From the IMG/VR virus record IMGVR_UViG_3300023179_000044, positions 39,879 through 103,878 of that record: a stretch of DNA of 64,000 bases. One strand, written 5' to 3'. Numbering within the stretch: the first letter of the stretch is position 1; every line of letters begins with the position of its first letter. The notes under the pieces were generated by a model, which made no database searches, was not told where the DNA came from, and was given only the letters and a program-made list of their open reading frames with translations. A program made the translations under genes and the position numbers. Source of the DNA: a virus. Shown here piece after piece: positions 1 through 64,000 of this stretch.

Positions 1-659
1 ATTTGCCAAAGAAGCGGGAGTGGAAGTTCTCTAATAGAAACTGCATCTTTTTTAAATTTTCTTCCGTCTCCAGATTCTATATCTTCTGGAATTAAAAGAG
101 GAATAGAAAACTTTGCACCGTCAGTTTGAATAGATGCAGTAAGCCCTAAAATTCTTTCTTTTGCTGCATTTGCTGTAGCAATAAGATATGATTTTTCAAT
201 AATTTCATTGGTTATTGCATCATTTACAGAAAAGAATTTTTTAAAACTATTTCCTCTACTACCTGAATTAAAACGACTTCCAGTGTAAACACCAGTCATT
301 TCTTTATGACGAAGTTGACAATATCCCTTAGCACGGGGGCCAAGATACTTTGAGAGGTGACGAACACAGCGGGTCCAATCTCCAGGAACTCCCCACATAA
401 TTTTTGCTCCACCTACACCTCTAGTCCAGTAGTGCCTTAAATCTTCTGCATTTCCCCTATTTCTATCTAGACCCCCACCAGCAGTAAGAGCTTCATACTC
501 TTTATCTCCACATTTTGCTAGCTCCTCTAGAGCATACTCAATCTCCATCTGAGGCTGCCAGTTAGATTCATATAATGGATCTTCTTCTTGCATAATTTCT
601 TCATAGGACATAAGAAGATCTTCATTAGTGATATCAGTTGGATTTCCTATTTCCATCAT
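1..659 (-). CDS. Probable capsid maturation (prohead) protease, runs off the window; not in the ORF track
   Basis: Hand translation from ATG 659: MMEIGNPTD...LTAGGGLDRNRGNAEDLRHYWTRG...IPEDIESGDGRKFKKDAVSIRELPLPLLWQ. The ESGDGR...LPLPL.WQ pattern resembles actinophage capsid proteases; lies in the head module. Confidence 0.6.
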   Translation of the reverse strand, partial: MMEIGNPTDITNEDLLMSYEEIMQEEDPLYESNWQPQMEIEYALEELAKCGDKEYEALTAGGGLDRNRGNAEDLRHYWTRGVGGAKIMWGVPGDWTRCVRHLSKYLGPRAKGYCQLRHKEMTGVYTGSRFNSGSRGNSFKKFFSVNDAITNEIIEKSYLIATANAAKERILGLTASIQTDGAKFSIPLLIPEDIESGDGRKFKKDAVSIRELPLPLLWQ

Positions 660-666
660 GTATTCG

Positions 667-2598
667 TTATCTGCCACGGTTACGATCTCTCTTTGCATGA
701 GTTGCGGTATAAAAACCTAGGGCTTCTTTGTGCCTAAGTTGACAATATCCTTTTGCTCTAGGTCCAAGATATTTAGCTAAATGTCTAACACATCTCTTCC
801 AGTCCCCAGGGAGTCCCCATTTAATCTTTAATGCACCTTCTCCGCGAGTCCAGTATCTGCGTAGCTTTTCTGCATTACCTCGATTTCTATCTAGTCCACC
901 ACCGGCAACCATAGTCGAGTAGTGGTCACCCCAGAAATTAATTAGATGCTGATATGTAGATGACATCGCTGCTTGAGGAGCACCCATTGGTGCTTGTGTC
1001 GGAGCTGGCATAGGGGCTGGCATAGGTCCAGCTGGTGCCGCTGGAGCCGGATTCTGCTCTTTTGGCGGCTGAGTAGACTCATCTACTTGCTTAAGGATAT
1101 CTTTAACAAGTTCTGGAGTATCTAGTTTAACTACAGGTGGAGGAGTAGCTGATTGCAAGTCTCTTAGAATTTGCTCATCTAAAACCCATTTTTGATCTTT
1201 ACGCTTGTATGTGAGAGGTTGATTAGTAGTTGCTGTTTTTGGAACAATTGCAACTACATCCATTACGGCCTGCGGATCATCTGGTGAAACAATAGCAATA
1301 TATTTTGGCTCTACATCACTAGTTTTAGGTGTCATATCTTCAGCCGAAGCACCATCTGAAGTTAGAGCAACTTTTCCTCTAAATTTAGTAACTGCATTTG
1401 ACCAATCAGTAAGCATCTGATCTAATTCATATTTAGTCATTGGACTAGGACCACTTGATAGTAAAGCTACAGGACCATCTTTTTCAACAACCGGCTGAGC
1501 TAAAATTCCTTTTGTATTGATAGGAGTAATTGGAGCAACAATTTTGTAAGATTTTTCTTCTGTAGAGTCATCTATTTTTTCAAATCCAGAAGCCTGAATG
1601 ATTCTATCAATCATGCCCATGTCGAGATCTTCTATCGAGTCAGAAAACATCTGAGATTCGTCTGGATTAATATCATCAATTTGAATCATTTTAAAGGGAG
1701 ATTCTTGCATGAGAGCTGAAATAATAATTGCAGAGTCAGAATCAACTAAAACATGTGTTTTTTCAGTTTTATCATATGGATCATCTAGTCCTGAATCGTA
1801 AGTATAAATATCACCATCAATATAACCAAGATCATCCCAAGAGCAGTCGTCCCATACATAAACGTGACCATCGATTTCTATTTTGTAAAGACGATCAATC
1901 CCAGAGCCATCTAATCTAACTCTTACTAAAAACTCAGGGCCATATGACGAATCTAAATTATGAGCTTCTTTAAAAGCATTTATATCTGACTCATAGTCAT
2001 CTTCATAGTAGCTGTCAAGATGATCTTCATATTCTGGATCCGTATATCCAGTTGAAGTCATTGCTCGTTTTTCACGCTCTACAATTGCAGAAGCCCAACG
2101 CCAAGCAGCGTCACCGCCCCACAGTGCCCAGGCGATTCGTCCATTACTAGGGAAGTTATCTTCACCCAAATCCCATCCTTTACCCTTTTTGTCGACTTCA
2201 TGACGAGGGAAATATTTAGCGATATGGCGGACCTTTGCTAGACCGATTTGACCACCTTTAGCAAGTGTACGAGCAGTATTAAGCCCAACTGGAGTTCCGC
2301 CTCGGTGGTGCTCTTTGTGCCACTTAAGGGCTTTAATTGCTTCGGATTTAACACCATCAGGAATAGTGTACATTCTGCTAGTAGATGCAACTACTGGATT
2401 TAGAGTGCTATCTAGTGTTACAGATGCAAGCTCATAGGCGGTTTCCGGAGTCTCTGAATTAAAAGTCCAACCACTTTTTTGAATATTAGAAAGTGCACCC
2501 ATCTCAGTGACGATGTTAAGTTCAGTGTCAATAATTACACTGTAGTCGCCAATAGCAAAAAGCGATAACTTTCCTATACTTCCTAAATATTCAAGCAT
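667..2598 (-). CDS. Head-module multidomain protein (643 aa)
   Basis: Contains a GGTPVG...YFPRHEVDK...GRIAWALWGGD module and a C-terminal YWTRG...WG.PGDW.RCVRHL.KYLG...GYC module duplicated in the next gene. Confidence 0.6.
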   Translation of the reverse strand: MLEYLGSIGKLSLFAIGDYSVIIDTELNIVTEMGALSNIQKSGWTFNSETPETAYELASVTLDSTLNPVVASTSRMYTIPDGVKSEAIKALKWHKEHHRGGTPVGLNTARTLAKGGQIGLAKVRHIAKYFPRHEVDKKGKGWDLGEDNFPSNGRIAWALWGGDAAWRWASAIVEREKRAMTSTGYTDPEYEDHLDSYYEDDYESDINAFKEAHNLDSSYGPEFLVRVRLDGSGIDRLYKIEIDGHVYVWDDCSWDDLGYIDGDIYTYDSGLDDPYDKTEKTHVLVDSDSAIIISALMQESPFKMIQIDDINPDESQMFSDSIEDLDMGMIDRIIQASGFEKIDDSTEEKSYKIVAPITPINTKGILAQPVVEKDGPVALLSSGPSPMTKYELDQMLTDWSNAVTKFRGKVALTSDGASAEDMTPKTSDVEPKYIAIVSPDDPQAVMDVVAIVPKTATTNQPLTYKRKDQKWVLDEQILRDLQSATPPPVVKLDTPELVKDILKQVDESTQPPKEQNPAPAAPAGPMPAPMPAPTQAPMGAPQAAMSSTYQHLINFWGDHYSTMVAGGGLDRNRGNAEKLRRYWTRGEGALKIKWGLPGDWKRCVRHLAKYLGPRAKGYCQLRHKEALGFYTATHAKRDRNRGR

Positions 2599-2600
2599 TT

Positions 2601-3002
2601 TTACTCTCTAGCTGGATTACTACCGAACAGAGTGTATTCTTCTAACCACTCTTCATTTAAAGTGCCATCAACGTATTTAACAAGAGCAAGTGACTTGTTA
2701 TTTTCATCAAAAGCTTCGTCATTTTTCCAATCAACTACATAATTTACATAGTCATTAAATAAATCATGAACGCGCCAAGAATAGTTTCCTGGAGCTAAAA
2801 CCCACTGATCTTTTTCTTTATTGTAGTAAGAAATACCAAAAGCACCATCAGCTAAAATATCTACAACTTTTCTAGTTTTAGGGTCTAAAAATATATAAAT
2901 TTTTCTACCCAGAGTAGTCTTTTTAGAGACAGATTCATTTTCTGGTAGTTGAACTTTATAGTCCTCTACTTTTGTATCTTTACTAACTGAACTATTTACC
3001 AT
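2601..3002 (-). CDS. Hypothetical protein (133 aa)
   Basis: ORF tiled in the operon downstream of the 2593-aa gene. Confidence 0.6.
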   Translation of the reverse strand: MVNSSVSKDTKVEDYKVQLPENESVSKKTTLGRKIYIFLDPKTRKVVDILADGAFGISYYNKEKDQWVLAPGNYSWRVHDLFNDYVNYVVDWKNDEAFDENNKSLALVKYVDGTLNEEWLEEYTLFGSNPARE

Positions 3003-3020
3003 AATATACTCTATTCTATT

Positions 3021-3383
3021 CTAATACAGTATTGTACCAGTGTCATTGGTAGGACCAAGTCCCATTGAACGCATTGTCGGAGCATTTCCTTCTATTTTAA
3101 CTTCCCCTGGCTCATCATAAAGACCATATGCAGCAGCGACTACAGCATATGGGTCCTCTAAAGATGCAGATAAGAATGGTCCAGTTGGAGTTACGGCCCA
3201 GTCTGGTCCATTCGCCATTGAATAAATATAGTTTTCTATATCTTTAGAAATAGCATCGGCATCTTCGGTGTGAGTTATAAAGTAGCCATCTGGAACCCAG
3301 ACTAGTTTTTCTCCAAGAACATATATATTAAATGGTTCATTGTACTTTTTTCTCCACGGCTGAGCGGCATAAAATTCTTCCAT
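3021..3383 (-). CDS. Small acidic protein (TPTGP motif), candidate partner/immunity protein
   Basis: Starts 8 bp after the giant gene whose C-terminus has a HExxH domain. Function inferred from position only. Confidence 0.5.
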   Translation of the reverse strand: MEEFYAAQPWRKKYNEPFNIYVLGEKLVWVPDGYFITHTEDADAISKDIENYIYSMANGPDWAVTPTGPFLSASLEDPYAVVAAAYGLYDEPGEVKIEGNAPTMRSMGLGPTNDTGTILY

Positions 3384-3391
3384 AGTATATC

Positions 3392-6300
3392 CTACAATCC
3401 TGTAATTTTGCTTAGATAACTTCTAAGACTATTTAATTCTTTTTCAGTATACTTTGAAGCTTCTTCACCTTCAAGTTCATTTTGCAAGAAGTTGATTAAC
3501 TGGCTATATTCAGATCTACTAAGAGTTCCATCACTACCAGAGAATTTATCAATTATAGAAGAAATAACTCCTTCATTATCTGATCCTATAGATCCTTTTT
3601 GCATGGCTTTCTGCGCAGATCCGGATGGCTTAGGAGTAGTAACTGAACTATTAGCTTTAGCCACTGCACCAGATCTATCTGCTAGTGCAAATAATGTACC
3701 GAAAGCAAGATTTCTTACATCGTTATCTACTCCATCAGACTTAGCTCTACCAAATACTTGAACTATATTATCTACAGGATTGCCTTTAGAATCAGTATAA
3801 GTATCAGTATTTGGATCGTAATTTACATCAATTACTTTCTTTTTACCATCTTTATCTTTGATTTTTGCCTTTAGGCCTTTTCCTCTAGAAGCAATCCCAG
3901 GTAGAGATAAAGCATCTTCAAAAGCCATAGTCATAACTTCGCTATGAGATGATTCTGGAGTAATTCCTCTTTCATAGACCTTAGACATATATGGACTAGC
4001 AAGACCCTTAATCGCTAATGCTTTTTCTTTGTCGCTATACCCTGGACCAAGAAGCTCAGCTAGTCTCAAGACATTTGGAAGCATTTCTTCAGGTGTTCCT
4101 GCATTTTGCACGCCTTTATCATAAATAAATGCATGCTGCAGTTGAGGCATATTAGGAATTAATTCTGCAATAACGTGAGTATTCTCGTGAATTGCAGTAG
4201 CAGTAGTTCCGCCATCACCTTTCTGAGACATCCCTGGTCTATTAGATAAGTGAATATGGAATCCCTTTATATCTTCACTAACAAAAGCCCTAGGTACGCC
4301 AGACATAATGAAAATGCTTTTATTTTCATTTCTAGCCCTACTAATTAATCCACGAATCATAGATGATGGAAGTAGGCTTATTGCTTCTTCAAAACCAACC
4401 TTTGATAAGAATGTATCTTCAGGTCTTACGGGTAGATTTTTCTCTTCACTAAATAGCAAACCATTAAATTCACTCAATGACACGTTATCAAGTTCGATGC
4501 CTTCGTCATTCATGGTATCTATGTAGCCTTGTCTTTGGGCAGCACCTATAGTTTGAATAGCACGTCTTTCAGAAACCTGAGCATCTTTATGATTTTTTGC
4601 AGCAAGCTTAAATTTACTTTGAAGTGTTTTATATGCAGCAGTTGCTGCTCTATCATTCATAACATCATAAGCATGGAAATGAATTGCATTAGAGCCAAGA
4701 ACGCCAGTTTTGACAGAAGTAGCAAGATATGGAAGTCCAGCTGCATCTAAACGCTTCTTTAGTTCATCTCTATCAACTTCTGGACCATTAGGACCATTTT
4801 TAATTAATCCTTCGGCATTCATTTTATCAAAAATAGCTTTTTGATTAGCATTAGATATCGTTGCTAGATTAGACGGAACTGACTTAAATTTAGACATTCC
4901 TTTAGCTCTTTCAAGATCTAATGCATTTTTTGCAGAAACTTTTTCATTTTCTTTTTCAACTCTATTTGACTCTAAATCATTAAAGAAAGTATCCAAATCT
5001 GGAGCATTAGAAGTTGATATGCCCTGGGACTGAAGATTTTCTAAAGTTCTTTGATCAATCTTTTTTCTAAGTTCATCACCAATAGCCAATACTTCATCTT
5101 TAGCTTTTCTAGCCTCTTCGGTAGGTTTAACCGCTGTATCAGAACTATCCTTAATTGGAGTCCTTTGAGTAGTATCAATAGATAATGTTTTAGCAGTTTT
5201 TCCATCGCTACCCATTCCAATTCCAATATCAGCTGCTCTCTTTCCAAGTGTAGTTAGAGCAGATGGTTCTGGAGCCTTGAGAGGAGAAGAAGAAATTATT
5301 TCATCAGTATCATTAAAGGTTTTAGAATCACCATTGTCAAAAGTAAACTTAGTTACAGCCGACCCAGTCTTTTTATTTGTTCCAGACTTCTTAGATATAA
5401 CTCTACCAAAACGACCCCCATTTGGATCGTACAGGGTATCTCCTACAGAAATATCAGATGCTTTGGTTGAAGTACCTTTTTGCGGGCTACCAATTATTTG
5501 ATCTTCATACTTATTATAATCAATATAAGAAAAATCAATTGCATCAGTATTAAACTTCATGATAGGAACAATGTCACCATTATCATCATAAGCTTTTTTA
5601 TCAAAAATCAAACCTTTATCAAAATCAACAACATCTCCATTTTTAAGAGCACGCTCAACGTCAAGTTGATCATTTCTTACAGTTTTTCTTCCCTTTTCTA
5701 GAGGTGTATTATCAGGAACTCTTATGAGTTTTTCAGTTGTAATAACTCTAGGTTGCTCATCTGGGTCATCAGAGAACCTAACACTTACATAGTTAGAGTA
5801 AGCAAAGTTTCCTGCAGCATCATGTTCAACTCTAAGTTTATGATCAATTACACCTACGGCATCGCCATTAGGATCGATATTATTTGGCCATCTCACTTTC
5901 ATTCCAACCTGAGCAATTTCTCCACTCTTAAGCCTGTGAGGAGCTAATGCGATTCCAGCATCATCAAGAACTTTATTTTCTATAAAGTCAACAATTTCTT
6001 TAAACTGATCAGTAAACTCGCGCTCATCAAGATATGCAAATTTTTGTCTTAGAGTTTCAAGGATGACTCTTTTAGCTACATCTCTTGCTTCCTGAGTATC
6101 AGGAAGATCAGCAACATATGATACTAAAGCATTAACTGCAGCTAATTTATCTCCTTTATCAAGAGCATCCCAGAATGATGGAATACCTTTTCTCATTTGG
6201 TTATAGAGCTGGCTCGTATCTTTTGCTTTTGATTTATTTAATCTTTGCTCTCTACCCCCAAGAATTAGCAATGCTTCTTCGGTAGGAGTTCTTAAAGAAA

Positions 6301-9300
6301 GGCTTGTATCATCTGAAGACGGGTCTCTTAGGATATTTTCAAAACTTCCTGTCCGCTGAGCCTTAAATCCTCCACGAATTCCTCCGTAGTATCTTTCATT
6401 ACGCATCTGATCCTTAGGTGTTTTTCCTTTAGGATTTGCTTTCCAGTCACGAAGGAAGTATTTTTCTAATAGAGCCTGAGGGCCACTAACACCTAGCAAA
6501 CTTGTAAGACTCTTATGAGGAGCATAGTGATAGAAAGTTTCTGACATACCAGTGTTTAAATCAGTATAAGTTGCTACAACTCTAAAGTTATCATCCTGAT
6601 TCTTTACAATACGAAGTTCAAAAAATGTTTTTTTACCAGCAAAATCTTTAGATGTTTTAGGCTCAGTAAAACTTAGTTCCCTGGCCCAAACTATGCTGCC
6701 ATCTTGTTTAATAGTTGCATTAGGATTAATTGCTAACAATGCAGCAATAATATCTTCTCCTTTAGCAGTAGACACGCTAGCAAGGGCAGTTTTAGGAATA
6801 CCGGATACATCAATTCCTTCTACACGCTTTTTAGGATCGTCTTGTCTAGCTGGGTTATCAACCCAGAACCTAGACGGACCTCCAGGATGAGGAGTTGGAG
6901 TTATTACAGTAGAAGCATTCTTTGGCTTAGCGAATCTAGAAGAATTCTTAGATTGAATACTTCTTCCATTATTAAGTTTTTCTAATGCTGCAATTAAAGA
7001 AGAAACTCCACCCTTATTAGACTGAACATCAGCTATAAAGTTAGGATCTTTAAATAGTTCTTCAATTACAGTATCGCCATCTGCACCTGAATCAATTAAT
7101 TTAGCAATTTTTCCAGTAGGGTCATATTTAGATAGCTTAGACTTTGAAAGTTCTCTGTTATTTCTAACCCCGGCACTACGCTGTTGTCCAAAATTCTTAG
7201 CTAATTCGTCAATACTGTCATATTTTTTAGATGGAACTGAAGAATCACTTCTATTACGAAGAAGTGCACTACCGTCTTTATTAACAGTTACTTCCCAGCG
7301 CACGCCATCAATTAACTTACTGTATTGCTGTCTACCTTTAGACCCAATTTGTTGCCAACCATCAAGGAAGTTTTTAGGCGGGGTAGTTGGACCAGAAACT
7401 CTTCCCTGAGAGATAAATGTTTCTTGATCATTTTGTTCAATAAATGGCTTTCCATTTCTTCCGGTAGATCCAAGAGACGAAGAAAGTTTTTCTGGTTTAG
7501 ATCCTCCATCTTCTTCATTTCCAGGACCTCGAACTTCTTCGGCCATTTTATCTCTATAATCCCAGCCATCCATTCCGTAGTCCGCCGGGCGGTTATATTT
7601 AGTATTAAACTTCTCGAGGCCATCTCGTCCAGAGTAATTCATTGCCCACTCAAGGCTACCTAAAAATAAACCTTTTTTAGCTCTAGTTGTAGAAACATAA
7701 TGAATTCTTGTTTCTTCTTCATCTAATGCTCTTTTAGCTATTTTTTTATCTTCAGAATTTGGATCAGCAAAATCATTACCGAGACTAACGTAATCCCACT
7801 CTAGACCTTTACCCCTATGCGCAGTACTAAGAGTTACATCAGCAATTACATCATTTGCTTCTAGTCTATTTGGAATGTAAGCAGCTATTGCATCTAATTC
7901 AGACTGACGATCATCATCATCACGAGTTGAAAACTCCCAGTGTTGTTCTGTACCATTATATTTCCAGCCTCGATTTTTTAGGTAGTCTTTAAGCGGAGAC
8001 CCATTTACATACTCTTTATATGTAGCTTCACCACTTAATGTTAGAACTCCAAAATCATCAACTTCATAATTTAATCCTCTACCAGCTTTAGATATCCATA
8101 CGGTTCCAGATGACCCAATTGAAGCATCCAAATTAGAATCTACAGCACCTCCAGTATCAGACTTATCTACTAATAGATCCTCTATAACTTCACCAAGACG
8201 ATCGTATCTTGTTTTACCTGTATTATCTGCATATGTAGAAAATGTATACCAACGGCCAACTACAGATTTAGGATCTCTTTCTGCTCTTTTTTGAAACTCT
8301 TTTAAGGTTGTAATTCCTCTAAAATCAGAATCTTTTATGGGCTCTCCATTAGGCATTTGAGGGGTTTTAGTTCTATCTTTAAAATCTGCCCTAAGCCACT
8401 GTATATAGTAGTAATTATTAGTTAATTCTTTATAAAGCTGGCTTAAAGCCGCAACTTTTCTATTATCATCAATAAAACCAACAATAGCTTCGGCAGCAGC
8501 TAAATTAGTCCTAGTTAAGTGAGCTCTCTGTGGTCCAAATGGTAGTTCATCAATATCCCCTACAATTCCAGGGAAGTTAGAATCATCAACATTAGGATTT
8601 CCTACAAGACGCTTATTGTCTCCAAGTATATTTAGAAAAGCATTACCTGGTCCAGTTAAAGAATCAGGCATTCTATAGCTTGTAGTTAAGTTTACAACTG
8701 CACCAGCCGAGTTCTTTGCATCATTTAATGCGTTAACTGCACCTCTCCAGGTAAAGATATTTTGATTTGTATCTCCAACGTGAGCGAGCTGAATATTTCC
8801 TTTATTATTTTTTAGAATATCAACAACAGTCTCGTTTGTGTCCTGAGCTTCATCAATAATTACAAGTTTTGCTGGTAGTCTCTTCGTTCCAACTTTAATT
8901 TTAGATAAATCCGGATTACTAAGTTGCCAAAGTTTTAGCACATGGTCCTGGCTAATAGCTATTCTTCTATTACCAACAAATTTTTTCTTGTCTTTATCCC
9001 AGTAGCCAAGTTTAGGATTATCTTGACTAATGTCATCCCAGTATTTATTTGCCCAGCCAAGCCATTTATCAAAATCAATCTTGTACTTTTGACCGTCTCC
9101 TTCCATAAAATCTTCTGTAGGCATGTCAAAAGCATCAGAAAATGCTTTAATTACGTTATCTTTTGATATCTCTCTACCAGGAGAATTACAGAAATTAGAA
9201 ATGATTTTATCTACAAGAAAAGCTGCATCTTCACTATCAATATTTCTTCCAGGACCAGGAGTATCATCAGTACCTAAATGAAGAGCCAGATATTCTGGAG

Positions 9301-11173
9301 TATAGACAAGTTTAGAAAACTTTGGTGCTCTATTAATTTTTGTTGCAGCTTTTTGCTGAATAGTTAAAGATTTTCTAGCTAATTTGTGAGTTGTCATCGC
9401 ATCTGAGTTATCACGTGGAAGCCTAGCTTTTGCATCAGCAGCATTTTTATTACCAAAAGTAAGTACTAATACACCATCATCTGGGCGTAGCCGACCCATG
9501 GCCCTAGCAATAGCTACCGATGTGGCAGTCTTTCCACAACCAGCTAATGCATCCATAACAGTATCTTGCTTAGCTAAAACAATCGCAGCAATTGCTCTTT
9601 TTTGTTCAGAGCTTGGTACAAATCCTCCCGTATCTTGAGTAAAGTCCTGACCTGCCGCCAAAGCATCAAGTTCTTCGTTGCTCATCTTAGCTACTTCTTC
9701 AATAGCCTGTTTAACTTCTTCTACAGTAGGTGGAGTTTCACCAGTAAGTTCTGGATCCTTCATTGGATCGCTTGTTGTTTCACTTGGAGGAATATTTAAA
9801 TTCAAATCTCCGTCTTTTGCTGGAGGAGTGAATCCACCATCCCCCTCTGAAGTTTCTGGAGTCTGGATAGACGGAGTTTCTTCTTCTCCATCTTTAAAAT
9901 CAACATCATCATCAGGAATATCTTCATATGAAGGACCGTAAGATCTTCCGCCTTTTCTACCCTTTGCTTTTTCAACAACTTCATCTACAGTTGGCGCGTT
10001 GCCATCCATCGCATCATCAATTGCTTCTTTAATGATGTCATCAGATGCTGGCTGAGATTCTTTATCTAATTTTGATGGTTCGTATTTTTCTGCCTCTGTA
10101 GTGTCAATAATTTCAGGTTCAGTAGTATCTGGAAGCGTGCCCGGCTCTTCATCGGTCAGTAGATTTTCAAAATATTCTTTATTTGGAATATCTTCTGTTG
10201 GAGACTCGGATCCATCTTTAAGTCCATCCATTACTTTAGAATTTAATAGTCTTCTAGCAGCTCTAAGTCTTTCAATTCTTTGTGTATCAGGATTTTCTTC
10301 AGCTTTTAAAGACTCAATTTTATCTTTAAGAGCTTCATCTAATTTAAATATAGGAAACTTTGACTCAAGTTCTGATCTTAGTCGAGCAGCTTCCCCTTTT
10401 TTATTTTTTTCACCAGAAATTTTTCTATAGTTTGAATGTTCCTTACCAAAGTACTTCCAAGCATTACGATTAAAACTCTTTCGACCTGCCTCCCTAACAA
10501 CATCCTCCACGCTCTGCTGTGGCTTCATTAGTGGTTCTTCTGGCTCTACTTGCTTAGATGGAACAACTTCTTCCGATGGCATGCTTTCGACTATGCGAGC
10601 AAGCTCTTCTTTTGACATCTTTCCTTCAGCACCAGGCTCAAGCTGAGCAAGAGGAGAGTTAGCTTTTTGCTCTTCAATTATTTGCTTTTCTTCATCTGTA
10701 GGAGTAGCATCAGCAAGTTCTAAGTCCTGAGGAGTAATTTCATCAATTAAAGTATTCTCATAGTCAAGAAAATCGTCCTGTGACCACTCTCTAGAAATAA
10801 TAGGATTTCCCCTACTATCGAGTTTTTGACCTGGAGTAATGCCTTGACGCTTAAGAGCTTCTTCAGGAATAATACCTTCAATGGTTTCCATGGCATTTGT
10901 AGGAACGTGATAAACACCATCTCTAAAGCCTTTATCAGAAAAACCTTGAACTAAAATTCTAGCAAAACCCTTAATTTTATTAGAAGCTCCGATATACTTA
11001 CCTCTAATAGGGATTGGTGGCAAACCATGCTTCAGCCTAGCTAGCATTAATTGTAGATGGCCCATTTCGGCCCACTGGCCGTGGCGATCACGAAGCTGGA
11101 CCATCCAGAAACCCTTGTTAGCTCCTAAGCCAACTGCAATAATTACTTCTGGGTCTTTATTTTCTAATGACAT
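3392..11173 (-). CDS. Giant polyvalent protein (2593 aa): shared N-terminal domain, SF1 UvrD/Rep-like helicase, C-terminal HExxH zincin-like metallopeptidase
   Basis: Walker A ALAGCGKT (~9525-9550), IIDEAQD (~8841-8860), VGDTNQNIFTWRGA, LTTSYR, STAHRGKGLEWD (~7795-7830), EETRIHYVSTTRAK; HENTH at ~4175-4189 with downstream EVMTMAFE. Confidence 0.85.
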   Translation of the reverse strand: MSLENKDPEVIIAVGLGANKGFWMVQLRDRHGQWAEMGHLQLMLARLKHGLPPIPIRGKYIGASNKIKGFARILVQGFSDKGFRDGVYHVPTNAMETIEGIIPEEALKRQGITPGQKLDSRGNPIISREWSQDDFLDYENTLIDEITPQDLELADATPTDEEKQIIEEQKANSPLAQLEPGAEGKMSKEELARIVESMPSEEVVPSKQVEPEEPLMKPQQSVEDVVREAGRKSFNRNAWKYFGKEHSNYRKISGEKNKKGEAARLRSELESKFPIFKLDEALKDKIESLKAEENPDTQRIERLRAARRLLNSKVMDGLKDGSESPTEDIPNKEYFENLLTDEEPGTLPDTTEPEIIDTTEAEKYEPSKLDKESQPASDDIIKEAIDDAMDGNAPTVDEVVEKAKGRKGGRSYGPSYEDIPDDDVDFKDGEEETPSIQTPETSEGDGGFTPPAKDGDLNLNIPPSETTSDPMKDPELTGETPPTVEEVKQAIEEVAKMSNEELDALAAGQDFTQDTGGFVPSSEQKRAIAAIVLAKQDTVMDALAGCGKTATSVAIARAMGRLRPDDGVLVLTFGNKNAADAKARLPRDNSDAMTTHKLARKSLTIQQKAATKINRAPKFSKLVYTPEYLALHLGTDDTPGPGRNIDSEDAAFLVDKIISNFCNSPGREISKDNVIKAFSDAFDMPTEDFMEGDGQKYKIDFDKWLGWANKYWDDISQDNPKLGYWDKDKKKFVGNRRIAISQDHVLKLWQLSNPDLSKIKVGTKRLPAKLVIIDEAQDTNETVVDILKNNKGNIQLAHVGDTNQNIFTWRGAVNALNDAKNSAGAVVNLTTSYRMPDSLTGPGNAFLNILGDNKRLVGNPNVDDSNFPGIVGDIDELPFGPQRAHLTRTNLAAAEAIVGFIDDNRKVAALSQLYKELTNNYYYIQWLRADFKDRTKTPQMPNGEPIKDSDFRGITTLKEFQKRAERDPKSVVGRWYTFSTYADNTGKTRYDRLGEVIEDLLVDKSDTGGAVDSNLDASIGSSGTVWISKAGRGLNYEVDDFGVLTLSGEATYKEYVNGSPLKDYLKNRGWKYNGTEQHWEFSTRDDDDRQSELDAIAAYIPNRLEANDVIADVTLSTAHRGKGLEWDYVSLGNDFADPNSEDKKIAKRALDEEETRIHYVSTTRAKKGLFLGSLEWAMNYSGRDGLEKFNTKYNRPADYGMDGWDYRDKMAEEVRGPGNEEDGGSKPEKLSSSLGSTGRNGKPFIEQNDQETFISQGRVSGPTTPPKNFLDGWQQIGSKGRQQYSKLIDGVRWEVTVNKDGSALLRNRSDSSVPSKKYDSIDELAKNFGQQRSAGVRNNRELSKSKLSKYDPTGKIAKLIDSGADGDTVIEELFKDPNFIADVQSNKGGVSSLIAALEKLNNGRSIQSKNSSRFAKPKNASTVITPTPHPGGPSRFWVDNPARQDDPKKRVEGIDVSGIPKTALASVSTAKGEDIIAALLAINPNATIKQDGSIVWARELSFTEPKTSKDFAGKKTFFELRIVKNQDDNFRVVATYTDLNTGMSETFYHYAPHKSLTSLLGVSGPQALLEKYFLRDWKANPKGKTPKDQMRNERYYGGIRGGFKAQRTGSFENILRDPSSDDTSLSLRTPTEEALLILGGREQRLNKSKAKDTSQLYNQMRKGIPSFWDALDKGDKLAAVNALVSYVADLPDTQEARDVAKRVILETLRQKFAYLDEREFTDQFKEIVDFIENKVLDDAGIALAPHRLKSGEIAQVGMKVRWPNNIDPNGDAVGVIDHKLRVEHDAAGNFAYSNYVSVRFSDDPDEQPRVITTEKLIRVPDNTPLEKGRKTVRNDQLDVERALKNGDVVDFDKGLIFDKKAYDDNGDIVPIMKFNTDAIDFSYIDYNKYEDQIIGSPQKGTSTKASDISVGDTLYDPNGGRFGRVISKKSGTNKKTGSAVTKFTFDNGDSKTFNDTDEIISSSPLKAPEPSALTTLGKRAADIGIGMGSDGKTAKTLSIDTTQRTPIKDSSDTAVKPTEEARKAKDEVLAIGDELRKKIDQRTLENLQSQGISTSNAPDLDTFFNDLESNRVEKENEKVSAKNALDLERAKGMSKFKSVPSNLATISNANQKAIFDKMNAEGLIKNGPNGPEVDRDELKKRLDAAGLPYLATSVKTGVLGSNAIHFHAYDVMNDRAATAAYKTLQSKFKLAAKNHKDAQVSERRAIQTIGAAQRQGYIDTMNDEGIELDNVSLSEFNGLLFSEEKNLPVRPEDTFLSKVGFEEAISLLPSSMIRGLISRARNENKSIFIMSGVPRAFVSEDIKGFHIHLSNRPGMSQKGDGGTTATAIHENTHVIAELIPNMPQLQHAFIYDKGVQNAGTPEEMLPNVLRLAELLGPGYSDKEKALAIKGLASPYMSKVYERGITPESSHSEVMTMAFEDALSLPGIASRGKGLKAKIKDKDGKKKVIDVNYDPNTDTYTDSKGNPVDNIVQVFGRAKSDGVDNDVRNLAFGTLFALADRSGAVAKANSSVTTPKPSGSAQKAMQKGSIGSDNEGVISSIIDKFSGSDGTLSRSEYSQLINFLQNELEGEEASKYTEKELNSLRSYLSKITGL

Positions 11174-11269
11174 CTAGATTTGGGTCCTTCTTCTAGGAGC
11201 AAAATAATTGTTTTCTAGTATGATTTCTACTAGTAATTTTACCGTTATTTAGCTGGTATGATTTGGGAA

Positions 11270-12085
11270 TTATAGATTATCTAAATCTTTTATGGAATTT
11301 AAAGTACTTAGAAAAGTATTCCAATTTGCAATCTGAGCATACCTAGGGCTATCAACAAAATCTCTAGTTAAAAAATCATTAGAATCTTCTACCCAGTCAG
11401 GATGATCATTCAGTTCTTGTAGCACTTCGTTAGCACTAGCACCGCCATCAATCATTCGAGATAGCTGGCCAGATACATCATATTTAGCTAGTTTTTCTTT
11501 AGCTATTTCTTTAAAATCTACGGCCACTTCAGGGTCCTCCAATTTATTAAGAGAATCTATAAATTCATTTAGTTTAAATGCTGAAAGCCTATCTTCCATA
11601 TCTGAGTCATCGCTCAATCCCCGAGATGCTTCAGAAAGACCATTATAAGCAGAAAGAGAATTTAAATATTCCATAATGCTATCTTTTGTATAGCCCTGAT
11701 TAATTCTATATTCTAGCTCTCCACTAGGATCTAGAAGATTACTTTCACCACTATTTAGACTAAATAAGTCAAGTTTAGACAAAAGATCAAGTCTAGACTT
11801 GTTATACGCATCCATAGCTACGTTTTTAAAGTTTTCTTCATTTCCAGTAGTTGCAGCATTATACATATCATCTGAAATAACACCAGCGGAAACTAACGCA
11901 GACAGACGAGTTTTTGTATGAGCATACTCAACGCTAGATGGATCGTAACGAAAAACTCTATAAATTAAATTAGATTCTCTAGGATCTAGTGACTCAAGTT
12001 CTGCTAATAGTTTTTCAGTGGCGGCTTTTCCATAAATATACTTAGATTTATTAAAAAACTCATCTTTAAATTCATTATCTGACAT
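11270..12085 (-). CDS. Hypothetical helical protein sharing a module with the 2593-aa protein
   Basis: KLAKYDVSGQLSRMIDGGASANEVLQEL aligns with KLSKYDPTGKIAKLIDSGADGDTVIEEL in the giant protein. Confidence 0.65.
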   Translation of the reverse strand: MSDNEFKDEFFNKSKYIYGKAATEKLLAELESLDPRESNLIYRVFRYDPSSVEYAHTKTRLSALVSAGVISDDMYNAATTGNEENFKNVAMDAYNKSRLDLLSKLDLFSLNSGESNLLDPSGELEYRINQGYTKDSIMEYLNSLSAYNGLSEASRGLSDDSDMEDRLSAFKLNEFIDSLNKLEDPEVAVDFKEIAKEKLAKYDVSGQLSRMIDGGASANEVLQELNDHPDWVEDSNDFLTRDFVDSPRYAQIANWNTFLSTLNSIKDLDNL

Positions 12086-13332
12086 TAAATCTCCTTAGGA
12101 AGAAGGTCTGCATCCTGGCTATCGTCAAGATAAACAGCCAAACGCTTTGCTCTGTTGAATGGATTTTCTCCCATTGTTTCAGCTCTGAGCCAAGCAGCCT
12201 TTAGTGCCGGAATAATCTCATAACTAGCATCTGAATATTCAGCTAAAGCAAAGATTGCTTGTTCTTTATTAGTATACTCTGTTTCCGATAATAGTGTTAC
12301 CGTCAACTCTCCAGAGTAGTCGTATTCATAAACTGTAGTTTGATCTTCAGGAGTTAAAGTAGGTTGATCTCCGGAAGCTCTAACTGATTTCTTTGATGAT
12401 TTTGGATGTGATGGTGGAAGTAAATCATTATCAGTAGTGTATTTACTATTCTTTGGTGAACCAGATTTGAGCAAGTGTAAAAACGCATTTACACGAGCCA
12501 TAGCCCATGAGTTGCGGTTTTGATCTGGACGATGGGAAGAAGAAAAGGCTCCAGCACCACGGCGATAAACAGCTTTAACCATGGAAAGAGAAGCTTTTCT
12601 GTTTGACGTTTTATTAAATTCTTCTACTTTAGATTTTAAAGACTCTTCTACTTTTTTAGAAAAAGTAATTGACTTTGAGCCAGAAGCCGATCCTTCAGAA
12701 TTTTTATCAGAACCTTTTATTTGGTCTTTTTTTGGAGCTGGTTTAGAGCCTGCAGTTGCAGTTACAGCTTCTTCTTTTTCTTTTGTAATTGGGCCCCCAA
12801 CAACCCAGGCATTACAAGTTCTTGAAGCTGCACACTTAAAGTCAAATGCTTCACAGTAGCCAAGCTCAGCTGTATCTATAGCATCCCATGCATTCTGCTC
12901 ACCAGAATCTCCAGCTGCTAAGCCACCTTCAATACAGTTAAGCATTTTTGGAGTACGAATAAACATAACACAGTTGCCGCAAACACTTTTTCTGGCTTCA
13001 TCGCTAGATACATCCCATCTTTGAGCTTTAGACGCCCAGAAATCATCGTTAGGTTCTTTAGGATTTAAAGGTCCGTATTCAGCAGTTTTAATGGCTTTTT
13101 CTCTATTTGCAAGATTTATAGCAATATCTTGAGTAGCAGGGGGGCAATTATCATCGGATTCAACAGCCGCTGTTACAGGGGTTTTAACTTCAGTTTCTTG
13201 CTTTTTAGTAATATCAGAAAGTCTAATCCACTTACCATCTCTGTATACCTTCATCCCCTCAATATCAGACATACGTTCGCCGATAGAACTTCTTTTATCG
13301 TCGTTAGTTTTTTCAGTAATTTCTTCAGCCAT
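12085..13332 (-). CDS. Head-module protein with a Cys-rich domain and a YRRGAGA...WAMARVNAF domain; start revised to 13332 (leaderless)
   Basis: CGNC...C...F.C...CNAW..GGP motif; -10 TATAAT (13339-13344) lies 6 nt before ATG 13332. Confidence 0.65.
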   Translation of the reverse strand: MAEEITEKTNDDKRSSIGERMSDIEGMKVYRDGKWIRLSDITKKQETEVKTPVTAAVESDDNCPPATQDIAINLANREKAIKTAEYGPLNPKEPNDDFWASKAQRWDVSSDEARKSVCGNCVMFIRTPKMLNCIEGGLAAGDSGEQNAWDAIDTAELGYCEAFDFKCAASRTCNAWVVGGPITKEKEEAVTATAGSKPAPKKDQIKGSDKNSEGSASGSKSITFSKKVEESLKSKVEEFNKTSNRKASLSMVKAVYRRGAGAFSSSHRPDQNRNSWAMARVNAFLHLLKSGSPKNSKYTTDNDLLPPSHPKSSKKSVRASGDQPTLTPEDQTTVYEYDYSGELTVTLLSETEYTNKEQAIFALAEYSDASYEIIPALKAAWLRAETMGENPFNRAKRLAVYLDDSQDADLLPKEI

Positions 13333-13339
13333 TTTCTTA

Positions 13340-13564
13340 TTATACCTTATCGTCAGATTTTGGAATATAAACAGCTTCCCAATAGCCACGAGCTAGAATA
13401 CTACCTAAAAACTGAGTATCAAATTCTTCGCCATCAGCATTTTTAATATGAGCAAGATATTCTCCATTTTTATCTTTGCCATCATAAATCACTAATGAAC
13501 CACTTTCTCTTTTATAGAGAACAGTTCCTTTTTTAACTTCTTCCATATTATTTTCCTTTACCAT
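13340..13564 (-). CDS. Small hypothetical protein (SILARGYWE motif)
   Basis: Overlaps the preceding small gene downstream of the 3612-aa gene. Confidence 0.55.
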   Translation of the reverse strand: MVKENNMEEVKKGTVLYKRESGSLVIYDGKDKNGEYLAHIKNADGEEFDTQFLGSILARGYWEAVYIPKSDDKV

Positions 13565-13770
13565 CTATATCCGTCAGCTAAACTTTTATAGAAATTATCC
13601 TCTAATTCTATGTATTTATCTCCCGTGTAGTCTTCTACTTCAGAAGCAGCACCATTAAGAAGAACATTTTTATAAATAGGCATTTTAGTTTCAGTTATCC
13701 ACAAATCGGGTGTAACTTCTCCTAGTAGTAGACCGGACTCATGTTTTTTAGTCATTTTTATTTTAATCAA
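13558..13770 (-). CDS. Small hypothetical protein
   Basis: ATGA overlap with the stop codon of the 3612-aa gene. Confidence 0.55.
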   Translation of the reverse strand: MIKIKMTKKHESGLLLGEVTPDLWITETKMPIYKNVLLNGAASEVEDYTGDKYIELEDNFYKSLADGYRW

Positions 13771-16700
13771 AATAGCCCTCCTCCAAAGGATCTAGGTTTA
13801 GAATATGGTTTTTTACTAGAGAACTCCCATATTATACCCTTACTAGTCAACAAGTCAATCATTTCAACTGAAGGCATTTCATAAAATACAACTTTTTCAA
13901 TGTCATCTAGTGTCACACCGCCATGAATCTGGGCCTCAATTGAACCAAATTTAGCAAAATTTTCACTTTCAAAGAAGTTTTTCCCGGTAGCTTCTCTATA
14001 AATAGCAGCCATCTGAGTCAAATAACTCAATTTAAATTCTGGATCAGTCAATGGAGTAGTTTCATCAAAGTTATTCAAAGAGTCTCTATCAGAAATGGTG
14101 GTTCTTTTCTTTACTTCTGGCTTCAGCACTACCTGGGCAGGCTCGGATCCTCCATAAATTTTTAAAGCATCTTCTGGTGGTGGTAGTGTAGCTGAAGCAA
14201 GCGATCCATATACTGGACGCCCTTCCAGTGGAGAGTCTCCCTCATAGCCAAAAGCCATGCTTTCATATAAAACACGTAAAGCACGATACTCCTCATTAGA
14301 GACTCCAGCCATAGAGCGTTTAGTCTCGTGTACTGTCTTTATTCGTCCTTCTTCTAGAACTTTTTCTAGAGCACGAGATGGCATAATAACTGATACAGCA
14401 CCAGATTCAGAAAATTCTTTTAGATCTTTATTTGTAATTTCTACAGATTGTTCTGGATCAACCGTAACATCATAAACCTGACTATTTACTTCATCATCCG
14501 CATAGTCTGGAGTTGTTATGGCAAACTGATCTAGGTCTTCTTTACTTATTCTTGGACGTTGTCTAGTTAAACCTCGTTCTAAAAGTGCATAAGCTATAGT
14601 TGAACCATCAAAATTATTAGTTTTAGATGTCAATGCTTCCATTATGTCTCTGTAAAGTGGATTACTATGCGCTGCTATTAAAGCTTCAGTATATTTTTGA
14701 TCGTTATCCATTTTGTCTTTATAAAGATTTTTTATTCTTAACAATTCTTTTTCTTCATCTGTGTCGGGGCTATCTTTTTTAAATTGTATAGCTGACCTAA
14801 TATATTCGTAAGTTTCTCTACCTTCTGGAGTTCTGTCAGTGTCCCAGGGGAGAGACAAATCCCTACCAAGTTCAGTTGCAATTTCTTTATAAGCTTTGTC
14901 GCTAGCATTGTGTTTTGCATCATCAAGATTAGAAATAACCGAGCTTAGTTCTTGCCTAGCGTCGTCCGATAGTCGTGTTCCAGTTATATCTGTTCTATTT
15001 TTATTTTCTTGGTTCGGGTTTTTATTTTTATTTTTATATTCACTAGAAAACATGATAGGAATAGATATTCCAGCTTTATCTAACTCTTTTTGTATTCTTG
15101 CTTTTTCGGCTTCCATATCTGCTTTAGAACTATTTCTATCATCGAGAATAATAGTTTCTATTTCATCACTAGAAATTCCACCGTGAATCTGAGCTTCGGT
15201 GTAGCTGGGATGGTAAGCACCATTTCCGTAATCAAGGTTATTTTCAACTTGCGGTAAATAGCCAATAATACCTGCAGCATATAAAGAATCAGGATCAATT
15301 TTTTCTCCAAGTGGGATAGCTTGGAAAGCCCTATCAAACGAATCGTTCATCGTGGCTGTAGATCTATCTCTGACTGATTTTTTAAGAATAAGCTTTACAT
15401 CTCCGTAGCCAAAAGTTGGACTAGAGTCTATATCATTGAATCGATTACTAGTTCCAAATAGTCTTTTTGGAGCATCATCAGTTGGATAAACTAAATAGCC
15501 ATAAATAGGTCTATTTTTTGGATCTAAATCAATTGGAAGACCCATTAAAGCACGTTCGACCACCGTTCTTTTAGAATTGTCAAACAATCCATTAGAAAAT
15601 TGAGTCTCAAACTGAGTTTTAATTCTTTTATCTTCTAAAATTTTAGCAAAAGTTTTTTCATCTACCGCGACTACAATTTCGGCGTTATCTAATTTATCAG
15701 CAATTAAACTTAAATTACTGTCTATGAGATCAATACCCGAAACAATCTTAGGAAGATTATTTTCAGATACTTCATTTTTCATCTCTTTATACATCTCTAA
15801 AAGTAGCATGGTATTTTCATGCATTGCATAATTATTAAGTTGCTCTTTTATTGCATCAAATTCAATAGGAGAAAGTTTATCTTTATATATTTTATTAAAT
15901 TCTTTTATATCAAAATATATAAATCTATCTTTATTTCTTTTAATCCAATCTTGAGCAAAATCTATGGCTTCTTGTGAATGACCATATGAAGTACGGTCAA
16001 GATAATCAACAGTCAAAACAGTGGACATTACTTGACCCGTAATATCTTCAGATTTATTTGGTATAGGGTCCCCATCAGAGTCTGGCTCAGTCAATTTCTT
16101 TATAAACTTTTTATCTGGATCTATGTATTCTTTAATAGAATCCATTGCAGAATAGTTTTTAAGTAAAGATATAATTTCTTCTTGAGTAGATGGAATAGCT
16201 ACTTTTGGTTTTTGTTGTTCTTCAAGTTCATCAAGGCTTGGCCTTTCGCGAGTGACCTGAACTACTTCTACAGGAATAGAAATTCCATAATTTTTCATAA
16301 GATCTTCAATATTTTTAGCAACCTCTAGAAGAGCCTCTTTATCATTATCACTGTAAGCAGGTATAACAAATTTTTCAATATCATCTAAAGAAACACCACC
16401 ATGAATCTGAGCCTCAAGATAGTTTGATCCAAAATCTCCAAGAGTACTTGGCGGTATTTCTAACACTCCAGATTTTAAAACAGAGTCTCTGTCAACTTTA
16501 GTCAAATCTGATGCCACGAACTCGGCTGAAAGACTATCCTTAGCTGTAAATCTTGTTCTATTTTTTATTGATGATTTAAGTACTACCCTAACATTTCCGT
16601 ATTGATATAAATTAGGACTTTCTAGTCTATAGTCCGTTGAGAATGGATTTAGATTACGATACAATTCTGGAGTACTCTCTAGTCCTAGATATCCATAAAT

Positions 16701-19700
16701 AGGTCTAAGACTGTCATCAATGTCTATAGGAACACCGTTTACACTGAATTCTGAAATTGCTCTTTTAATTGGATCATAAAGGCCCCTACTTTTAGCAGTT
16801 TCAAATTGAGATTTTATTCTTCCATCTTTAAATAAATTTTCAATAAACTTTTCATCGATAGCAATAGTAACAGAAGCATTTTTTATAGCATTAGATAAAT
16901 CTTCAGCTGCATCCATCATTTTTCTTACAGATTTAGCATCTTCACTTTGTCCAGGAAAAGCTTTTTCATATTCAAGAAACATCTCATCAACGGCTTTTTT
17001 ATTTACATAATCTTGATAAGTTGTTATTGCATTATAAATAGCATCTTTTTTCCACATAAAGTCATTAGAGGTTCTTTCATCAATACTTTCAGCGGCAGCA
17101 AATAGTTTTTCTTTTAATTTTTTTCTATTTATATATAAAAATTTTTCTTTATTTTTTTCAAACCACTCTTTAGCAAAATCAAATACCGTCTGATCTGGCT
17201 CTTTATATCCTTCATTTACTTTTAATGCTTCATCTCTGTCTTTTAATCTTTTTAATATGCTATATGGGTCATAATAAAATGTTGGATCATCTGGATCACT
17301 AGCATCATCATATGCTTTTTTATCGGTAAAAATAATTGACTTATCCGACAGATATTTTTCTAGCTCGTCCTCTATGGAATAAGGAATGGCAGAAGCATTA
17401 ATTTCATTAGAAGTAAAGTCTTCTTTTTTAACTGGTTCTTTAGGACGTTTATATATTTTGTCATACTCTTCAATATCGGCATTAATTTTGTCTGATAATT
17501 CTTTTATAGTATTAGAATCAATTTTTTGATCTTCTCTATTAATGAGCTCATCTAAAAGATCCTCGGTAGGCTTGCTAAGTCTAGCATCCTTAAAATATTT
17601 GTATACATCATCACGTTCTTGTGGGCTAGCAAAGGTGACGTCAGTTACACCGTCCGACTTATACTGCTCTTCAGGCCACTCAGGTAAGAATTGCTTTTTT
17701 CCATACTTTACCCTGATTCTTAGGGTTCCGTCAGCATCTTCAAAAACTTCAGAAACTGTAAACTTGGCAGCTATAGGGAGAATAACTTCTTTTTCTCTGT
17801 CATAAACAGTTCCGTCTGGCTCGATAGGGGAGCCTGTAGCACCTTTTTCTGTTTTAATTTCAAAAATAACCGCTGAATTAGTATTTGAATCTTTATTATT
17901 TTGATCTAGAATTGCAAAGCCCTCGGCCACTTCAGGGTCTAGTGAGGTCGAAGTAAAAATATCACTAGATATAACTTCATCCCCTGGCTTTAGCTGCATC
18001 AACTGAGCACGTAATTCAGAGTCTCTTCGGGCTATAGTTCCTCTATAGAGTTTTGTTCCTTCTGGAATTTCTTCAGATTCAGTTAGCTTTTTTAAATTAG
18101 AAACTAATTTATTAACACTCTCGGAAGTATCGGAATCAAACTCTTCACCTTTTATAAAATCTTTTATTAATAAATACTGACCTTTTTGATAACCAGTGAT
18201 TGCTTCTTTTTCTTCATTTGTTCTATCTGGAGTTGGAAGTTGATCTATGCCACCCATATCAGGAGATTCGGGCTGGATCTGCCATATAGGATCGCCATCA
18301 GGAGGGCCAAAACCAGCTGGAATACGAGCAAATGATGTAAAGAATATAGGATTTAATACAGTATTTTCATCGTATCGACCACTCGACTCTGAGATTTTAA
18401 TTCTAATAGGAGTTGGTCGGCCACCGTTATCTCTTGCAGCAATAAGTTTTACTACGTCATCGCTATTATTTAAAGAATATTTTTCAGTATTTGGATTATA
18501 AAGTATTTCAATTGGCTCCCTAAATCCATTATCCTTAATATCTTTAGCGACTTCACTAGCTTTAGTTTTATTTTCCCCAGTGACAAGACCGAAATCAGCA
18601 TTATCTACTTTAGAAAGCACATCTCCTGGACGTACATATCCAACAGTGCCGAGGTTTCCTCCATTAAGAATTCCAAATGGAGCACGTTTTGTTCCTGGTT
18701 TTAAATCTATATTTAAGTTAGGATCTTCTTGCTTAGAGTACTCGGATGTTTTTTGTCTTACTGCATCTAAGTATGGCTCATTAAGTGTTACTTTTCTGTA
18801 TAAACCATATTTATGTAAAAGACTTTGTAAAGTCTCTAACCCCTCATCAGAGTTACCATATTCATTAATTAAATTAATAGCTTGAGTGTCATATATTTCA
18901 CCTCTAAGCGAAGCTTTTATATCACGAAGTTTTTGTCTACCCCAAATACTTAGATTTGATAATTTTTCTGAAGAATTTTCTTTTTTAACTGTTGTATTTG
19001 TATTTTTATATTTTAGTTTGATTGTTAAATTACTATTAGAATCCTTTTCTACACCGATAACTTCTAGCTGCGCTCCAATTGGTAAAACCACCTCTTTTTC
19101 TAAATCATACATATCCCCACTGGCTCCCACTACAGCACCAGTTGCACCATTTTCTGTTGTAATATCAAATACTATTCTTTTTGTTGGAGCAACTCTTTGA
19201 TCACCAAGAGCAGCGAAATCTATAGCAACACTTTTATCTCTTGTAGTAGAAGTAAATGTATTATCTGACGATACAATATCGCCAGGTTGTAGTTGGTTAA
19301 ATTGAGCGTACTTATCACTAGAAAATACGGCAAAAGTTCCTCTATAGAGTTTTGTTCCTTCTGGAAGCTCTTCTGAAGTAGTTACTTTTTTTAGATGCGG
19401 TATTGCTTTATCAAATTTTGCTTTTTGTTCTTCAGTAATAGTCCCATTAGTTGGATCTGCCATATATTTTGCTAAACGATAATATGAAGGACTTTGATAA
19501 AGTTCTATACTTTCATTTTCTTCATCAGTTCTAGGTGGTATTGGTAAATCAAATTCGTCATTAGCTGTTTCTGGAGTTTTCTCTTCTGATTCTGGATATT
19601 TATTTAAAATAAACTCGCGACGAGCTTTTAGTTTTTCTTTAAGTTCTTTATTATCAGCTGGGTCAGAAATAAACTTATCAACAAGTTCATCTATTTTTTC

Positions 19701-22700
19701 TGGAGTAATAGCGCGAAGCTTTTCGACACTTTTTCTTTCAGCCTCGGGACTCATATTAGAAAAAAGTTGACCAGTAGTATTTTTCTTGTCTTTAAAAGTC
19801 TCTAATTCTCCTACTTCATTACCAAAAGCCGATCCCTTACGCTCGCCTCTGGCACGATATAGAAGAGAACCTCCGGAGTCTATACGAACTGGATTTCCAT
19901 CTTTGTCATAACTTAAATTGTCGTATCCAGTACCAACAACGTCCCAGTTGCCTAGCCATGCATCTATTGCAAACCCGTCGAATGCCGGATCGTTGGGGTC
20001 CACCCCATTATTTATTCTTTCTGCTACTGAAGTTAAAGGAGTGGTTTTCCAATCAGTGTAAGTTACTTGTTTACTACGCATTAGGCCTTTTTTAACTTCT
20101 AATGCGTCGATTCCGGCTTCTTTATATAATGCAGAAGCGAGTGCTTCATTATCTCCACGGTTTTTATCTTGGATCTTTACATAGAAAATATTTCCAGTAT
20201 TTGGATCTTGATATTTTCCACCAGGATTAGAACCAAGAGGTCCAGAAATTTGTTTAAAGTTAGTAAAATCTAACTCGGGGGTTTCAGATTTTTTAAGCTC
20301 TTCACTTAACTCGGGTTTTAACTTATTTTCTGCAGATTCTATAATAGGTTCTATTTTTTCTACATTTTTAAGACGAGAGTCATTTGGATCGTGGCCACGG
20401 CTGACAAAGAAAGGTTTACCTATTAGCTCTTGCATAGAAGAGAGGACCTTAAGCGATCTGTCTACTTCATCTCCAGCTTCTGGATTATCAAAGTATTTTT
20501 CAGCTCCTCCTCCAATATAATGAAGTGATTCACCCTTTAAACGCCATTTTTGATTACCATTTTTATCTTTAAATGATTCAAATAATCTATAAAACCTATC
20601 AGAACGAGGTGTCTCCGAGCCCCAGTCGCGTTCCCATGCACCTTCACCATAAAGTTCGTCATATTTAGCTGGAAGAGCACCTTTTGTTAAACCATTTTCT
20701 TCATAAAAAGATGCCCAGTCGCGGCCATCACCAAAAGGACTGCTATCTAGTGCATAGTAATCGAACTGGCCTAGTGGTTTAAGATGTCTAAATGGGCTTC
20801 CTCCACCACTTCTATCAAACTTCTCATTTGGGCCAACCTTTAGATCCTTTAAATTAAACCACGGAGCATTTTCTGGGTTTGGAATCTCTAAATCACCAAG
20901 TCTAGTAACTCTACCTGGAATTGACGTAACTTCGGGGCTTATTACAGCACCAATTTCATCAGAAATACGGCTAAAACCAAGTAGACCAGTTATTTCATCG
21001 GGTCTAGCTTTAATTTCATAACGACCAGTATTTTTCCCTTTATCTCCTTTTCCACGTTCAACGTTATAATCAAAAGCCATATACCTATCAAGTGAAGCGT
21101 AACCAGCGGCGGCATCGGCTTCTGTATCTTTATGGTGAATATTATTTCTATAAAAAGAAATAAATCCTCCAGGCTTAACTCCTAAAAATTTTTCAGCATA
21201 AAGTTGATTAACTTTTTTGGCTAAAGGTGAAATATCTTTTGGATCGCTATACTTAGTCATTAAATCTGTGGCAATATGATTACTTAGATAATCCCAGAAA
21301 AGATTTTTATCGGTAAGTTCGCCATATACCGTTTTTAAAAGTTCAGGGTTTTCTTCTTTAATCTGATCGAAGAGACTCCTATACTGAGCACCAACAACTT
21401 CTTCAATATCTTTTGGACTTCTAATTAAAGGGAAGCGACCCTTTTTTCTAAGATTGTTTGCGGCAACAGAACGAATATTCTTAAGCGCGTCATCCCCAGA
21501 AACTTCATCAACCAGCTGGTCTGGAGAGACCGGCTTTATAAAATTAAGCCCTTCGCTTGCTAAGTGTAAACGTATACGTTCATTCTGTTCTTCAGCAATA
21601 GCTGCCATTTTTGGAGATAACTCGGTAACAAATGGTCCTAGTTCTGGTCTTTCGGATTTTTGTTTTACAAGTTTATCTGCAATATCAGCTGGAGATTCTT
21701 TTGTAACTTCTGGAGATGGTGGCGAAGTTTCTTTTGGTGGTTCTCCTTCTGGTGCTTTAGGCGGATTTCCTTTAATACCAACTTCACCTTCTACTTCACG
21801 CTTAGGAGCAGGCTTAGGATTAGCGGAAGTAGCGCCTAGAGTCTGTCTAGGAACACCAACATAGTCATTATATTCATTTGCAAGTTTAAGAACATCCTCA
21901 TGATCAAGATCAACAACGACAACATTTAAATCAATTGGCTTATCCCCCATCTCCTGCGCAGCCAAAGCACCAGCCCAACGGTGGTGACCATCGATGACAT
22001 ACCCGTCACGGCTTACATATAGAACTGCTTGATCAAACTTTGCTCTACCTTCTGGAGTTAGGAATGCCTGAGCAATACCTCCAACATTTCCCATATCCAT
22101 TTCTGACTGAACTGGTGTAAGTTGATCTGGTGTTTTTACATCTCTAGTGTGTTTGATATTAAGTTCATCAAGAATTTTTTCAAATTGTTTTTGATCAGCA
22201 TCAGTACCAAGCTGCGGCATTAATCCACGTTCAGCACCTAAATTGTTATTTGTATAGTTTTCTTTACCATACATCTTCATATTCGTAACATCTACACCAT
22301 TGGTTCGATATTTACGAGTTAGACTTTGCATTTCTTCACTACTTAAAGGACTTCCATTTTTAGATCTTAAAAATGAAAGTAATGAATTAGCTCTTTCCTC
22401 ATTTAAAAGCCCAGAACTTATAGCTCTGCGGAGTCTGTTGTATTGCCTCGGCTCTAATTTCTTTAGTTCATCATCTAGTTCTCTAGCTAGTTCAGCTGCT
22501 CCTCCTATAGCATTCTCATCTGCACCAATATACTTTCTATCTGCAGCTGCAATTTTTAGAGCTTCTACCCAAGTATCTTTGTCTACTTCAATAAATCCGC
22601 CATCATAAAGAACTTCATACGCTTCCTGAGGATCAGTTATATCTGTTCTTACCTCTGATGGGTCAATTTCGTTTAGATCCCAGAAACCGCCCTCGTGTCT

Positions 22701-24605
22701 AGTTGGAGCTGTGGGGCTAGACTCATCTTTAAATTCAGGCTTAAACTCTACTTTTCTTCCATAGCCGTCAAGTACTCGATTATTTTGAATATCACGAATA
22801 CGTCGATTTGCCTTAGTTTTATCAACGTGGGTGAGTTTATCAGCTGGAATTATATTTCCACTAGAGTCAACGTACCACTCTAAAGGCTTACCATCAGTAT
22901 CGGTTTCACCCTCTACATCAGGTATCTCATATATAGGCTCTTTTTTCCTCGGCTCCGGAGGTGGTTTTATTGGCGGTGACTCGGATGGGTTTCCTTTGAT
23001 ACCAACTTCACCAGCAACTTCACGGTCAGGAACTTCTTTTTCTTCAAATTTTTGGCTAAGGTCAGCCTTTTTAACACCAGCAAAATCAGTAAACTCGTTG
23101 GCTAAACGGATACCTTCGCCGTGATCCATATCAACTACAACAACATTTAGTTCAATGTCTTCCCCAAGCTCGTCCTGAGCAATAAGTGCAGCAGCCCAGC
23201 GGTGGTGACCATCAATAACATACCCATCTCTAGTTACATAAATGGGGAGTTTTCTAAGTTTTTCTCTTGACTCCGGATTTAAGAAACCCTGAGCAATTCC
23301 ACCAACCTTACCCATGTCCATTTCTGACTGAATAGGTGTCAACTGGTCAGGAGTCATCAGTCCATCGGTTATTTTAATACCATTGTCAGCGCAATATTTT
23401 CTAAATAACTTAGCGTCGTTGTCATCTCCAAGTTGTGGCATCAAACCACGAGGAGCACCTAGGTTGTTCTGGGTATAGTTAGTCGAATTACCCATCTGAA
23501 GATTTGTAAGGTCGACTCCGAGATTACGGAACTTCCTATGTACTTGCCTCATTTCGTCTTTAGTTAAGGCTTCGCCGTTCTTACCGTTAACTAGGTCTAT
23601 TAGGGCTCTGGCTTTTTCTTCATTTAAGTCGGATGGCTTCACAGCACGAAGAATTTTTGCTTTTTGTTTTGTTGGAAGTTTATCTAAAGTATCTAGAACT
23701 TCCTGAGCAAGTGCAGATTTTCCGATCGCATTCTTGTCTTTTTTTATGTACTTGGAATCCGCTGCTGCAATTCTAAAAGCGTTCCAAGCAATTTCTGGAG
23801 CAGCTTGACAAACTTCTCCGTCATACATAAGCTCATACAGTTCTTGAGCATCTTTTACGTCTCTAATTACATCGGCTTCAGTAATTTCATTTTTATCAAT
23901 GAAGCCCCTCTCGTGTCTTACTTCTTGAACTCTAGGATCAGCTGATTCACGATTTTCAAATTTAAATTTTACTTCTCGACCATTTCCGTCAAGAATTCTA
24001 TTATTTTCTATATCTCGAATACGAAGATTTTCTGGAATTCTGCGAGATGGGTCTAGTTTATCTTCACTAATAACCATTCCATCTTCATCAACCCACCAAG
24101 CTAGAGATGGATTTTTAGAAATGTCTGGAATTGGATAAATTTGAGCTACAGGCTCATTACCAGTAACACGTTCAAAGTCAGCATCAGGAATTCTTGCTTT
24201 TACTGTCCCGCTGTCTAAAGATTTTCCAGTTATTCTTTCAAAATCATCATCAGGAATAATACCTTTTGCATTTGTAAAATTAGCTGAAGGAATTTCATAT
24301 TCACCATCTGGAAGATTAGGATTATTTTTAACCTTAATTACAGCAACACCAGGTTTAGAAATTCTTACAAATTTTCCATGTCCAGAAACTTTTCCAATAT
24401 TTGGAAAGTCCATAGAAAAAGTAACGCTACCAAACATCTTAGCCCAGCGGCCTTTAGCATCACGAATCTGTCTACGCCAGAAACCTTCGTTTGCACCCTC
24501 GCCGCCAGGAATATCAGGCCCAGCGTCTGCTACAAGTCCTTGGGGCTGAGCTGGGAGTTTAAGATTTTTTTCAGCACCTAAGACGTCTCTTAGGTAATTA
24601 GACAT
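13767..24605 (-). CDS. Giant polyvalent protein (3612 aa): shared N-terminal domain, 2x ParB/Srx-like, HipA/CtkA-like kinase, 2x VIP2-type ADP-ribosyltransferase, 3x DUF3626-like
   Basis: GYVIDGHHRWA twice (~23200, ~21980); GSNPGG..YVK..NE..A..LY..DAWLGNWD..DN..RIDSGG (~20230-19870); LYRGT..FTST..EKEV(V/I)LP twice (~19345-19080, ~18045-17780); RP(I/V)YG..YG..EAQIHGG three times (~16400, ~15185, ~13925). Confidence 0.85.
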   Translation of the reverse strand: MSNYLRDVLGAEKNLKLPAQPQGLVADAGPDIPGGEGANEGFWRRQIRDAKGRWAKMFGSVTFSMDFPNIGKVSGHGKFVRISKPGVAVIKVKNNPNLPDGEYEIPSANFTNAKGIIPDDDFERITGKSLDSGTVKARIPDADFERVTGNEPVAQIYPIPDISKNPSLAWWVDEDGMVISEDKLDPSRRIPENLRIRDIENNRILDGNGREVKFKFENRESADPRVQEVRHERGFIDKNEITEADVIRDVKDAQELYELMYDGEVCQAAPEIAWNAFRIAAADSKYIKKDKNAIGKSALAQEVLDTLDKLPTKQKAKILRAVKPSDLNEEKARALIDLVNGKNGEALTKDEMRQVHRKFRNLGVDLTNLQMGNSTNYTQNNLGAPRGLMPQLGDDNDAKLFRKYCADNGIKITDGLMTPDQLTPIQSEMDMGKVGGIAQGFLNPESREKLRKLPIYVTRDGYVIDGHHRWAAALIAQDELGEDIELNVVVVDMDHGEGIRLANEFTDFAGVKKADLSQKFEEKEVPDREVAGEVGIKGNPSESPPIKPPPEPRKKEPIYEIPDVEGETDTDGKPLEWYVDSSGNIIPADKLTHVDKTKANRRIRDIQNNRVLDGYGRKVEFKPEFKDESSPTAPTRHEGGFWDLNEIDPSEVRTDITDPQEAYEVLYDGGFIEVDKDTWVEALKIAAADRKYIGADENAIGGAAELARELDDELKKLEPRQYNRLRRAISSGLLNEERANSLLSFLRSKNGSPLSSEEMQSLTRKYRTNGVDVTNMKMYGKENYTNNNLGAERGLMPQLGTDADQKQFEKILDELNIKHTRDVKTPDQLTPVQSEMDMGNVGGIAQAFLTPEGRAKFDQAVLYVSRDGYVIDGHHRWAGALAAQEMGDKPIDLNVVVVDLDHEDVLKLANEYNDYVGVPRQTLGATSANPKPAPKREVEGEVGIKGNPPKAPEGEPPKETSPPSPEVTKESPADIADKLVKQKSERPELGPFVTELSPKMAAIAEEQNERIRLHLASEGLNFIKPVSPDQLVDEVSGDDALKNIRSVAANNLRKKGRFPLIRSPKDIEEVVGAQYRSLFDQIKEENPELLKTVYGELTDKNLFWDYLSNHIATDLMTKYSDPKDISPLAKKVNQLYAEKFLGVKPGGFISFYRNNIHHKDTEADAAAGYASLDRYMAFDYNVERGKGDKGKNTGRYEIKARPDEITGLLGFSRISDEIGAVISPEVTSIPGRVTRLGDLEIPNPENAPWFNLKDLKVGPNEKFDRSGGGSPFRHLKPLGQFDYYALDSSPFGDGRDWASFYEENGLTKGALPAKYDELYGEGAWERDWGSETPRSDRFYRLFESFKDKNGNQKWRLKGESLHYIGGGAEKYFDNPEAGDEVDRSLKVLSSMQELIGKPFFVSRGHDPNDSRLKNVEKIEPIIESAENKLKPELSEELKKSETPELDFTNFKQISGPLGSNPGGKYQDPNTGNIFYVKIQDKNRGDNEALASALYKEAGIDALEVKKGLMRSKQVTYTDWKTTPLTSVAERINNGVDPNDPAFDGFAIDAWLGNWDVVGTGYDNLSYDKDGNPVRIDSGGSLLYRARGERKGSAFGNEVGELETFKDKKNTTGQLFSNMSPEAERKSVEKLRAITPEKIDELVDKFISDPADNKELKEKLKARREFILNKYPESEEKTPETANDEFDLPIPPRTDEENESIELYQSPSYYRLAKYMADPTNGTITEEQKAKFDKAIPHLKKVTTSEELPEGTKLYRGTFAVFSSDKYAQFNQLQPGDIVSSDNTFTSTTRDKSVAIDFAALGDQRVAPTKRIVFDITTENGATGAVVGASGDMYDLEKEVVLPIGAQLEVIGVEKDSNSNLTIKLKYKNTNTTVKKENSSEKLSNLSIWGRQKLRDIKASLRGEIYDTQAINLINEYGNSDEGLETLQSLLHKYGLYRKVTLNEPYLDAVRQKTSEYSKQEDPNLNIDLKPGTKRAPFGILNGGNLGTVGYVRPGDVLSKVDNADFGLVTGENKTKASEVAKDIKDNGFREPIEILYNPNTEKYSLNNSDDVVKLIAARDNGGRPTPIRIKISESSGRYDENTVLNPIFFTSFARIPAGFGPPDGDPIWQIQPESPDMGGIDQLPTPDRTNEEKEAITGYQKGQYLLIKDFIKGEEFDSDTSESVNKLVSNLKKLTESEEIPEGTKLYRGTIARRDSELRAQLMQLKPGDEVISSDIFTSTSLDPEVAEGFAILDQNNKDSNTNSAVIFEIKTEKGATGSPIEPDGTVYDREKEVILPIAAKFTVSEVFEDADGTLRIRVKYGKKQFLPEWPEEQYKSDGVTDVTFASPQERDDVYKYFKDARLSKPTEDLLDELINREDQKIDSNTIKELSDKINADIEEYDKIYKRPKEPVKKEDFTSNEINASAIPYSIEDELEKYLSDKSIIFTDKKAYDDASDPDDPTFYYDPYSILKRLKDRDEALKVNEGYKEPDQTVFDFAKEWFEKNKEKFLYINRKKLKEKLFAAAESIDERTSNDFMWKKDAIYNAITTYQDYVNKKAVDEMFLEYEKAFPGQSEDAKSVRKMMDAAEDLSNAIKNASVTIAIDEKFIENLFKDGRIKSQFETAKSRGLYDPIKRAISEFSVNGVPIDIDDSLRPIYGYLGLESTPELYRNLNPFSTDYRLESPNLYQYGNVRVVLKSSIKNRTRFTAKDSLSAEFVASDLTKVDRDSVLKSGVLEIPPSTLGDFGSNYLEAQIHGGVSLDDIEKFVIPAYSDNDKEALLEVAKNIEDLMKNYGISIPVEVVQVTRERPSLDELEEQQKPKVAIPSTQEEIISLLKNYSAMDSIKEYIDPDKKFIKKLTEPDSDGDPIPNKSEDITGQVMSTVLTVDYLDRTSYGHSQEAIDFAQDWIKRNKDRFIYFDIKEFNKIYKDKLSPIEFDAIKEQLNNYAMHENTMLLLEMYKEMKNEVSENNLPKIVSGIDLIDSNLSLIADKLDNAEIVVAVDEKTFAKILEDKRIKTQFETQFSNGLFDNSKRTVVERALMGLPIDLDPKNRPIYGYLVYPTDDAPKRLFGTSNRFNDIDSSPTFGYGDVKLILKKSVRDRSTATMNDSFDRAFQAIPLGEKIDPDSLYAAGIIGYLPQVENNLDYGNGAYHPSYTEAQIHGGISSDEIETIILDDRNSSKADMEAEKARIQKELDKAGISIPIMFSSEYKNKNKNPNQENKNRTDITGTRLSDDARQELSSVISNLDDAKHNASDKAYKEIATELGRDLSLPWDTDRTPEGRETYEYIRSAIQFKKDSPDTDEEKELLRIKNLYKDKMDNDQKYTEALIAAHSNPLYRDIMEALTSKTNNFDGSTIAYALLERGLTRQRPRISKEDLDQFAITTPDYADDEVNSQVYDVTVDPEQSVEITNKDLKEFSESGAVSVIMPSRALEKVLEEGRIKTVHETKRSMAGVSNEEYRALRVLYESMAFGYEGDSPLEGRPVYGSLASATLPPPEDALKIYGGSEPAQVVLKPEVKKRTTISDRDSLNNFDETTPLTDPEFKLSYLTQMAAIYREATGKNFFESENFAKFGSIEAQIHGGVTLDDIEKVVFYEMPSVEMIDLLTSKGIIWEFSSKKPYSKPRSFGGGLF

Positions 24606-24608
24606 GGG

Positions 24609-25064
24609 CTATCTTAGACCAAGTGTTGATTCTAGTTGCCACTGCCATTTCTTGTGCATGTCATCACGCTCTGCCAAGAAATTTGCAATTCCCTGTTCAT
24701 TACACTCATTAGCCACTTCAAATGCGCTAATTACACAGAAATTGATAGATTTATTCAAATTTGCAAGTGACTCAACCATCTGTGAGGGGTCACCAGACAA
24801 ACGTGGAAGATCTCCAACACAAGTCAACTCATGAAAATCTTTTAAAAAATACGGAGCATCAAACCCAAGCTTGCGAATATTTTCAGCAAGCGGATCTATT
24901 GCACTATCGTAGTCTTCATAAATCTCACTAAAAAATTCATGCATCTGAGAAAATTCAATTCCTTTTACATTCCAGTGATAGCCATGTGCAATAAATTTTG
25001 CAACAATAGTATCGGCAAGAAGATGGGAAAGCTTTTCAGCTAGGGCTACATTATTTTCATGCAT
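24609..25064 (-). CDS. dps: Dps family mini-ferritin
   Basis: HGYHWNVKG..F..MHEFF..IYE..D.LAE.IR.LG ferroxidase signature; C-terminal H.K..W.L. Confidence 0.92.
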   Translation of the reverse strand: MHENNVALAEKLSHLLADTIVAKFIAHGYHWNVKGIEFSQMHEFFSEIYEDYDSAIDPLAENIRKLGFDAPYFLKDFHELTCVGDLPRLSGDPSQMVESLANLNKSINFCVISAFEVANECNEQGIANFLAERDDMHKKWQWQLESTLGLR

Positions 25065-25066
25065 TT

Positions 25067-26815
25067 TTATACCTCAGGTTCTGCCAATGGAACTGGCGGT
25101 TCGGCGGGGGGTGGGGTGGTAGGAATAGCTCCCGGAGCTCCAGCAGCTTCAGGGGCTCCATTTAATAGTTGTTGAATATCTGGAGACATAGGAGCTGGAT
25201 TACTTGCTTGAGAGGTAGTTCTGATCATGTCCATAATTTCTGGAGTTATTGCTGCAAGCATACCTTCAGTCAATTCTGGAGTAATCATACCCTTACTCAA
25301 TACTAACCTAAGAGCTAGTTCCTGAGGAGTAGGAGCATCCTGATCAGAGAATCCGTGAGATTTTCTCCAAGTATCAAATGAAATTGCCATCTTTTCAAAT
25401 CCGCTATCTGCATCTGCAGCTCTGTCATTACGAGTAGCAATTAATGATGGATCATACCAAACATGCAATCGCTTAACATCAGCTTCTGAGTATCCGTTTG
25501 CAATTAAATAAGGGCGCAAATATACAACAGTAAGGGCATCTGCAATAAGCAGCATCATAGGCTCGATGTGAGCCTTATAAAGAGCTTCGTCAATCTGAAG
25601 AGCATTCGAGTACTTAACATTAGCTAGACCTGTTACAACATCTTTTGGAACATCTAGACCTTGCATGATGCGCTCTAGAACTCGATCAGCACGAGCTACA
25701 AGAGAAGCATCAAATGAACGCTCAAACTTGAATTGCTTGATCTTATCACCAAGTTCAGCAGGACCACGAATAATAAGTGGAACAACTGCAGATGCTGAAT
25801 CCTCGTCTTTAATCGGAGTGGTCATAGCATCGATAAGTTGATCTTCAAAGTCGTCAGCAGATTCTTCTGGATTGTATTGCTCGTTGTAGTTGCCATTCTC
25901 GTCGTATGGATAGTCTGGGTCTGGAGCAGCAGCTACAGAAAGGCCATCTGGCAAATACAAAGCACCTGCGTTGAGGCGAGAACGAGCAGTTGCACGAAAG
26001 GTACGATTTAGAAGTAGAAGTTCAGCACAAAGATCTAGTAGACCACGAAGGCTTGAATCAGATTCTTGGCTATAACGTGGGTGAGCTTTCCAGACACGTC
26101 CAATAAATGCGTCTTTTGGAAGAAGAATTCCACCTTTACCACTAGACATTGAAGAAGCTACTCCACCACCAACTTCCCTGCGTGGCTGAATAATGTAGTT
26201 ACCCTTAGAATCTACCTGAAGTTCATCAACAGACCTGATATCCCAAGACTCCGGGAGACCGGAACCAATTCTTTCTGGAATCTGTACTAGGTAACACTCT
26301 CCAGTGACCTGCAAGTTTAGAGCTGCATCTTTTAAAAGACCTGACTGGCCGCCATACGCTGAATTTAATCTATCAAGAGCCCTCTTTGCAGCTTCTGCAA
26401 GTTGAGTATCAACAGTGCTAGATTTTTCTACAGAAACAGGAGCCTCCGCTGGGTCATCTACAACAGCTGCGTAAAGACGAATACGTGAGACGACAGACGC
26501 CACAAGGTTAAACGCATATTTAATTTCACCAATTGAATCATAGTACTCCCATGCTTCGGTTTGCCAACTAGAAGACGCGGATTGACGTCGGGATTTAAAA
26601 AGTTCTGCTTCTCCTCTGTCGCCAATCCTTACCTGAGCTGCAGCTGCTGTAAGTGGGCGAGGAGCATTATAAGCTAAAGATTCTGCGTAAACTAGACCAA
26701 AAGAGTCAACCGAAACACCAGGAGCCACCTGAGTAGCCGTTTTTGGAACAGTTGTACGAAAACCTGTAGCACTCCTACGACTTGGTTGCTCTGCGTTTTT
26801 CTTAAAAATTCCCAA
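25067..26815 (-). CDS. Portal protein
   Basis: 582 aa just downstream of TerL; WQ.EAW..YD.IGE..YA N-terminus and AVVP.I..GP...LA.GLD.P-like core typical of actinophage portals. Confidence 0.8.
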   Translation of the reverse strand: MGIFKKNAEQPSRRSATGFRTTVPKTATQVAPGVSVDSFGLVYAESLAYNAPRPLTAAAAQVRIGDRGEAELFKSRRQSASSSWQTEAWEYYDSIGEIKYAFNLVASVVSRIRLYAAVVDDPAEAPVSVEKSSTVDTQLAEAAKRALDRLNSAYGGQSGLLKDAALNLQVTGECYLVQIPERIGSGLPESWDIRSVDELQVDSKGNYIIQPRREVGGGVASSMSSGKGGILLPKDAFIGRVWKAHPRYSQESDSSLRGLLDLCAELLLLNRTFRATARSRLNAGALYLPDGLSVAAAPDPDYPYDENGNYNEQYNPEESADDFEDQLIDAMTTPIKDEDSASAVVPLIIRGPAELGDKIKQFKFERSFDASLVARADRVLERIMQGLDVPKDVVTGLANVKYSNALQIDEALYKAHIEPMMLLIADALTVVYLRPYLIANGYSEADVKRLHVWYDPSLIATRNDRAADADSGFEKMAISFDTWRKSHGFSDQDAPTPQELALRLVLSKGMITPELTEGMLAAITPEIMDMIRTTSQASNPAPMSPDIQQLLNGAPEAAGAPGAIPTTPPPAEPPVPLAEPEV

Positions 26816-26830
26816 CGGGGCTCCTAATGG

Positions 26831-27112
26831 TTAGCGACCAGCTAATAGACCAATTACTGCAGATATGGACAATACTAATGATACCACATATGCAATTACT
26901 GGAACTAGTAAAAATCCTACTACAAATAAGATAGATACATAAAAACCAGTACACCAGTCACACGTTATTAAATAGCCAAAGCCGTGGCTAGCAGGAAATT
27001 TTTTCCAAATTCTTTCTCTAACTGGTTCAAAAATAGTATCCGTAGTTATTACTCTAGTTAGTCTAAAAGCGGCTAAGGCATAAATTATAAATGTAACAAG
27101 ATCTAGTGTCAT
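26831..27112 (-). CDS. DUF1360-like membrane protein
   Basis: LA.FRLTR.IT.D.IF.P.R...LITC.WC.G pattern with hydrophobic helices. Confidence 0.75.
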   Translation of the reverse strand: MTLDLVTFIIYALAAFRLTRVITTDTIFEPVRERIWKKFPASHGFGYLITCDWCTGFYVSILFVVGFLLVPVIAYVVSLVLSISAVIGLLAGR

Positions 27113-27468
27113 TTTTTCTCTTTCAATGTAACTAATGTTCTTCTAGGGTTCCAGCTTCTAAGTCTAGACCCACAGCCACAATTTGTGTCTCTTTTAAAGG
27201 CAAGCATTTTTCCACTTTTAGTAATAATCTTACTTTCACCTTTTAGATCTTTTTCAAAAGTAGTGTACTCTTCTTGAAAAATAACTTTTGCTCCATCAGG
27301 AGAATCAACTGCAACAATAATTATGTCTGAGTCAATGACAACTCTACACTTATCAACCATAAATGAACCTTCGGTAGGCGGGACTACCTTTACTTCATCT
27401 AGTGAAGCAACTGAATTAGGTGCTACAGCAACAAGAATTGCCGGAAACATATCAAAAACTATAATCAT
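27109..27468 (-). CDS. Hypothetical protein (CGCGSRL motif)
   Basis: ATGA-coupled to TerL and to the DUF1360 gene. Confidence 0.65.
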   Translation of the reverse strand: MIIVFDMFPAILVAVAPNSVASLDEVKVVPPTEGSFMVDKCRVVIDSDIIIVAVDSPDGAKVIFQEEYTTFEKDLKGESKIITKSGKMLAFKRDTNCGCGSRLRSWNPRRTLVTLKEKK

Positions 27469-28847
27469 CTAACTCTAAATCTTCCATTTCCATTAATTCT
27501 TCGTTCAGAAAAACTCTTGGCCCTTATTTTTCCACCAGTAAATCCGAGAGGTGGCTTAATTAAAAGAGCTGTAAGAGCATGGACAAGTGCATCAACTCGA
27601 TCAGGAGATTTTCCTTCCCCTGGAACCCACGAAATCATTTGCGATTCAAGATCACCAAGAAAACCTATATGGTGAACGCGACCTTGTTCGTAAGCAAGAG
27701 TAACTGGCTCTGCACGAAGGGCTTTTCCATGTTTAGAGTGGACTTCAAGTACTTTAACAGTTGGGTCAATTGTATTAATAGCGTTACGAACAAGTGCTCC
27801 ACCCTGGTTTACTTCAGCAATAACAGGGCAACCCCACTTGCGAGCCATCTTAACAACCTGATTAGCCCAAACATCAGGAGAGCCATGCACGCTGGCATCT
27901 TCAAGCACCCAAGCTTGGCGTTTGTAAAGATCATGTTCTGCTGTAGACGCTACAACTACAATTCCACACTCGTCACGGGGATTTTCTGCAACTGAAGGAT
28001 CAACTCCAATACAGCGAAGTGGGGTTGAAAGTGGGTAAGCACCCTCTCTTCCTGACTCAATCATTTCTTCAGTCCAAAGAGCACCTTCCATAGCTTCAAG
28101 CATTTCACCGTAAAGTTCCTGACGAGCAAGTGCAGTTCCCTGATAAACGCCAAGCATAGTATCAAGATAGCTAGAACTTAAGTTTCCAGCATTATCCATA
28201 GTCGAGCCACGAGTGATTACAACTTTTCCAGTTTTTGATTCTTCAATAAGTTTGTAAAGAAGCTGAGTACGCTTAGGAGTAGTTGTTACAAGAATCTTAG
28301 GGTTCTGTCCAAGACGAGTACCAACACGCAAGTTGTCAAAAGCAGTCATACCAGCTGCGTCTGGTGTCTGACGCCAAGCGGCTATCTCATCTCCCCAAGC
28401 GTGAGTGAACTGAGGACCACGGAGAGAGTCTGGTTCGTCAGCAGTAAATAGTGAAGCTACGTTTCCATTTGGCCAGGTAAGTCGTCTCTTAGATGGTTCG
28501 TAGAGTGGACGCTCGGATGGTGGAGTTATGTTCATAATTCCAGACTCACCTTCAACGATAACGTCACGAACGTCTCCAGCAGTACGAGCTACAAGGGCAA
28601 AACGACGTTGGCCAGTATTTGTATATCGAGCTTGTTCACGAACCCACTCGGAGGCAAGTCTTGTCTTACCAAACCCACGTCCTGCTAGAACTAGCCAGAC
28701 GTTCCAATCTCCTGGTGGAGTTTGTTGCTCAGGGCGACCCCAAACAGACCAATCCCACATTAATGCATCTGGATCCATTCCAGATAAAGCAAGAGCCTGC
28801 TCTTCCGGTGATAGAAGAGCAAGCTGCTCCATAATGCTTTTTCCCAT
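27465..28847 (-). CDS. terL: Terminase large subunit
   Basis: Walker A AGRGFGKT, LRGPQF..AWGDE Walker B, TTTP, nuclease IGVDP...D and SPDRVDA. Leaderless: TAAAAT 6 nt upstream. Confidence 0.95.
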   Translation of the reverse strand: MGKSIMEQLALLSPEEQALALSGMDPDALMWDWSVWGRPEQQTPPGDWNVWLVLAGRGFGKTRLASEWVREQARYTNTGQRRFALVARTAGDVRDVIVEGESGIMNITPPSERPLYEPSKRRLTWPNGNVASLFTADEPDSLRGPQFTHAWGDEIAAWRQTPDAAGMTAFDNLRVGTRLGQNPKILVTTTPKRTQLLYKLIEESKTGKVVITRGSTMDNAGNLSSSYLDTMLGVYQGTALARQELYGEMLEAMEGALWTEEMIESGREGAYPLSTPLRCIGVDPSVAENPRDECGIVVVASTAEHDLYKRQAWVLEDASVHGSPDVWANQVVKMARKWGCPVIAEVNQGGALVRNAINTIDPTVKVLEVHSKHGKALRAEPVTLAYEQGRVHHIGFLGDLESQMISWVPGEGKSPDRVDALVHALTALLIKPPLGFTGGKIRAKSFSERRINGNGRFRVR

Positions 28848-28861
28848 AGGGATATTTTACC

Positions 28862-29413
28862 CTACTTTAAGCGATTCTCTTTAACAATCGGAGTGTAGAC
28901 CTTGGAAGTAGCAGTAACTGGTTGCTTATATCCGTAGCGGACAAGACGGAAGCGTAGAGCACCATGAGTAACTCCGAGACGTTTTGCTAGGCGGTACAAG
29001 GTAACACCTTCAACAACGTGAGCGTGATTCAGAAGGGCTGTGTACTCTTCTGCTTCAGCACGATACTTCTTTCCATTTGAACGGACCTGCTGAGCGTATG
29101 GCTGAAGCTCGAGTAGACGCTTTAAAGTTTCTGGAGAAGGTTCAATGTAAACAGGTTTTGGTTTTTCCTGTTTAATTGGTGGTTCTGGAATAAGAACTGG
29201 AATTGTTACTTTTTCTGAAAGAGGAGACAGTGCAATTTGTCTTACTCTCTCACGAGTGATTCCAGAGGCAGCAGAAATAGATTCTAAAGTCCAACCAGCC
29301 GAACGTAGCGCACGAATAAGATTGTCTCTATTCTCGCCACTTACTGTTTCGAACTCTTCGTAAATGTGCTTAGGTAGCATTTGATTCTTTTTAATAAATG
29401 TTGTAGTTGTCAT
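28862..29413 (-). CDS. Tandem helix-turn-helix DNA-binding protein; start revised to 29413
   Basis: GWTLESIS..SGITRERVRQI and GVTLYRLAKRLGVT. A promoter overlaps the longer annotated start. Confidence 0.75.
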   Translation of the reverse strand: MTTTTFIKKNQMLPKHIYEEFETVSGENRDNLIRALRSAGWTLESISAASGITRERVRQIALSPLSEKVTIPVLIPEPPIKQEKPKPVYIEPSPETLKRLLELQPYAQQVRSNGKKYRAEAEEYTALLNHAHVVEGVTLYRLAKRLGVTHGALRFRLVRYGYKQPVTATSKVYTPIVKENRLK

Positions 29414-29420
29414 GACTGTC

Positions 29421-29449
29421 ACTTTATAAGGTATCTTTCTATTTGTCAA
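29421..29449 (-). promoter_or_regulatory. SigA-type promoter, leaderless
   Basis: TTGACA-N17-TAAAGT, 7 nt before ATG 29413. Confidence 0.75.
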
Positions 29450-29453
29450 ATTA

Positions 29454-29735
29454 TTAAGAGCTTCTTTTTCGCCCTTGATTTTTTAGGTACGGAGGTATTT
29501 CTTCACTAATTCTGATTTTATAGCCGTCTATAAAATCATCAGTAATTAGGTTGGAGTCAACAACATTAATAATTGAATTTACAAATTCAAAAAATTTATT
29601 GATCTCCTGAGTTTCTTTGTCTAAGTTGCAAGTTACTTCTAACGTGCAATCAGACATTTCAAACAATCCAGTTTGATGAACAGAATCTCTAAATTCATCA
29701 AATGTATTAATTTGAAGTATTACGGTTTTTGCCAT
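29454..29735 (-). CDS. Hypothetical protein
   Basis: 93-aa ORF tiled in the operon. Confidence 0.55.
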   Translation of the reverse strand: MAKTVILQINTFDEFRDSVHQTGLFEMSDCTLEVTCNLDKETQEINKFFEFVNSIINVVDSNLITDDFIDGYKIRISEEIPPYLKNQGRKRSS

Positions 29736-29747
29736 TTTAACTCTTCT

Positions 29748-30206
29748 CTATTTAGTTTTTTGTGTTTCAATGTGATCGTCAATATCTATAGTCTCAACGC
29801 CACTAACTAAAACAATAGCACTTAAAGCAAGTACTGTCAATACAAATAGTATAAATAAAATAATAAATATGCAACTTAGAGTAGCTAGTAAAATATCAAC
29901 CATTTTAATTCCTTGATGCAAGAATTGCTACAGGAATAGCAGAAATAGCAATAACAGTTGAATTTAAGATGATAGCTGCAATTACTAAAGAAACAGTTAA
30001 AACCGAAGACCATGAAATAGATCTGAGCCATAAAAGAAATCTAATCATTTTTCCTCTTTGTCATTTGGATATACAACCCCTAAAAGAGGCTGCGGAGATT
30101 TTTTGCTTTCTCTAAATATAATATACAATTTGCAGACGAGATAAGCAAGTACGCCACTCAAGCTAGTCATAAAAATAATACCAAGAGTGAACAATAAAAA
30201 TATCAT
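29748..30206 (-). CDS. Three tiny membrane-protein genes (29748-29903, 29905-30048, 30045-30206) below the ORF-track cutoff
   Basis: Hand translation gives 47-53 aa hydrophobic ORFs, tightly coupled; TATACT lies 6 nt before ATG 30206. Confidence 0.6.
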
Positions 30207-30269
30207 AACTTAAGTATAGTGCAAGTTTTATATGGGGCAGTTTTAGGCCATGCCCAGGGCTAAGGGGTG

Positions 30270-30872
30270 CTACTTTTTTAGTATGTTTGGCTTTTCTATA
30301 TCTTTTTGATCAACTACTCGAACAAATCTAATTTGACTATGTTTGTAGTCTGATAGAGGCTGAATAGTTGTTGTACCAGTCCCCCGATTTGCATTGATTA
30401 TCCAGATAGTTCTTTTGCCATTTTTACTAGTTTTTATTTTGTAGACAATAGAAGAGTGGTAGAAATTAGTGCTGTTATTGTAGGCATAGACAGCAATATC
30501 TCCAACCTTAACTTCATCATAAGACACACGTTTACCTATATGTGCCTGTTTGTCAGCTGAATGTGGAAGTGTAATACCGAACTGCTCGTAAAGCCACACA
30601 ACCATGCCTGAGCAATCCCAGCCATAAGTGCTTGACCCAGCAAAAACATAAGGAGTTCTATTTTCCCGGGTCCCCAGATATTTTACGAGATGCGTCATAT
30701 GTTCTAGATTTCGTTGCAATTTAAATGTATCCGCAGTCGAAACTCTAACTTTAGATTCCGAGGCAGCAACATTTGCCTTATTATTTTTATCCTGAATCGT
30801 ACGAGCCGAAACAGATGCAGAGCACCCTGCTAAAAGCAGAATGATGCTTGCTATAGTAATGAACTTTTTCAT
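30270..30872 (-). CDS. NlpC/P60 (C40) peptidoglycan endopeptidase, lipoprotein-like
   Basis: LLAGC lipobox-like signal; PYVFAG....WDCSG...LPHSA..Q...GD...H. Confidence 0.88.
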   Translation of the reverse strand: MKKFITIASIILLLAGCSASVSARTIQDKNNKANVAASESKVRVSTADTFKLQRNLEHMTHLVKYLGTRENRTPYVFAGSSTYGWDCSGMVVWLYEQFGITLPHSADKQAHIGKRVSYDEVKVGDIAVYAYNNSTNFYHSSIVYKIKTSKNGKRTIWIINANRGTGTTTIQPLSDYKHSQIRFVRVVDQKDIEKPNILKK

Positions 30873-30953
30873 TTAGCGACCTTACCTTTCATTTCTTTAG
30901 TACTGGGGTCGTTTATTGTCGAAGTGACATATATCTATTCAGTTTTTATATAC

Positions 30954-30991
30954 AAAAAAGCACATTCAGTCTTTTATTGACAGAATGTGCT
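30954..30991 (-). terminator. Intrinsic terminator
   Basis: GCACATTC...GAATGTGC stem followed by a T tract on the minus strand. Confidence 0.7.
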
Positions 30992-31031
30992 CTCCGTCTT
31001 AATAGGATATCACAAGTTTAAATAGTTGCGT

Positions 31032-31553
31032 CTATTTTGTCAAGCGAACTCTTTTATACATGGCTCTATATGTTACGCCGGCCGCCTCAGCTAATTCTTT
31101 GATTGGGACGCCATTAGCATGTAAGCGCAAGCAAATGGCAGTTAGTTGGTCATTTGCCACGGCTGCTGCCGAAGAGTTTGCCATCTTTGCCCTGTAAGTA
31201 CGTGCAACTGGTGCAATTGAACGAATAAGCTCTATCTCATCTGGAAGAATGCCTGGAGATATTGGAGTAGTTTTTTGATAGCCATCAGGATGGGTTTTAT
31301 AGCCCGGAGAAGGCACCGGAATAGGCGCGTCTACTAAATCTCGTTCCGTGGGTGAAGTAAAGCGTAGAAGCCAGCTACGGACTGTTGAGCGAGGTCTAGG
31401 AGGGGTTAAAGAATCTCCGATAGCTTGAAGAGTCCAACCCTCGTGATAGAGGTCATAGACGCGCTTAATCAGATCTTCTTGGGGGAGAGATTTTAAGTAG
31501 CGTTTTTCTTCGGGTGGCAGGGGCTGATTTCTAGCTGAACGGCGATCTGTCAT
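31032..31553 (-). CDS. Tandem HTH protein with the same architecture as 28862-29413
   Basis: GWTLQAIG...RSTVRSW and GVPIKELAEAAGVT; leaderless TATAAT at 31560-31565. Confidence 0.75.
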   Translation of the reverse strand: MTDRRSARNQPLPPEEKRYLKSLPQEDLIKRVYDLYHEGWTLQAIGDSLTPPRPRSTVRSWLLRFTSPTERDLVDAPIPVPSPGYKTHPDGYQKTTPISPGILPDEIELIRSIAPVARTYRAKMANSSAAAVANDQLTAICLRLHANGVPIKELAEAAGVTYRAMYKRVRLTK

Positions 31554-31699
31554 GGAACCATTATAGCGGGTAAAACTCTTATACTGTGTTAAAAATTTAG
31601 TACCTTAACGTCAACTGCTTTTGGCCTGCGAGACGGAAAACCCTAATTTTTGCCCGCGCGATTTTTGTTTCCTACGTGTGCCGCTATCTCGTATTATAT

Positions 31700-32430
31700 T
31701 TTTTCAAAACTGGCGAATTTTTTATACTCTTATTTTTTTTTAATATTTAATCTCAAATAGTATTTCAAGTAATCTGGGAACTATTATCTTTTAAAAATAA
31801 TCTTTTTTACATGTATATTCTAGGTAATCACATCTTTAAAAAAAAATATTTTAAAAATATTCTAATTATTTATACAAGTCTTATAATCTTCTTGATCTTA
31901 ATCACTACTCATTCAGTATAAAATCACGTGCATATATTTTTTGTTTAACAAATAAAATATTTAACACAAGTAACACAAGAGTCACATGACAATCACACAT
32001 GTCACACATGTCACACACTACACAACATTCTCTAATGTAAATTTCATATACCCATCTCACACTAATCACATCTACTAGATATAGCTCATGATACTTACCT
32101 AATCCAATTGCCTAATCACAATCTTCATATCTAGTTATGTCCACATAGTCTTTACATTAGGGGAGGTATTATATGTTGCTTGAGGATAACCGTGTATATA
32201 GTTATCACACTAGAAGCATTTCACTATACACATGTAATCCCTTAGTCACTACCCACTCATCCTACTTCCCTCTAATACTCTTGTCCCCTTTATCTCTTAC
32301 CCCCTCTTATTTCTTATCCCCTCTTCCCCTCTAGTTCCTTCTTCCCCTCTTTCCCTTTAGTCCCCTCTTCCCCCCTCTAGTCTTTCACTCAGGGGGCACT
32401 CCACCCACTGCCCCCCACTCACCCATCTCT
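31700..32430. other. Non-coding low-complexity region: AT-rich, then CA-rich, then polypyrimidine
   Basis: A/T runs 31700-31960; CACACATGT repeats ~31994-32017; C/T-dominated tract with CTTCCCCTCT units 32260-32430. Confidence 0.7.
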
Positions 32431-32586
32431 CCTCACACAAAGAATGATATTGTCGCCTGGAGCTATCCGTGACTATAGGTATGACATCTACCCACACATC
32501 TAGTACTCCTGCATCTACTACACTCTCAATAAAAGAAGAAGAGGTCTTACACATGTAAGACCTCTCACTCTTAGTACTTATATCTC

Positions 32587-32868
32587 TTAGCTACTCACAG
32601 CTGCAAGAATGATCAAGAATGTCCAGAATAGATTCCACACCAATGTAGGAACACCAGTCGCTAGACCAGTCACTGACCAAGCAGCAGATGTCCCATCTTC
32701 TTTAGCTCTCTTAAAACCAATAGAAGATAAAACAACTACAACAATAGAAGATAGAACAAACAGAGGAGATAGGAACCAAGACAAGATGAATGATAATGAA
32801 ACATTCACAATGCCAACAATACCAGCAGCTACTCCAAGACTATTCTCTTTAGATTTAGACATATACAT
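32587..32868 (-). CDS. Small membrane protein (DUF4190-like)
   Basis: Three hydrophobic segments. Confidence 0.55.
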   Translation of the reverse strand: MYMSKSKENSLGVAAGIVGIVNVSLSFILSWFLSPLFVLSSIVVVVLSSIGFKRAKEDGTSAAWSVTGLATGVPTLVWNLFWTFLIILAAVSS

Positions 32869-32922
32869 TTTCCTTTACATAAGAGCTATGACATAGCACT
32901 CTAATCATAGTAGACATCTCTA

Positions 32923-33672
32923 CTATTTTCTCCAAGGGAACTGCTTATTCCCATAGAGATCTCTCATATGTTTATTCAATGAGAGAAACATATCCCCTTG
33001 AACTGAGCCATCATTACCCCCAAGGCGATACAACAAAGTACTCTTACCACTACATGCAAAGTTCTTATGATTTAGTACTCCAGTAATTAACTGATAGTAC
33101 CTACGATCTCCACCCCAACCTGAGTCCCACATGTACCCAGTCAGTCTAATAAAGTCCCTCTTAAAGAAGTAGCAACTAGTATCGACTAGGTTTCCATTGT
33201 CTGGATTACCAGCAATAGGCCACATACCAAGGGACTCAGAGTCATCCTCACAGATAAACTCTCCATCCTTAGAATAAATCTTCCTAAGCGAATATACCCA
33301 ATCATAGTCTTCAGACTCTATCTTCTCCACCAACGAACTTACATGATTTACCTCTATCATGTTGTCTTGATCTAGAAACATCACATAGTCATGATTGATC
33401 AAATGACTTAATCCTGCAATTATCCTATGACCATACCAACCCCCACCTCCAGTATTGTAGGGAAGAGTCAAAACGCGCAGCTCGACCATGCACTGAATCT
33501 GACCCACTATGCTACTGACTTGCTTCTCATACTCAGGGCCATCTACTACTAGCAAGTACTCGACATTCTCATAGTCCTGCTTCATCACAGACTCGATGCA
33601 GTCTTTAAGTTCAGGGGATCCTATTGTTGGAGTCACTATCAAGACAGATTTCAAATTACTTCTTCTTCCCAC
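32923..33672 (-). CDS. Glycosyltransferase family 2
   Basis: VLIVTPT...CIESV..QDY...LVVDG, FLDQD (DxD), GGD. Confidence 0.88.
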   Translation of the reverse strand: MGRRSNLKSVLIVTPTIGSPELKDCIESVMKQDYENVEYLLVVDGPEYEKQVSSIVGQIQCMVELRVLTLPYNTGGGGWYGHRIIAGLSHLINHDYVMFLDQDNMIEVNHVSSLVEKIESEDYDWVYSLRKIYSKDGEFICEDDSESLGMWPIAGNPDNGNLVDTSCYFFKRDFIRLTGYMWDSGWGGDRRYYQLITGVLNHKNFACSGKSTLLYRLGGNDGSVQGDMFLSLNKHMRDLYGNKQFPWRK

Positions 33673-33811
33673 TGAAAATATAACTCAGTAGCATAAATAT
33701 AATTACCACGCCAAGCCATGACCACGAAATGTACTGCTTGGTCACAAACTCACCAGCAAAAAATAATAGGCTAATCCAGCCAAGTGTCCTAAGTAGTAAC
33801 GAGAACATCCT

Positions 33812-35176
33812 CTACTTTATATCTCCTTCAGAGGCTCCAGTAATTCCAATACTTGACTCTACCACAGGGAGCGCTTTCTTGACAAGTGCTTCATAGAACA
33901 TAGACAAAGGAAACTCATCATCCAGAACGCAGTCAGTCAATTCTCCAGTTGTCCCCTCGAGCAGAGGTAGGTCGCGCGCGAGCCACCGTGATGCAGGATG
34001 AGGAGTTAAAGTACTTGACACTAGTTCATAGGCTGCCAGCCAATGAGCCAGCTTTGGTCTGTCTATAGACTTCCAATAAAGCTCATTGATTTCGTCTGAC
34101 AATTGCAAGACTACAGTAGGCAATCTATTCCAATTGATAAACAAAGAAGTGTCAGTCCAGTCTAGAACTCTATGCTGATGCAAGTAGGCAAAGAGCAACT
34201 GGCCAGCAACTGAATCATAGTTACGCTTCCTAGTTCCTGACAGAGGAAACCTAAAAATTCTGTCAAAAATGATTGCATACTGCACTAGCTCAGCATGCTT
34301 TTTTGCGTCGACTACCGTGTAAGGGTTGGAGCTAAGTTTTACACATTCTCTGAATGCAGTAAGGTCACACCTAAGTTCTTCTATTCCATACAGAAAGAAA
34401 GGCATGCGTTGCTTAATCATGAATGGGTCGAAGGGCAAGTCACCTCTCATGTGGGCTCGATCATGAATCAAGTCCCACATCACATAGGTCTTCTCAGTCA
34501 GCTCTTGGTCAGCAAGTAACTCAGCCAGGCCAGCAGGAATATCCAGATTGGTTATCTTGGCGACCTCTCTAACAACTCTTCTAAACCTGGCAGCTTCTCT
34601 GTCTGCAAAGATTCCTCCCCAGGTAAACTTAGGCAGCTCACCAGCTCGCTTAACTATTGACACAGACTCAGGGAAAAGTACAGCAGAGTTGGTCAAGTAG
34701 CCAGATGTGAAGTCGACAAACCTTATTGGAACAAACCCAGGATTTGAGTACTCCATATCTTCTAGATTGAAAATAAACTCTGGCCAAATGACCTCAAACA
34801 AAACAGCCTCGACCAATCTGTCAGTCGAACCATTTTGTGTATACATTGGAAACACAACAACATGAGCCAGCCCATCTACTCTTGCTCGCTCTGGATGAAA
34901 AGCTTCTAATGAATTGTAAAAGTCTGGCATTGCAAACTTACCATCAGCCCACTTCTCGAAGTCATCAGCACATGCCAGCAGATACTCTGAGTCATGTGGA
35001 AGAAAGCCTGAAATCTTTCGAAGCGACATCGAAATAGTTGAAGCAGCAAGCGCACACAAGCCGTGTACTGCTGTATCAGGTATAGATCCATTTGTAACTT
35101 GATACCCTCTAAGTGTAGAGGCAGCAGATTTAATTGCAGACCATTCAGGGGATAAGGCTATGTCTTTTGCTAGCAT
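33812..35176 (-). CDS. DUF6421-like protein (actinobacterial), putative metalloenzyme
   Basis: VVFPMYTQNG, SAVLFPE, WGGIF.DREAARF, WDLIHDRAHMRGDLPFDPFMIKQRMP..EELRCDL. Family recognised from memory. Confidence 0.7.
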   Translation of the reverse strand: MLAKDIALSPEWSAIKSAASTLRGYQVTNGSIPDTAVHGLCALAASTISMSLRKISGFLPHDSEYLLACADDFEKWADGKFAMPDFYNSLEAFHPERARVDGLAHVVVFPMYTQNGSTDRLVEAVLFEVIWPEFIFNLEDMEYSNPGFVPIRFVDFTSGYLTNSAVLFPESVSIVKRAGELPKFTWGGIFADREAARFRRVVREVAKITNLDIPAGLAELLADQELTEKTYVMWDLIHDRAHMRGDLPFDPFMIKQRMPFFLYGIEELRCDLTAFRECVKLSSNPYTVVDAKKHAELVQYAIIFDRIFRFPLSGTRKRNYDSVAGQLLFAYLHQHRVLDWTDTSLFINWNRLPTVVLQLSDEINELYWKSIDRPKLAHWLAAYELVSSTLTPHPASRWLARDLPLLEGTTGELTDCVLDDEFPLSMFYEALVKKALPVVESSIGITGASEGDIK

Positions 35177-35277
35177 TTCTTACTTTCAATTTACTTATAC
35201 TAATGATAACATGTAGCATTATAAAAATACATAGGCACTCAAACCATAACAAAGACTTAACAGAAAGTGGGTTCTCC

Positions 35278-35664
35278 ATGCTAAGGGTTATCATATGTGG
35301 ATCAAGAGAGTTCACTGACCAGTCGGTCATGGCTCAGGCATTGGAAGAGCTACGAGAGTGGGCTGAGCAACAGCCACTAACCATCGTTCATGGACATGCT
35401 AGGGGAGCAGACCTACTAGCAGAATTTCTAGCTAAGTCAATACTTCCAGACGCCATTATTGAGCGACATCCAGCCAACTGGGGATACTATGGAAAGTCTG
35501 CTGGTCCCTTGAGAAACGCAGAGATGGTTAGTCTAGGAGCAGACCTAGGGCTAGCCTTTTATGTAGATGGACTAGATTCCAGAGGCACCAATGGATGCGT
35601 CTCTCTCATGGAACTTGCCAAGATCCCAGTCAGGAAGTTTGTCCAGCCTAGCAGAAAAAACTAG
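35278..35664 (+). CDS. DUF2493 / YspA-like SLOG family protein; start revised to 35278
   Basis: RVIICGSREF...IVHG.ARGAD...PANW..YGKSAGP.RN.EM...AF...SRGT. Confidence 0.85.
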   Translation: MLRVIICGSREFTDQSVMAQALEELREWAEQQPLTIVHGHARGADLLAEFLAKSILPDAIIERHPANWGYYGKSAGPLRNAEMVSLGADLGLAFYVDGLDSRGTNGCVSLMELAKIPVRKFVQPSRKN

Positions 35665-35815
35665 CGAGCTACCCGTGTTACTAGGGCTATCGAATAGAAC
35701 TAGTAGTTAATACCTACTCAGGTGAAAAAATGAAAAATCATACTAGGCAGTTTTCATTTGGGCTGGCAACAAAAAACCCCCGATTTCTCGGGGGCTTTTG
35801 TCTAGGGGGACTTGA

Positions 35816-36214
35816 CTAATCTTCTTCGTCTTCGTCTTCGTCTTCGTCTTCGTCTTCACATTCACCCTCGCAACCCTCTACGCCACAAATGTAGCAAACT
35901 TCGTATTCAGTAGCACCTTGCTCAATAAGGCTCGTGTAGCCAGCGTTAGGGTCTTCGTGATTAGTCTCTACTGCCTGAATGAATTTTAGAGAGCAAGACT
36001 TCGCAAACCACTCTTTTAGTATGGAGAGCATTTCACTAGGGGTCTTCTCTTCGCAAGTGAAGAAACTATCTGGCTCTTCACCATAACCATAACCTTTTAC
36101 TTCGGCGACTTGCTCTTCGTCCATAAGAACATAGATTTTGTGGCAAGTGTCCCAAGTAATCGCCTTAGCGTCGTCTAGGGCGTATTCTACTTCGTCCCAG
36201 TCTATAACTGCCAT
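35816..36214 (-). CDS. Acidic hypothetical protein with Cys cluster and (ED)n tail
   Basis: Own promoter, GATAGG RBS and terminator; (TCTTCG)n at 35820-35857. Confidence 0.75.
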   Translation of the reverse strand: MAVIDWDEVEYALDDAKAITWDTCHKIYVLMDEEQVAEVKGYGYGEEPDSFFTCEEKTPSEMLSILKEWFAKSCSLKFIQAVETNHEDPNAGYTSLIEQGATEYEVCYICGVEGCEGECEDEDEDEDEDEED

Positions 36215-36407
36215 TTCGGTTTTCCTATCTGTTTAGTAACCCTTGTTGGCTACATACTTACTATAACCCTTACTGCCGACATTTGTTCCAACTTCTAATC
36301 AAAAATTAGTAGTTACTGGAAAAAATGAAAAATGTTATTTAGGCTTTTATTTTTTCTGGGCAAAAAATAACCCCCGATTTCTCGGGGGCTATCTGTGAAG
36401 TTTTTGA

Positions 36408-36761
36408 TTACAGGGTTTTTAGGTAATCGTAAAGGGTTTCCCTAATCGTAGCAAAATACGCTTCTGGATAGGCTTCCTTCATCATCTCTCGGTCAAAATG
36501 AGTGTTACGACCATTGACCTTCTTGACGACTACCACGCCACCGATAGTGCCTTCTACGAAGTCACCTAAGATTTCTCTTAGGGCTAGTTCAGCAAGTTCC
36601 TTCTGCTCTTTTGCTAGTGCTTCTGCTTTCTTAGCGTTCCTAAACTGGTTTAGGATTTCTTGGGCTTCTGGGGATAGTTCTAGTGATACTGACTTTGTTG
36701 CCTTTGTTGCCTTTTTTGCTGGGGCTGACTTTTCAGCCTTCTCTATTTTTTCTTTTGGCAT
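36408..36761 (-). CDS. Hypothetical protein, paralog of 41035-41376
   Basis: Near-identical C-terminus KKVNGRNTHFDRE.MKEAYPEAYFATIRETLYDYLKTL. Confidence 0.8.
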   Translation of the reverse strand: MPKEKIEKAEKSAPAKKATKATKSVSLELSPEAQEILNQFRNAKKAEALAKEQKELAELALREILGDFVEGTIGGVVVVKKVNGRNTHFDREMMKEAYPEAYFATIRETLYDYLKTL

Positions 36762-36935
36762 TTTTTTCCTTTGTTAGTTTTTCGGCTGGTTGCCGTGTTA
36801 CTAGGCTACGATACACCACCGACATAGAGCAACACTAATAGCAGTTTTTTTGTATCTACTGGAAAAAATGAAAAATGTTATTTAGAGTTGCTGGCTAAAA
36901 ACTTGGGGCTAAGTCTATTGACCTAGCCCCAGATT

Positions 36936-37115
36936 TTATCTAAAACTTTTTATTAGTTTGTAGATGGCAGTTAGGGGTCTGCTCTTACGCCTATGACGAC
37001 CACCTGACTTATCTAGCATTTTGTAAGACCAGTTTTGAGTTTTATACGAAACTTTGAAAGATAGTCCGTGTATTGCTCTTAGCAACTTGTATGCCAAATA
37101 GTATGCCAGTTTCAT
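36936..37115 (-). CDS. Small basic hypothetical protein
   Basis: ATGA-coupled to 37112-37366; start revised. Confidence 0.5.
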   Translation of the reverse strand: MKLAYYLAYKLLRAIHGLSFKVSYKTQNWSYKMLDKSGGRHRRKSRPLTAIYKLIKSFR

Positions 37116-37366
37116 TTGACCGATACCTTTTCCCACTGGTCTTTGTTATCAACTAACTCTTTTACATCTAGCGAGATTTGATACCACGCTTGGAATAGCA
37201 TTAGACCATAAACATCTAGGGTTAGACCAGTTGAGCCATTGTAGAGATAACCCTTTGGCAGTTCCAGCGTTGCTAGACCATCACTATAAAAAATAGTTAT
37301 GCCATTATCTTTTGCTAGGTTTATAGTCTTTACTATGTCCCCAGTTCCAAATGTTTTCTTAGCCAT
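37112..37366 (-). CDS. Hypothetical protein
   Basis: GATAGG RBS and promoter upstream. Confidence 0.65.
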   Translation of the reverse strand: MAKKTFGTGDIVKTINLAKDNGITIFYSDGLATLELPKGYLYNGSTGLTLDVYGLMLFQAWYQISLDVKELVDNKDQWEKVSVK

Positions 37367-37551
37367 TTGAGTTTGTTCCTATCTTTTAGGGGGTCTGCTG
37401 GTTGCTGACCCGTGTTATCACTCTACACCTAAATAGAAAAACACCACTACTTTTACTTAGTTTTTTAGAACTACTGGAAAAAATGAAAAATAGTTCTGGC
37501 ACTCATCTAATCAAAAAATACCCCGTCAAACTGACGGGGCATTTTTGCGAC

Positions 37552-37782
37552 CTAACTATTCAGGCTATTCATTAGGTCAAACATTATCCAGCAAGGCTCA
37601 CACTTGACGGACTTACTGGCTTGACTTGGACTAGGGGGATTAGATTTGAGATTACGACCACAAAGAGAGATTACAGGCTCTAAGGGCTTACCAGTTTCAT
37701 CTAAGGCTACAAGATGTCTAATGGACTTAGGGGGTCTAGTTCCAGTTGTATCTGGCGAGATGTCTGTTAGGGCTTGGCTCAC
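37552..37782 (-). CDS. Small Cys/His hypothetical protein
   Basis: H...LCG...CEPC pattern; GTGA-coupled. Confidence 0.55.
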   Translation of the reverse strand: MSQALTDISPDTTGTRPPKSIRHLVALDETGKPLEPVISLCGRNLKSNPPSPSQASKSVKCEPCWIMFDLMNSLNS

Positions 37783-38009
37783 TTGGCTTCACACTCCCAG
37801 CAAGCAGGGGAGTAATCACTATAAAGTGATACCCCGTGTTCGCAGTAATCGGTTTTACGCTTGCGTTCCAGAACTTCGGACATCTGGTCTATCATAGCCA
37901 GCAAGCGTTCAGGGTTGCCACCCAGAGAGAGTTGGCGTTGGGCTTCTTGGATAGCATAGCCCAGAGTTTCGGCAGAGTAGTTAGCGTAGGGGTTGCTAGG
38001 TGTAGTCAT
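37779..38009 (-). CDS. Small hypothetical protein with C-terminal CEH...CWEC
   Basis: Tiled in the unit; start revised to follow the 38011 stop. Confidence 0.6.
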   Translation of the reverse strand: MTTPSNPYANYSAETLGYAIQEAQRQLSLGGNPERLLAMIDQMSEVLERKRKTDYCEHGVSLYSDYSPACWECEAK

Positions 38010-38010
38010 C

Positions 38011-38154
38011 TTAGTTGTCGCTTTCATCTAGGGTCATTTCGACTTCGGTTAGGTGGCACTCTCGGCATAACTGGGAGTTGCTATCGGGGGCTAGGGTTGG
38101 GAACACTTTACCAGCGATAAAGTTTCCACAGTCGGCACAAATTGGGGTGGTCAT
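38011..38154 (-). CDS. 47-aa zinc-finger-like protein (not in the ORF track)
   Basis: MTTPICADCG...LCRECH with GATAGG RBS directly after a PafBC-type promoter. Confidence 0.6.
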   Translation of the reverse strand: MTTPICADCGNFIAGKVFPTLAPDSNSQLCRECHLTEVEMTLDESDN

Positions 38155-38306
38155 TGAGTTCCTATCTATCGGGGGGCTTGCTCGTTGCTTGCCCGTGTTG
38201 CCAGCCTAGCAAATACCACCGACATCATCTACACTTCTCACCAACTTTTCACCAAAGAGTTCCTGGTACTGGAAAAAATGAAAAATCTTATTTGGAAATT
38301 CTAAGT

Positions 38307-38655
38307 AAAAAAACTTCCCCTAGTATCCGCAGGGATTTCTAACTAGGGGAAGTTTCGGGCTATCGCTTGGAGATAGGATTTGGGCAAGGTATAACAAGCG
38401 ATAACCCTAGTGAGTTTGTAAGACCTGCCCTTACTCTTAGGGGGCGACCCTAAGCGACCTAATCAGTATGCCTACTGACTTGACTAACTCTCCCGACCTT
38501 GTAGATGTCTGCTCTGTGTATTTGTGGAAACCGACTAACCCGACCTTATAGATGTCTGCTCTGTGTTTCCTGATTCGGCGAACTCTTCCTAGTCAACTGA
38601 TTCGCCCTGACTCGCTAGTTTCCAACAATACTTACCTAGGAAGTAAGTGGACAAC
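38307..38655 (-). ncRNA. Putative ~350-nt structured non-coding RNA occupying its own unit
   Basis: Own box (38718), promoter TTGCGT-N16-TATTCT (38662-38689) and terminator; no credible ORF; at least 6 hairpins and a 28-nt direct repeat. Confidence 0.7.
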
Positions 38656-38803
38656 AAGATAAGAATACAGGTTTTTATGATTTACGCAACTTTTCACGAA
38701 AGTTTTTTGTATTCACTGGAAAAAATGAAAAATCTTATCTAAGCGATTTTTTGGCTAAAAAAATAAGTCCCCGATTTTCAGGGGACTTACTTTTTAGATT
38801 TGT

Positions 38804-39151
38804 CTAGGAGACACCGATTACTGACTTTATCCGTGTTATCTGGTTTTCGGTTAGGCTCTTGGTTTCGCCATTGTCGTCTGTTCCACCTGTAATAACTGCG
38901 TCTCCGACAATAATGTCTGTTTTGCCATAAGACATTTCCCAGAGTTTCGTTGCTAGAAAGTTGAAAGGCAGTCCAGTTAGTTTACCTTCCTCATTTATCC
39001 AGAGAGTTAGTCCAGCGAGTTCTTGGTCTAAATCTACTGCTTCTATCCAACCTGCTACTGCTTTACTTAGGAAATCATACTCCTTAGAGTTCTCTACCTG
39101 CTCGGTAGAAACTCCACCATCAGCCTTGATAACTAATACTTGCTTAGTCAT
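38804..39151 (-). CDS. DUF3846-like protein
   Basis: V.GWIEAV...W.NEEGKL.GLP.N..AT...IVGD.V.TG. Confidence 0.8.
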   Translation of the reverse strand: MTKQVLVIKADGGVSTEQVENSKEYDFLSKAVAGWIEAVDLDQELAGLTLWINEEGKLTGLPFNFLATKLWEMSYGKTDIIVGDAVITGGTDDNGETKSLTENQITRIKSVIGVS

Positions 39152-39359
39152 TTTGACCTGCCTATCTGTTTTGGTAGCCCGTGTTGACTACATAAGTAAT
39201 CTACTACTATCAACCGACATTTGTTCCAACTTCTAACTAAGTTTTGTATCTACTGGAAAAAATGAAAAATCTTATTTAGACATTTTGCTTCTAGTTCATC
39301 TGGGCAAAAAATAAACCCCTAGATTTTTGGTCTAGGGGTCTATTTATTTTTGAGTTGAT

Positions 39360-39473
39360 TTAGAGCCTGTCCCTGCTCTGCTTGCTCTGCTTGATGTCCC
39401 TGCTAATGCCACCGATAACTGATAACACTGATAGCACTAAATAAACACCAATAAAGGCGTATTGCCACCACAT
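39360..39473 (-). CDS. 37-aa membrane peptide
   Basis: TAATG-coupled; MWWQYAFIGVYLVLSVLSVIGG. Confidence 0.5.
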   Translation of the reverse strand: MWWQYAFIGVYLVLSVLSVIGGISRDIKQSKQSRDRL

Positions 39474-39715
39474 TAGTTCCACTCCCCTAATGCTCTTAGC
39501 ATTTCGTTAGGTGAAACTTTTAGGGCAACGCATAACTTAGCAAGTGTATCTGCTGGAAGTTGGCGTTGCTTGTGGAAGTATCTGCTAAGGCTGGACTTTT
39601 GTAGTCCTGTTGCGATAGCAAACTGATTTAGCGACTTATAGCCACGCTTAGAATACTGGGCGACAAACCACTCCCAAGTAATCTCACTCTGGCTCTTGAC
39701 TTTTGCTTTTGGCAT
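39473..39715 (-). CDS. XRE-family HTH regulator
   Basis: SLNQFAIATGLQKSSLSRYF..QR.L....L.KLC.AL.VSP. Confidence 0.8.
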   Translation of the reverse strand: MPKAKVKSQSEITWEWFVAQYSKRGYKSLNQFAIATGLQKSSLSRYFHKQRQLPADTLAKLCVALKVSPNEMLRALGEWN

Positions 39716-39913
39716 CTATCTCTCCTATTTTTGAGTTGGTCTATTTGACCTACTAACCACATTACACCAGTTTCCCGAAAAGCAACACCCGTGTTATGAG
39801 TTTTTGTATCTACTGGAAAAAATGAAAAATCTTATTTAGGATTTCAGTTGTTAGTTTGTTTGGGATAAAAATAACCCCCTAGATTTAGGGGGCTACTTTT
39901 TTAGGGGGGGGGT

Positions 39914-40228
39914 CTATCTGGACAATAGGGCGATAAATCGTCTAATGGTCTTTTTATCCGTGTTTTGTTCTAGGTATCTCAACACGCTATCAACTGGCAG
40001 ATTTCGGGCTATTCTGCCGACTAATACTGATGTGGTTTGGCTAATGTATGGTGTGTGGAAATACATAATCTCACTGGTTCGGGTGTTGTAGTCTAAGATT
40101 TTGGTTTTCCAGTGTGTTATCTGGTAGATGTCCCCTAACTGCTCGGCAGTTATGGTTTGGTTGTAGTTTGTAAAGGGGGCAAGGTTTTTGATTTGTTCCC
40201 CGATTTCGTGGTTTGGTAGGCGTTTCAT
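39914..40228 (-). CDS. Hypothetical protein
   Basis: ATGA-coupled; Y....SQTTS motif. Confidence 0.65.
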   Translation of the reverse strand: MKRLPNHEIGEQIKNLAPFTNYNQTITAEQLGDIYQITHWKTKILDYNTRTSEIMYFHTPYISQTTSVLVGRIARNLPVDSVLRYLEQNTDKKTIRRFIALLSR

Positions 40229-40398
40229 TGGGACATCTCCACTAATACAATAGCGTTACGAAGTTCGGCTATACGGGCTTTGACTAGGGTAATCTGTTTT
40301 TTCTCGGTTAGCGTTTCTAGTTCAGCAATTAGTACTTGCTCACGCTTTTTCAGATGGGCTAATGGGTTGATAACCATTGGCAGTTTATTTTCTGTCAT
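40225..40398 (-). CDS. Small coiled-coil hypothetical protein
   Basis: Start revised to lie downstream of the promoter at 40443-40464. Confidence 0.55.
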   Translation of the reverse strand: MTENKLPMVINPLAHLKKREQVLIAELETLTEKKQITLVKARIAELRNAIVLVEMSQ

Positions 40399-40623
40399 TT
40401 CAGTTTCTCTATCTCTAAGGGTAGCCGTGTTGCTACTCATCAACTATAACCCTAACAACTGACAAAAGTTCTGACTATCTGACAACTACTGGAAAAAATG
40501 AAAAATGTAATCATAGGTTTCTGGCTTCTGGGCTGGTTTGGATTTGATTTGGATAAAGAAACCCCCCCTGAAACCCAACTTGGACAGGGGGGGTTTTTGA
40601 GTGTGGCAGACACTCGGCTGGAT

Positions 40624-40836
40624 TTACTTGACTTTGACCCAACGGCAAGTCGTAGCGAGCAAGTTATCGTAATCGCCACTTGTGGCTTCTACTCTATACT
40701 GCTCAATAAGTTCTGGCGACACCTTAGCGTCTTTCATTGCTCGCATTACACGAGCAAGAATAGCAAAGGCATTTCCATCTTCACCGACTAACTTGACGGC
40801 TTTGACTTCTGGCAACTTTACAGACATCTCTAACAC
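40624..40836 (-). CDS. Hypothetical phage protein (LVGEDGNAFAIL...SGDYDNLL)
   Basis: Motif familiar from small phage/MGE proteins; own unit. Confidence 0.75.
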   Translation of the reverse strand: MLEMSVKLPEVKAVKLVGEDGNAFAILARVMRAMKDAKVSPELIEQYRVEATSGDYDNLLATTCRWVKVK

Positions 40837-41034
40837 CCCACTTCCCTATCTCTAAGGTAGCCCCGTGTGGCTACATAAGTAATCTACACTTTCCCACCGA
40901 CATACCCCAACACTTTTCACCAAGATTTAGTATCTACTGGAAAAAATGAAAAATGTGTATCTCTAATCTTGCGATTTTCTGCTAAAAAAATAAACTCCCC
41001 TAGATTTAGGGAAGTTTATTTTTTTTGGTCGGTG

Positions 41035-41376
41035 TTAGAGAGTTTTCAGGTAGTCGTATAGAGTTTCCCGAATAGTTGCGAAGTAGGCTTCTGGATAAGC
41101 CTCTTTCATTAGTTCTCGGTCAAAGTGGGTGTTTCTGCCATTGACTTTTTTCAGGACTACGACACCATTGATGGTGGCTTCTAGGCACTCTCCTAGCAAC
41201 TCACGCAGGGCGAGTTCTGCTTGCTCTTTGTCTGCTTTGGCTTGGGCTTCGGCTTTTTTGGCATTACGGAAACTGGTTAGCAACGCCATACCCTCTGGCG
41301 AGAGTTCTAGCGAGTTGGATTTCTTGGCAGTTTTTTTAGTGGTCTGCTTTACACTTTCAGTTTTAGTTTTTGGCAC
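41035..41376 (-). CDS. Hypothetical protein, paralog of 36408-36761
   Basis: Shared sequence; promoter TTGTAA-N17-TACACT upstream. Confidence 0.8.
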   Translation of the reverse strand: MPKTKTESVKQTTKKTAKKSNSLELSPEGMALLTSFRNAKKAEAQAKADKEQAELALRELLGECLEATINGVVVLKKVNGRNTHFDRELMKEAYPEAYFATIRETLYDYLKTL

Positions 41377-41493
41377 TTTTTATCCTTTGTTAGTTTCGGG
41401 GTTATTCCCGTGTTATCAGTGTAGCCTAATAATCAAGATTTTACAAATAAACTCCCTAAGATTTTTAGGGAGTTTATTTGACTACTTGATTTT

Positions 41494-41652
41494 TTAGTAA
41501 TCGCTCTCGTCTGTAAAGTCGGCAGACATAGCCAACTCGCCTCTGGCGTTCATCTCGCTTTGAGAAACAACCTCATCTTTATCGCAGATGTGCTCTTGGC
41601 TCGCAGGGTAAGAAACCCAACCCTCGCAGGTCTCGCAGTATTCGTGTATCAT
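41494..41652 (-). CDS. 52-aa acidic Cys/His protein (not in the ORF track)
   Basis: MIHEYCETCEGW...HIC; GATAGG RBS; terminator follows. Confidence 0.55.
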   Translation of the reverse strand: MIHEYCETCEGWVSYPASQEHICDKDEVVSQSEMNARGELAMSADFTDESDY

Positions 41653-41850
41653 TTTTCACCTCTTTCCTATCGTGTTCCCAAACTAGCACTAAAACGGATC
41701 TCCATAAAGAAAAAAACTAGCAAGTTGCTAATCACTGGAAAAAATGAAAAATGTTATTTAGGATTTCCTAGTTTAGTTCTGGGCTAGATAAAGCAAAGGG
41801 CTAGACTACAAAAGTAATCTAGCCCTAAGTTCGCTAGGAGATAGGGGAAA

Positions 41851-42334
41851 CTAGCGAAACCTTCTCGGTGTTCGTAATCTACGATAAACCGAGTATTGAC
41901 CTATTACATAACCAGCGACCAGACAGGCAACAGCAAGCGTGATAACTGCTATCAACTCAATAAGATTAGACATCACTTCCCCCTTTCGCTAATCGCCAAT
42001 ACCAAAGCACCAAAGATTAGGATTAGAGCCAGAGAGCCACCTATAACTAAACTTTCCGTGTTCATAAAATAAAACCCTGTTATTAGAGAGTAGCACCCTA
42101 ACGCCATTAGTAAATACTTCATTACTTATCTTTTCCTATCTTTACAGCGTCTAAGGCAAACCAAATAGATACCACTACACCAAGAACCAGACCATTAGAC
42201 CAAACTTCATCTATGGTGTGAGCCTGACCAGCACCATTGGCAACCAGTAAAGCGTAAGTGATAACCCAAGCACCAGCAACTAGGGGAGTGATTAGCAACC
42301 CTGCCAATGCTCTAAAAAATACATACTTATTCAT
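41851..42334 (-). CDS. Three coupled small membrane-protein genes (42122-42334, 41973-42122, 41851-41973)
   Basis: Hydrophobic ORFs with stop/start overlaps. Confidence 0.6.
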
Positions 42335-42526
42335 TTCAGTTCCTATCTATCAAGTAGCCTGTGTTGGCTACATAAATAATTTATACCCAAATAGCAAAAA
42401 ACTCAACAAGCAACAAAAAAATAACTATCTACTGGAAAAAATGAAAAATGTAATCTAGGGTTCGGTGTTTTCTGGGCTGGACAAAAAAATACCCTGCCAC
42501 TTGGACAGGGTATTTTTAGTTTTTAT

Positions 42527-42919
42527 TTAGTAGCAATAAAGGCAGGTTGAGCCATAACAGGCGTGTTCATCAGCGTATCGTTCAGGGCAGATTTCTCTGG
42601 CTTGTTCGTGTATTTGGATAGATAACTTTTCTAGCAACCTTTTTACCTGCCACATAGATTTTAGGATTTCATCTATCGTGTTTTGGGTCTGCTCTGGCAT
42701 CTCAACTAACAGGGCAGGTTCGCCATTGGTATCAAGCGTTAGGGGCAAGTTCAGCAACTCATCTCTATACTTCTCGACCTTGCGAATTATGGTGTCTATT
42801 TCGCTGGTGTCTTGGCTGGTGTCGTAAAGAATAGCACCATAGGGGCTTTCTAGGATTTCCACCTGCTCTGCTAGTTTTTCTAGGGCGATAGCGTTGCTCT
42901 CTGCTAGGTTCTCTTTCAC
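42527..42919 (-). CDS. Hypothetical protein with C-terminal Cys cluster
   Basis: GATAGG RBS; terminator follows. Confidence 0.6.
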   Translation of the reverse strand: MKENLAESNAIALEKLAEQVEILESPYGAILYDTSQDTSEIDTIIRKVEKYRDELLNLPLTLDTNGEPALLVEMPEQTQNTIDEILKSMWQVKRLLEKLSIQIHEQAREICPERYADEHACYGSTCLYCY

Positions 42920-42927
42920 TGGGTTTC

Positions 42928-43128
42928 CTATCTCTCGGTGTTCTCGGTGTTCTTGCTTTCAGCAAGGATTTCTTGGGTTCTAGCCAAAATAACTTTTATC
43001 TGCTCTGGCGTTAGGTGAGCAAAAATAAAGCCATAAGCGTATGGATAAACTACTTCATCGCTTTTACCTGCTAACCTAAGGTTTTCTATGACCTGAATAA
43101 TCGGGTCAATGGTGGTCTGGTCTGCCAT
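42928..43128 (-). CDS. Hypothetical protein
   Basis: GATAGG RBS before the revised ATG at 43128. Confidence 0.6.
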   Translation of the reverse strand: MADQTTIDPIIQVIENLRLAGKSDEVVYPYAYGFIFAHLTPEQIKVILARTQEILAESKNTENTER

Positions 43129-43320
43129 AATCGGTGTCCTATCTGTCGGGGGCTTTTCCATAAAACAACTATAACCCTAACCACTGACGAAGCTTCACTA
43201 CTTTTTATCAAAAAAAAATAGATACTGGAAAAAATGAAAAATGTTATTACTGCTTTTTTTCTTGGACAAAAAATAAACCCCCCTAAGTTCAGGGGGGAGT
43301 ATCTTGATAACTAGGCTAGA

Positions 43321-43734
43321 TTAGTCATCTAAGGCTATTTCAGCGACCTCTAAGGTAAAGGTTGCCCAATACTCATCATGGCTAGACCTAACTACCTCTA
43401 ACACGCTGTAATCATCATTAGAGTAAAAGCGAAGTGTGAAGTCGCTATCTAGGCTAAGGTCGCTAATCAAGTTTTCAGGGTTGCTAATTTTATAGCCAGA
43501 GCGTCTATCCCAATTTAGGTTTTTAGCGTTGATTAGAATTGGAGTTTTCAGTTCATAAGAATTGGCAGTCATCCACTTTTCCAGCAAGTCAAACTTGATG
43601 TTATCTAAGTCATCTTGCCAGCAACCATAGCAGTCTTCACTAGGTTTTGATGTTTTAGTTTCTTCATCATAATCCTCACAAGAGCAAGTGTCGCTAAGTG
43701 TATAGCGAAGCGTTAGTTCAGTTTTAGTTCCCAT
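43321..43734 (-). CDS. Acidic hypothetical protein (CSC...CYGCW...SSHD)
   Basis: Own unit with AGGAG RBS. Confidence 0.7.
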   Translation of the reverse strand: MGTKTELTLRYTLSDTCSCEDYDEETKTSKPSEDCYGCWQDDLDNIKFDLLEKWMTANSYELKTPILINAKNLNWDRRSGYKISNPENLISDLSLDSDFTLRFYSNDDYSVLEVVRSSHDEYWATFTLEVAEIALDD

Positions 43735-43979
43735 AATAATCTCCTAAGTAAGTTTTGGCAGTTGCCATAAATAGAGGCTAGCAAACTTTATAAAAATAAC
43801 TCGCAACTTGGATAACTTTTTGATAACTTTTTTTCTTTATTTATTATCTAGTGGAAAAAATGAAAAATAGTTAGTAAGGTTTTTGTTCCCTTTTAGCAAC
43901 TTATCAAAATAAGATGTATTCTGCTCTAAGTCCCCCCTAAATAATCTAATAATGGAAAAAATGAAAAATAATCTAGCAA

Positions 43980-44490
43980 CTTTTATAGATTTTTACAGGT
44001 TTTTACAGGTTTTTACAGGTTTTTACAGATTTTTACAAATTTTTTATTATTTTTTACTTTTATTTTTTGATTTTTACAGATTTTTACAGATTTTTACAGA
44101 TTTTAGCGTTTTTTGGCTTTTTAGGCGTTTTAGGGCTTTTAGCGTTTTTCAGGCGTTTCGGGGTTTTAGGCGTTTTAGGGCTTCTATGGGCTTTTAGAGC
44201 GTTTCCAGCCAGAAACGGCTGTTAGACGGGTTTGGCTATCCGTCAAGGCTTCTAGGCTCTATCGGGTCTAAGGTCTATCCGTCAAGTGTAGGCAGGGGGC
44301 TTATAGGCGAGCCGTCATTTAGCGAGCCGTTGAGTTCAGGGGGCTTATAGGCGAGCCGTCAAACTGCTAGCCGTTGGCTTTTAGGGCTTATAGGCGAGCC
44401 GTTGATTTGCTAGCCGTCATTTAGGCAAGCCGTCAAATGCTAGCCGTTGGCTCGCCTAGCCGTGTTGATTAGGCGAGCCGTTAGGCTTGC
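43980..44490 (+). repeat. Non-coding tandem-repeat block, candidate origin or bent-DNA site
   Basis: ~10-bp TTTTTACAG(G/A) units 43981-44101; TTTTAG(G/C) units 44101-44197; GGCGAGCCGT / GCTAGCCGT / GGGCTTATAGGCGAGCCGT units 44295-44482. Confidence 0.85.
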
Positions 44491-44494
44491 TGGT

Positions 44495-44842
44495 TTAGGC
44501 TTGCCGTTCAGTTTCTATACTAAACTCCGTGTATTCCACGCCGTCAATGGTATAAACACCCGTATCAGCATCAACCGACACGCTTGGAACATTTATCCAC
44601 TCTGTTCCCGTTAGGCTACCCGTTTCTATCCCGAAAGATAACTCGCCATTATAGTTTCCAAGCCTGACGGCGAACTCGTAAAAGATTTGAGCAGCCAAGT
44701 AAGACGGGTCGCCAATACGCCCCGTGTTCTCTAAAACATTTCTTACTGCTGTTAGGTTGTCCGTGCCTGACCAATGCCCGTAAAAAACTACGGGTTCAGG
44801 AAAACGCTGGCTGGTGATTTCTATAAATGCTCTGTCGCCCAT
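44495..44842 (-). CDS. Hypothetical phage protein (MGDRA...Y.HW.G)
   Basis: 115-aa ORF with a familiar N-terminal motif. Confidence 0.7.
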   Translation of the reverse strand: MGDRAFIEITSQRFPEPVVFYGHWSGTDNLTAVRNVLENTGRIGDPSYLAAQIFYEFAVRLGNYNGELSFGIETGSLTGTEWINVPSVSVDADTGVYTIDGVEYTEFSIETERQA

Positions 44843-44844
44843 TT

Positions 44845-45309
44845 TTATTTGTTCTCGCTTTCTTTGATTTTGTTGAGTTGGTTTATCGTATCACGCAAGA
44901 TGTTCATAGCCCTACCATTTGTAATAGGTGCGTGTTCATTTTCTAGTGTTGCTAAATGGTTCTCCAAATCAGCGATAACTGATTTTAGTGTTGGAACTAA
45001 TAGCGTTGGTGTTAGTGTTTCCATTTCTGATTTCTCGCTTTCTGTTTCAGGGTTGATAAATGTTTCCAAGTGGCATAACTCTACCATTTTGGAAACAGAT
45101 AGGATTTTTGAGCCACCAAAAGTAATCCCTTTTGGCAACTCTATTTCACTATCCCAGTAGCCGAAGTTTGCTAACTCTATTGCCTGTAAGCAAGGCTCTC
45201 TTAGGTCTATTGGAAGTGGTGGATAGTGGTTGCCTAGTAAGTGCCAAGTTATTCTTTTATCTAGGGCTATCTCGGTGTTGCTAACTATGTTCTCGCTTAG
45301 TTTGCTCAT
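44845..45309 (-). CDS. Hypothetical protein (WHL..NHYPP motif)
   Basis: GAAAGG RBS; promoter TTGATT-N17-TAGACT. Confidence 0.7.
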   Translation of the reverse strand: MSKLSENIVSNTEIALDKRITWHLLGNHYPPLPIDLREPCLQAIELANFGYWDSEIELPKGITFGGSKILSVSKMVELCHLETFINPETESEKSEMETLTPTLLVPTLKSVIADLENHLATLENEHAPITNGRAMNILRDTINQLNKIKESENK

Positions 45310-45481
45310 TTGTTTCCTTTCAGTTAGGTAATGAAAGTCTAGTGATTTTTTTTACCCAAATCAAGTTATTTTCGGTGTGTTATCAAAAAGTTAGTTTTAC
45401 TGGAAAAAATGAAAAATCTAGTAAAAAGTTTCCAACTAAAAAAATCCCCCTATGCGAAACAATAAACATAGGGGGAAGTTT

Positions 45482-46193
45482 TTATTTTCTATCTTTACAG
45501 CCTACACAAACCCAGATAGCGTGTTCATAGTTAGGGTCAAGGTCAAGTCCAGAAGTATCTACAAAGTAAAGTGGTTCGCTGGCTAATCCAGTTCCACACA
45601 TTTCACAGGTGAAAACATTTTCGCCTTTACAGCAACTACATTTATCAAGTTTTTTGTTCGTGTCCATTAGTCCCACCCCATACAACCACAATAATAATCG
45701 TCAGTTGGCTCGTCAGGCGTGTATCTAAAAAACGCTAAGTCAGGGCTACTTGGTTTTGGATTATGAGCCCTATTAGTTTTTTCACTTCCACAGGTAGCCA
45801 TACGACCTGCTAACTGCTCTGGTGTTGGTTTTGCTGGTGTTAGTTCATTTTTATTTTCCATTTAGTTTCTCCTTAGTCTTGCTCAAACTCTACTAAATAA
45901 ACTTCGGGAATAACAGCGTCTAATCCTGTTGAGAACATACTTTCTAAACTATCGTATCCACCTAGTTCATCATAAAGAAACTCTTGGAAATCATCTGTGT
46001 ATTTGGTATCTACAACTAGCCAAGATAAATCGTTATACTCGTTTTCCCTGCTCATTTGTAGCCATTGTTCAGTTCCACGCCATAAGAACCAAACAAATCT
46101 ATCGGTGTAATCACCCTGAACCTTGACTAACTTTACATCAGGTATCCAGCCATTTAGTTCGTCAGCGTAGAAATCGTGTTTTACTTTTTCCAT
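45482..46193 (-). CDS. Three small genes: 45873-46193 (acidic), 45667-45861 (YYCGC), 45482-45667 (CxxC-rich)
   Basis: Tiled ORFs with RBS or TAATG coupling; starts revised. Confidence 0.6.
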
Positions 46194-46365
46194 TGGTGTT
46201 CCTTTCCAAGTTTGTTGATACAGATACACTAACACAGCCCACAGACATTTTTCTATTTTTATTTATTATCTAGTGGAAAAAATGAAAAATGTATTTCAGG
46301 TCTGGCTCATAAAAAGTTTGAGCAGTTTAGACACTTGCTCAGGTGTTTTCCTTTTCAGGAGTGGT

Positions 46366-46881
46366 CTAGCAGATAGAGAACCCACCAGAGTTCTCTAAAA
46401 ACTCTGCGAACTCTTTTAGGTCGTCAAGTTCCAGCGAGTAGTTAGTGTCCCAACTCTCTTTCTTGCCCTCGCCATTACAGCCATTACACCAGCCAGTTTC
46501 TCTGCCTAACATAATCGCCTGTTCAGGTGATAACTTGTGTTCTGGCATTTGGTTCTGGACACCTACTTCATCACTTCTAATACCAGTTCCAGCACATAGG
46601 TCGCAGTTTTCTAGTGGCAGACTAGCCAGATAAGCGTTTCTTTGCTCTATGTATTCACTAGCCTTGCCAGTTGCTAAATCGTCTTTGATACGCTTGGCGA
46701 GTTCCTTAGCACCTGTTTCGTCTAGTCCATCGCCATCGTTGTAATGCCCAGAAACATTAGCAACTAGGTCATTATAGTTATCCACGCAGAACTCCCAGAG
46801 TGGTCGCCAGCCCCAGACACTTCGCCTGAAATAAGCCCCTACTTCATTAGCAGGGTTTTTACCAAATACATCCATACCCAT
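46366..46881 (-). CDS. Hypothetical protein with DnaJ-type CxxCxGxG zinc motifs
   Basis: YFRRSVWGWRPLW; CDLCAGTG and CNGCNGEG; promoter TTGCGT-N18-TAGATT. Confidence 0.75.
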   Translation of the reverse strand: MGMDVFGKNPANEVGAYFRRSVWGWRPLWEFCVDNYNDLVANVSGHYNDGDGLDETGAKELAKRIKDDLATGKASEYIEQRNAYLASLPLENCDLCAGTGIRSDEVGVQNQMPEHKLSPEQAIMLGRETGWCNGCNGEGKKESWDTNYSLELDDLKEFAEFLENSGGFSIC

Positions 46882-47084
46882 TTTTCGTTTTCCTTTCGCT
46901 AGGGTTATTTATTTGATAACTGAAATCTACCAAACAAACTTCCAAAAACGCAACTTATTTCATAACTTTTTGATAAACATTTTTCTTGCTTTGGTTATTA
47001 GTGGAAAAAATGAAAAATCTTTTCTTGACATTTTTGGGGAAAAAGTTAGTTTTCCCTTATGGGAAAAACTAACGATTAGAAATA

Positions 47085-47282
47085 CTATTCAGTTTTAGTT
47101 TCAGGTTCATCATCACCAAAATCCACCAAGTCATAGGCGAGTATCTGGCGACCTACCTTGTCGTAGATGACTTCATAAATCTCTCCGTCATCTCCATTTG
47201 CTTCGGCTTCCGTCTTTGCTTCCAAGAGCAAGGCAAGCAGTAGGTTTGCTTCTGCTTCTGTTAGGCGTTTAGGGTCTTTCAT
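47085..47282 (-). CDS. Small acidic hypothetical protein
   Basis: ORF ending just before a terminator. Confidence 0.5.
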   Translation of the reverse strand: MKDPKRLTEAEANLLLALLLEAKTEAEANGDDGEIYEVIYDKVGRQILAYDLVDFGDDEPETKTE

Positions 47283-47350
47283 CTGCTATCCGTTAGTTGT
47301 TGGTCTGGTCTAGTCTGGTCTAAGGTCTATCCGTCAGGTCTGGGCAACTA

Positions 47351-47641
47351 CTATGCGAGCCGACTTGGTTGGCTGTCCGTCAAAAGTTGCTCGGCTGTAT
47401 CTGGCACTCTAAATCCCATACGCAAGCCGACTATCACTACAAGTTCAGCCGTGTCCATACCAAGACACTTGGCGATTTCATTTAGAACTTCACTACTCGC
47501 TTCTTTTCTACCCTGTTCTAGTTCCCAAAGGTAGTTATGTGAAATCCGTGCCTGTGATTTGTTTATGGTTTCTCGCAGAGTTAGTTGGTTCTTGTATCGG
47601 TGTTCGGAGATAACTTCTCCTAATGCTTGCCTGAATAACAT
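47351..47641 (-). CDS. ClgR-like XRE-family transcription regulator
   Basis: LFRQALGEVI...R....LTLRE....A.IS..YL.ELEQGRKEASSEVL..IA..L resembles actinobacterial ClgR. Confidence 0.75.
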   Translation of the reverse strand: MLFRQALGEVISEHRYKNQLTLRETINKSQARISHNYLWELEQGRKEASSEVLNEIAKCLGMDTAELVVIVGLRMGFRVPDTAEQLLTDSQPSRLA

Positions 47642-47822
47642 TTGTTAGTCCAAGTCCTTTCCGTGTTTTGAGTTGTATTCGTCAATAGCCTTACGAACTT
47701 CCACAGCGTAAGCAGGGTGTCGTGCCATAGACATCAGTAGTTTTTTCTTTTCCGTGCTGGTTAGAAAAATCCAGCGAAAGCGATACCAGAGTGTAATGAG
47801 CGTGTCTTTCATAATCTTTTCC

Positions 47823-48305
47823 TTACCTAATGAATACTACTGCTACTAATCCAAAATACACCAGATAGATAAATGGGGCAAGTCTGCCACCAATAATCTC
47901 TCGCCTACTACGCCACATAACGAGATACACACTTCCTATTACAAATGCCATAGATACAAGTGGCAATACTAGCCAGACCCAAGCGAACTTCCAAGATAGA
48001 GATAGACCCATAACTACAAATAACTTTACATCACCCATACCAATACTTTCCCATTTAGCGTGTATGTAAGTGAACACAGCAAGTAATACCACTCCAAAAA
48101 TAAGTGGCATAACTAATCCCCATAGCCACTCACCAGATACAACTGCGTAAGTAATGGCAGAGCCTAGCCAGAGCCAGATAGTAGGTAGCGTGTATTTGTT
48201 AGGAACTCTATTTTCCATAAAGTCCCAAATCAGTATTGGGATAGCAACTACGCATAAGTAGATAGCAGGAAGCGAAGCGATTATTTGTTGTTGTTGTGTA
48301 TTCAT
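47823..48305 (-). CDS. Prepilin peptidase-like (A24) membrane aspartic protease; leaderless start at 48305
   Basis: WDF...RVPN and GMGDVKL catalytic Asp motifs; multiple TM helices. Confidence 0.8.
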   Translation of the reverse strand: MNTQQQQIIASLPAIYLCVVAIPILIWDFMENRVPNKYTLPTIWLWLGSAITYAVVSGEWLWGLVMPLIFGVVLLAVFTYIHAKWESIGMGDVKLFVVMGLSLSWKFAWVWLVLPLVSMAFVIGSVYLVMWRSRREIIGGRLAPFIYLVYFGLVAVVFIR

Positions 48306-48501
48306 AAATCCCACTATACAAGTTAGGTGCGACATTTTACAAATCTTTTTTGGCGTGTTTTATTATTTAGTGGAAAAAATGAAAAATCTTATGAGCCAAA
48401 AAAACTAAAAAAAAACGCTGGTAGATAAACGAGAAAATCTACCAGCATTTTTTCACTTAGAAAGGAGTGATTATTTATTTATGGGTGTTGCTTGGTTCTG
48501 G

Positions 48502-48873
48502 TTAGAGAACATCAACTCGTAGAGTTGGCTCGCCAGCACCTTTGGCGACCCTGTAAGGTTCTAGCAGAGAGTAAAGTTCAGGATTTTCTCTCTCCAACTT
48601 ATCAAGGTCAAGTTTGGCAGGACTAGGGATAAGTTTGATAGACAATAAACGCTTACCCTTAGCGTCAGTTGCTACCAAATCAGATGTGATAGAGCCAACA
48701 GCGTCAAGAATAGCCTGTCTTGCTTGGTCAGACATTTCCTTTGCTTGCTTACCTAAATCACGACCATTACGCAGGTTTGCTACCTGCTTTTGTATGGCTG
48801 GTTTTAGAACTACTACCTGTGGGGTAGAAGTGCTAATGCTTGTAGTGCTTTGGTTCTTAGTTGCGTTTCCCAT
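48502..48873 (-). CDS. Hypothetical protein, distant relative of the 36408/41035 paralogs
   Basis: Helix, then AILDAVG...LD.DKLERENPELY pattern. Confidence 0.6.
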   Translation of the reverse strand: MGNATKNQSTTSISTSTPQVVVLKPAIQKQVANLRNGRDLGKQAKEMSDQARQAILDAVGSITSDLVATDAKGKRLLSIKLIPSPAKLDLDKLERENPELYSLLEPYRVAKGAGEPTLRVDVL

Positions 48874-48977
48874 TTGGAGTTCCTTTCGTTAGATTACCTT
48901 TGGGTGTATTGCTCTAATAGTAAATCACGATTTCTAAAATCTCGCAAGTTTATTTGATAACTTTTTGATAAACATTT

Positions 48978-49335
48978 TTAGGGAGTTTCTACCTGCTGTG
49001 GCTCGCCACACTCATAACAAGTTATGTAGCCAAGTCCGTCCCCAACAGGTGTTATCTCAAAAGTATCTACTGCTTTTAGTCCACACTCCGAGCAGTTGAT
49101 TTCAGTTTCCAGCGTCAGGGCTGTCTTGCTAGTCCGTTGGTTGCTCATACTCGTCCCAGATGTCTTGTCCGTCAATAAGGCTAAGGTCAGACCCGTTGTC
49201 CCACTTTACACGAATAGTCTTAGACCCCCACGGGTCTATGTATTCACCACGCTTTACTCCAAGCGAGCCGACTTTTAGATTTGTGTAGGGGTCGTCAGTA
49301 TGGACGAGCCGAACTCTGATTATTTGTTCCGTCAT
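48978..49335 (-). CDS. Two small genes: 49129-49335 (DUF4314-like) and 48978-49148 (zinc ribbon)
   Basis: RVRLVH.DDPY..L..G..G....D..G..I.VKWDNGS.L.LI.G.D; CSEC...CYEC. Confidence 0.65.
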
Positions 49336-50135
49336 TAGTTATCCGTTTCTGGTATCGGGTATAAACGAACTCCGTTTTCATCTTTGACTATGATAGTGGA
49401 GAACTCATCTACTACTAAACTATCCACCTGTTTATCTGCTAGTTCCCACGCCTGTTCAGGATTTTCGGCTATGACTTTGTATGTCCGTGTAATCTCAACA
49501 AAGAAATCTTTTACTTTTCTTGGGCAGTCCTCATACCAGTTTTCAGTTTCCTCGTCCCAAGCACAGACACACCCGTCCTCGTTATCTCGTTCCACATAAT
49601 CGGTATGGCAGTTTGGTATCCCCCACTCCTTAGTAAGCACTAACTCGCCATTTTCACCAGAGAACTCAGCCCCCCAGCCCTGTTCTTCTTCACTACAAAA
49701 CTCAAAAGATAGTTCTGGGTGTTGCTCTACCATAGCCACAAATACAGGTTCGGGAATAGACCAAGCAGTAGAGAAGTTCATAACAAGTTTAGAAGTTTTG
49801 TCTTTTTTGTTGATAGTGGTATTACCAGAATAATCGCAAGCGTCCCATTTGGTATCCCAGTTTTCATTGTTCCAGTTATACCAGTTGGTAGGAGTGTCGC
49901 CTTTTCTCTCGCCATTTTCCCAACCATTAGTGCCAAAGTATTCGCCACTCTCAACTGCGTCCTGTGGTGGTGCTACAAAGTTCCAGAACGACAACTCTAC
50001 TTCGGTGCTATAAACTACCTTGCCAGTTTCTTTATCAAAACTATCTGGGTGTGGGGCTGTTGCCTTGTCGTAAAAAGTTTCTACATCTTTGATAGAGCCA
50101 GTAATAGTTATGTTGTTATAGACCCAGTTAGGCAT
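49335..50135 (-). CDS. DUF1281/YubB ferredoxin-like domain protein
   Basis: MPNW..N.I.I.G...WY.W...NW.TKWD...F.TAWS.P...EE. Confidence 0.75.
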   Translation of the reverse strand: MPNWVYNNITITGSIKDVETFYDKATAPHPDSFDKETGKVVYSTEVELSFWNFVAPPQDAVESGEYFGTNGWENGERKGDTPTNWYNWNNENWDTKWDACDYSGNTTINKKDKTSKLVMNFSTAWSIPEPVFVAMVEQHPELSFEFCSEEEQGWGAEFSGENGELVLTKEWGIPNCHTDYVERDNEDGCVCAWDEETENWYEDCPRKVKDFFVEITRTYKVIAENPEQAWELADKQVDSLVVDEFSTIIVKDENGVRLYPIPETDN

Positions 50136-50147
50136 TTCTACTCCTTA

Positions 50148-50465
50148 TCATTGGAAGTTGTCCAGTATCTCTTGGATTTCACTTTCGCTAAGTCCACTCT
50201 CTATTCCACACTTACGGACATTTTCAGCAGTTTCCATTTTTAGCAACTCTAACCTGTCTGCTAGTGGGGTCATACCTATACGCTTGGCTATCTTTGTTGC
50301 TGTGATAACTGCTTTATAGGTGTCTGGGTCAGCGTAGCCAGTTTCAGTAAAACTTTCTACCAAAGCCCCAATGATACTTAGAGATAAAAGAAATAGCCCT
50401 GTTTCATCAGAGTTCTCAATGATTTCATCTAAATCTGGGTGGTCGTTTCCACAATGGTCGCACAT
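50148..50465 (-). CDS. Hypothetical protein; start revised
   Basis: GAAAGGACA RBS before MCDHCG. Confidence 0.65.
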   Translation of the reverse strand: MCDHCGNDHPDLDEIIENSDETGLFLLSLSIIGALVESFTETGYADPDTYKAVITATKIAKRIGMTPLADRLELLKMETAENVRKCGIESGLSESEIQEILDNFQ

Positions 50466-50742
50466 TTGTTTTGTCCTTTCAGTAGTGCGTTGTTTGTTTG
50501 TTGTGTCTAGTAAAGCATAGTTGATTTCTTTTAGCAAGTTATTTCATAAAGATTTTTTGGCGTGTCTGATTTGATAATGGAAAAAATGAAAAATCCTATT
50601 CAGCCATTTTTGGTAAAAGCGAACCCCTGATACCCGAAAGGACAGGGTTTGGTATCAGGGGTTCTAGTCCGTTTGTAGAGAACCTACTAGGAGTTGGGGG
50701 GACAAGGGCTTCGGCTCTATCCACAAACGGAGTTCTTATGTT

Positions 50743-52527
50743 CTAAACACCACCAACCTTTTCTAATGCTCTGGTGGCAGACTTACCGATAGTGTTGGCG
50801 ATTTCATTTACATCAAGTCCTGAAAGAACCACGCCATTATTTCCAACCAGAAGTGGTGGTGTATGGGCGTAGCAACCAGCAGGAACTATCCAAAGAACAG
50901 CCACGCCATTATCGGCACACATCTTTACAAACTCTTTGGCATTTCTAGTTTCGTCATCTGTGTATTGTCCGTCAGAAACTACAACCAACATACGAATACC
51001 AGAACCATAAAGTAAGTCTAGGTGTCCGTCTATTGCCTGAAAAGCCTGTCCAAAAACTTCTGTTCCGTCTGGGGCTGTCCAAACTGAAACCTGTTCTAAC
51101 TTTTGACCAAGTTTCAGAGTAGCAAAAACATCATTACCAAAATAGACCATACCAGTTCTAGCCTGAATACGCCTACCTGCTTCTGATAGAACCCAAGCAG
51201 TAGTAGCCATACTTTCCATAGCACCACTCATAGAGCCTGAAATGTCCACCATTACGCCAATAGTTAGTTCTGGGTCGTCAGTATGCTTACGCTTAGTTGC
51301 TCTCCACGCTGGTAGGTCAGAGTGAATACCCTTAGACTTCATAGCCAAGTTCTGAATAGCAACCCTAGTTTTTAGGCGACCCTGTGGAAATACCGACTTT
51401 ATTTCGGTAATAGACCTTTCACGATACTTTGCCTTTTCTAACATCTTGGAAAGACGAACAGCGTTTGCTCTTTCAGCAGGTTTAGGTGGTCGTTGATTTT
51501 CCAGTTGGGAACGACTAGAACTATCACCATTTCCAGTTGCGTTAGTAAAAACTTTACTGGCTTCTTTTTTGGACTTATTTCTTTGTTGCTGTTTGGAGTT
51601 ATGCTCTTGTAAAGTTTTGCTATCTTTTTCTTTGCCCTGTTGTTCGCCTAACTCTTTCTCAACATCACTAGCAGAGTTTTCTGTGTCTGTGTCCATAGCG
51701 TCAATGAGTTCTGTTCCAAACCCACTTTCGCCTTTTTCGCCTTTTTTGCCAGTTGGGAACTTACAGCCACCTTTTCCGTCTGGGTCAGCCTTGTCTAAAA
51801 GTTCTACCCACTTGGTAGCAAGTTCTGTTGCTCGCTTGATTTGGGAACACTCTAAACGCTGGAACTCATACCAGATAGAACGCAACTCGTCAAATAGTTC
51901 TTGACCAATAGCACTTATTACTTTGGAGTATGTAGAACTAACATCAGAGATTTTTAGAACGCCAGCGTCCACTCTTGCCATAGCCAAAGCACACGCAACA
52001 GCAGATAAGCGAACATCAGATAGGGCTTCCACGCTTGCTTCGTCCATACCTTGTAATGCTAGTTCCATAGCAGAACATCTTAGGAATACTTGATTTTCTG
52101 GCATAGCGATTACGCCAAATCTTTCTATTCTGCTTTCATCTAAAACTTGGAACGCCTGAAATACAGGTTCAGACATAGTGTCTAGTTTTGCTTGTTCCCA
52201 AATAGAAAATCTAGCGTGTAGTGCTTCGTGATAAATAATACCTGTGGCACTAGCCCACTCAAACTGATTACTTCTATCTCTCAAATCACCCACAAACTCT
52301 GGTGTTGCCCAAGTTCCAAAAGCAACTGGTATGTTGATTTCCATTTCAGCACTTGTCTTGATAAAGCAAGCAGTATGACCTATTCCTGCGTCAGAGCCAG
52401 CATAGACAACTATGTCGCCCCTGATAGCCCAGTTATTTACTACTTCTGCTATTTGCTTACAAGTTTCTAGCCACTCTTTCGGAGTTTCGCTAGTTCGTGT
52501 ATCTAATCTTGATACATAATGAGCCAT
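50743..52527 (-). CDS. HExxH metallopeptidase-like plus VWA domain protein (MoxR partner)
   Basis: IYHEALHARFS...LDE.RIE; MIDAS DISGSMS and VVSDG. Confidence 0.85.
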   Translation of the reverse strand: MAHYVSRLDTRTSETPKEWLETCKQIAEVVNNWAIRGDIVVYAGSDAGIGHTACFIKTSAEMEINIPVAFGTWATPEFVGDLRDRSNQFEWASATGIIYHEALHARFSIWEQAKLDTMSEPVFQAFQVLDESRIERFGVIAMPENQVFLRCSAMELALQGMDEASVEALSDVRLSAVACALAMARVDAGVLKISDVSSTYSKVISAIGQELFDELRSIWYEFQRLECSQIKRATELATKWVELLDKADPDGKGGCKFPTGKKGEKGESGFGTELIDAMDTDTENSASDVEKELGEQQGKEKDSKTLQEHNSKQQQRNKSKKEASKVFTNATGNGDSSSRSQLENQRPPKPAERANAVRLSKMLEKAKYRERSITEIKSVFPQGRLKTRVAIQNLAMKSKGIHSDLPAWRATKRKHTDDPELTIGVMVDISGSMSGAMESMATTAWVLSEAGRRIQARTGMVYFGNDVFATLKLGQKLEQVSVWTAPDGTEVFGQAFQAIDGHLDLLYGSGIRMLVVVSDGQYTDDETRNAKEFVKMCADNGVAVLWIVPAGCYAHTPPLLVGNNGVVLSGLDVNEIANTIGKSATRALEKVGGV

Positions 52528-52643
52528 TTGTTTTGTCCTTTCGTTTGGCTAGTAAAAGTAAATCATACATTTTTGTTTTCGTCAAGGGGTAGGGAGTGCT
52601 AAGTTTTTTACGCCTAGCACTCCCTATTTAGTAGGACGAACTA

Positions 52644-53651
52644 CTAAATCTTTGCTGGCTTACACTCATCATCACCGAATACTCTACGGAATACATCAGC
52701 GACAACTACTCTGTCTATTTCTGGGGCAGAAGCAAGCAAGTTTCCAATAGCCCACTTCATACCAAACAGATTAGCAACATCACGGAACGCAAGCAGTTCT
52801 CGCATTTGTGGCGACCAAGATACTTCACCTGCTAATCGCTTCTTAGACAGATTTTGACCTGCCGAAACTGCTGGTGCTGGAACGCCTAACTTCTTAGCAA
52901 GCGACCAGTCAGTAGTCATTTCTACTTGGATAGTGAAGCGAGATAGTAAAGGCTCGGACAAGCGAACACCAACAGCGTTAGGGTTGGTAGCACCTACTAC
53001 ATAAAAACCTTTCTTGGCTTTTACTATCCCCCTTTCTGGGTTGGCTGTGATTACAAGTTCATCTCTGCCGTCCATTAGACCATAGACCAAAGACATAACC
53101 TTTGGGTCAATAAGTCCAACTTCGTCAATAAGTAGAACTTTGCCCTGCTCTACTGCTTTGGTCAAAACTCCGTCCACCCACTCAAAACTTCCACTTGGAG
53201 TTTGGACATAGCCACCTAAGAAGTCAGAAACTTCGGTGTCGCCTGTTCCCAATAGGGTATAGAGTTCATCTGGGAAACTTGCTTCTACGAGAGCAGTTTT
53301 ACCACAACCTGCTTCACCATAGAGCAGAACATACTTACCATTTGCCCTAGCAGTTTTTAGAACTTCTATGTCGGAGTGTTCGCCCCACATACGAGAGTAG
53401 TAGTAATCACCATTTGGTCGTATGTATTTTTCGGCACTTACCATAGGTTCTACCACTTTTGTTCCAACCTTTGACTTTGTTATTGCTGTTCCTGCTTTTG
53501 CTCGCAAGTTTGCCCTAGCACTATTGGGCATTAGGGTTTCCATAATAGCAGGGATAGGCTCTGCTTTTGTGGAGTGTAGGACTACACCTTTGATTAGTGT
53601 TTCTAAATCTTTGTGTAGTTCTGAAATGTTTTTTATTTCTGTCTTTGCCAT
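52644..53651 (-). CDS. MoxR/CbbQ-type AAA+ ATPase; start revised to 53651
   Basis: GEAGCGKT, LLIDE, ATNP, LLSRF; adjacent to the VWA gene. Confidence 0.9.
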   Translation of the reverse strand: MAKTEIKNISELHKDLETLIKGVVLHSTKAEPIPAIMETLMPNSARANLRAKAGTAITKSKVGTKVVEPMVSAEKYIRPNGDYYYSRMWGEHSDIEVLKTARANGKYVLLYGEAGCGKTALVEASFPDELYTLLGTGDTEVSDFLGGYVQTPSGSFEWVDGVLTKAVEQGKVLLIDEVGLIDPKVMSLVYGLMDGRDELVITANPERGIVKAKKGFYVVGATNPNAVGVRLSEPLLSRFTIQVEMTTDWSLAKKLGVPAPAVSAGQNLSKKRLAGEVSWSPQMRELLAFRDVANLFGMKWAIGNLLASAPEIDRVVVADVFRRVFGDDECKPAKI

Positions 53652-53667
53652 TTTGATTTTGTCCTTT

Positions 53668-54180
53668 CTAAGATAAATAAACATCAACAGGAAAACCTGC
53701 GTCAGTTCTGGCTTTGGTTATTCTACGGATTAGAGCAGACGGAGTTTCGTGTTCTCTTATGTTTGATAGGTCTATGTTGCTTACTTCTACTACAAGTTTT
53801 CCTTGTAGTTTGGAGTAGCCATAAGAACCCTGCCTAACAACAGAAGCAACTACCTTTTCTACAAGGTCAGCAGTTATTTCAGTTGGATTTGCCTTTTCAT
53901 CTTTTGGCAAGTGGTGCTTAGTTTGCCATTGTCGTCTAGGCGACATCTTTCCAACAGCCCTGTATGTAAAGGCTACTGGAACTGCCTTACCCTTTTCATC
54001 TACACCAGCAGGGGTAATAATGATTTGGATAGTTTCTTTATCCCAAATGTGTTCAGGATTTGGCTTGATAAGTTCTAGGTAAAGACCCTTACCTACAACC
54101 TTTGGTGTTGCTGTTCCAGATTTTTCAGCAGTTGCTACTGCTTCTGCTGTTTCTGTATCTAGTGTTCCAAATGTTTCCAT
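53668..54180 (-). CDS. Hypothetical protein
   Basis: 170-aa ORF upstream of the AAA gene; promoter TTGACT-N16-TAAAGT. Confidence 0.65.
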   Translation of the reverse strand: METFGTLDTETAEAVATAEKSGTATPKVVGKGLYLELIKPNPEHIWDKETIQIIITPAGVDEKGKAVPVAFTYRAVGKMSPRRQWQTKHHLPKDEKANPTEITADLVEKVVASVVRQGSYGYSKLQGKLVVEVSNIDLSNIREHETPSALIRRITKARTDAGFPVDVYLS

Positions 54181-54288
54181 TTAGTTCGTCCTAACTTATT
54201 GGTTTATGTTGGACAGGATTATCCAACGAGTTCCACTTTACATCAACTTCTAATAAAGTCAAGTCCTAAGTGAAAAGTTTTTTGTTCG

Positions 54289-54864
54289 CTAATGGTGAAA
54301 ATCAACAGGGATTAGAAACTGCCTTTGTGGGGTTTCCTGAACACGCTTGTAAAAGTATTCCAAACTAGCGTCCCAGTTTTCTAAATCATAAATAGCAGTT
54401 TCAGAACACCACTCATTACTAAGAAGTAGCGATAGTTTTTTTATGTAATACATCACCATTGACTTCTTATAGTCGTTTTTATCTGGGTTATAGGGATAGG
54501 TAAATACATCTATACCTGCGTAATCAGTTCGTAGTGTTTTTCTAATGGCTTCTATTTCATTTATGCGATACCCTATAAAAGTAGTTATGACGCTATCAGC
54601 CAAAACAGGGTCGTCTGAAAAACATAAGTGATTTGGATTTTCAGATAAATCAACTTCCAACTTATTTTCTGCTCGTTGTTTTTGTTCTGGGGTCATAAAG
54701 ATTTCACCAGACCAGCGACCAGCGAAGTTTAGGTGGCTTGGGTTGCCACCTGCTTCGTGCCAGTCAGACCAGCGTGGCTCGCCATCTGAAAGTTTATCTG
54801 AAACGATACTAAATGCTTGTTCTGCGTTATCTGCTTCTACTAGCAGTAGTTGTATTGTGTGAAT
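54289..54864 (-). CDS. Hypothetical protein (WSDW...GRW...VDFH); probable ATT start
   Basis: Promoter at 54893-54921 and RBS at 54871-54877 point to ATT at 54862-54864. Confidence 0.6.
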   Translation of the reverse strand: MHTIQLLLVEADNAEQAFSIVSDKLSDGEPRWSDWHEAGGNPSHLNFAGRWSGEIFMTPEQKQRAENKLEVDLSENPNHLCFSDDPVLADSVITTFIGYRINEIEAIRKTLRTDYAGIDVFTYPYNPDKNDYKKSMVMYYIKKLSLLLSNEWCSETAIYDLENWDASLEYFYKRVQETPQRQFLIPVDFHH

Positions 54865-55050
54865 AGTAGTTCCTTTCGTAATGGATAGACAAAAGGTAGC
54901 ACAACTATTTATTAGACGCAAGTATTTTTTTAGATTTTTTCCAAATCATTATTTTTCATTTTTTCCCCCTAGCGAAAAAATCTTATGTAAGGTGTAAAAA
55001 CTTTTTATTATTCGTTAGTTGTTGGCAGAAGTCCTGCGTCTATTTTACTA

Positions 55051-55368
55051 CTAATCATTTTCATAGTCAAGGTCGTCAAACTCCTCATCAGCCATAAACA
55101 ACTGCTCAATTGACGGGACGCTGTATGAAGTAGTGGGGTTTACTACATCTACTATACATTCACCACATACAAACCACGGGGTATCCCGTTCATCAATTAG
55201 CACTGCGAATGGCACAAATGAAGCGTCCGTTAAATGTCCCACCTCATCTTCGCACGAAGCGCAGAGTAATCCGTTAAGCACGTCAGGTTCGACCAGGCCG
55301 GTTTGAACAGCAGTGTCCACGTCCCGGGCCGCTTCTAGCAGATGTAATTCAATTGACTTCATAATCAT
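55051..55368 (-). CDS. Acidic CxxC...CxxC protein
   Basis: Leaderless: TATTCT just upstream. Confidence 0.6.
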   Translation of the reverse strand: MIMKSIELHLLEAARDVDTAVQTGLVEPDVLNGLLCASCEDEVGHLTDASFVPFAVLIDERDTPWFVCGECIVDVVNPTTSYSVPSIEQLFMADEEFDDLDYEND

Positions 55369-55513
55369 AGAATACCCGTTGAATAAATCCGTGATTTGGA
55401 AGTCCGTTAAAAGTTTGGATCCGGAAGGCGGGCCGCGACTTTTTATGAACCGTTAATTAAAAGTGGCAGTGTAGCTCAGCTGCATCAGCTTCTCACGAGC
55501 CGTTCGTTAAAAG

Positions 55514-56259
55514 TTATTCCGATGAGAGGCGAGAGGCAAGCCGTTCAGACTGAATGACGAATCCGTGATTGACAGGGGCATCCGTAAAATCATTAGCAGT
55601 TAAGGCTCGCCCGATTTGTACTTCTACACATCCGATACAAAGCATGGCACGCTCATCAGGCCAAGCCTCATTCCATATCTCATCATGAATCATATAGAAC
55701 TCGTTGATGTGAAGTGTGTTGACTCCACAAGCCGCGCAATCAAATCCGTAGCAACTTCCTTGGCAGTCGGGATAGTTATCTGGGCACGGTTCATATTCAT
55801 AGTCCGAGCACTGGTAACACATTACTCGTTGCCCAAATCTATTTCTACGATGTAAGTAACATCACCGTCTTCATCAAAAACAACCAGGCCGCTTTCATCT
55901 ACCTTAAGACCCAGTGCCTTTATTACTTCACGCTGTTCTTCTGTAAAGTCTTCCATTATTCTTTCTCCAAATCTTCGGCTTGGTCGTAGTATTCGTGCCA
56001 GACTTCTTCGTGTCCGACCATTTGCTCGACCTCGTCTAACAATTCGTAGAAAAGGTCTCTCCAATCATTACTGCTCGCCATTATCTTCTTCCTCTCTGTC
56101 TTTCTGTAATTGGTTGAGCATAAATTCGTAAGCGTTATATGCGCCATTCGCATATGCGAAATCATACTGTAGTTCAGGGTCATTTGCTAGTTGCTCTTTG
56201 TCACTGGCAAACCAGCGCATATGTTCTCTAATGAGGTTGATTAGTTCTTGATTATCCAT
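55514..56259 (-). CDS. Four small coupled genes (56068-56259, 55956-56081, 55822-55956, 55514-55822 Cys-rich)
   Basis: Stop/start overlaps; the last has C..C...YM.HD..W...LC.GC.E..GR.L...DF. Confidence 0.6.
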
Positions 56260-56403
56260 GATGAGTAAAAAATAACATATCTCATGAATTCTGTCAACCT
56301 AATTTGAAAAAATGAAAAATAATTTTTTGATTGGCTTCCGGCAGCGGAACAATTTATGAATGTTCGTTAAAAGTTTACCTGGATGAGGATGGATCTGGAA
56401 CTA

Positions 56404-57252
56404 CTAAACAATGATAAAAAGATTCGTTTCTTTTGCAAGATGCTCAAGCGTTGGAATGTGAATCGTTCCCTGTAAATCTAGGTTGACCACACCAATGCTC
56501 CGCTGGTACCTGGCAAACGCGGACGCAGTTACTGAATCCCACTTTCCACGCTCAGCTCCTTTGATGTCCGTCATCGTCGAGAGGGCTAGCTGCACAACTT
56601 CGATTGAGCGGTTACGTGTTCCGGCACGCAATGCAGCAGTCTTAACCTGTTCGGGCTTGTTCGTAAGTTCTTCCAGGCCGCTGAGTTCAATACGATCCGG
56701 ATGCAGGCCGGTTAACTTTCTACCAAGCTTCGTTAAAAGTGCAGCTGCAGATCTGGCCTTCGGTCCCTGGAACTCCTCAGGCCGGCAAAACAAAACAACA
56801 TCCGTTAAATGTCTAACCTTCAGATGCACGCCGTCTTTTTGTTGGTGCTTTGAGTCTCCGAGTGTATTTCCCTCAACCGTTAAAAATTTACCCGTCTTCT
56901 TAAACTCACGTACGTCAACAACAATCCCAGCCGTTGGCATATCGAATGAACTACCCGTCGAGCCTTTTACAGAAATTGATGGAAAGCTGAAGATTGCAAT
57001 GTCACCAGGCCGAGGCTTACTGTAGACGCCGTTACTTCGAATGAAATCGGACAGTGCCGCGGGTACGTAAATGAATGACGGAATCTTTACACCGGACTCC
57101 CTGGCAACTACATCAATGAATGCTCCAGACCATGGAACACTGTCATATCCGAGGTACCGTCCGAACATGTTCTGGCCGAGAATCTCAGACTGATAGCCTA
57201 AATACTTTTTGGCAGTGGCAATGAAGAGATCTATTTTAGATTTACGTGACAT
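56404..57252 (-). CDS. CHAP-like plus peptidoglycan-binding-like protein with catalytic residues substituted
   Basis: A.KYLGY...PWSGAF...P.PGDI..F...GIV...TVEGNT; C-terminal V..VQ.AL...G.W...T..A...YQ. Confidence 0.7.
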   Translation of the reverse strand: MSRKSKIDLFIATAKKYLGYQSEILGQNMFGRYLGYDSVPWSGAFIDVVARESGVKIPSFIYVPAALSDFIRSNGVYSKPRPGDIAIFSFPSISVKGSTGSSFDMPTAGIVVDVREFKKTGKFLTVEGNTLGDSKHQQKDGVHLKVRHLTDVVLFCRPEEFQGPKARSAAALLTKLGRKLTGLHPDRIELSGLEELTNKPEQVKTAALRAGTRNRSIEVVQLALSTMTDIKGAERGKWDSVTASAFARYQRSIGVVNLDLQGTIHIPTLEHLAKETNLFIIV

Positions 57253-57274
57253 GTTCGCATCTTAGCACATTAAA

Positions 57275-57550
57275 TTAATAGCTGCAACTACATTTACATT
57301 TGACGGCAGCACCTGCAGCGGATTTACATCCGCACGCTTCATGAGAAGTTGATAGATGCAGATCCCTGGAATTAGATCCGGTAGATCCGGCTGCAAACTT
57401 TTCAAGATTGATTAAAAGATTCTCCGCTTCCTGAGCTAGGGTCGTCAGTCGAATGTGCTCGATGCGAGTCGATGCGTTTGTGATATCCGCTTGGAGGTGG
57501 TTGAAGTGAAGGCGGGCTGCTTCCACTAGTTCGTTAATTGTTGAGCTCAT
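57275..57550 (-). CDS. Hypothetical protein with Cys-rich tail; start revised
   Basis: Overlaps the end of the TerS-like gene. Confidence 0.5.
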   Translation of the reverse strand: MSSTINELVEAARLHFNHLQADITNASTRIEHIRLTTLAQEAENLLINLEKFAAGSTGSNSRDLHLSTSHEACGCKSAAGAAVKCKCSCSY

Positions 57551-58496
57551 CCGTTTGATCTTCTTTCTTTTCTTCAGCGGGTATAACTTCCGCATCAATT
57601 ATGTCTTTGTCCGCTACTACGTGCACGCCGCTATCCGCTAACTTTGCAGCAGCTTGAATAGCACCTTGGGCTAAGCGATCGAGCCGCTCCGCGATTACTT
57701 GAGCGGCAGGCCGCACGTCAATGTTTATTGAGCTATCTATCTCCACGCCGCCTCGAACTCCGGCTCTATCAAGAATTTCAGTGGCGGCTTTTAACTTAAC
57801 CGGTTCTGACTCAGCATTCTCCATAAGATCTTCAAGCATGTCCACGGCGTATGGAGCAGCTTGAGTCAACTTTTGACGAGCCCGTTCAATGTCATCCGAT
57901 GTTTTATGCTGCGTTGATCTTAAGTGAATCCGGCACAGGCCGTCATCTTTGGGGCGTCCGCTGGACCATAGCATACAACGAATACCGTCGTCTTTAATGT
58001 GACGGCAGCGATGCGGCTGAGCTAGAGGCTTACGCTTTGAAGACTTCGGGCCGCCTTCTTCTTGCTCTTTTAAATAAAGTCGCGTTGAGTGAACAACCCA
58101 CGGAGGTACTAAGTAATCCGTTGCTGGTTCAGCTAATAGATCCAGGCCGGTTAAATAATCTGAGTTGTTGGAAGTTGGGTCGAGCATAATTGGACGCTTC
58201 TCCGCTAAAGAGAGTAGACGTCGCTCCATAGTTGATTCTTTAGAGCGAGCTCGAATTAGACCCGTTGGTACTCCGTTAGAAGACCAGACCGGATCCCAGG
58301 CTAACTTTGCACGACGTAATATAGCACGGTTTTGATAGTTGTCTTCGCAGACACCTTTTTCTGCTTCTTCTATTCCTAGTACTGATAGATCGGGCCGTAG
58401 GTCAACCGGTTCGTCGATTTGATATTCCGAACGCTCTTCTTGTTCTTGATTGAAAGGATGCAGGCCGCTGAGGGAAACTTCTGATGAGTCATTCAT
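57534..58496 (-). CDS. Putative terminase small subunit
   Basis: RC...DG.RC...LC..H zinc knuckle, then A..AV..L..L...AESE.VKLKAATEILDRAG and a DAEV tail, typical of TerS-like proteins. Confidence 0.5.
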   Translation of the reverse strand: MNDSSEVSLSGLHPFNQEQEERSEYQIDEPVDLRPDLSVLGIEEAEKGVCEDNYQNRAILRRAKLAWDPVWSSNGVPTGLIRARSKESTMERRLLSLAEKRPIMLDPTSNNSDYLTGLDLLAEPATDYLVPPWVVHSTRLYLKEQEEGGPKSSKRKPLAQPHRCRHIKDDGIRCMLWSSGRPKDDGLCRIHLRSTQHKTSDDIERARQKLTQAAPYAVDMLEDLMENAESEPVKLKAATEILDRAGVRGGVEIDSSINIDVRPAAQVIAERLDRLAQGAIQAAAKLADSGVHVVADKDIIDAEVIPAEEKKEDQTDELNN

Positions 58497-58757
58497 AGTT
58501 ACTAACTTTACTTTAACCGTTGAAAGTTGATTGGATGATTAGATCGGGCCGAGCTTTCAACTTTTAACCAAGGCCGGTCTAAGGCGACGGTCACCTTTAC
58601 TGGGGAGAGGGCTTGAAAGATGACCGCCGCTGCTATTAATTTTAGCAGGGCGACAAATCGTCTAGTTGAAAGTTGAAAAGTTTGTTGGTAAGTTGAAAAG
58701 TTTTTTTGCGTGCGGTGAGGGAAACGGCAGCATTTTCTCTTAGTATAAACAACATTT

Positions 58758-59012
58758 TTAATTTTCGTCTTTTTCTAACTTTATGAAGCGACCATTTTTA
58801 TCTCTAATAATTCCAAAAGCAAGTAGTCTTGCTCTATCAGAACGCTTTAAAATTTTGTCTTTGTGAACTTTTTCAACATCACCACGCCTAACCATTCCCT
58901 TTTCTGGCATCTCCAAAGCACCCTCTTCAATCCAGTTATAAATAGTTTTTGGGGTGACCTCAAGCCACTTAGCTGCTAGTTCAATTTTAATTAGTGAGTT
59001 TTTAAAATCCAT
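58758..59012 (-). CDS. MerR/excisionase-like HTH protein
   Basis: AAKWLEVTPKTIYNWIEEGAL. Confidence 0.75.
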   Translation of the reverse strand: MDFKNSLIKIELAAKWLEVTPKTIYNWIEEGALEMPEKGMVRRGDVEKVHKDKILKRSDRARLLAFGIIRDKNGRFIKLEKDEN

Positions 59013-59077
59013 AGTCTTCCTTAAATAAAAATACTCCTAACAAGATAACATGCTAGGAGTATTTTTAAAAGACCGGA

Positions 59078-59365
59078 CTACTTTGGCGTGTTGCCTTTTC
59101 CATCGTTATCGTCATCTAAATCTTCTGGCCTTAGTTTCTTGAACTGATTCCAGAAGTCAATTACATTGTCGATTCCGTCTATTCCGTTTTTTCTATTAGC
59201 AAAGAGCACTGACTCATAGATTGTGTCTTCAAGTGATGTAATCTCTTGAACAATTTGTTCGATGTGTGAGTATAAAGCTTTTGCTGTGTCTTCTCTTAGA
59301 ACCTTGTACTCTTCAAGCAAAGACAGGTGTTCAAAGATTTTACTTAGGGCTTCGTTCTTATTCAT
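59078..59365 (-). CDS. Hypothetical protein
   Basis: TAATG-coupled; terminator at ~59027-59066. Confidence 0.6.
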   Translation of the reverse strand: MNKNEALSKIFEHLSLLEEYKVLREDTAKALYSHIEQIVQEITSLEDTIYESVLFANRKNGIDGIDNVIDFWNQFKKLRPEDLDDDNDGKGNTPK

Positions 59366-60066
59366 TACTCTACCACCTTAATTGTTCTATAACAAATGCC
59401 GGTTGGTTCTGTACGCCATTGCCATACATTATCTTTCATACCATTAGGATATTCAACATATATCATTGTTCCTTCTCCACACCCATCTATTCCAATACCA
59501 GGGCCATTATAAGAGTATTTAAATAAGTCGCTAGGCAGTGATGAATTTGGATTACCGCATGAAACTCCAGGGGCACATGTACTTCCCTTAGGCCATATTG
59601 TCGGTGAGTAGTAAATAGTGATAGTTTTAGTCGCTACACTACCACCATTTCCTGCTGGACCAACTGGTCCTTGAATTCCTTGTGCACCTGTATCCCCCTT
59701 TGGACCTTGCAATCCCTGTTGCCCTTGGACTCCAGGAATGCCCTGTAATCCAGTTAATCCTTGAATGCCTTGAACTCCCTGAACACCTTGTGGTCCAGTT
59801 AAACCTTGTGGTCCACGTGGTCCTGTGTCTCCTGCTGGTCCTGTGTTACCAACATCACCCTTTGGACCTTGTGTTCCTACTTGATTCCAAGTGATTACTT
59901 TTTCAGAGGACTTACATTTGGTATCTATTCTTACAACCTTGGTCTTGTTGTCTACGCAGGCTGAGATGGTGTTATTTGAGCCAGCAGCCATAACTGCTGT
60001 ACTGGATAGAATTCCTAGTCCTACCAGTAGATTTAGTGCTAATAAATTACGATTGAATTTATTCAT
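59365..60066 (-). CDS. Secreted collagen-like protein; start probably 60066
   Basis: Signal peptide, I.AC...C...E..ITW, about 25 Gly-X-Y triplets (~59655-59880). Confidence 0.85.
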   Translation of the reverse strand: MNKFNRNLLALNLLVGLGILSSTAVMAAGSNNTISACVDNKTKVVRIDTKCKSSEKVITWNQVGTQGPKGDVGNTGPAGDTGPRGPQGLTGPQGVQGVQGIQGLTGLQGIPGVQGQQGLQGPKGDTGAQGIQGPVGPAGNGGSVATKTITIYYSPTIWPKGSTCAPGVSCGNPNSSLPSDLFKYSYNGPGIGIDGCGEGTMIYVEYPNGMKDNVWQWRTEPTGICYRTIKVVE

Positions 60067-60699
60067 TTTCTTCTTCCTTTTGTTGATTGGTGCTTTCATC
60101 TGATTGTACTACATTATTACATTTTTCGCAATAGCACAACCATTCTTTGTCATACCAGACAATTTTTGGTTTACAGTTCTCGTGGTGCCCTGTCATGCAG
60201 AAGCCACACATTGGTCTACCATCTTGTGAATTTCTTTGCTTCACTAGTTTTCTTCTCTACATCTCTGACAAAGAAGAACGTCATACCCAGTTGCTTCGTC
60301 TTTAATAATTCCTTGCTGTGTTACTGGGACTGGACTAACTTTGCCCTCGGACTTGCATCTGTCGCATCTTTGCTCAACTAGCCACTTAACTTCATGCTTT
60401 CCCTTGCAGGCTAATATTCCCTGAGTTAAAGCATGGGCTGTACCAGATCCACGAGTTTTTCTTAGAAACACTCTTGTATCTGAAACTTCCAGGACTGGTT
60501 TTCCTTTTTTACATGGGCACACTAGTCTGGATGGTGAGCACGTACTCAACCCCCCATACTCAGTATGTCTTTTCATTGGATGGCCACAGATACAGATTCG
60601 TCCGTCTCTGTTATATCCGTCACCCTCAAACTCTCGTGCTTTTTCTTCTGCTTCTTCTTCCGAGAAATCAAAGAAGTCAAATGGATTATTTTCTGTCAT
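60059..60699 (-). CDS. Two Cys/His-rich zinc-binding hypothetical proteins (60244-60699, 60059-60244)
   Basis: CICGH..H...C...CPC; CGFC..GHH..C...CYC..C. Confidence 0.65.
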
Positions 60700-61094
60700 A
60701 TCTACATCTTCCTACTTGACAAATGATTTGTCAAGTCTACTAAGTCTAGCACAACTAAACTCAACTAAAAACACACTTAAATATACTAAACCAATTAAGT
60801 CGACTATATTTACAGTTACTGTGAAATTCATTTTCTTACGCGCGTAGTGGAATATAGTTCACTTAATTCATTTAGTATATATTAGTTTAGTTATATTAGC
60901 AGAATTTTCCAGTTTTGCACCAGATTTTTTTGCTAATATTTTTAATTTATATTAGCAGAAAATTCTCTGCCAACTTCATCTTTTTTTGCTAATAATATTT
61001 TTGCCTTTATCAATTATTATGATAACCTTACCACCCCCATATGCTATAATTTAGAGCCTAAATCAGCCCTTAAAACCACCATTAAACTTGTCTC

Positions 61095-61331
61095 ATGGAC
61101 CAGAGAGACTTCGATATATCATCAAATCCAGACCCACTGGATGTACTTTTGGAGCGTCTACAGCTCTGTACAGAAGTCATTAAAGAAGTACATTATCAAC
61201 TTGAAGAACCAGAAGAAGCAGACAATAAAGCGGACCTACTACTCACAGTAGAAGCCCTAGCCAGTGAAACTCTCGACCTTCTACACACCACAAAGAACCT
61301 CGTATGGGGGCCAGAAGAGGACGAAGATTAG
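61095..61331 (+). CDS. Acidic hypothetical protein
   Basis: First plus-strand gene, after TGCTATAAT (~61042-61050). Confidence 0.6.
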   Translation: MDQRDFDISSNPDPLDVLLERLQLCTEVIKEVHYQLEEPEEADNKADLLLTVEALASETLDLLHTTKNLVWGPEEDED

Positions 61332-61345
61332 GTATAATAAATACC

Positions 61346-62053
61346 ATGTCTGAAGAATCTAGCGACAAACCATTAAACATTAAAATATGTGTAAATACCG
61401 TTAAAGGATTTAGCGAGAAAACTCTTCCATTTGTAATACCGTCATTGCTATCAGCGGGTATAGAAAAAGAAGATATTTATATTTTTGAAGGTGGCCACGA
61501 TGAAAGGGTCATTGATACATATGAAGGTATTACTTATATAAAAACCAATCACAATTCCTTGGAATATACTTCATTTGTAGAAATTGTAGAAAATAAAATC
61601 GAAGCTGATTACTGGTTCTACACTCACGATACAGTTGTAGTAGGGGAGAATTTTAAATCTCTACTATACAACATTCCTGAAGATATGCCAGATAAAATAG
61701 CTTTAAGACATTTTCCATCCATGAGCATAGGAACCTATAAATACGAGTATTTACTTACTAATAAAGATTTAATTACTGGTATTAAAAACACCGATTACGA
61801 CAGGATTAGCCTTGTTGCTCTTAAGAAGTGGGGCGTTGGTAACGAGGACTATATCTTGTGGAAACATGAGCCACATCTAACAAGAACTTATAATCCACAT
61901 ATATACGGCCCAGATGAATACCCACAGGTGCTTCATCAAAGTAATATCTATGGAACAGAGACAATAAGAAGGGCAGAATATTTCCCACAACTTGATTTAG
62001 TAAAGCATAAATCTAATTGGGGGCAATCGCAGGACGTTGGAATTTCAATATAA
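61346..62053 (+). CDS. Putative glycosyltransferase-like protein; leaderless start at 61346
   Basis: YWFYTHDT motif, GT-A-like layout, sugar-operon context. Confidence 0.5.
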   Translation: MSEESSDKPLNIKICVNTVKGFSEKTLPFVIPSLLSAGIEKEDIYIFEGGHDERVIDTYEGITYIKTNHNSLEYTSFVEIVENKIEADYWFYTHDTVVVGENFKSLLYNIPEDMPDKIALRHFPSMSIGTYKYEYLLTNKDLITGIKNTDYDRISLVALKKWGVGNEDYILWKHEPHLTRTYNPHIYGPDEYPQVLHQSNIYGTETIRRAEYFPQLDLVKHKSNWGQSQDVGISI

Positions 62054-63006
62054 TGAAGATCGCCATAATAGGCGCAGGCTGGGTTGGCTGTCATTTAGCG
62101 TCTAAACTAATGAATGACCATGAAGTAGTTGTCTACGAGTCAGAGGGCATATTTTCTCAGACATCTTATAAGAATCAAAATCGCCTTCATTTAGGTTATC
62201 ACTATGCCAGAAGTAGTTTAACTAGGGATTTATGTATCAACACATTTAATAAGTTTTTAGAAGATTATCCGTCACTTATTTCTGACATTGAAAATAATAT
62301 TTATGTAGTTCCAAATGATAAATCAATAATTGACTTTAAAACTTATTTAAAAATATTTGATTATATGACGCATGACCTAGTCAACCTAATGTATTTAAAT
62401 AATATAGAAGGCGCAATTCGTGTAAATGAGAGATTTATTGATCCGTTTAAGTCGAAAAAGTATTTTATAGATCTTTTAAAAAATAACATAGTTTATAAAA
62501 TAATTACGGAAGAGGATTTAAGAAGCCTAGCTTTGAATAATGACTTAGTAATTAATGCAACAAACAACGTTCTTTCTCCAATTCTAGAAGATGTTAAGTA
62601 TGAACTATGCGAAGTCCTTGTCTATAAAAAAGTTGCCCCAGTAGAGTTTGGTGCTTTGACCTTTGTTGACGGGGATTTATTCTCTATATTTCCCTATCAA
62701 GATGACCTCTATACCGTAACTCAGGTAAACATAACTCCAAACCAAGACCTAACAACAGAACAAAAAAGAAAAGCACTCTCTAAAAGTATTGAATATTACT
62801 ATAGTTCTTTTAATAATGATTTTAAATTTCACCATAGTTTTAAGTCTTATAAGGTAAAAAATGTAAGCAGTTATGACTCTAGAATTCCTAGAATAATAAA
62901 GAACGACAATATAATTACAACATTTACGGGTAAAATTCAAGGTATATATCAAATAGAAGAATATGTTTTAAACCAAATCAAGGAGTTAAAAAGTGGCAAT
63001 ACCTAA
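62053..63006 (+). CDS. FAD-dependent oxidoreductase
   Basis: MKIAIIGAGWVG...S..NQNRLHLGYHY.RS...GK. Confidence 0.85.
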   Translation: MKIAIIGAGWVGCHLASKLMNDHEVVVYESEGIFSQTSYKNQNRLHLGYHYARSSLTRDLCINTFNKFLEDYPSLISDIENNIYVVPNDKSIIDFKTYLKIFDYMTHDLVNLMYLNNIEGAIRVNERFIDPFKSKKYFIDLLKNNIVYKIITEEDLRSLALNNDLVINATNNVLSPILEDVKYELCEVLVYKKVAPVEFGALTFVDGDLFSIFPYQDDLYTVTQVNITPNQDLTTEQKRKALSKSIEYYYSSFNNDFKFHHSFKSYKVKNVSSYDSRIPRIIKNDNIITTFTGKIQGIYQIEEYVLNQIKELKSGNT

Positions 63007-63757
63007 AATACTAGTTGGAGATACAGGACTGATTGGTAGAACCCTCTGCGACAAAATAGATTTTGACCTAAAGTTTAATTCAAGCAATATTTCTTTTTTT
63101 GATTCCACGGTCGAAGATGGCTGTGACATCTATCTTTCTTGTCTTCCGGCAGAAAAATGGAAGGTAAATAATAATACTTTAAAAGATATTTTAAATATAA
63201 TACAAATTTTCAACTATTTACAAACAAAGAAATACAACAATATTTATTTATTTTCAACTATAGATGTTTATGAAAATATTACAAGCGGAGCAGACGAGGA
63301 GTTATTACCAGAACTTAGATATTTTAGTTACGGAAACAATAGAAGATTCTTCGAGATTTTAGTAAAAGATCAATTGACCTACAATAAATTAAAAGTTATT
63401 CGCCTTCCAGGGCTATATGGAAAGTATTTAAAAAAGAATATTATTTTTGATTACATCAATAACCATCAATGCGAGAGCATAAATTTAAATTCCACGTATC
63501 AGTGGTATAACTTAGTTAATTTAGTTGATGACTTAGACAAAATTAAAGACGAGGAACGCGAGTTCTATAATTTTTTTCCAGAACCACTTTCAACTAAAGA
63601 ACTATTTTCCGCCTTAAATGCATCCGAAATAGGTTATGAAGGCTCAGAAGTGCTATATAACTACAAGACTAATACTACAGAAACAGGATATTGGCAAGAT
63701 AAAGATTCAGTTTTAAGGGGGGTATTAGAGTTTGTCAATCAAAATAGGAATAAGTAA
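62993..63757 (+). CDS. NAD-dependent epimerase/dehydratase-like protein
   Basis: LVGDTGLIG, STIDVY, YG.NR..FE, IRLPGLYG..LKKN. Confidence 0.8.
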   Translation: MAIPKILVGDTGLIGRTLCDKIDFDLKFNSSNISFFDSTVEDGCDIYLSCLPAEKWKVNNNTLKDILNIIQIFNYLQTKKYNNIYLFSTIDVYENITSGADEELLPELRYFSYGNNRRFFEILVKDQLTYNKLKVIRLPGLYGKYLKKNIIFDYINNHQCESINLNSTYQWYNLVNLVDDLDKIKDEEREFYNFFPEPLSTKELFSALNASEIGYEGSEVLYNYKTNTTETGYWQDKDSVLRGVLEFVNQNRNK

Positions 63758-64000
63758 CATGAGTTGGGACGCGGATCAAAACGAATCCATGTTCCATTTA
63801 TTGAAAGAACTTGGCTATGACTATGTAGAGTCCGTTTATAGTAAATTTTCTACAGAATTTCCAGTCCTAGCTATTCAAAGCATCTTCTACAACTCGGGAA
63901 TTACTACTTTAGATAACACAGAAGTCTGCGCAAATCATATAAAAAAGATTATTGCCGACTGCAAAAAACACGGAATTAAAGTAATTACCTTTGGCTCCCC
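63732..64000 (+). CDS. Sugar phosphate isomerase/epimerase (TIM barrel), runs off the window
   Basis: Hand translation from TTG 63732: SIKIGISNMSW...LKELGYDYVE...IQSIFY...ITFGSP. Confidence 0.7.
   Translation, partial: MSIKIGISNMSWDADQNESMFHLLKELGYDYVESVYSKFSTEFPVLAIQSIFYNSGITTLDNTEVCANHIKKIIADCKKHGIKVITFGS

Follow-up and report, generated by a model that had tools for sequence, protein, structure and literature searches.

A putative regulator most likely docks at an invariant 16-bp box upstream of promoters in a lytic actinobacterial phage

Results

Copies and structure of the box

What reads a 16-bp word that recurs, letter for letter, in front of unit after unit of a phage genome? The stretch analyzed here (the window; 64,000 nucleotides) belongs to an uncultured, lytic phage infecting freshwater actinobacteria. 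Its genome is co-oriented throughout, each unit of the array closes with a terminator, and the array genes are small and nearly all ORFans; their proposed host-takeover role is putative. ATTTTTCATTTTTTCC occurs in 19 exact copies on the minus (coding) strand between positions 36318 and 50594, and in a single exact copy on the plus strand, which is therefore inverted (54951–54966). Two boxes with one mismatch (final C to A) lie on the minus strand at 35723 and 56305, and a copy with three mismatches lies at 54927 beside the inverted exact box. Virtually none is expected by chance (0 occurrences in 100 dinucleotide shuffles), and the rest of the 103,878-bp contig contains no copy outside the array. 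The edges of the box are sharp, with the information content at background within 1–4 nt outside, which agrees with the earlier note that had described an invariant box in 19 direct copies with diverging flanks. About three quarters of the boxes have a terminator-like hairpin no more than 95 nt upstream. The features are as follows (coordinates in the window, strand, description; a plus sign before a number gives the distance in nt from the box to the -10).

35723..35738, minus: box with one mismatch (final A), in the array's last unit
36318..36333, minus: exact box; -10 TATAGT 52 nt downstream with a TGTCGGCA -26-type element
36861..36876, minus: exact box; TGTCGGTG-N8-TAGCCT at +52
37476..37491, minus: exact box; -10 TAGAGT at +50
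38271..38286, minus: exact box; TGTCGGTG-N8-TAGGCT at +62, one turn further
38718..38733, minus: exact box; TTGCGT-16-TATTCT at +50; unit without an ORF of at least 26 aa
39255..39270, minus: exact box; TGTCGGTT-N8-TAGATT at +51
39815..39830, minus: exact box; -10 TAATGT at +50; unit encodes an 80-aa Xre HTH protein
40491..40506, minus: exact box; TGTCAGTT-N8-TATAGT at +42, one turn closer
40939..40954, minus: exact box; TGTCGGTG-N8-TAGATT at +52
41737..41752, minus: exact box; extended -10 TGC-TAGTTT at +51
42434..42449, minus: exact box; TTGAGT-17-TAAATT at +50
43227..43242, minus: exact box; CGTCAGTG-N8-TATAGT at +53
43853..43868, minus: exact box; extended -10 TGC-TAGCCT at +72; AAAAAGTTAT (11 bp) occurs twice between the box and this promoter
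43954..43969, minus: exact box, 101 bp upstream of the box at 43853..43868; TTGCTA-17/18-TACTAA at about +77
45402..45417, minus: exact box; TTGATT-17-TAGACT at +60
46275..46290, minus: exact box; TGTCTGTG-N8-TAGTGT at +43
47003..47018, minus: exact box; TTGCGT-18-TAGATT at +73
47351..47641, minus: 96-aa Xre-type HTH protein within the array, widely conserved; alternative candidate regulator
48372..48387, minus: exact box; TGTCGCAC-N8-TATAGT at +53
50579..50594, minus: exact box; TTGCTA-17-TTTACT at about +64–65
50743..54864, minus: conserved operon of a 210-aa protein, a 170-aa protein, an AAA ATPase and a 594-aa protein; first start ATT at 54864
54893..54921, minus: promoter TTGCGT-17-TACCTT of the conserved four-gene operon
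54927..54942, plus: second inverted box, degenerate (three mismatches), flanked by the exact copy and the -35
54951..54966, plus: exact box in inverted orientation; precedes the -10 of the minus-strand operon promoter by 52 nt
56305..56320, minus: box with one mismatch, in the array's first unit; TTGACA-17-TATTTT at +30
58758..59012, minus: 84-aa HTH_17 protein with a BldC/Xis-like predicted fold, in a box-less operon upstream of the array; candidate reader

Two half-sites of 7–8 bp make up the box as a tandem direct repeat, ATTTTTC.ATTTTTTC. The sequence is T-rich and contains T5 and T6 tracts, which are out of phase for curvature because they are 7.5 bp apart. Phased A-tracts occupy the stretch from the box to the -35, where ACACG motifs and an inverted repeat are also located, and 10-bp A-tract repeats precede the box that ends at 43969.

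Distance from the box to the promoter

The -10 positions were set by an objective promoter caller in 60 units from 7 genomes, with random anchors as the control. The -10 lies 49–56 nt from the box in 67% of the units versus 12% of the random anchors (p 1e-22), which places the box centre about 60 bp before the -10. In contrast, the distance from the box to the upstream terminator is broad (SD 9.6). The data support selection on the box as a cis element that belongs with the promoter downstream of it. Since the core promoters 3´ of the boxes are of several kinds, TTGNNN-17-TAnnnT or PafBC-like TGTCRGTG-N8-TAnnnT, the box is an element separate from the core promoter.

Our own -10 assignments in the window (42, 43, 50–53 in 12 units, 60, 62, about 64–65, 72 and 73 nt) reproduce the spacings reported earlier, and add spacings of 30 nt at the box at 56305 and about 77 nt at the box at 43954. 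Among the 7 genomes, the minority spacings cluster at about 33, 43–45, 60–67 and 75 nt, and the gaps at 46–48 and 57–59 nt are empty. The spacings had been claimed to differ by about one helical turn. The statistics of this claim are moderate (p about 0.003–0.04; Monte Carlo p 0.013 for the window alone; V-test z 2.8 for the 7 pooled genomes), but each mode is 3–8 bp wide and the two modes of lineage L283 are 17 bp apart; the spacings of lineage L063, which has the same box as the window, are offset by about 2 bp throughout. These results suggest, with moderate support, that the minority spacings are helical steps.

When the transcription start is assumed to lie 7 nt after the -10, the box centres fall near -63, -72, -82 and -93, with -72 as the main position, which is compatible with the placement of class I-type activators. 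Class I activators such as CRP have sites at -61.5, -71.5, -82.5 and -92.5. The box resembles these sites in its upstream location and in permitted positions that are about one helical turn apart, and differs in that it is an asymmetric tandem direct repeat instead of a palindrome, with wide modes and assumed start sites.

The inverted copy

The inverted box is located exactly 52 nt from the -10 of the minus-strand promoter TTGCGT-17-TACCTT, whose operon starts at 54864, and no convincing plus-strand promoter was seen for this box. The distance given in the earlier note is thus exact, but the -10 in question drives the minus-strand operon. The distance from the box centre to the promoter is the same as that of the direct boxes, and the relatives bear a double box at the syntenic promoter of the four-gene operon. 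The position of the box would matter more than its orientation.

This geometry bears on a stoperator-like roadblock or insulator, in which the bound protein would halt RNAP that leaks through the prior terminator and would guard the next promoter or silence the array. The site is asymmetric, nearly all of its ~22 copies point in the direction of transcription, and the boxes lie in short intergenic spaces directly past terminators. Cluster A stoperators, to which the earlier note had compared the box through phage L5, likewise exceed 20 copies and are asymmetric, lineage-specific, intergenic and oriented with transcription in an actinophage (PMC9283540, PMC6550527); a monomeric two-domain repressor that reads an asymmetric 13-mer provides the precedent (PMC9283540). 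However, Cluster A phages are temperate and their stoperators occur throughout the genome and depend on orientation (PMC9283540, PMC6550527), losing function when reversed (PMC9283540), whereas here the promoter-tied sites are confined to one array and the inverted box is still correctly placed. The phage family is also lytic, because no integrase was found in a complete 153.7-kb relative, and it is the promoter distance that is tight while the terminator distance is unconstrained. The likeness to stoperators is not sustained, and we regard such a role as very improbable.

Box versions in relatives

The identical 16-mer is present in four fragments with different flanks, and more distant relatives have their own genome-invariant versions (GTATTTATTTTTTCT, GTATTCATTTTTTAT and GTATCCACTTTTTT), with 10–16 copies each at the same location. 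The invariant stretch covers 14–17 bp per genome, C and G positions included. In the complete relative, all 15 boxes are located within a 14-kb terminal array, and in the contig of the window too the motif scan, which had been proposed as a check, detected boxes only in the array. Because the box varies between lineages yet is invariant within each genome, these sequences point to one dedicated trans factor that the box would track, which partly backs the earlier claim of one protein acting through it.

If the box were an intrinsic upstream element that needs no dedicated factor, with T-tracts contacted directly by the alpha C-terminal domains of host RNAP or working through curvature, this would account for the T-rich composition with T5 and T6 tracts, for the phased A-tracts between box and -35 and the repeats before box 43969, and for the use of either orientation at one promoter, as would be expected of minor-groove or curvature elements. 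The ADP-ribosyltransferase domains of a giant cargo protein, which is injected, might tune such an element as T4 Alt does for T4 early promoters, and a 3612-aa protein has an Alt-like match. T4 early promoters with Alt-modified RNAP and the SPO1 host-takeover module have consensus-like upstream regions adjacent to the -35. They share with this locus the arrays of strong host-RNAP early promoters, the conserved upstream A/T-rich sequence and a phage that injects ADP-ribosyltransferase-type proteins, but their upstream regions are not lineage-specific exact words. UP elements, moreover, occupy -40 to -60 and are tolerant of sequence changes, whereas the box is invariant per genome over C and G positions and changes across related lineages, and GTATCCACTTTTTT has one T-tract only. 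An intrinsic element is therefore unlikely.

Genome-invariant, lineage-specific words are also typical of phage-polymerase promoters, and the box could be the promoter or loading site of a non-canonical machinery, either a putative phage RNAP or sigma-like factor that starts just downstream or a Q/AlpA-type antiterminator that would board at the box and carry transcription past the unit terminators. The ACACG motifs and the inverted repeat would then be transcribed, and a terminator closes every unit of an entirely co-oriented genome. Nevertheless, a good promoter of the host type lies at a set distance past the box, the distance from the box to the start varies, the inverted copy would fire antisense, and sigma region 2 was not found in the complete relative. 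Known Q and AlpA sites are found at the core promoter or inside it, and not as far upstream as -72. A search for a T7-like phage RNAP gave no match, but its control was also silent and the result carries no weight. We consider this machinery improbable and read the box as neither a phage-polymerase nor an immunity element.

A candidate reader

Most likely, a putative regulator docks at the box; to the fuller reading, in which a co-evolving sequence-specific regulator docks at host-RNAP promoters and the box also marks cassette reshuffling, we give about an even chance. The early-promoter module would be ordered as terminator, box, about 35 nt, host-RNAP core promoter, 5´ hairpin, RBS and 1–4 small genes, with the box centre some 60 bp ahead of the -10 (near -72 under the assumed start) or displaced from there by roughly one or two helical turns in either direction. 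We infer that the bound protein would touch RNAP (e.g. the alpha C-terminal domain) or bend the DNA onto it and would switch ~22 units together, with activation more likely and shut-off possible.

The tandem direct repeat would suit a monomeric winged-helix protein that binds head-to-tail, and the best candidate reader is the 84-aa BldC/Xis-like protein from the box-less operon that precedes the array. Wherever a box-bearing locus extends over the position of its HTH_17 gene, that gene is present in synteny; in the complete relative the genome end is ~3.6 kb away from it. The predicted model has a long extra helix and resembles BldC and Pukovnik Xis, with weak fold-match E-values (about 0.03). 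BldC binds AT-rich direct repeats head-to-tail and bends the DNA, with degenerate repeats of 9–10 bp (AATTxxxxC; PMC5859096), while D29 Gp36, a mycobacteriophage-encoded transcription regulator of the BldC-like kind, binds GC-rich repeats and represses (PMC12266134). Both are small MerR/Xis-like winged-helix proteins that occupy direct repeats head-to-tail, contact AT-rich minor grooves and bend the DNA (PMC5859096, PMC12266134), and theirs is the fold best matched by the model of the candidate; the putative half-sites here differ in being 7–8 bp and invariant. The link between the HTH_17 protein and the box is loose: lineages whose boxes differ have almost the same recognition helix, a common box in L274 and L278 goes with divergent HTH_17 proteins, and L275 has the protein without the box. 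If the factor is phage-made, some other DNA would have to be transcribed before the array, unless the promoters have enough basal activity or the factor is brought in by injection.

Cassette shuffling

The units stand in a different order in the window and in L063/L258, and the homology blocks start exactly at box position 1 and stop at the stop codon. This comparison supports the earlier proposal of cassette shuffling at the box. Judged from these alignments, the box may also be a PeSL-like cassette boundary; because the 5´ edge of each unit bears the same exact word, it could serve as a homology patch for cassette exchange.

The same reordering, together with the composite terminator/promoter repeats (PeSLs) implicated in shuffling in T4-type phages (PMC2839356, PMC4122927), would fit a box that is primarily a recombination site, i.e. 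a short identical patch with no regulatory reader. However, 16 bp is short for homologous exchange, neither a tyrosine nor a serine recombinase was found in the complete relative, and such a role would leave unexplained why the -10 lies at a tight, quantised spacing, why one conserved promoter has double boxes and why each lineage keeps its own exact word. Recombination as the primary role is improbable, and a regulator-docking box that doubles as a boundary is preferred.

As in this array, PeSL cassettes of T4-type phages combine a repeated terminator stem-loop, an AT-rich upstream region, a host-type early promoter and an RBS, and lie between small ORFan genes of a plastic region whose order and content are reshuffled at the modules among close relatives (PMC2839356, PMC4122927). 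Here, in contrast, the AT-rich upstream part is an exact, lineage-dependent 14–17-bp word with quantised spacing from the -10; the phage infects actinobacteria, and a PafBC-like -26 element replaces the -35 in many of its core promoters.

An exact 16-mer confined to one array of co-directional genes

The box, an exact 16-mer (ATTTTTCATTTTTTCC), is present in 20 copies in the window, which forms the final 64 kb of an IMG/VR virus contig of 103,878 bp. The 19 direct copies and the single inverted copy that the earlier note had described were all recovered, and dinucleotide shuffles of the window yield 0 matches to the 16-mer. The copies are located as follows:

36318-50594, minus strand: 19 exact copies
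54951, plus strand: one exact inverted copy, adjoined by a degenerate copy
35723 and 56305, minus strand: two further copies with a mismatch at the last base only

A contig-wide scan places every copy inside 20.6 kb, and the box is absent from the rest of the contig. Every gene in the array region is encoded on the minus strand, and 21 of the 22 box copies are co-oriented. Each box is intergenic, usually 17–48 nt 3´ of a terminator-like hairpin (present at most 95 nt upstream in about 75% of boxes), and the start codon follows about 100 nt past the box, preceded by a GATAGG-type ribosome-binding site (RBS). The information content is maximal across the 16 positions and drops to background level 1–4 nt beyond either edge. 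Internally, the box is a tandem direct repeat, ATTTTTC plus ATTTTTTC, with a unit of 7–8 bp.

A megablast search against GenBank phages gave no match to the array, and no earlier description of the motif was found in the literature. Box scans of viral, metagenome and genome collections listed almost exclusively single hits in AT-rich organisms that are due to chance; among the matches listed there was no regulon of an actinobacterial host, which is uninformative on a host factor. The GGTAAAAAATG words of other lineages were considered as inverted boxes and rejected, as they represent an RBS plus start codon.

Position of the box relative to promoter and terminator

The core promoters that follow the box are of several types: TGTCRGTG-N8-TAnnnT (9 of 21 window units, 36260-48330; 11 of 16 units in the array of the related locus L273; common in the arrays of relatives), TTGCnn-17-TAnnnT, or an extended -10. 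The first of these types has the architecture of PafBC-dependent hybrid promoters in actinobacteria, in which a -26 element is joined to a canonical -10 (PMC8635444). The non-uniformity of the downstream core promoters indicates that the box is a separate upstream element. The -10 hexamers assigned in the window lie 42/43, 50–53, 60/62, ~65 and 72/73 nt from the box, all but the ~65 nt value matching distances proposed previously, with extra spacings of 30 nt at 56305 (TTGACA-17-TATTTT, with which a consensus scan agrees) and ~77 nt at 43954.

We then applied an objective promoter scorer to all boxes of seven genomes, with the spacing measured from the end of the T6 run to the -10. In 67% of the 60 confident units, the -10 is located at 49–56 nt. 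Random anchors in the same regions gave a confident call in 11% of cases, and 12% of those calls fall at 49–56 nt (p 1e-22). In contrast to this tight spacing, the distance between box and terminator is broad and smooth (17–66 nt, SD 9.6), which indicates that the box belongs to the promoter and not to the terminator.

The spacings of the other 20 units cluster at 33, 43–45, 60–67 and 75 nt, with 46–48 and 57–59 nt empty. Assuming that transcription starts 7 nt past the hexamer, the box centres are predicted near -51, -63, -72, -82 and -93. For the helical phasing put forward in the earlier note, an in-phase spacing at 10–10.5 bp gives a V-test z of 2.8 and a gap-test p of 0.04 over the seven genomes, and the periodicity in the window by itself gives a Monte Carlo p of 0.013. 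A strict rule is not supported, since the modes are 3–8 bp wide, the modes of L283 (43–45 and 60–63 nt) are mutually out of phase, and all spacings in L063, which has the same box, are offset by ~2 bp. The pattern is suggestive of helical steps. Class I activator sites have their centres on one face of the helix in ~10.5-bp steps upstream of -60, and the bound activator contacts the C-terminal domain of the RNA polymerase (RNAP) alpha subunit; the modes of the box are suggestive of such sites, with their width and the out-of-phase L283 as departures. The box differs from an UP element, which is A/T-rich, lies at -40 to -60 directly 5´ of the -35 and tolerates sequence variation: in most units the box ends ~27–35 nt before the -35, and it is invariant, including its G/C positions.

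The inverted copy at a conserved operon promoter

Read on the minus strand, the exact inverted box is located 52 nt 5´ of the -10 of TTGCGT-17-TACCTT, at the distance first reported for it. This is the promoter of a conserved four-gene operon, the first gene of which apparently begins at an ATT codon at 54864. A second, degenerate inverted box sits between the exact inverted copy and the -35. The syntenic promoter carries two direct boxes 18–21 bp apart in the relatives L337 and L279, and one inverted and one direct box, 25 bp apart, in L278. The position of the box centre is kept and its orientation is not, as would suit a site for docking or bending, and this speaks against a promoter or a polar roadblock. 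The apparent ATT start of this ATPase operon lies 5 nt after GAAAGGAA, and the homologs in relatives have ATG at the aligned position (MHTCQILLVEA).

Lineage-specific words at the same position in relatives

Using the conserved AAA ATPase (52644-53687) as the probe, we fetched 65 related loci and determined their words by k-mer census. Four metagenomic fragments (L063, L197, L233 and L258) contain the identical 16-mer in the same architecture with other flanks (G upstream, AGAAnAA downstream). In several lineages, a word particular to the lineage stands at the same position of the coding strand, invariant within the genome and in 10–16 copies each.

Lineage words found by k-mer census
L273/274/277/278: GTATTTATTTTTTCT
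L283: GTATTCATTTTTTATC
L337: GTATTCATTTTTTC
L279/288/289: GTATCCACTTTTTT

Other lineages, mostly of higher GC, have different conserved words; conserved core-promoter words occur in L297 and in Actinomycetia phage DSL-LC01, a relative in GenBank. A word that is invariant within each genome but differs from one genome to the next has the hallmark of co-evolution with a reader that the genome itself encodes. The L274 record, 153,711 bp long, is a complete genome that has terminal repeats, and all 15 boxes in it are co-oriented and confined to 131.4-145.1 kb (~14 kb), near one end.

In L287 (16000-20500), a ~45-bp A-rich upstream module, AACAATTAATAAAAGCAGAATTAAAA..CAATTAAAAATA, occupies the same place, between the terminator and TTGACT. 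L340 (phage DSL-LC01, OQ999401) and L296 contain TTCTAAAGATGTTATAAT-type words in 11–16 copies, which fill the -26 region immediately 5´ of a consensus -10; this placement suggests another lineage-specific promoter adaptor.

The relatives infect Actinomycetia, and a WhiB-like gene in the contig (6934-7410 of the contig, outside the window) confirms an actinobacterial host. Its 158-aa product has a C-terminal CxxC...CxxC extension. A WhiB7-type AT-hook reading of the box was rejected, as the WhiB-like protein of the phage lacks an RGRP-type hook and is encoded far from the array.

The box as a cassette boundary

A blastn comparison of the window with same-box relatives showed that homologous units are arranged differently. 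In L063, the units of boxes 39830, 40954 and 42449 are followed by two unrelated units and then by the unit of 41752 and the genes of 38286, against 42449, 41752, 40954, 40506, 39830 ... 38286 in the window. In L258, the unit of box 36333 is fused to genes that are found at 45.4-45.8 kb in the window. The homology blocks begin at box position 1 and end at a stop codon, which supports the earlier surmise of a role in cassette shuffling; the box also forms a cassette boundary. A site-specific recombinase is absent, which makes homologous exchange the probable route.

The array resembles the promoter-early stem-loop (PeSL) cassettes of T4-type phages, which are likewise modules where gene order is reshuffled between relatives (PMC2839356, PMC4122927). 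A terminator stem-loop, a host-type early promoter and an RBS lie between small variable genes; confident promoter calls follow the boxes, and the array genes are mostly ORFans. PeSLs coincide with insertions, deletions and reordering in close relatives; here, the order of the units differs between the window and L063 or L258. The difference lies in the phage and its promoters: PeSLs belong to T4-like myoviruses with a sigma70-type or Mot-type consensus, whereas here an actinophage has many TGTCRGTG-N8-TAnnnT promoters.

Stoperators and phage polymerase promoters

Cluster A stoperators belong to temperate phages with an immunity repressor and lie in promoters and intergenic spaces. They are distributed genome-wide and lose their function on inversion (PMC9283540). 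The likeness to L5 stoperators drawn in the earlier note is not supported: the boxes are restricted to 20.6 kb of a 104-kb contig and to 14 kb of the complete relative, and no tyrosine or serine integrase was found in either. Of the 22 copies, 21 share one orientation, and the inverted copy is located at the standard promoter distance. A promoter of a phage polymerase or sigma factor implies that the genome encodes this protein and that transcripts begin at a fixed point within or beside a conserved word. Sigma region 2 (PF04542) has no match in the contig or the complete relative (G001). T7-like RNAP (PF00940) has no match in either, a result of no weight because the control for the family was silent, so that a divergent enzyme may have escaped detection. 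The lack of sigma region 2 and of an integrase suggests that the phage family is lytic and dependent on host RNAP, which argues against both a phage-polymerase promoter and an immunity or stoperator role. A sigma-r4-like HTH ORF adjoining the terminase was considered as a sigma factor and is probably the small terminase; the HTH proteins at 28862 and 31032, beside terminase and lysis genes, look like packaging or late functions.

A candidate reader

Co-occurrence across loci points to one protein of 84 aa, an HTH_17 protein encoded at 58758-59012, which is syntenic in all box-bearing loci that cover its position and rare elsewhere. The operon containing its gene has no box and precedes the array; in the complete relative, ~3.6 kb separate the gene from the end of the genome. 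The protein was modelled with AF2 (pLDDT 80.7); the model has an extra helix at residues 43–66, and the best Foldseek matches are BldC (6ama) and the Xis of mycobacteriophage Pukovnik (4j2n), with a probability of 0.99 but an E value of ~0.03. The BldC family consists of small MerR-like winged-helix proteins without a coiled-coil dimerisation domain. BldC, a monomer, forms head-to-tail oligomers on direct repeats that are rich in A/T; its wing reads the narrowed minor groove, and the DNA is bent by ~50 degrees (PMC5859096). A BldC-type regulator, D29 Gp36, is encoded by a phage (PMC12266134). The direct-repeat unit of the box is 7–8 bp, compared with 9–10 bp for BldC (PMC5859096).

The recognition helix (KTIYNWI) hardly varies among lineages whose boxes differ. 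L274 and L278, which share a box, have divergent HTH_17 proteins, and L275 has the protein and no box in its 54-kb contig. The protein of L280 groups with those of L279/L288, and L280 has the box of these lineages. This co-variation is only partial and is not taken as proof of reader identity; by its co-occurrence and predicted fold, the HTH_17 protein is a candidate reader.

At 60715-60751, the first operon, which has no box, shows an extended -10 (TGC-TAGACT) and, immediately before the RBS, a perfect 21-bp palindrome, CTTGACAAATCATTTGTCAAG, which is likely an autoregulatory operator. The divergent intergenic region 5´ of this operon contains two ~50-bp TTAGCA...TGCTAA repeats.

Interpretation of the box

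Within a standardised early-promoter cassette, the box is an upstream element that is under selection and specific to the lineage. Most likely, it is a docking site for a regulator that acts on host RNAP from ~-72 or helical-turn equivalents; we infer the sign of this regulation and the identity of the reader. Of the original interpretation, the selected, promoter-linked box and the cassette joint are retained, and the stoperator analogy and strict phasing are not supported. One detailed scheme, which we regard as unlikely, is a private enhancer code of large lytic actinophages. An immediate-early or injected BldC/Xis-like protein would assemble head-to-tail on the tandem-repeat box, bend the DNA on the right face and pass host RNAP to promoters that otherwise depend on PafBC, the host DNA-damage activator. 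Word and reader would diversify like immunity specificities, and the word would serve as the joint for trade of early-gene cassettes between phages.

To our knowledge, early-gene regulation is almost unknown in actinobacterial phages, above all in those of uncultured freshwater actinobacteria. The arrays constitute a natural experiment: each genome has dozens of promoters that share one exact word upstream, and several lineages have a word of their own at that site, which makes the reader and the spacing rules directly testable. The system would yield portable, orthogonal promoter parts for actinobacteria, and it takes the promoter-terminator cassette model, which concerns the plasticity of phage genomes, beyond T4-type phages to a group unrelated to them.

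Other elements in the array

Further elements were observed between and within the units:

43981-44417: ORF-free stretch of 760 bp that directly precedes the tandem boxes 43969/43868 on the minus strand
38320-38655, minus strand: unit of box 38733
36260-43200: units with a hairpin just past the -10
38690-38710 and 39225-39245: examples of an inverted repeat overlapping the -35

A 10-bp A-tract repeat, TCTGTAAAAA, occurs ~12 times in the ORF-free stretch, together with 9/18-bp GCCTAAAAC repeats and three repeats of 44 bp. The stretch resembles iterons plus bent DNA, which makes it a candidate replication origin flanked by box promoters.

The promoter of the 38733 unit is good and a terminator is present, but the unit has no minus-strand ORF of at least 26 aa; it contains two copies of a ~28-nt repeat, ACACAGAGCAGACATCTAyAAGGTCGGG. 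Rfam and tRNA searches of this unit gave no match, and the fold z is only -1.4; its product could be a non-coding RNA or a micropeptide.

The hairpin just past the -10, at the predicted mRNA 5´ end, occurs in many units and also in L063 and L258. Its stems show compensatory changes (GTAGCC/GGCTAC, GTGAGC/GCTCAC, GTAAGC/GCTTAC) around the loop AACACG; elsewhere, in further units and in other lineages, the space between the box and the -35 contains an (A/G)ACACG motif instead. The inverted repeat AACTTC-GTNA-GAAGTT, which follows the box and overlaps the -35 in many units and is also present in L063, L284 and L328, looks like an operator for a dimeric, possibly Xre-type, regulator that is separate from the box.

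Follow-up and report, generated by a model that had tools for sequence, protein, structure and literature searches.

The question raised by this locus is why a single stretch of about 19 kb should be almost free of four-base palindromes and why it should begin and end so abruptly. The DNA analysed, here called the window, is the 64,000-nt stretch from positions 39,879 to 103,878 of the 103,878-bp contig IMGVR_UViG_3300023179_000044, and coordinates refer to the window. Fourteen of the 16 four-base palindromes were counted (GATC, AGCT, TGCA, CATG, GTAC, GGCC, CCGG, TCGA, ACGT, CGCG, GCGC, AATT, TTAA and ATAT). Between 35711 and 55107 (19,397 bp) they occur 19 times, against approximately 900 to 985 expected, and the 11.07-kb sub-domain from 44042 to 55107 has none. 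The 19 residual sites (12 AATT, 2 TCGA, 2 GTAC and one each of GATC, AGCT and CATG) span 35982-44038, with the seven other than AATT all lying within 38.0-43.4 kb. The nearest palindromes outside the block are a TTAA at 35707 on the left flank and an AATT at 55108 on the right. A preliminary description had reported 15-20 palindromes, mostly AATT, between 35.7 and 44.05 kb and none from ~44.05 to 55.1 kb, with several hundred expected by chance; the counts bear this out, and the near-absence is stronger than was claimed. CTAG is retained as described, and slightly enriched (117 copies versus 83 predicted from the flanks), but TATA, also described as retained, is reduced about threefold (42 versus 125).

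Neither codon usage nor dinucleotide content explains the depletion, which is 50-fold, because the shuffled controls predict far more palindromes. The density of the flanks predicts ~985 sites in the block, and dinucleotide shuffles of the block itself give 899 ± 26. When the coding sequence was shuffled among synonymous codons, with the protein sequences and the codon usage of the block itself left intact, 539 ± 17.5 palindromes were expected and 10 were observed. The non-coding DNA is likewise purged (9 palindromes in 5,841 nt), and the depletion is equal in coding and non-coding DNA. Every other 2-kb bin of the contig contains at least 67 of these palindromes, so that the purged block is the only one in the contig and the remaining 84 kb are normal.

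Observed and expected counts for words of four to six bases and for interrupted palindromes confirmed the depletion and revealed further purged words that had been missed. These include CCGC/GCGG; the one-spacer words ACNGT, CCNGG, GANTC, GCNGC, GGNCC, GTNAC and TTNAA; the two-spacer words CTNNAG (0 versus 128), GGNNCC and CCNNGG; the six-spacer words CAN6TG and GAN6TC; and the asymmetric words GGATG, GCATC, GCTCC and CAATC. Many five- and six-base and interrupted sites of restriction type are lost, and more than 30 distinct words are avoided; ~25 longer words are purged in addition to the 14 palindromes. The avoidance holds on both strands and in coding and non-coding DNA, and thus at the level of double-stranded DNA; the counts of asymmetric words in their two orientations are 0/0 for CAATC, 0/0 for GCTCC, 0/2 for GGATG and 1/0 for CCGC. 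A generic rule by which all dyads are avoided was considered and rejected, since many dyads (AGNCT, GANNTC, ACNNGT and others) occur at normal frequency. Among one-spacer dyads the purge is limited to those beginning with AC, CC, GA, GC, GG, GT and TT, and among two-spacer dyads to CC, CG, CT and GG. The avoided set is idiosyncratic and word-specific. We take most of its members, from REBASE, to be known type II or type IIS specificities, and we know of no enzyme for ATAT, TGWCA, CGNCG, CAATC or GCTCC.

Relatives of this phage were recovered by a search with an alignment of the ATPase described below, in place of the 594-aa protein encoded beside it, which found no relative when used as a single-protein query of IMG/VR. 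When the domain and the structural region were compared by megablast with 50,697 phage records, nothing matched, and metagenome contigs scanned for the exact edge sequence gave 0 matches. A block of this kind occupies the same position among the genes in dozens of independent IMG/VR contigs. Comparison of 59 distinct relatives gave 36 different avoidance profiles, with 0 to 14 palindromes avoided in each. Within any one relative a given palindrome has either been purged or stays close to neutral, and the flanking DNA is normal; CTAG is avoided in 0 of the 59. The avoided words differ among close relatives despite largely homologous gene sets, and the independent 30-kb domain of relative G004, whose units carry TTGAC-N17-TAnAAT cores, shares most of the avoided word set. 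This mosaic of 36 profiles is consistent with diverse restriction enzymes of the hosts as the selecting force. The presence of WhiB genes indicates Actinobacteria as the host group.

The block is built of approximately 20-21 units of small genes, each with a box, a promoter-like element and a terminator, the promoters being identified from sequence alone. The invariant box ATTTTTCATTTTTTCC (coding strand) is repeated 20 times on the minus strand between 35723 and 50594. By highest coordinate, the copies lie at 50594, 48387, 47018, 46290, 45417, 43969, 43868, 43242, 42449 and 41752 for the first ten, and 40954, 40506, 39830, 39270, 38733, 38286, 37491, 36876, 36333 and 35738 for the last ten. 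Each copy is preceded by a hairpin-plus-T-run terminator and followed by a promoter-like core and one to three small genes. An inverted copy of the box (54951-54966, plus strand) lies directly upstream of the domain's first promoter, a sigma-70-like element on the minus strand (54893-54921) that consists of TTGCGTC, 13 nt and an extended -10 sequence, TGCTACCTT. The promoter sequence is conserved in relatives L131 and L117 and partly in G004, and the inverted-box arrangement is the same in all three, with two inverted copies in G004. The inverted box was rejected as a driver of rightward transcription, because in four phages it immediately precedes a conserved leftward promoter.

The block contains ~34 genes, mostly of unknown function, and most of its open reading frames encode 60-170 aa. 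The first gene (54289-54921, minus strand) encodes a protein of ~190-210 aa of no known family, with homologues in G001 and several other relatives; its listed TTG start overlaps the -35 element, and the true start codon is therefore further downstream. The most conserved gene of the domain encodes a MoxR-type ATPase (52644-53687, minus strand; Pfam AAA_5, E 6e-18) that is 66-70% identical in G001 and G004. Paired with it is a 594-aa CobT-like protein (50743-52527, minus strand) with a faint VWA match, whose homologue in DSL-LC01 is annotated as a "cobalamin biosynthesis protein". Among the ~30 open reading frames of the block that were scanned, the sole profile matches were AAA_5, the faint VWA, HTH, DUF3846, Peptidase_A24 and DUF1281_C. 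A gene-free region from 43750 to 44500, containing phased T-tract repeats of 9-10 bp and iterons of the GCGAGCCGT type, divides the sub-domain with zero palindromes from the slightly leaky one, and the G004 domain has a similar iteron cluster ~9.7 kb in.

The edges had been described as coinciding with the first box (35723-35738) and lying just past the inverted box, and both positions were confirmed. Downstream, a box and its core promoter lie on opposite sides of the edge. The upstream edge falls within a 105-aa open reading frame (55051-55368, minus strand), in which the palindromes end 57 nt before the stop codon; the corresponding distance to the stop of the homologous gene is 36-270 bp in relatives. 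This frame belongs to a unit running from 56259 to 55051 that is headed by an extra box outside the domain (56305-56320, minus strand) and has normal palindrome content, as box-driven units outside the domain are unpurged. The edges are positional: both cut across functional units, a sign that they may mark a physical boundary of the DNA.

The preliminary description had placed the entering genome end probably near 55.0 kb, or alternatively had taken the block for a collapsed long terminal repeat. True relatives in culture are Microbacterium phage Pumpernickel and Arthrobacter phage Atuin, in which the portal proteins are 63% and 46% identical, respectively, and the large terminases of this phage and Pumpernickel share 62% identity. 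These phages have exact terminal repeats of 19,963 and 17,312 bp that are full of small genes, and the purged block is located where they have these repeats. Three proteins of the window have homologues inside the Pumpernickel repeat, one of the three being encoded within the purged block. Upstream of the block, a 320-aa small-terminase-like protein (57534-58496, minus strand) is homologous to the product of gene 1 of Pumpernickel and Atuin, which lies 61 and 18 bp, respectively, from the physical left end. By this comparison the left genome end would lie near 58.5-58.76 kb, ~3.5 kb outside the block, and the intergenic region at 58497-58757, with its repeated ACTTT(T)CAAC words, is a candidate left end or terminase site. 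The window has no sequence motif in common with the ends of either Pumpernickel or Atuin. An entering end near 55.0 kb finds no support in the comparison with these two phages. The collapsed-repeat alternative gains indirect support, because cultured relatives with a related terminase have exact repeats of 17.3 and 20.0 kb and share repeat proteins; the repeat may extend beyond the purged block. Relatives assemble as circles with a single copy of the block. Their contig starts show no pile-up at the domain edge and are scattered from ~2 kb upstream of the terminase-like gene to inside the endolysin gene, which makes them uninformative on termini.

Avoidance of restriction sites is well supported by the word-specific purge of both strands in coding and non-coding DNA and by its word-by-word variation among relatives. 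The domain is probably the restriction-proofed early takeover region of a large freshwater actinobacterial phage, exposed first upon infection in the manner of the first-step-transfer DNA of T5. The selecting agents would be restriction enzymes of the type II/IIS kind carried by the hosts as a population. That a long direct terminal repeat contains the block, that the block is the first-exposed DNA, and which end goes in first are inferences. Inside the cell the domain would lack protection at a stage when the restriction enzymes of the host still work, and lineages with a cuttable short site in it would be eliminated. The rest of the genome would enter or become accessible only after restriction had been neutralised, by products of the domain or by co-injected giant virion proteins, and for that reason would retain normal site frequencies.

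Several observations sit uneasily with this first-exposure reading. If the left end at ~58.6 kb enters first, the initial 3.5 kb carry ~200 ordinary sites, and the model therefore needs right-end-first entry, tolerated cuts in a redundant 3.5 kb, or a shifted terminus. The gradient of residual sites, which occur only at 36-44 kb, is arguable in either direction. Retention of CTAG and purging of ATAT both stand without explanation under this reading. No known anti-restriction family was found: Ocr, ArdA, ArdB/KlcA and others gave no match in Pfam and/or PHROGs searches with ~30 of the ~34 open reading frames of the block. The T5 pre-early proteins A1, A2 and dmp had no tblastn match in G000, G001 or G004 except one of 22 aa at chance level.

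Restriction could still be the selecting force if the order of entry were irrelevant and the protection of the remaining virion DNA missed the block, for example where a base modification or a co-packaged protein coat failed to cover a terminal-repeat copy made by fill-in synthesis during packaging. The position of the block, where relatives have long terminal repeats, is in keeping with this explanation, as are a glycosyltransferase and a DUF6421 gene directly adjoining the domain and giant multi-domain virion proteins encoded nearby. Against it, no DNA-modification pathway was identified, and DNA methyltransferases of three Pfam families were absent from both G000 and the complete relative G001. 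We know of no precedent for a modification leaving out precisely one block whose edge falls within a gene, and hemi-modified DNA usually resists restriction. We regard such a gap in protection as unlikely, and rank lower still, as quite improbable, the proposal that the phage is avoiding its own nucleases. In the latter case short-site nucleases would degrade host DNA early, only the domain, being already inside, would have to lack their sites, and the rest of the genome would enter after the nucleases had been switched off. T5 does degrade host DNA at the first-step-transfer stage (A1 annotation), and the domain offers ~34 genes, mostly without an assigned function. The more than 30 avoided words, however, differ among close relatives with largely homologous genes, most of the open reading frames are small for a restriction endonuclease, and no nuclease family was detected in profile scans of the block.

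A cause other than restriction, in DNA structure or expression (cruciforms, RNA hairpins, RNase sites or very high transcription), might be suggested by the dense packing of promoters and terminators. It is very improbable, since four-base palindromes are unable to fold and the long terminator hairpins are kept. Many dyads escape avoidance, asymmetric words are avoided, and the subsets are lineage-specific; moreover, the purge affects coding and non-coding DNA and both strands equally and leaves outside box-driven units untouched. An assembly, chimera or synthetic artefact is for practical purposes already refuted and carries a negligible probability, given the many independent contigs with the block and the near-identical sequence in freshwater and lake runs from at least four studies (2011-2019).

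The principle that restriction sites matter only in the first-injected region has been published (PMC12455610). According to the part of that source which cites T5 EcoRI work, restriction sites are harmful to T5 only within its first-transferred DNA; in T7-like phages and conjugative plasmids, selection against restriction-modification motifs is concentrated in the first-entering DNA, which carries anti-defence genes (PMC12455610). Exposure of the present block before protection is set up would fit this work and the T5 record, which annotates the T5 terminal repeat as first-step-transfer DNA. As in T5 and BF23, small takeover genes appear to have their own strong promoters and terminators, although the promoters here are predicted. 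The gene-free repeats at 43.75-44.5 kb, and those at the far end of the G004 domain, resemble the gene-free repeat region of T5 (9140-10149), which is recorded as an injection stop signal. The lack of restriction-type sites is confined to one block, as in a T5-type first-step-transfer region, and its effect is far stronger than that in T5: the T5 repeat has no GAATTC but a normal density of four-base palindromes (66.9 per kb), whereas here 14 of 16 and ~25 longer words are purged over 19-30 kb. For the present phage, two-step transfer and the repeat itself are predictions, the sharp positional edges being the one hint of a pause after the first segment. The case of T7-like phages and conjugative plasmids differs in that it concerns one or a few motifs, such as a type I site in Marinomonas phages, over a few kb, in place of a near-complete type II-like purge, and in that no Ocr, ArdA or similar family was detected in this block. 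Pumpernickel and Atuin, soil relatives with mapped repeats, show no palindrome depletion in those repeats and use another box/promoter system. A terminal repeat alone is therefore insufficient for the purge, as the repeats of Pumpernickel, Atuin and T5 are not depleted.

Bacillus phage SPO1 also carries its host-takeover module in a 13-kb terminal redundancy, with many short early operons that each have their own promoter and terminator, and the likeness to the present domain lies in this arrangement of early operons inside a long terminal repeat. Its DNA is protected by hydroxymethyluracil, and we know of no domain-limited palindrome purge in it. Restriction-site avoidance across whole genomes is well known, as in the GATC-free Staphylococcus phage K, and has reportedly been surveyed by Sharp (1986), Rocha (2001) and Rusinov (2018). 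There too palindromic type II sites are counter-selected; here the effect stops at the sharp borders of a single block, and the rest of the contig is normal.

Single-site experiments in T5 and T7-like phages have already shown that restriction mainly hits the DNA exposed first. What this locus displays is the extreme extent of such selection, with 19-30-kb segments nearly devoid of short restriction-type words beside ordinary DNA; an incomplete literature search found no earlier description of a domain-limited purge of multiple palindromes. The broader proposal, of a freshwater actinophage clade whose 10-30-kb first-exposed segment, probably within a long terminal repeat, records the restriction enzymes of its hosts, is put forward more tentatively, as a serious possibility. 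If it holds, the purged words of each lineage would list the type II/IIS specificities in circulation among its hosts, including words without a known enzyme (ATAT, TGWCA, CGNCG, CTNNAG as a class, CAN6TG, GAN6TC, CAATC and GCTCC). Restriction-modification specificities of uncultured freshwater Actinobacteria, new-enzyme candidates among them, could then be deduced without culture. The keeping of CTAG by all 59 relatives would point to an unknown positive role or to a true lack of CTAG-cutting enzymes. Staged genome delivery, so far a matter of T5 and T7/N4-type coliphages, would be widespread in phages of Actinobacteria and would extend to a large and ecologically abundant clade, and the early-exposed segment and packaging type of uncultured phages would be recognisable from sequence. 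The ~34 small early proteins and the conserved ATPase/VWA pair would become candidates for anti-restriction or DNA transfer. The last gene of the domain (35816-36214, minus strand) encodes a 132-aa protein that is very acidic (pI 4.1), has an (E/D)n tail, is 79% identical in G004 and may, speculatively, be a DNA mimic.

The sixteen 4-base palindromes were tallied in 2-kb bins along the 103,878-bp IMG/VR contig (estimated completeness 61%), of which the window forms the final 64 kb. Fourteen of them, all except CTAG and TATA, occurred 67-138 times per 2 kb throughout the contig and 0-10 times in one 19.4-kb block only (35711-55107), the exact limits of which are a TTAA at 35707 on the left and an AATT at 55108 on the right. 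The preliminary description, which had reported about 15-20 residual sites, mostly AATT and only left of ~44.05 kb, and none from there to 55.1 kb, was borne out by 19 sites in the block (12 of them AATT), all within 35982-44038, and by zero sites at 44042-55107. Its figure of several hundred sites expected by chance also held, with ~985 expected from flank density and 899 ± 26 from dinucleotide shuffles of the block. A synonymous-codon shuffle, which preserves each protein and the block's own codon usage, predicted 539 ± 17 sites in the genes versus 10 observed, so codon usage, named there as a possible explanation of the depletion, is excluded; the 5.8 kb of non-coding DNA held 9 sites. The purge is confirmed, because the counts fall far under all three expectations. 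Of the two palindromes described as retained, CTAG was indeed kept and was enriched (117 vs 83 expected), while TATA was down about threefold.

The avoided vocabulary was defined without preselection, by scanning 4-, 5- and 6-mers together with two-base dyads, in which a 2-base word is repeated in inverted orientation after 0-10 spacer bases. CCGC/GCGG was found once in the block (48 expected), and the 1-base-spacer dyads ACNGT, CCNGG, GANTC, GCNGC, GGNCC, GTNAC and TTNAA were near-absent, as were CTNNAG (0 vs 128), GGNNCC, CCNNGG and CGNNCG. CAN6TG and GAN6TC occurred 1 and 10 times (53 and 91 expected), and the asymmetric words GGATG/CATCC, GCATC, GCTCC/GGAGC, CAATC/GATTG and GAATG were near-absent in both orientations. 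Other dyads, among them AGNCT, CTNAG (overall), ACNNGT, GANNTC and GCNNGC, had normal frequencies, and long terminator hairpins were plentiful. Being word-specific, strand-symmetric and indifferent to coding, the pattern implicates proteins that recognize words in double-stranded DNA. Most of the purged words are what we take to be classical type II or IIS sites in REBASE, such as those of HinfI, Fnu4HI, ScrFI, Sau96I, MaeIII, Tsp4CI, NlaIV, FokI, SfaNI and AciI; we know of no enzyme for ATAT, TGWCA, CGNCG, CAATC or GCTCC.

The portal, large terminase and small-terminase-like protein put the phage among the large actinobacterial phages. Among named records, the nearest by portal identity are Actinomycetia phage DSL-LC01, metagenome-assembled from a lake (71%), and two cultured phages, Pumpernickel of Microbacterium (63%) and Atuin of Arthrobacter (46%). 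WhiB genes, which mark actinobacterial hosts, are present in the contig and its relatives, and near-identical sequence was found in freshwater or lake runs from at least four studies (2011-2019). Two giant multi-domain proteins of 3,612 and 2,593 aa adjoin the portal gene; such proteins are of a kind that other phages co-deliver with their DNA.

A portal-based search recovered more than 590 related IMG/VR loci, several of which were likewise depleted upstream of the portal gene. Among three relatives examined as whole records, the 125.8-kb G004 carries a 30-kb block (~49.9-80.2 kb) with only ~25 sites and has most of the additional avoided words in common with the window, the complete 153.7-kb G001 has a 12-kb block with fivefold depletion, and the record of G002 starts inside a similar block. 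Gene order around and inside the block is conserved. Eighty loci anchored on the block's ATPase gave 59 distinct sequences with 36 avoidance profiles, in which 0-14 of the 16 palindromes were avoided (TTAA in 43 of 59, ATAT in 37, CTAG in none); the window marks the extreme with 14, alongside G004 and loci L117 and L131. Each word was either purged or near neutral frequency, kept words including, for example, TTAA in L132, TCGA in L195, and CGCG and GCGC in L130, and the upstream flanks were normal throughout. This word-by-word mosaic argues against any single structural rule and is what selection by varied, lineage-specific restriction enzymes would yield. The DSL-LC01 record (OQ999401.1, positions 1-50000) has no purged block; with zero ATAT and zero TTAA over these 50 kb, at 45-62% G+C, it appears to avoid these two words only, and genome-wide.

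Every gene of the block lies on the minus strand. Twenty copies of the invariant box ATTTTTCATTTTTTCC (as read on the coding strand) are present in it, each lying behind a hairpin-plus-T-run terminator and ahead of a promoter-like core, with a conserved leader hairpin and 1-3 small ORFs coming next; in G004 a related box, TGTATTCGTTTTTTCC, is followed by TTGAC-N17-TAnAAT promoters. The majority of the ~34 ORFs are small and many are acidic. The only matches to families were an AAA_5 ATPase (52644-53687), a 594-aa CobT-like protein (50743-52527; faint VWA match), two HTH proteins, DUF3846, a DUF1281_C domain and a membrane protein resembling type IV prepilin peptidases (47823-48335; Peptidase_A24, E 2.5e-9), and profile searches covering about 30 of the ORFs found no known anti-restriction family. 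The promoters of several units between 36260 and 41000 (units 40954, 39270, 38286, 36876 and 36333) read TGTCGG(T/C)(G/A)-N8-TAnnnT, a core proposed to be a PafBC/RecA-NDp-like motif. A gene-free region at 43750-44500 contains 9-10-bp phased T-tract repeats and ~8 GCGAGCCGT-type iterons, with a comparable iteron cluster at 59.7 kb in G004, and may act as a replication origin, as bent DNA or as a signal for a pause in entry. The start codon of the first gene (54289-54921) is uncertain: its listed TTG overlaps the -35 element of its own promoter, and the window has CTG where relatives have ATG further downstream.

At the upstream edge, palindromes cease within ORF 55051-55368, 57 nt short of its stop codon; in G004, L131 and other strong avoiders the corresponding distance in the homologous gene is 36-230 bp. 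A short way downstream of this edge lies a conserved promoter (TTGCGTC, 13 nt, TGCTACCTT), and since the inverted box is directly upstream of it, that box belongs to the first leftward promoter. At the downstream edge, the first palindrome falls 13 nt after the last box, ahead of that unit's core promoter. The edges are thus positional rather than functional. Early transcription alone does not define the block, because the box-driven units just outside it on either side (boxes at 56320 and 35738) keep ordinary palindrome content; its limits are probably set by some physical property of the DNA molecule itself.

The Pumpernickel and Atuin records carry exact repeats of 19,963 and 17,312 bp, respectively, each present at both ends of its record and packed with small genes. 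Gene 1, 61 bp (Pumpernickel) and 18 bp (Atuin) from the left end, is in both homologous to ORF 57534-58496, which weakly resembles small terminases, and Pumpernickel's repeat also includes homologues of the endolysin (56404-57252) and of ORF 49335-50135. Because of these homologues, and of a large terminase 62% identical to Pumpernickel's, a long terminal repeat including the purged block is likely on sequence comparison. The comparison would put the left end of this repeat at about 58.5-58.76 kb, within an intergenic region, leaving ~3.5 kb of ordinary DNA before the block, and its length would be ~22.9 kb if the sharp 35.7-kb edge is the inner end. A terminal repeat alone does not generate the purge, since the soil relatives show no purge, and in the T5 repeat 4-bp palindromes are at normal density, with only particular sites (GAATTC, for instance) missing. 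The intergenic region 58497-58757, upstream of the small-terminase-like gene, holds at least four direct and inverted copies of ACTTT(T)CAAC and is a candidate terminase recognition site. Pumpernickel's terminase (L111, 27251-29614) has 787 aa versus 460 aa here, with a ~270-aa insertion (residues 135-404) between the aligned halves that is possibly an intein.

By analogy, the best reading of the block is a T5-like logic, in which it would be the DNA exposed while host restriction is still active, and its products or co-injected proteins would then shield the remaining genome or permit its entry. Published experiments bear out the principle: for Marinomonas T7-like phages, PMC12455610 shows that a type I motif leads to restriction solely in the first-injected region, and it cites T5 mutants that became EcoRI-sensitive once a site was gained in the first-transferred DNA. 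Self-methylation by phage enzymes is an unlikely protector of the remainder, since no methyltransferases of three families were found in the whole contig or in G001. Three geometries are possible. In the first, which fits the comparison with the cultured relatives, the repeat would span 58.6-35.7 kb and the genome would enter by its right end: the 19.4 kb delivered first would coincide exactly with the block, entry would pause near 55.1 kb, and transcription would run toward the leading end, as in T5. In the T5 record the repeat is annotated as first-step-transfer DNA, with A1 and A2 read toward the end that enters and a gene-free injection stop signal at the inner end. Alternatively, the repeat may be the block itself, or a terminus may lie near 55.1 kb, much as the preliminary description proposed; both fit the 1.7-kb gene-free stretch that closes the G004 block on its far side (78500-80230; L100, 18500-20230), dense in short tandem and dispersed repeats, which resembles the T5 stop signal in position and kind. 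The gradient of residual sites could be read both ways. Restriction-site avoidance focused on leading DNA is an already known kind of feature; for its degree, breadth of words, length, sharp in-gene edge and family-wide mosaic here, no description was found in the literature searchable here.

Genes for a DUF6421 protein (33812-35176, E 1.7e-208) and a family-2 glycosyltransferase (32923-33672) follow immediately downstream of the block, past the last box. G004 lacks both at the matching position, and the pair may have been inserted as a module, possibly one that modifies DNA or a surface structure. Just beyond the downstream edge, the 300 bp at 35400-35700 are unusually rich in CTAG, with ~10 copies.

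Follow-up and report, generated by a model that had tools for sequence, protein, structure and literature searches.

Nine of the approximately 21 co-oriented units of a small-gene array (35720..56319, minus strand) in the genome of an uncultured lake phage are headed by promoters in which TGTCGG, or a close variant, lies exactly 10 nt upstream of TANNNT; positions refer to the window, the 64,000-nt stretch of phage DNA that was analysed. As the original prediction had claimed, this arrangement matches the published PafBC motif, tGTCgg(N10)tA(N3)T, and the hexamer, the N10 spacing, and the placement as a -26 element all agree; in the published motif, the hexamer spans -28 to -23 and the GTC is strictly conserved (PMC8635444). 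Judged from their sequence, the nine sites are predicted, at about even confidence, to be promoters of the PafBC (RecA-NDp) type, and whether they depend on host PafBC is an equally balanced call.

Of these nine promoters, here called class A, five contain the exact hexamer, and all five are read on the minus strand. The promoter at 36260..36281 (TGTCGG-N10-TATAGT) heads the gene at 35816-36214, and that at 36803..36824 (TGTCGG-TGG...-TAGCCT) heads a gene for a RecE-like C-terminal fragment (phrog_1956; 36408-36761). Three small genes (38154-37552) follow the promoter at 38203..38224 (TGTCGG-TGG...-TAGGCT), a DUF3846 gene (38804-39151) follows that at 39198..39219 (TGTCGG-N10-TAGATT), and a phrog_1933 gene (40624-40836) follows that at 40881..40902 (TGTCGG-TGG...-TAGATT). 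The four variants, also on the minus strand, are TGTCAG-N10-TATAGT at 40443..40464 (heading genes 40398-39914), CGTCAG-TGG...-TATAGT at 43168..43189 (heading genes 43161-42527), TGTCTG-TGG...-TAGTGT at 46226..46247 (start codon likely at 46193), and TGTCGC-N10-TATAGT at 48313..48334, which heads a Peptidase_A24-like gene. In the last of these, an in-frame ATG (48305-48303) lies 7 nt past the -10 and reads as a leaderless start of the Peptidase_A24-like gene. A tenth site, TTTCGG-N10-TAATGT (39760..39781, minus strand), heads an XRE-type HTH gene (39473-39715) and is doubtful, as it lacks the G of GTC.

The original count of five exact sites and four with one or two mismatches was thus confirmed: all nine are intergenic, lie on the transcribed strand, have a gap of 10, and keep the GTC triplet. 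Throughout the 64-kb window, six exact TGTCGG-N10-TANNNT sites were observed versus 0.24 expected, a number reached in none of 100 shuffles, and five of the six belong to the array, where they are read from the minus strand. The sixth (17329-17350) is within a 3612-aa ORF and was counted as probably a chance occurrence. On the transcribed strand of the array intergenic DNA (6.0 kb), five exact sites were found versus 0.008 expected, and ten GTC-anchored sites versus 1.1 expected. The shuffle test proposed with the original prediction supported the enrichment, since neither intergenic count was matched in any of 2000 shuffles. No TGTCGG or TGTCRG sites were found on the opposite strand or in array coding DNA, where the looser GTC-anchored matches numbered one and two, respectively. 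When each of the 4096 possible hexamers was ranked at a distance of 10 nt from TANNNT, TGTCGG came first in this phage, and the high-ranking hexamers at gaps of 9 and 11 were only shifted readings of the gap-10 sites. A conserved TGTCAGACCC... site (G000:C1:12778) is inside a helicase coding sequence and was not taken as a promoter.

The class A promoters of this phage appear to have no usable -35 element, the candidates being weak or mis-spaced. At the -35 they score between 2 and 4 of 6, and a 20-nt spacer is found in two of the four promoters that reach 4 of 6; a sigma-70 scan picked up only one of the nine (48313..48334, as TTGTAA-N18-TATAGT). PafBC promoters are, by definition, without a -35 consensus. 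The further claim, that most other units use TTG-type -35 elements at 16-18 nt, held in part: when the sequences were read by eye, such elements were seen in the units at 56319, 47017, 45416, 38732, and 42448, and other units were not clearly of this kind.

Each unit of the array has its own intrinsic terminator, promoter, and leader, together with a conserved box (TTTTTCATTTTTTCCAGT) and a ribosome-binding site (GATAGGA). Many leaders carry a 5′ hairpin with AACACGG, and terminator-like sites number 44 versus 14 expected. The upstream box is phage-specific, present in every unit, and in helical phase with the promoter; the -26 elements are 41-42, 49-52, or 61 nt from the box start, the 61-nt distance of promoter 38203..38224 placing it one helical turn beyond the other class A promoters. 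A megablast search of the array against GenBank phages returned zero matches, the exact box gave nothing in IMG/VR beyond single matches, which were attributed to chance, and relatives of the CobT-like protein were not found in IMG/VR. The genes downstream of the class A promoters encode small proteins with matches to DUF3846, phrog_1933, Peptidase_A24, and RecE (a fragment); none of these domain matches marks a counter-defence function, the label originally attached to these genes.

Terminase relatives, a WhiB gene in the phage record (G000:C1:7177-7374), and the leaderless start together identify the phage, on sequence grounds, as an actinophage. The terminase is nearest to that of Actinomycetia phage DSL-LC01 and to those of phages of Microbacterium, Gordonia, and Arthrobacter; these relatives and the WhiB gene back the actinobacterial setting originally proposed. 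The host is probably a freshwater actinobacterium rather than Mycobacterium, so that M. smegmatis would serve only as a surrogate. By gene similarity, Rhodoluna-like genomes are the best host lead, and their copies of DUF6421 are 66-70% identical to the phage gene. At 40%, however, the GC content of the phage is much lower than that of the Rhodoluna-like genomes, which are therefore only candidate hosts. No tRNA genes for host matching were found in the phage.

A search for pafBC in the predicted host, suggested together with the original prediction, revealed that both candidate lineages, Rhodoluna-like and Nanopelagicales, encode PafBC. Tandem WYL genes are present in all five Rhodoluna-like genomes; in G005, the one inspected closely, the pair reads as pafB-pafC, adjoins tatC and a helY-like helicase gene, and encodes HTH_PafC, WYL, and WCX domains. 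Alignment to 7p5x_AY showed that G005 PafB retains the equivalents of the GTC-reading residues R46 and R50. PafC was found in all five Nanopelagicales genomes. In the order containing Nanopelagicales, all 16 genomes examined have one TGTCNN-N10-TANNNT site preceding recA; the variants (TGTCGG, TGTCAG, and TGTCGT) have a spread that resembles that of the phage sites, with a similar (A/T)GG extension. Upstream of recA in the five Rhodoluna-like genomes, a LexA box is present and a GTC-type site is absent. The conserved motif sites of these genomes precede nrdR, parA, dnaX, two RNase T-like exonuclease genes, and a PHP protein gene, as well as genes for metK, a BirA-like ligase, and an M50 protease.

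If host PafBC is the reader, the TANNNT -10 would be recognized by host RNA polymerase with its housekeeping sigma factor, and an ssDNA-bound PafB-PafC heterodimer would sit between sigma region 4 and the DNA, reading GTC at -27 to -25 and replacing the -35 contact. Class A units would then fire on the build-up of ssDNA in the infected cell, which might arise from phage replication, recombination, or damage to host or phage DNA, and would form a delayed or damage-responsive class beside the ordinary TTG -35 units. That PafBC is the reader, with ssDNA as the trigger and this timing of class A units, is about as likely as not. An in vitro system with PafBC, RNAP, and ssDNA exists (PMC11804915), and thus the use of PafBC by the phage is directly testable.

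The motif extends to related lake phages (terminase 80-89% identical), which contain 8-16 motif sites, versus 0-2 for the reversed control, concentrated on the transcribed strand of small-gene arrays. In four related lake phages, TGTCGG and TGTCAG are the top hexamers at gap 10. Comparison of the unit at 36260..36281 with its orthologues in G015 and G016 (three phages) showed that TGTC.G is retained and the spacer fully diverged. In G015, the nearest array relative, TTGACT or TTTGAT replaces TANNNT at three orthologous sites.

Another possibility, though an unlikely one, is that TGTCRG at -26 is recognized by a factor of the phage's own, which would recruit host RNA polymerase or re-tune it, as MotA/AsiA do in T4; convergence or mimicry would then account for the resemblance to the PafBC motif. 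Candidates include either of the two XRE-type HTH (HTH_3) proteins encoded in the array and the WhiB-family protein; the WhiB family is known to bind sigma region 4. The presence of these genes favors such a factor, as do the phage-specific box, with its helical phasing to the promoter, and the restriction of the motif to one phage clade, with neither DSL-LC01 nor Microbacterium phage Big4, which are more remotely related, showing the enrichment. However, the host system has an identical sequence, the same invariant GTC, and the same spacing of exactly 10 nt, and the same element precedes recA in all 16 genomes of the order containing Nanopelagicales. The element is also not a palindrome, whereas XRE-type proteins usually bind palindromes. 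The original prediction had offered a phage-encoded PafBC-like factor as an alternative, and this was not borne out: no WYL domain (PF13280) was found in the 104-kb phage record, itself only 61% complete, or in four related records, and tblastn with host PafB and PafC gave no phage match. Two of the four relatives are complete, and their lack of a WYL or PafBC-like protein argues against a phage factor of this type.

Somewhat less probable still is that these are ordinary SigA promoters, with TGTCRG serving as a spacer operator for a phage or host repressor or modulator. Mycobacteriophage L5, with its asymmetric repressor sites, offers a parallel. In the related phages, a TTGACA-like -35 that scores at least 4 of 6 (background 19%) accompanies 26 of 48 sites, with a spacer of mostly 17-18 nt; this frequency of good -35 elements suits an operator, and is a misfit with the -35-less definition of PafBC promoters. 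With a consensus -35, moreover, TTGACA-aa-TGTCAG resembles an inverted repeat. The left half opposite TGTCGG, however, reads TTGCGG, TTGCCA, or TTGGGG and is not mirrored, so that the site does not qualify as a palindromic operator; the form TTGACA-N2-TGTCAA was rejected, because its left half fails to co-vary with the right. The class A promoters of this phage, being without a usable -35, also speak against an ordinary SigA promoter, and a distance to the -10 that is exact to the single nucleotide across diverged phages is better suited to an element read within the polymerase complex. That the shared hexamer is a functionless relic of duplicated promoter cassettes is very improbable: certain units are plainly paralogous (for 36232-36298 and 39170-39236, both of family D15, the identity is 78%), but TGTCRG is kept, within the phage and across relatives of 44-51% GC, while flanks and spacer diverge, and the hexamer tops the gap-10 ranking in each of the four relatives.

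On a wider reading, for which the odds fall just short of even, a whole clade of large freshwater actinophages would switch 8-16 small-gene promoters per genome through sigma adaptation by the host's ssDNA-activated PafBC. Phage replication or DNA injury would then itself time the class A genes, and the many phage sites might titrate PafBC off host repair genes. Sigma adaptation by PafBC is known solely from the response of hosts to DNA damage, and phage promoters of this type were not reported in the literature searched for PafBC and phage, a limited library. Use of PafBC by phages would represent a new way to time genes, by a host ssDNA sensor and without a factor of their own. It would also provide natural promoter variants, with and without a -35, for studies of the -26 element, and would tie phage infection to the damage response of abundant lake actinobacteria.

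Among known systems, the genome of DSL-LC01 (OQ999401.1) is laid out like that of this phage: genes for an AAA ATPase and a CobT-like protein come first, dozens of small genes follow, and the terminase comes last. In both phages, each small gene has its own terminator, along with a promoter that is repeated and a leader that is conserved. It differs in its uniform extended -10 promoter (TGTTATAAT), and its 129 kb contain no TGTCRG-N10-TANNNT. In Mycobacterium and other Actinobacteria, the PafBC (RecA-NDp) promoters, which are read by sigma adaptation, resemble the class A promoters in the tGTCgg hexamer, the invariant GTC, and the 10 nt to tANNNT (PMC8635444, PMC11804915), in the non-palindromic element and the -35 that is weak or absent in the units of this phage, and in the actinobacterial setting, with candidate hosts that have PafBC. 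Here, however, the element is on a phage, at nine of approximately 21 small-gene units rather than at host repair genes, a good -35 additionally occurs at many sites of the relatives, a phage-specific box lies 41-61 nt upstream, and PafBC dependence is a prediction. In T4 middle promoters (MotA box and AsiA, sigma appropriation), too, the -10 is retained and a factor-read element stands in for the -35, the reading factor being wedged at sigma region 4, as is predicted here. T4 encodes its own factors, which remodel sigma region 4, whereas no phage factor was found in this case and the element matches the site of a host regulator. Phage genes coupled to SOS (LexA/RecA), as in prophage induction, also tie expression to a host signal of damaged or single-stranded DNA. 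In SOS coupling, repression is relieved, whereas the proposed mechanism places an activator at the promoter, acting on many units together, in what is apparently a large and probably lytic phage.

The array at about 35.7-56.3 kb holds some 21 short units, every one on the minus strand. Each runs from an intrinsic terminator (44 terminator-like sites versus 14 expected) through an almost invariant box, TTTTTCATTTTTTCCAGT, a promoter, a leader often starting with an AACACGG-holding hairpin, and the ribosome-binding site GATAGGA to one to four small genes. As the original prediction had it, exact TGTCGG-N10-TANNNT was found at five array promoters, and sites with one or two mismatches, GTC being kept, at four further ones; a tenth site, TTTCGG, is doubtful. 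The proposed enrichment over shuffled DNA was also confirmed: within 6.0 kb of array intergenic DNA, dinucleotide shuffles predicted 0.008 exact and 1.1 GTC-anchored sites, compared with 5 and 10 observed, and none of 2000 shuffles matched either count. TGTCGG ranked first among the 4096 hexamers set 10 nt before TANNNT. No TGTCGG or TGTCRG site occurs on the opposite strand or in array coding DNA, where looser GTC-anchored matches number one and two, respectively. The -35 region of this phage's sites scores 2-4 of 6, with a 20-nt spacer at two of the four sites scoring 4, and a sigma-70 consensus scan detects just one of the nine sites. At the unit at 48313-48334, an in-frame ATG lies 7 nt past the -10, a layout likewise seen in leaderless actinobacterial mRNAs. 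Small genes, for the most part without a known function (DUF3846, phrog_1933, a RecE-like fragment, a Peptidase_A24-like protein), lie behind these promoters, and their earlier labelling as counter-defence genes is speculation.

Several other features of the array were noted. The box lies upstream of every unit at 35720-56319, regardless of promoter class, and is shared only with the related lake-phage record G015, as 24 copies of TTTTTCATTTTT; no box array was found elsewhere in IMG/VR. The distance from box start to -26 element start is 41-42, 49-52 or 61 nt, so the -26 elements are roughly in helical phase with the box. Canonical sigma-70-type promoter matches are rarer than chance at 35500-51000 (15 versus 28 expected). 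ATGTAG followed by a hairpin (e.g., GTAGCCAACACGGGCTAC), probably an mRNA 5′ stabilising stem-loop, occurs just past the -10 at 36232-36262, 39173-39200, 40856-40880 and 42353-42380 (minus strand), and also in G015 and a second lake-phage record, G016. The unit of box 38732 has a TTGCGT-N16-TATTCT promoter followed by about 350 nt without an ORF (38340-38700, minus strand), containing two copies of a ~25-nt repeat (CACAGAGCAGACATCTA.AAGGTCGG) and a terminator at its end, which may be a non-coding RNA. Dense 9-10-nt tandem repeats (TTTTTACAGG, next TTTTAGGCG types), then ~44-nt repeats (GGCTTATAGGCGAGCCGT...), fill a gap between units at 43950-44440 and could be iterons or a replication origin.

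The IMG/VR record (103,878 bp, 61% complete, the window being its final 64 kb) has a large terminase gene (27465-28847, minus strand) with 73.5% identity to that of Actinomycetia phage DSL-LC01, followed by matches in Microbacterium, Gordonia and Arthrobacter phages. A gene for a WhiB-family protein lies elsewhere in the record, outside the window. A DUF6421 gene (33812-35176) shares 66-70% identity with genes of Rhodoluna-like freshwater Micrococcales genomes. Several studies' lake and freshwater metagenomes contain the phage DNA. On these sequence relationships the source is an uncultured freshwater actinophage; the actinobacterial framing thus stood, although the ~40% GC of the window had at first pointed elsewhere.

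The search for host pafBC that the original prediction called for showed the genes in candidate host lineages. Two adjacent WYL genes were found in all five Rhodoluna-like genomes, and PafC in all five Nanopelagicales genomes. In the one Rhodoluna-like genome inspected closely (G005), one gene of the pair codes for a WYL+WCX protein and the other for HTH_PafC+WYL+WCX; the pair adjoins tatC and a helY-like helicase, as in the mycobacterial pafB-pafC-tatA-tatC-helY arrangement. Its PafB aligns to M. smegmatis PafB of the RNAP complex (7p5x_AY, E = 1e-28), with both GTC-reading arginines kept. In the order containing Nanopelagicales, one TGTCNN-N10-TANNNT site lies within 450 nt upstream of recA in 16 of 16 sampled genomes, the hexamer and -10 being conserved and the spacer variable; its variants (TGTCGG, TGTCAG, TGTCGT) and (A/T)GG extension resemble the phage sites. 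In contrast, no PafBC-type site was found upstream of recA in the Rhodoluna-like genomes (L227-L231), where a LexA-type box (TTCGTAATTTTGTTCGAA) overlaps a TAGGCT -10; their recA leader also has a conserved stem-loop. Conserved, often leaderless, Rhodoluna-like sites precede nrdR, parA, dnaX, two RNase T-like exonucleases and a PHP protein; others stand before metK, a BirA-like ligase gene and an M50 protease gene. We give a roughly even chance to host PafBC reading the phage motif.

A reader encoded by the phage itself is unlikely; the original prediction had raised a PafBC-like one as an alternative. A search for WYL domains came up empty in the 104-kb record (61% complete) and in four related records (two complete), and tblastn with host PafB and PafC gave no match in the phage DNA examined; candidates are two XRE-type HTH proteins of the array and the WhiB protein.

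Since some array units are paralogues, relatives were compared (455 related terminase loci in IMG/VR, 80 retained at 80-92% identity). TGTCRG-N10-TANNNT occurs 8-13 times in whole related records, versus 0-1 for the reversed control (21 versus 3 in G016 with TGTCRK), and is concentrated on the transcribed strand of small-gene arrays; the top hexamer at gap 10 is TGTCGG or TGTCAG in four of four relatives. In an orthologous unit of three phages (protein start MAVIDW), TGTC.G is kept while the spacer has wholly diverged. A TTGACA-like -35 (score at least 4 of 6), mostly with a 17-18-nt spacer, is present at 26 of the relatives' 48 sites, versus a 19% background, and these promoters should be active independently of PafBC; perhaps they are dual-mode promoters, or perhaps TGTCRG does something else at these sites. 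In G015, the nearest array relative, three orthologues of the -26-element promoters (L235; G015:C1:39842, 42887, 46673) keep TGTC.G and the 10-nt gap, with TTGACT or TTTGAT replacing the expected TANNNT. Both features count against a simple PafBC reading. A rival in which TGTCRG is a spacer operator on ordinary promoters is rather improbable. A functionless relic is very hard to credit. An apparent palindrome, TTGACA-aa-TGTCAG, proved not to be general, the left half being no mirror of the right with TGTCGG. Outside the window, TGTCAGACCCATCATGTAAAGT (G000:C1:12757-12778, of this record) is conserved in relatives and resembles the host recA-type site; it was rejected as a promoter because it lies within helicase coding sequence, where conservation is due to the protein.

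The motif is not shared by more distant relatives: DSL-LC01 has no site and Microbacterium phage Big4 one in 192 kb. DSL-LC01 has the same genome plan and array logic but a different promoter type, a uniform extended -10 promoter (TGTTATAAT); about 35 near-identical copies, ATTCTAAAGATGTTATAAT, lie at 22-44 kb (L009), each followed by the leader CGACGAAAGGACA. A literature search of a limited library turned up no account of such phage promoters. The in vivo consensus of PafBC, the ssDNA-activated actinobacterial activator, is tGTCgg(N10)tA(N3)T, with its 5′ part at -28 to -23 and no -35; PafB uses R46 and R50 to read the GTC triplet, which is invariant among actinobacteria (PMC8635444). The phage sites agree exactly with PafBC promoters in sequence and spacing and, judged by sequence, the motif is real, functional-looking, conserved in the phage clade and equal to the PafBC promoter design.

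Follow-up and report, generated by a model that had tools for sequence, protein, structure and literature searches.

In an uncultured freshwater actinobacterial phage, the 3′ ends of a VWA gene and of the adjacent AAA ATPase gene form hairpins, each of whose loops presents, unpaired, the reverse complement of one specific upstream ribosome-binding site (RBS), and across some 60 relatives the loop has changed in step with the site. This joint change makes it very probable that the two pair as RNA to control translation, and we consider it likely that the hairpin behind the VWA gene (site d) and the hairpin at the AAA stop codon are cis-encoded anti-RBS elements, which would pair with the upstream RBS and throttle initiation.

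Gene Neighborhood

The window, by which we mean the whole stretch of DNA that was studied, measures 64 kb, and the gene array analysed within it 18.6 kb; the array genes lie on the minus strand, which is the mRNA strand. Two RBS zones can be distinguished in the array: from 36 to 43 kb the genes use AGAUAGGAA, and from 44 to 54 kb CGAAAGGA. The first-pass annotation had taken the phage genes to be leaderless, which does not agree with the box-to-start distances of ~85-115 nt in the array and the Shine-Dalgarno (SD) sequence on each gene. Homologues of the VWA gene carry PF05762, with H100, E101, L103, and H104 as invariant residues, and the RBS of the AAA ATPase gene reads UCUUAGAAAGGACAAAAUC. 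The VWA mRNA is probably monocistronic, and from a TTGACG...TATGAT motif here, together with a promoter box in the relatives G001 and DSL-LC01, we infer a promoter of its own. The features discussed below are collected in Table 1.

Table 1. Genes, RBSs, and 3′ hairpins of the array, in window coordinates
Feature	Position	Strand	Description
VWA gene	50743..52527	-	ORF, 594 aa, CobT/CoxE-like, invariant HEALH motif
AAA_5 (MoxR/CobS-like) ATPase gene	52644..53651	-	Pfam AAA_5, 6e-18; start chosen by RBS
VWA gene RBS region, ...ACGAAAGGACAAAACAA-AUG	52528..52552	-	target CGAAAGGACA at 52534-52543
RBS UAGGACGAACUA of 170-aa gene upstream of AAA	54182..54193	-	target of AAA 3′ hairpin (complementarity)
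Site a, 13-bp hairpin, 25-nt loop ending AAAUCCUAUCUC	38357..38407	-	MFE fold -20.3 kcal/mol, z -5.2
Site b, 7-8-bp stem, 13-nt loop UUUCCCCUAUCUC	41830..41858	-	MFE fold -10.1 kcal/mol, z -3.2
Site c, weak 5-bp hairpin, loop CCUUUCUA	48453..48470	-	MFE fold -3.8 kcal/mol, z -3.6
Site d, second hairpin of VWA 3′ UTR, terminator-like	50621..50664	-	14-bp stem, 16-nt loop AAACCCUGUCCUUUCG; MFE fold -25.7 kcal/mol, z -5.3
First hairpin of VWA 3′ UTR, large C-rich loop CCCUUGUCCCCCCAACUCC	50668..50731	-	fold -22.7 kcal/mol, z -3.7
Hairpin across AAA stop codon, UUAGUAG-UUCGUCC-CUACUAA	52622..52646	-	fold; absent from the first-pass list

The VWA 3′ Hairpin and Its Covariation with the RBS

Site d is a real, conserved element. 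It resembles a terminator in its strong stem, although the tail CGCUUUUACC is short and the loop has 16 nt as against 4-8 nt in the other terminators of the array. Within this loop, UGUCCUUUCG (50635-50644) is a perfect 10-nt complement of the VWA RBS (52534-52543), which lies 1.9 kb away on the 5′ side, and CGAAAGGACA is found exactly twice in the 64 kb, once as the VWA RBS on the minus strand and once, inverted, in loop d. As first described, two further RBSs, those of the genes with starts at 50465 and 53651, are each complementary to this loop over 9 nt. The duplex of loop d with the VWA RBS is predicted at -15.6 kcal/mol, versus -9.5 kcal/mol for an assumed actinobacterial 16S 3′ tail, CCUCCUUUCU. 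In an alignment with G001, a change on both sides of the stem leaves its pairing intact, and the loop, diverged in its 5′ half, retains UGUCCUUUC. The first hairpin of the 3′ UTR is homologous to that of the relatives (5′ arm ...GGAUUGAGCAA), and in L028, L030-32, L038, and L044 it is this hairpin that holds the VWA RBS complement. One metatranscriptome run yielded a single contig of 180 nt (50445-50624), which overlaps the site d hairpin by no more than its last 4 nt (50621-50624) and from which RNA ends cannot be read.

Covariation in related phages, which the first-pass annotation had put forward as a check, was measured by searching the 130 nt that follow the VWA stop codon for the complement of the same locus's VWA RBS in 63 non-identical relatives. 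The longest complement averages 8.87 nt, compared with 6.22±0.18 nt for random pairings of loci (the observed value is reached in 0 of 20000 permutations); the reversed, complement-only, and same-sense controls lie at 5.5-5.9 nt. Matches to the own RBS of at least 10 nt occur in 25 of the 63 loci, versus 4% of cross pairs; counting against the pairing, 19 loci do not exceed 7 nt. More than 15 loop/RBS sequence pairs co-vary, the longest over 15 nt, with two-sided changes exemplified by CAACGAAAGGACGAA/UUCGUCCUUUCGUUG, CUUUUAGAAAGGG, UUUUGGAAAGG, GAAAGGAACGGAA, CUGACGGAAGGAU, and CAAAGGACAAACAA, and the flanking columns of the pairing contain three or four Watson-Crick pair types. Of 28 loci, each with roughly 15 RBSs, 21 have their own VWA RBS as the strictly best target, and in another 4 it is tied for best. 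In the 3′-UTR fold, 85% of the matched bases are unpaired, versus 46% of bases overall, and the net predicted interaction averages -10.2 kcal/mol (-12.8 kcal/mol in the window), a value that excludes the topological cost of pairing into a closed hairpin loop. The loops match private flanks of each phage's RBS (...GGACAA, CUUUUAG..., ...AACGGAA) that could not pair with the assumed 16S tail. In the 31.8 kb of DSL-LC01, GTCCTTT occurs once, within the corresponding loop, and apart from such loops the mRNA strand avoids anti-SD-like words. In Microbacterium phages, a further point against the pairing, the hairpin is kept with a UGUCCCG loop that holds no RBS complement. A comparison of G-U with A-C at the match ends gave 5 against 22, which lends no support to pairing at the RNA level, base composition being a confounder of this test.

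The Hairpin at the AAA Stop Codon

The hairpin that spans the AAA stop codon contains UAGUUCGUCCUA (52632-52643), which is complementary over 12 nt to the RBS of the gene starting at 54180, and within the 64 kb this 12-mer is confined to these two places. The relatives have an AAA hairpin of the same design that likewise covaries, with own matches of 7.85 nt versus 5.78±0.16 nt after permutation (0 of 20000). Its predicted target is AAA's own RBS in most relatives but the RBS of the neighboring upstream gene in the window, which counts against the mechanism proposed below.

Sites a, b, and c

The four hairpins originally listed (sites a-d) all emerge as minus-strand MFE folds with the named anti-RBS bases in the loop, and loop type does track local RBS type, sites a and b following the GAUAGG zone and sites c and d the GAAAGG zone. 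Two details of the accompanying description need correction: site a follows no gene, being situated near the 3′ end of an ORF-less promoter-to-terminator unit (~38718 to 38300), and site b, which stands before the terminator at 41797-41826, overlaps the end of a 41-codon ORF. Site a is complementary to 8-9 nt of the AGAUAGGA RBS consensus and has a look-alike at a non-syntenic place in G001 (TCGCTTG...CCTATC...CAAGC); site b finds its best RBS match, of 9 nt, at the gene starting at 40836, and hairpins with similar CCUAUC loops are present in G001 3′ UTRs. Directly before the terminator at 48417-48445, site c contains UCCUUUCUAAG, an 11-nt complement of the AAA RBS (53662-53672), and its CCUUUC is retained at the same place in G001 with differing flanks. 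In the 18.6-kb array, the mRNA strand has UCCUUUC at two places only, in the 3′ loops c and d, and two of the seven occurrences of CCUAUC are in loops a and b, with ~0.17 hits of both hexamers expected in the 342 nt that make up all predicted 3′-region hairpin loops. Sites a-c are real hairpins with a loop-enriched motif, whose complementarity to RBSs in the window is only 2-3 times that of controls, in which complements of 10-12 nt to RBS windows occur too. They are probably elements of a like kind, with RBS classes as their putative targets in trans.

Proposed Mechanism and Alternative Explanations

Once the 3′ end has been transcribed, the loop would pair with the RBS of its own molecule or of another copy, and would out-compete the shorter SD-16S pairing, so that further initiation is throttled and decay perhaps sped up; the outcome would be either a transcription-coupled burst of expression or negative feedback. 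That such pairing takes place in vivo is suggested by the covariation, and that it represses is suggested by analogy with the systems compared below; the contact between 5′ and 3′ ends may instead be stabilising, as in B. subtilis hbs. Of the mechanisms originally proposed, it is 5′-3′ pairing, or a 3′-UTR-derived RNA that acts on its own message, to which covariation at site d lends strong support. A rival reading has the 3′ terminator hairpins, cut off or persisting as stable fragments, act in trans as OppZ/CarZ-like autoregulatory sRNAs on new VWA and AAA messages and on genes sharing the RBS core, with sites a-c and the ORF-less unit doing likewise for the GAUAGG and GAAAGG classes. In its favor, stable hairpins are predicted at transcript 3′ ends, loop d matches two further RBSs, site a belongs to a unit devoid of ORFs, G001 has a terminator loop complementary over 13 nt to an RBS at a distance of 6 kb, and there is a precedent (PMC7398697). 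Covariation is nevertheless with the gene's own RBS including its private flanks, a pattern explained by either the cis mode or a self-targeting trans mode, and the modest excess of trans matches over controls in the window is a point against the rival. Actinobacteria, moreover, are not known to have Hfq, and on balance we regard a trans-acting sRNA as possible but doubtful. Somewhat less probable still, and offered as speculation, is a wider RNA grammar of phage early regions, in which MoxR-type ATPase and VWA genes of unrelated lineages would carry private self-silencing 3′ loops while a trans network of further 3′ loops (sites a-c, the ORF-less unit, the G001 13-nt match) would switch off RBS classes (GAUAGG versus GAAAGG) as infection proceeds.

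The remaining explanations fare worse. The first-pass annotation had also suggested that the loops mimic the 16S tail and block leadered host mRNAs, sparing leaderless phage genes; as a decoy, such loops would act on SD-led mRNAs generally, the host's included, or on ribosome-related factors. UCCUUUC is indeed common to the loops and the assumed 16S tail, and L027 even has CCUCCUUUCC, but the loops follow the private non-SD flanks of each phage's RBS and differ widely among phages presumably facing similar 16S tails, and the phage genes, being leadered and SD-dependent, would not escape, all of which makes the mimic most improbable. An origin by chance, or as RBSs of small plus-strand ORFs, would apply mainly to sites a-c, where the long complements in control regions and a plus-strand GAAAGGAG that precedes a 13-codon ORF by 13 nt at site c are in its favor. 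It is opposed there by the enrichment of the hexamers in just 342 nt of loops and by the recurrence of CCUAUC/CCUUUC loops in G001. For site d, chance is excluded by the permutation tests, and the use of the same bases as plus-strand RBSs, raised at the outset as a competing account, fails in 33 of 42 loci, where the opposite strand offers no start codon at SD distance; taken together, we hold this explanation to be very unlikely. Formally, each loop and RBS also constitute an inverted repeat of 8-15 bp around one gene, which a recombinase or another DNA-binding protein might use, and the G-U versus A-C comparison did not favor RNA. Yet one arm is always an RBS and the other always in an mRNA-strand hairpin loop whose stem varies freely, the arms are short and variable in length, each of two adjacent genes has its own pair, and there is no associated recombinase, so that a role at the DNA level is scarcely credible.

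Relation to Known Systems

Very few cases of natural 5′-3′ UTR pairing in bacterial-type mRNAs are known, and here an anti-SD-like word is kept and retuned by selection at a fixed place, behind two neighboring genes, in dozens of diverged phages. The anti-RBS elements offer a covariation-backed natural system in which to address the mechanism of long-range RBS occlusion, the choice between cis action and 3′ fragments, and the reason why MoxR/VWA pairs need occlusion; an RBS with its matching 3′ loop is also a compact, programmable part for setting expression levels, and the arrangement furnishes an annotation rule for finding similar elements, which no RNA-family library holds at present. The whole window gave no covariance-model match at gathering score in Rfam 15, which includes 6C RNA, and a relaxed scan of 50400-50800 returned sub-threshold chance hits only, with 6C not matched.

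The nearest parallel is icaR of S. aureus, where the SD region of the mRNA is bound by an anti-SD motif in its own 3′ UTR, blocking the initiation complex and creating an RNase III substrate, and which its authors called a singular example (PMC3868564). The VWA mRNA similarly holds, in its 3′ UTR, the complement of the same gene's SD region, but the phage loops (UGUCCUUUCG, UUCGUCC, and others varying by phage) have no sequence relation to the icaR UCCCCUG, and judged by sequence the phage element is an analogue of icaR and not a homologue. It further differs in that the motif is presented by the loop of a hairpin immediately after the stop codon, the match runs to 8-15 nt including private flanks, and two adjacent genes are involved; icaR rests on experiment, whereas the phage case rests on covariation over ~60 genomes. 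In V. cholerae, OppZ and CarZ are RNAs from operon 3′ ends that base-pair with their own transcript and inhibit translation in a negative feedback, being released by RNase E, Hfq-dependent, and trans-acting, with OppZ also triggering Rho termination (PMC7398697). The 3′ end of the predicted phage transcript is likewise complementary to the RBS of a gene on its own transcript and covaries with it. Reporter work in B. subtilis has established that anti-SD-like 8-mers hundreds of nt from an RBS pair with it, inhibit initiation, and promote decay, their repressive effect being strong, and that pyrimidine-rich anti-SD-like words are depleted from genes (PMC12697547). Such words are also depleted on the phage mRNA strand; the interaction is selected against in the former case, whereas in the phage it is kept and tuned at one defined place. 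C/U-rich hairpin loops that pair with G-rich SD regions are found as well in the UCCC loops of the S. aureus Rsa RNAs and in the actinobacterial 6C RNA (RF01066), all of them free-standing host sRNAs. The 6C RNA has two C-rich loops, as do the two hairpins of the VWA 3′ UTR.

Phage, relatives and gene array

The window is 64 kb long and occupies the right-hand end of an IMG/VR contig of 103.9 kb (completeness estimate 61%); the phage was seen repeatedly in lake metagenomes from 2011 to 2019. It shares 73% identity in the terminase and 41% in the VWA gene with Actinomycetia phage DSL-LC01, a lake phage assembled from a metagenome, with Actinomycetia as the predicted host (PMC10611076); the 190-kb Microbacterium phages are relatives more remote than DSL-LC01, and megablast of window positions 48–53 kb against GenBank phages gave no match. 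The minus-strand gene array is built of small units behind an invariant box, with two zones of ribosome-binding site (RBS) type (see the table). Genes start 85–115 nt past the box, so the messages are leadered, which disposes of an earlier suggestion that leaderless phage genes escape control. DSL-LC01 has a different promoter and shares the ACGACGAAAGGACAA site with the window phage. As an exact pattern, the promoter box returned seven single matches in IMG/VR, all judged to be chance.

Several minor features of the array may be recorded here. Ahead of the 16-nt box (35723–50594), four variable bases together with its first AT resemble a -10 element, TAAGAT/TAACAT (TANNNT); if the box start is indeed -10-like, the invariant box would consist mostly of discriminator and initial transcribed sequence, and the transcripts of all units would share a 5' end. 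In the 36–43 kb leaders, many GAUAGG-type genes carry a small hairpin, e.g., GUAGCC-AACACG-GGCUAC, directly 5' of AGAUAGGAA. Pairing of AGAUAGGA with the assumed 16S tail would leave one central U-U mismatch, so the GAUAGG-type class may be deliberately weakened, or may be read by another factor. An alignment of 26 homologues of the VWA protein shows invariant H100, E101, L103, and H104 and a nearly invariant A102; this HEALH motif is metallopeptidase-like and lies N-terminal to the VWA domain.

Coordinates and sequences of the features discussed (L numbers, IMG/VR or phage loci with a VWA homologue; G001, contig of L021, the closest relative)
Feature	Locus and position	Sequence	Remark
Hairpin, site a	window, 38357–38407
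Hairpin, site b	window, 41830–41858
Hairpin, site c	window, 48453–48470
Hairpin, site d	window, 50621–50664		second hairpin of VWA 3' UTR
VWA gene (-)	window, 50743..52527		RBS 52534–52543
AAA gene (-)	window, 52644..53651		AAA_5 (MoxR/CobS-like) ATPase; RBS 53662–53672
Invariant box (mRNA strand)	window, 35.7–50.6 kb	ATTTTTCATTTTTTCC	twenty copies, heading small units each closed by a terminator
RBS zone 1	window, 36–43 kb	AGAUAGGAA
RBS zone 2	window, 44–54 kb	CGAAAGGA(C/A)A
Small hairpin enclosing AAA stop codon	window, 52622–52646
Loop/RBS pair	G001, 7484–7496 and 13540–13560, counted in the stretch from base 27000		loop position homologous to site c's terminator
AAA loop/RBS pair	L064	GUCCUAUC with GAUAGGAC	GAUAGG-type RBS, CCUAUC-type loop
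AAA loop/RBS pair	L069	CCCUAUGUC with GACAUAGGG
AAA loop/RBS pair	L085	CUCCUCGUU with AACGAGGAG
AAA loop/RBS pair	L040	AGUUUCCGUCC with GGACGGAAACU
Two-sided change	L024	CAACGAAAGGACGAA with UUCGUCCUUUCGUUG
Two-sided change	L028	CUUUUAGAAAGGG
Two-sided change	L030–32	UUUUGGAAAGG
Two-sided change	L038	GAAAGGAACGGAA
Two-sided change	L090	CUGACGGAAGGAU
Two-sided change	L096	CAAAGGACAAACAA
Two-sided change	L095	GAAAAGGACGA

Hairpin loops complementary to ribosome-binding sites

The first-pass annotation had described four 3'-end hairpins (sites a–d) with loops antisense to RBSs, and this observation holds: each of the four is the fold predicted to have minimum energy, and places its anti-RBS bases in the loop (fold z-scores -3.2 to -5.3), the stem of site c having 5 bp only. 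As claimed, the loop of site d complements the VWA RBS perfectly over 10 nt, and CGAAAGGACA is found nowhere in the window beyond this pair. On the array's mRNA strand, UCCUUUC is confined to loops c and d, and loops a and b account for two of the seven copies of CCUAUC; given that the loops of 3'-region hairpins total 342 nt, about 0.17 such hexamers would be expected there.

Joint variation of the VWA loop and its RBS

Relatives were retrieved from IMG/VR with an alignment of 26 VWA homologues as the query, which was required because a search with the single VWA protein found none; it yielded 80 of roughly 170 loci (protein identity 41–67%), nearly all with one or two hairpins directly past the VWA stop, their loops unusually large and pyrimidine-rich. 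For 63 non-identical loci, the 130 nt past the VWA stop were compared with the 25 nt ahead of the same locus's VWA start. The longest perfect complement averaged 8.87 nt in own pairs as against 6.22±0.18 nt in locus-permuted pairs, with the observed mean reached in 0 of 20000 permutations, and control pairings (reversed, complement-only, and same-sense) gave 5.5–5.9 nt; the VWA 3' loop and its own RBS thus vary together in related phages. The pairs differ between lineages on both sides, as listed in the table, and their flanking columns contain three or four Watson-Crick pair types. Among loci with a match of at least 9 nt, the own VWA RBS was the best partner relative to some 15 other RBSs in 21 of 28 and tied in 4. 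The matched bases are unpaired in the 3' UTR fold in 85%, and the mean predicted net interaction energy is -10.2 kcal/mol (-12.8 for the window). In G001, stem pairing survives two-sided change relative to the window, the loop has diverged in its 5' half, and UGUCCUUUC is intact; the 31.8 kb of DSL-LC01 contain GTCCTTT once, within the VWA 3' loop. The Microbacterium phages A3Wally, Big4, Pumpernickel, and Cece (L017–L020) have a conserved hairpin 3' of the VWA homologue, with stem CCGGGGGUUGG, loop core UGUCCCGCA (UGUCCCG), and diverged flanks, in which no complement of the annotated RBS was found.

Extension to the AAA gene

The finding extends beyond site d to the AAA gene. UAGUUCGUCCUA, in the small hairpin across its stop codon, is complementary over 12 nt to the RBS of the next upstream gene (54182–54193), and the 12-mer occurs in these two places only. 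In relatives, the AAA gene ends in ...AGAUUUAG followed by a stem-loop whose loop is complementary to the AAA RBS or to that of the preceding gene, own pairs averaging 7.85 nt against 5.78±0.16 nt when permuted (0/20000). The L064 pair supports the earlier remark that loops match the local RBS in type.

Sites a–c and the scope of the design

Over the 89 genes of the contig, the match between each RBS and the 70 nt past its own stop was distributed as in permuted pairs; there is thus no general rule, and the effect is specific to the VWA and AAA genes. Sites a–c do not match their own units, and the candidate match of site b to its own RBS region (8 nt) is within chance. Site c is complementary to the AAA RBS over 11 nt, and sites a and b have 9-nt matches with GAUAGG-type sites. 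Complements of at least 10 nt between 3' regions and all RBSs in the window number 8 versus 0–5 in controls, an excess too weak for targets to be assigned to these sites, and complements as long as theirs occur at two to three times the control frequency. G001 lends them partial support: it retains CCUUUC at the site-c position, has three 3' UTR hairpins with CCUAUC in the loop, one of them site-a-like, and carries a terminator loop, UUCCUAUCGUUUG, complementary over 13 nt to a GAUAGG-type RBS lying 6 kb downstream. Sites a–c are plausibly of the same class as site d, with putative targets. The site-a hairpin pattern gave 14 matches in IMG/VR, each in unrelated coding DNA. Separately, a 12-nt complementarity links ACCUAAUGAAUA, in a 3' hairpin (37566–37577), to the leader of the gene starting at 47812, immediately 5' of its SD; this may be either a chance match or a further long-range or trans pair.

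Mechanistic interpretation

Taken as comparative evidence, these data show that a displayed loop and a specific RBS are under selection to be complementary, and RNA–RNA pairing that occludes the RBS is the most economical reading. The loop would pair with the RBS inside one molecule or via 3' fragments; translation could run during transcription of the gene and then be shut on completion of the message, because the loop is transcribed last. The calculated loop–RBS duplex (-15.6 kcal/mol) is stronger than that of the RBS with an assumed actinobacterial 16S tail (-9.5 kcal/mol). Comparable pairing represses in icaR (PMC3868564) and OppZ/CarZ (PMC7398697), and aSD-like words far from the RBS also repress (PMC12697547). 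Of the mechanisms first proposed, 5'-3' pairing is supported for site d, and mimicry of the 16S tail is rejected as a misfit with the private RBS flanks.

The loop–RBS contact may instead have a stabilising role. Inverted repeats acting at the DNA level are unlikely, given that their arms always lie in the RBS and the mRNA-strand loop; a test of RNA-level pairing, G-U against A-C at match ends, gave 5 versus 22, a comparison confounded by A/C-rich flanks. A reading of the site-d loop bases as RBSs of plus-strand ORFs fails, since in 33 of 42 loci the opposite strand lacks a start codon at SD distance. The single contig from one lake metatranscriptome, 180 nt identical to 50445–50624, reaches from the 3' edge of hairpin d, past the box, into the next gene, and may derive from read-through or from contaminating DNA; missing coverage elsewhere does not count as absence. 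Searches of Rfam, at the gathering threshold and a relaxed one, gave nothing credible, and a literature search did not find the design described in phages.

Neighboring non-coding stretches

The minus-strand unit at 38290–38718 has a box, a promoter, and a terminator but no credible ORF. A 28-nt repeat, CACAGAGCAGACAUCUAYAAGGUCGGG, occurs twice in it, hairpin a closes it, and at ~400 nt it is a candidate phage ncRNA. When targets were sought for the C-rich loop in the first hairpin of the VWA 3' UTR, none lay at an RBS, the sole match being a 9-nt complement, GGGGACAAG, at ~32.3 kb. This lies in an ORF-less, extremely purine-rich stretch of ~250 nt (32200–32470, minus strand), dense in SD-like units (GAGGGG, AAAGGGAAAGAGGGG), beyond which ~600 nt of AT-rich non-coding DNA run to about 31560. 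The purine-rich stretch could be an SD-like sponge, a target of the C-rich loops, or a module boundary.
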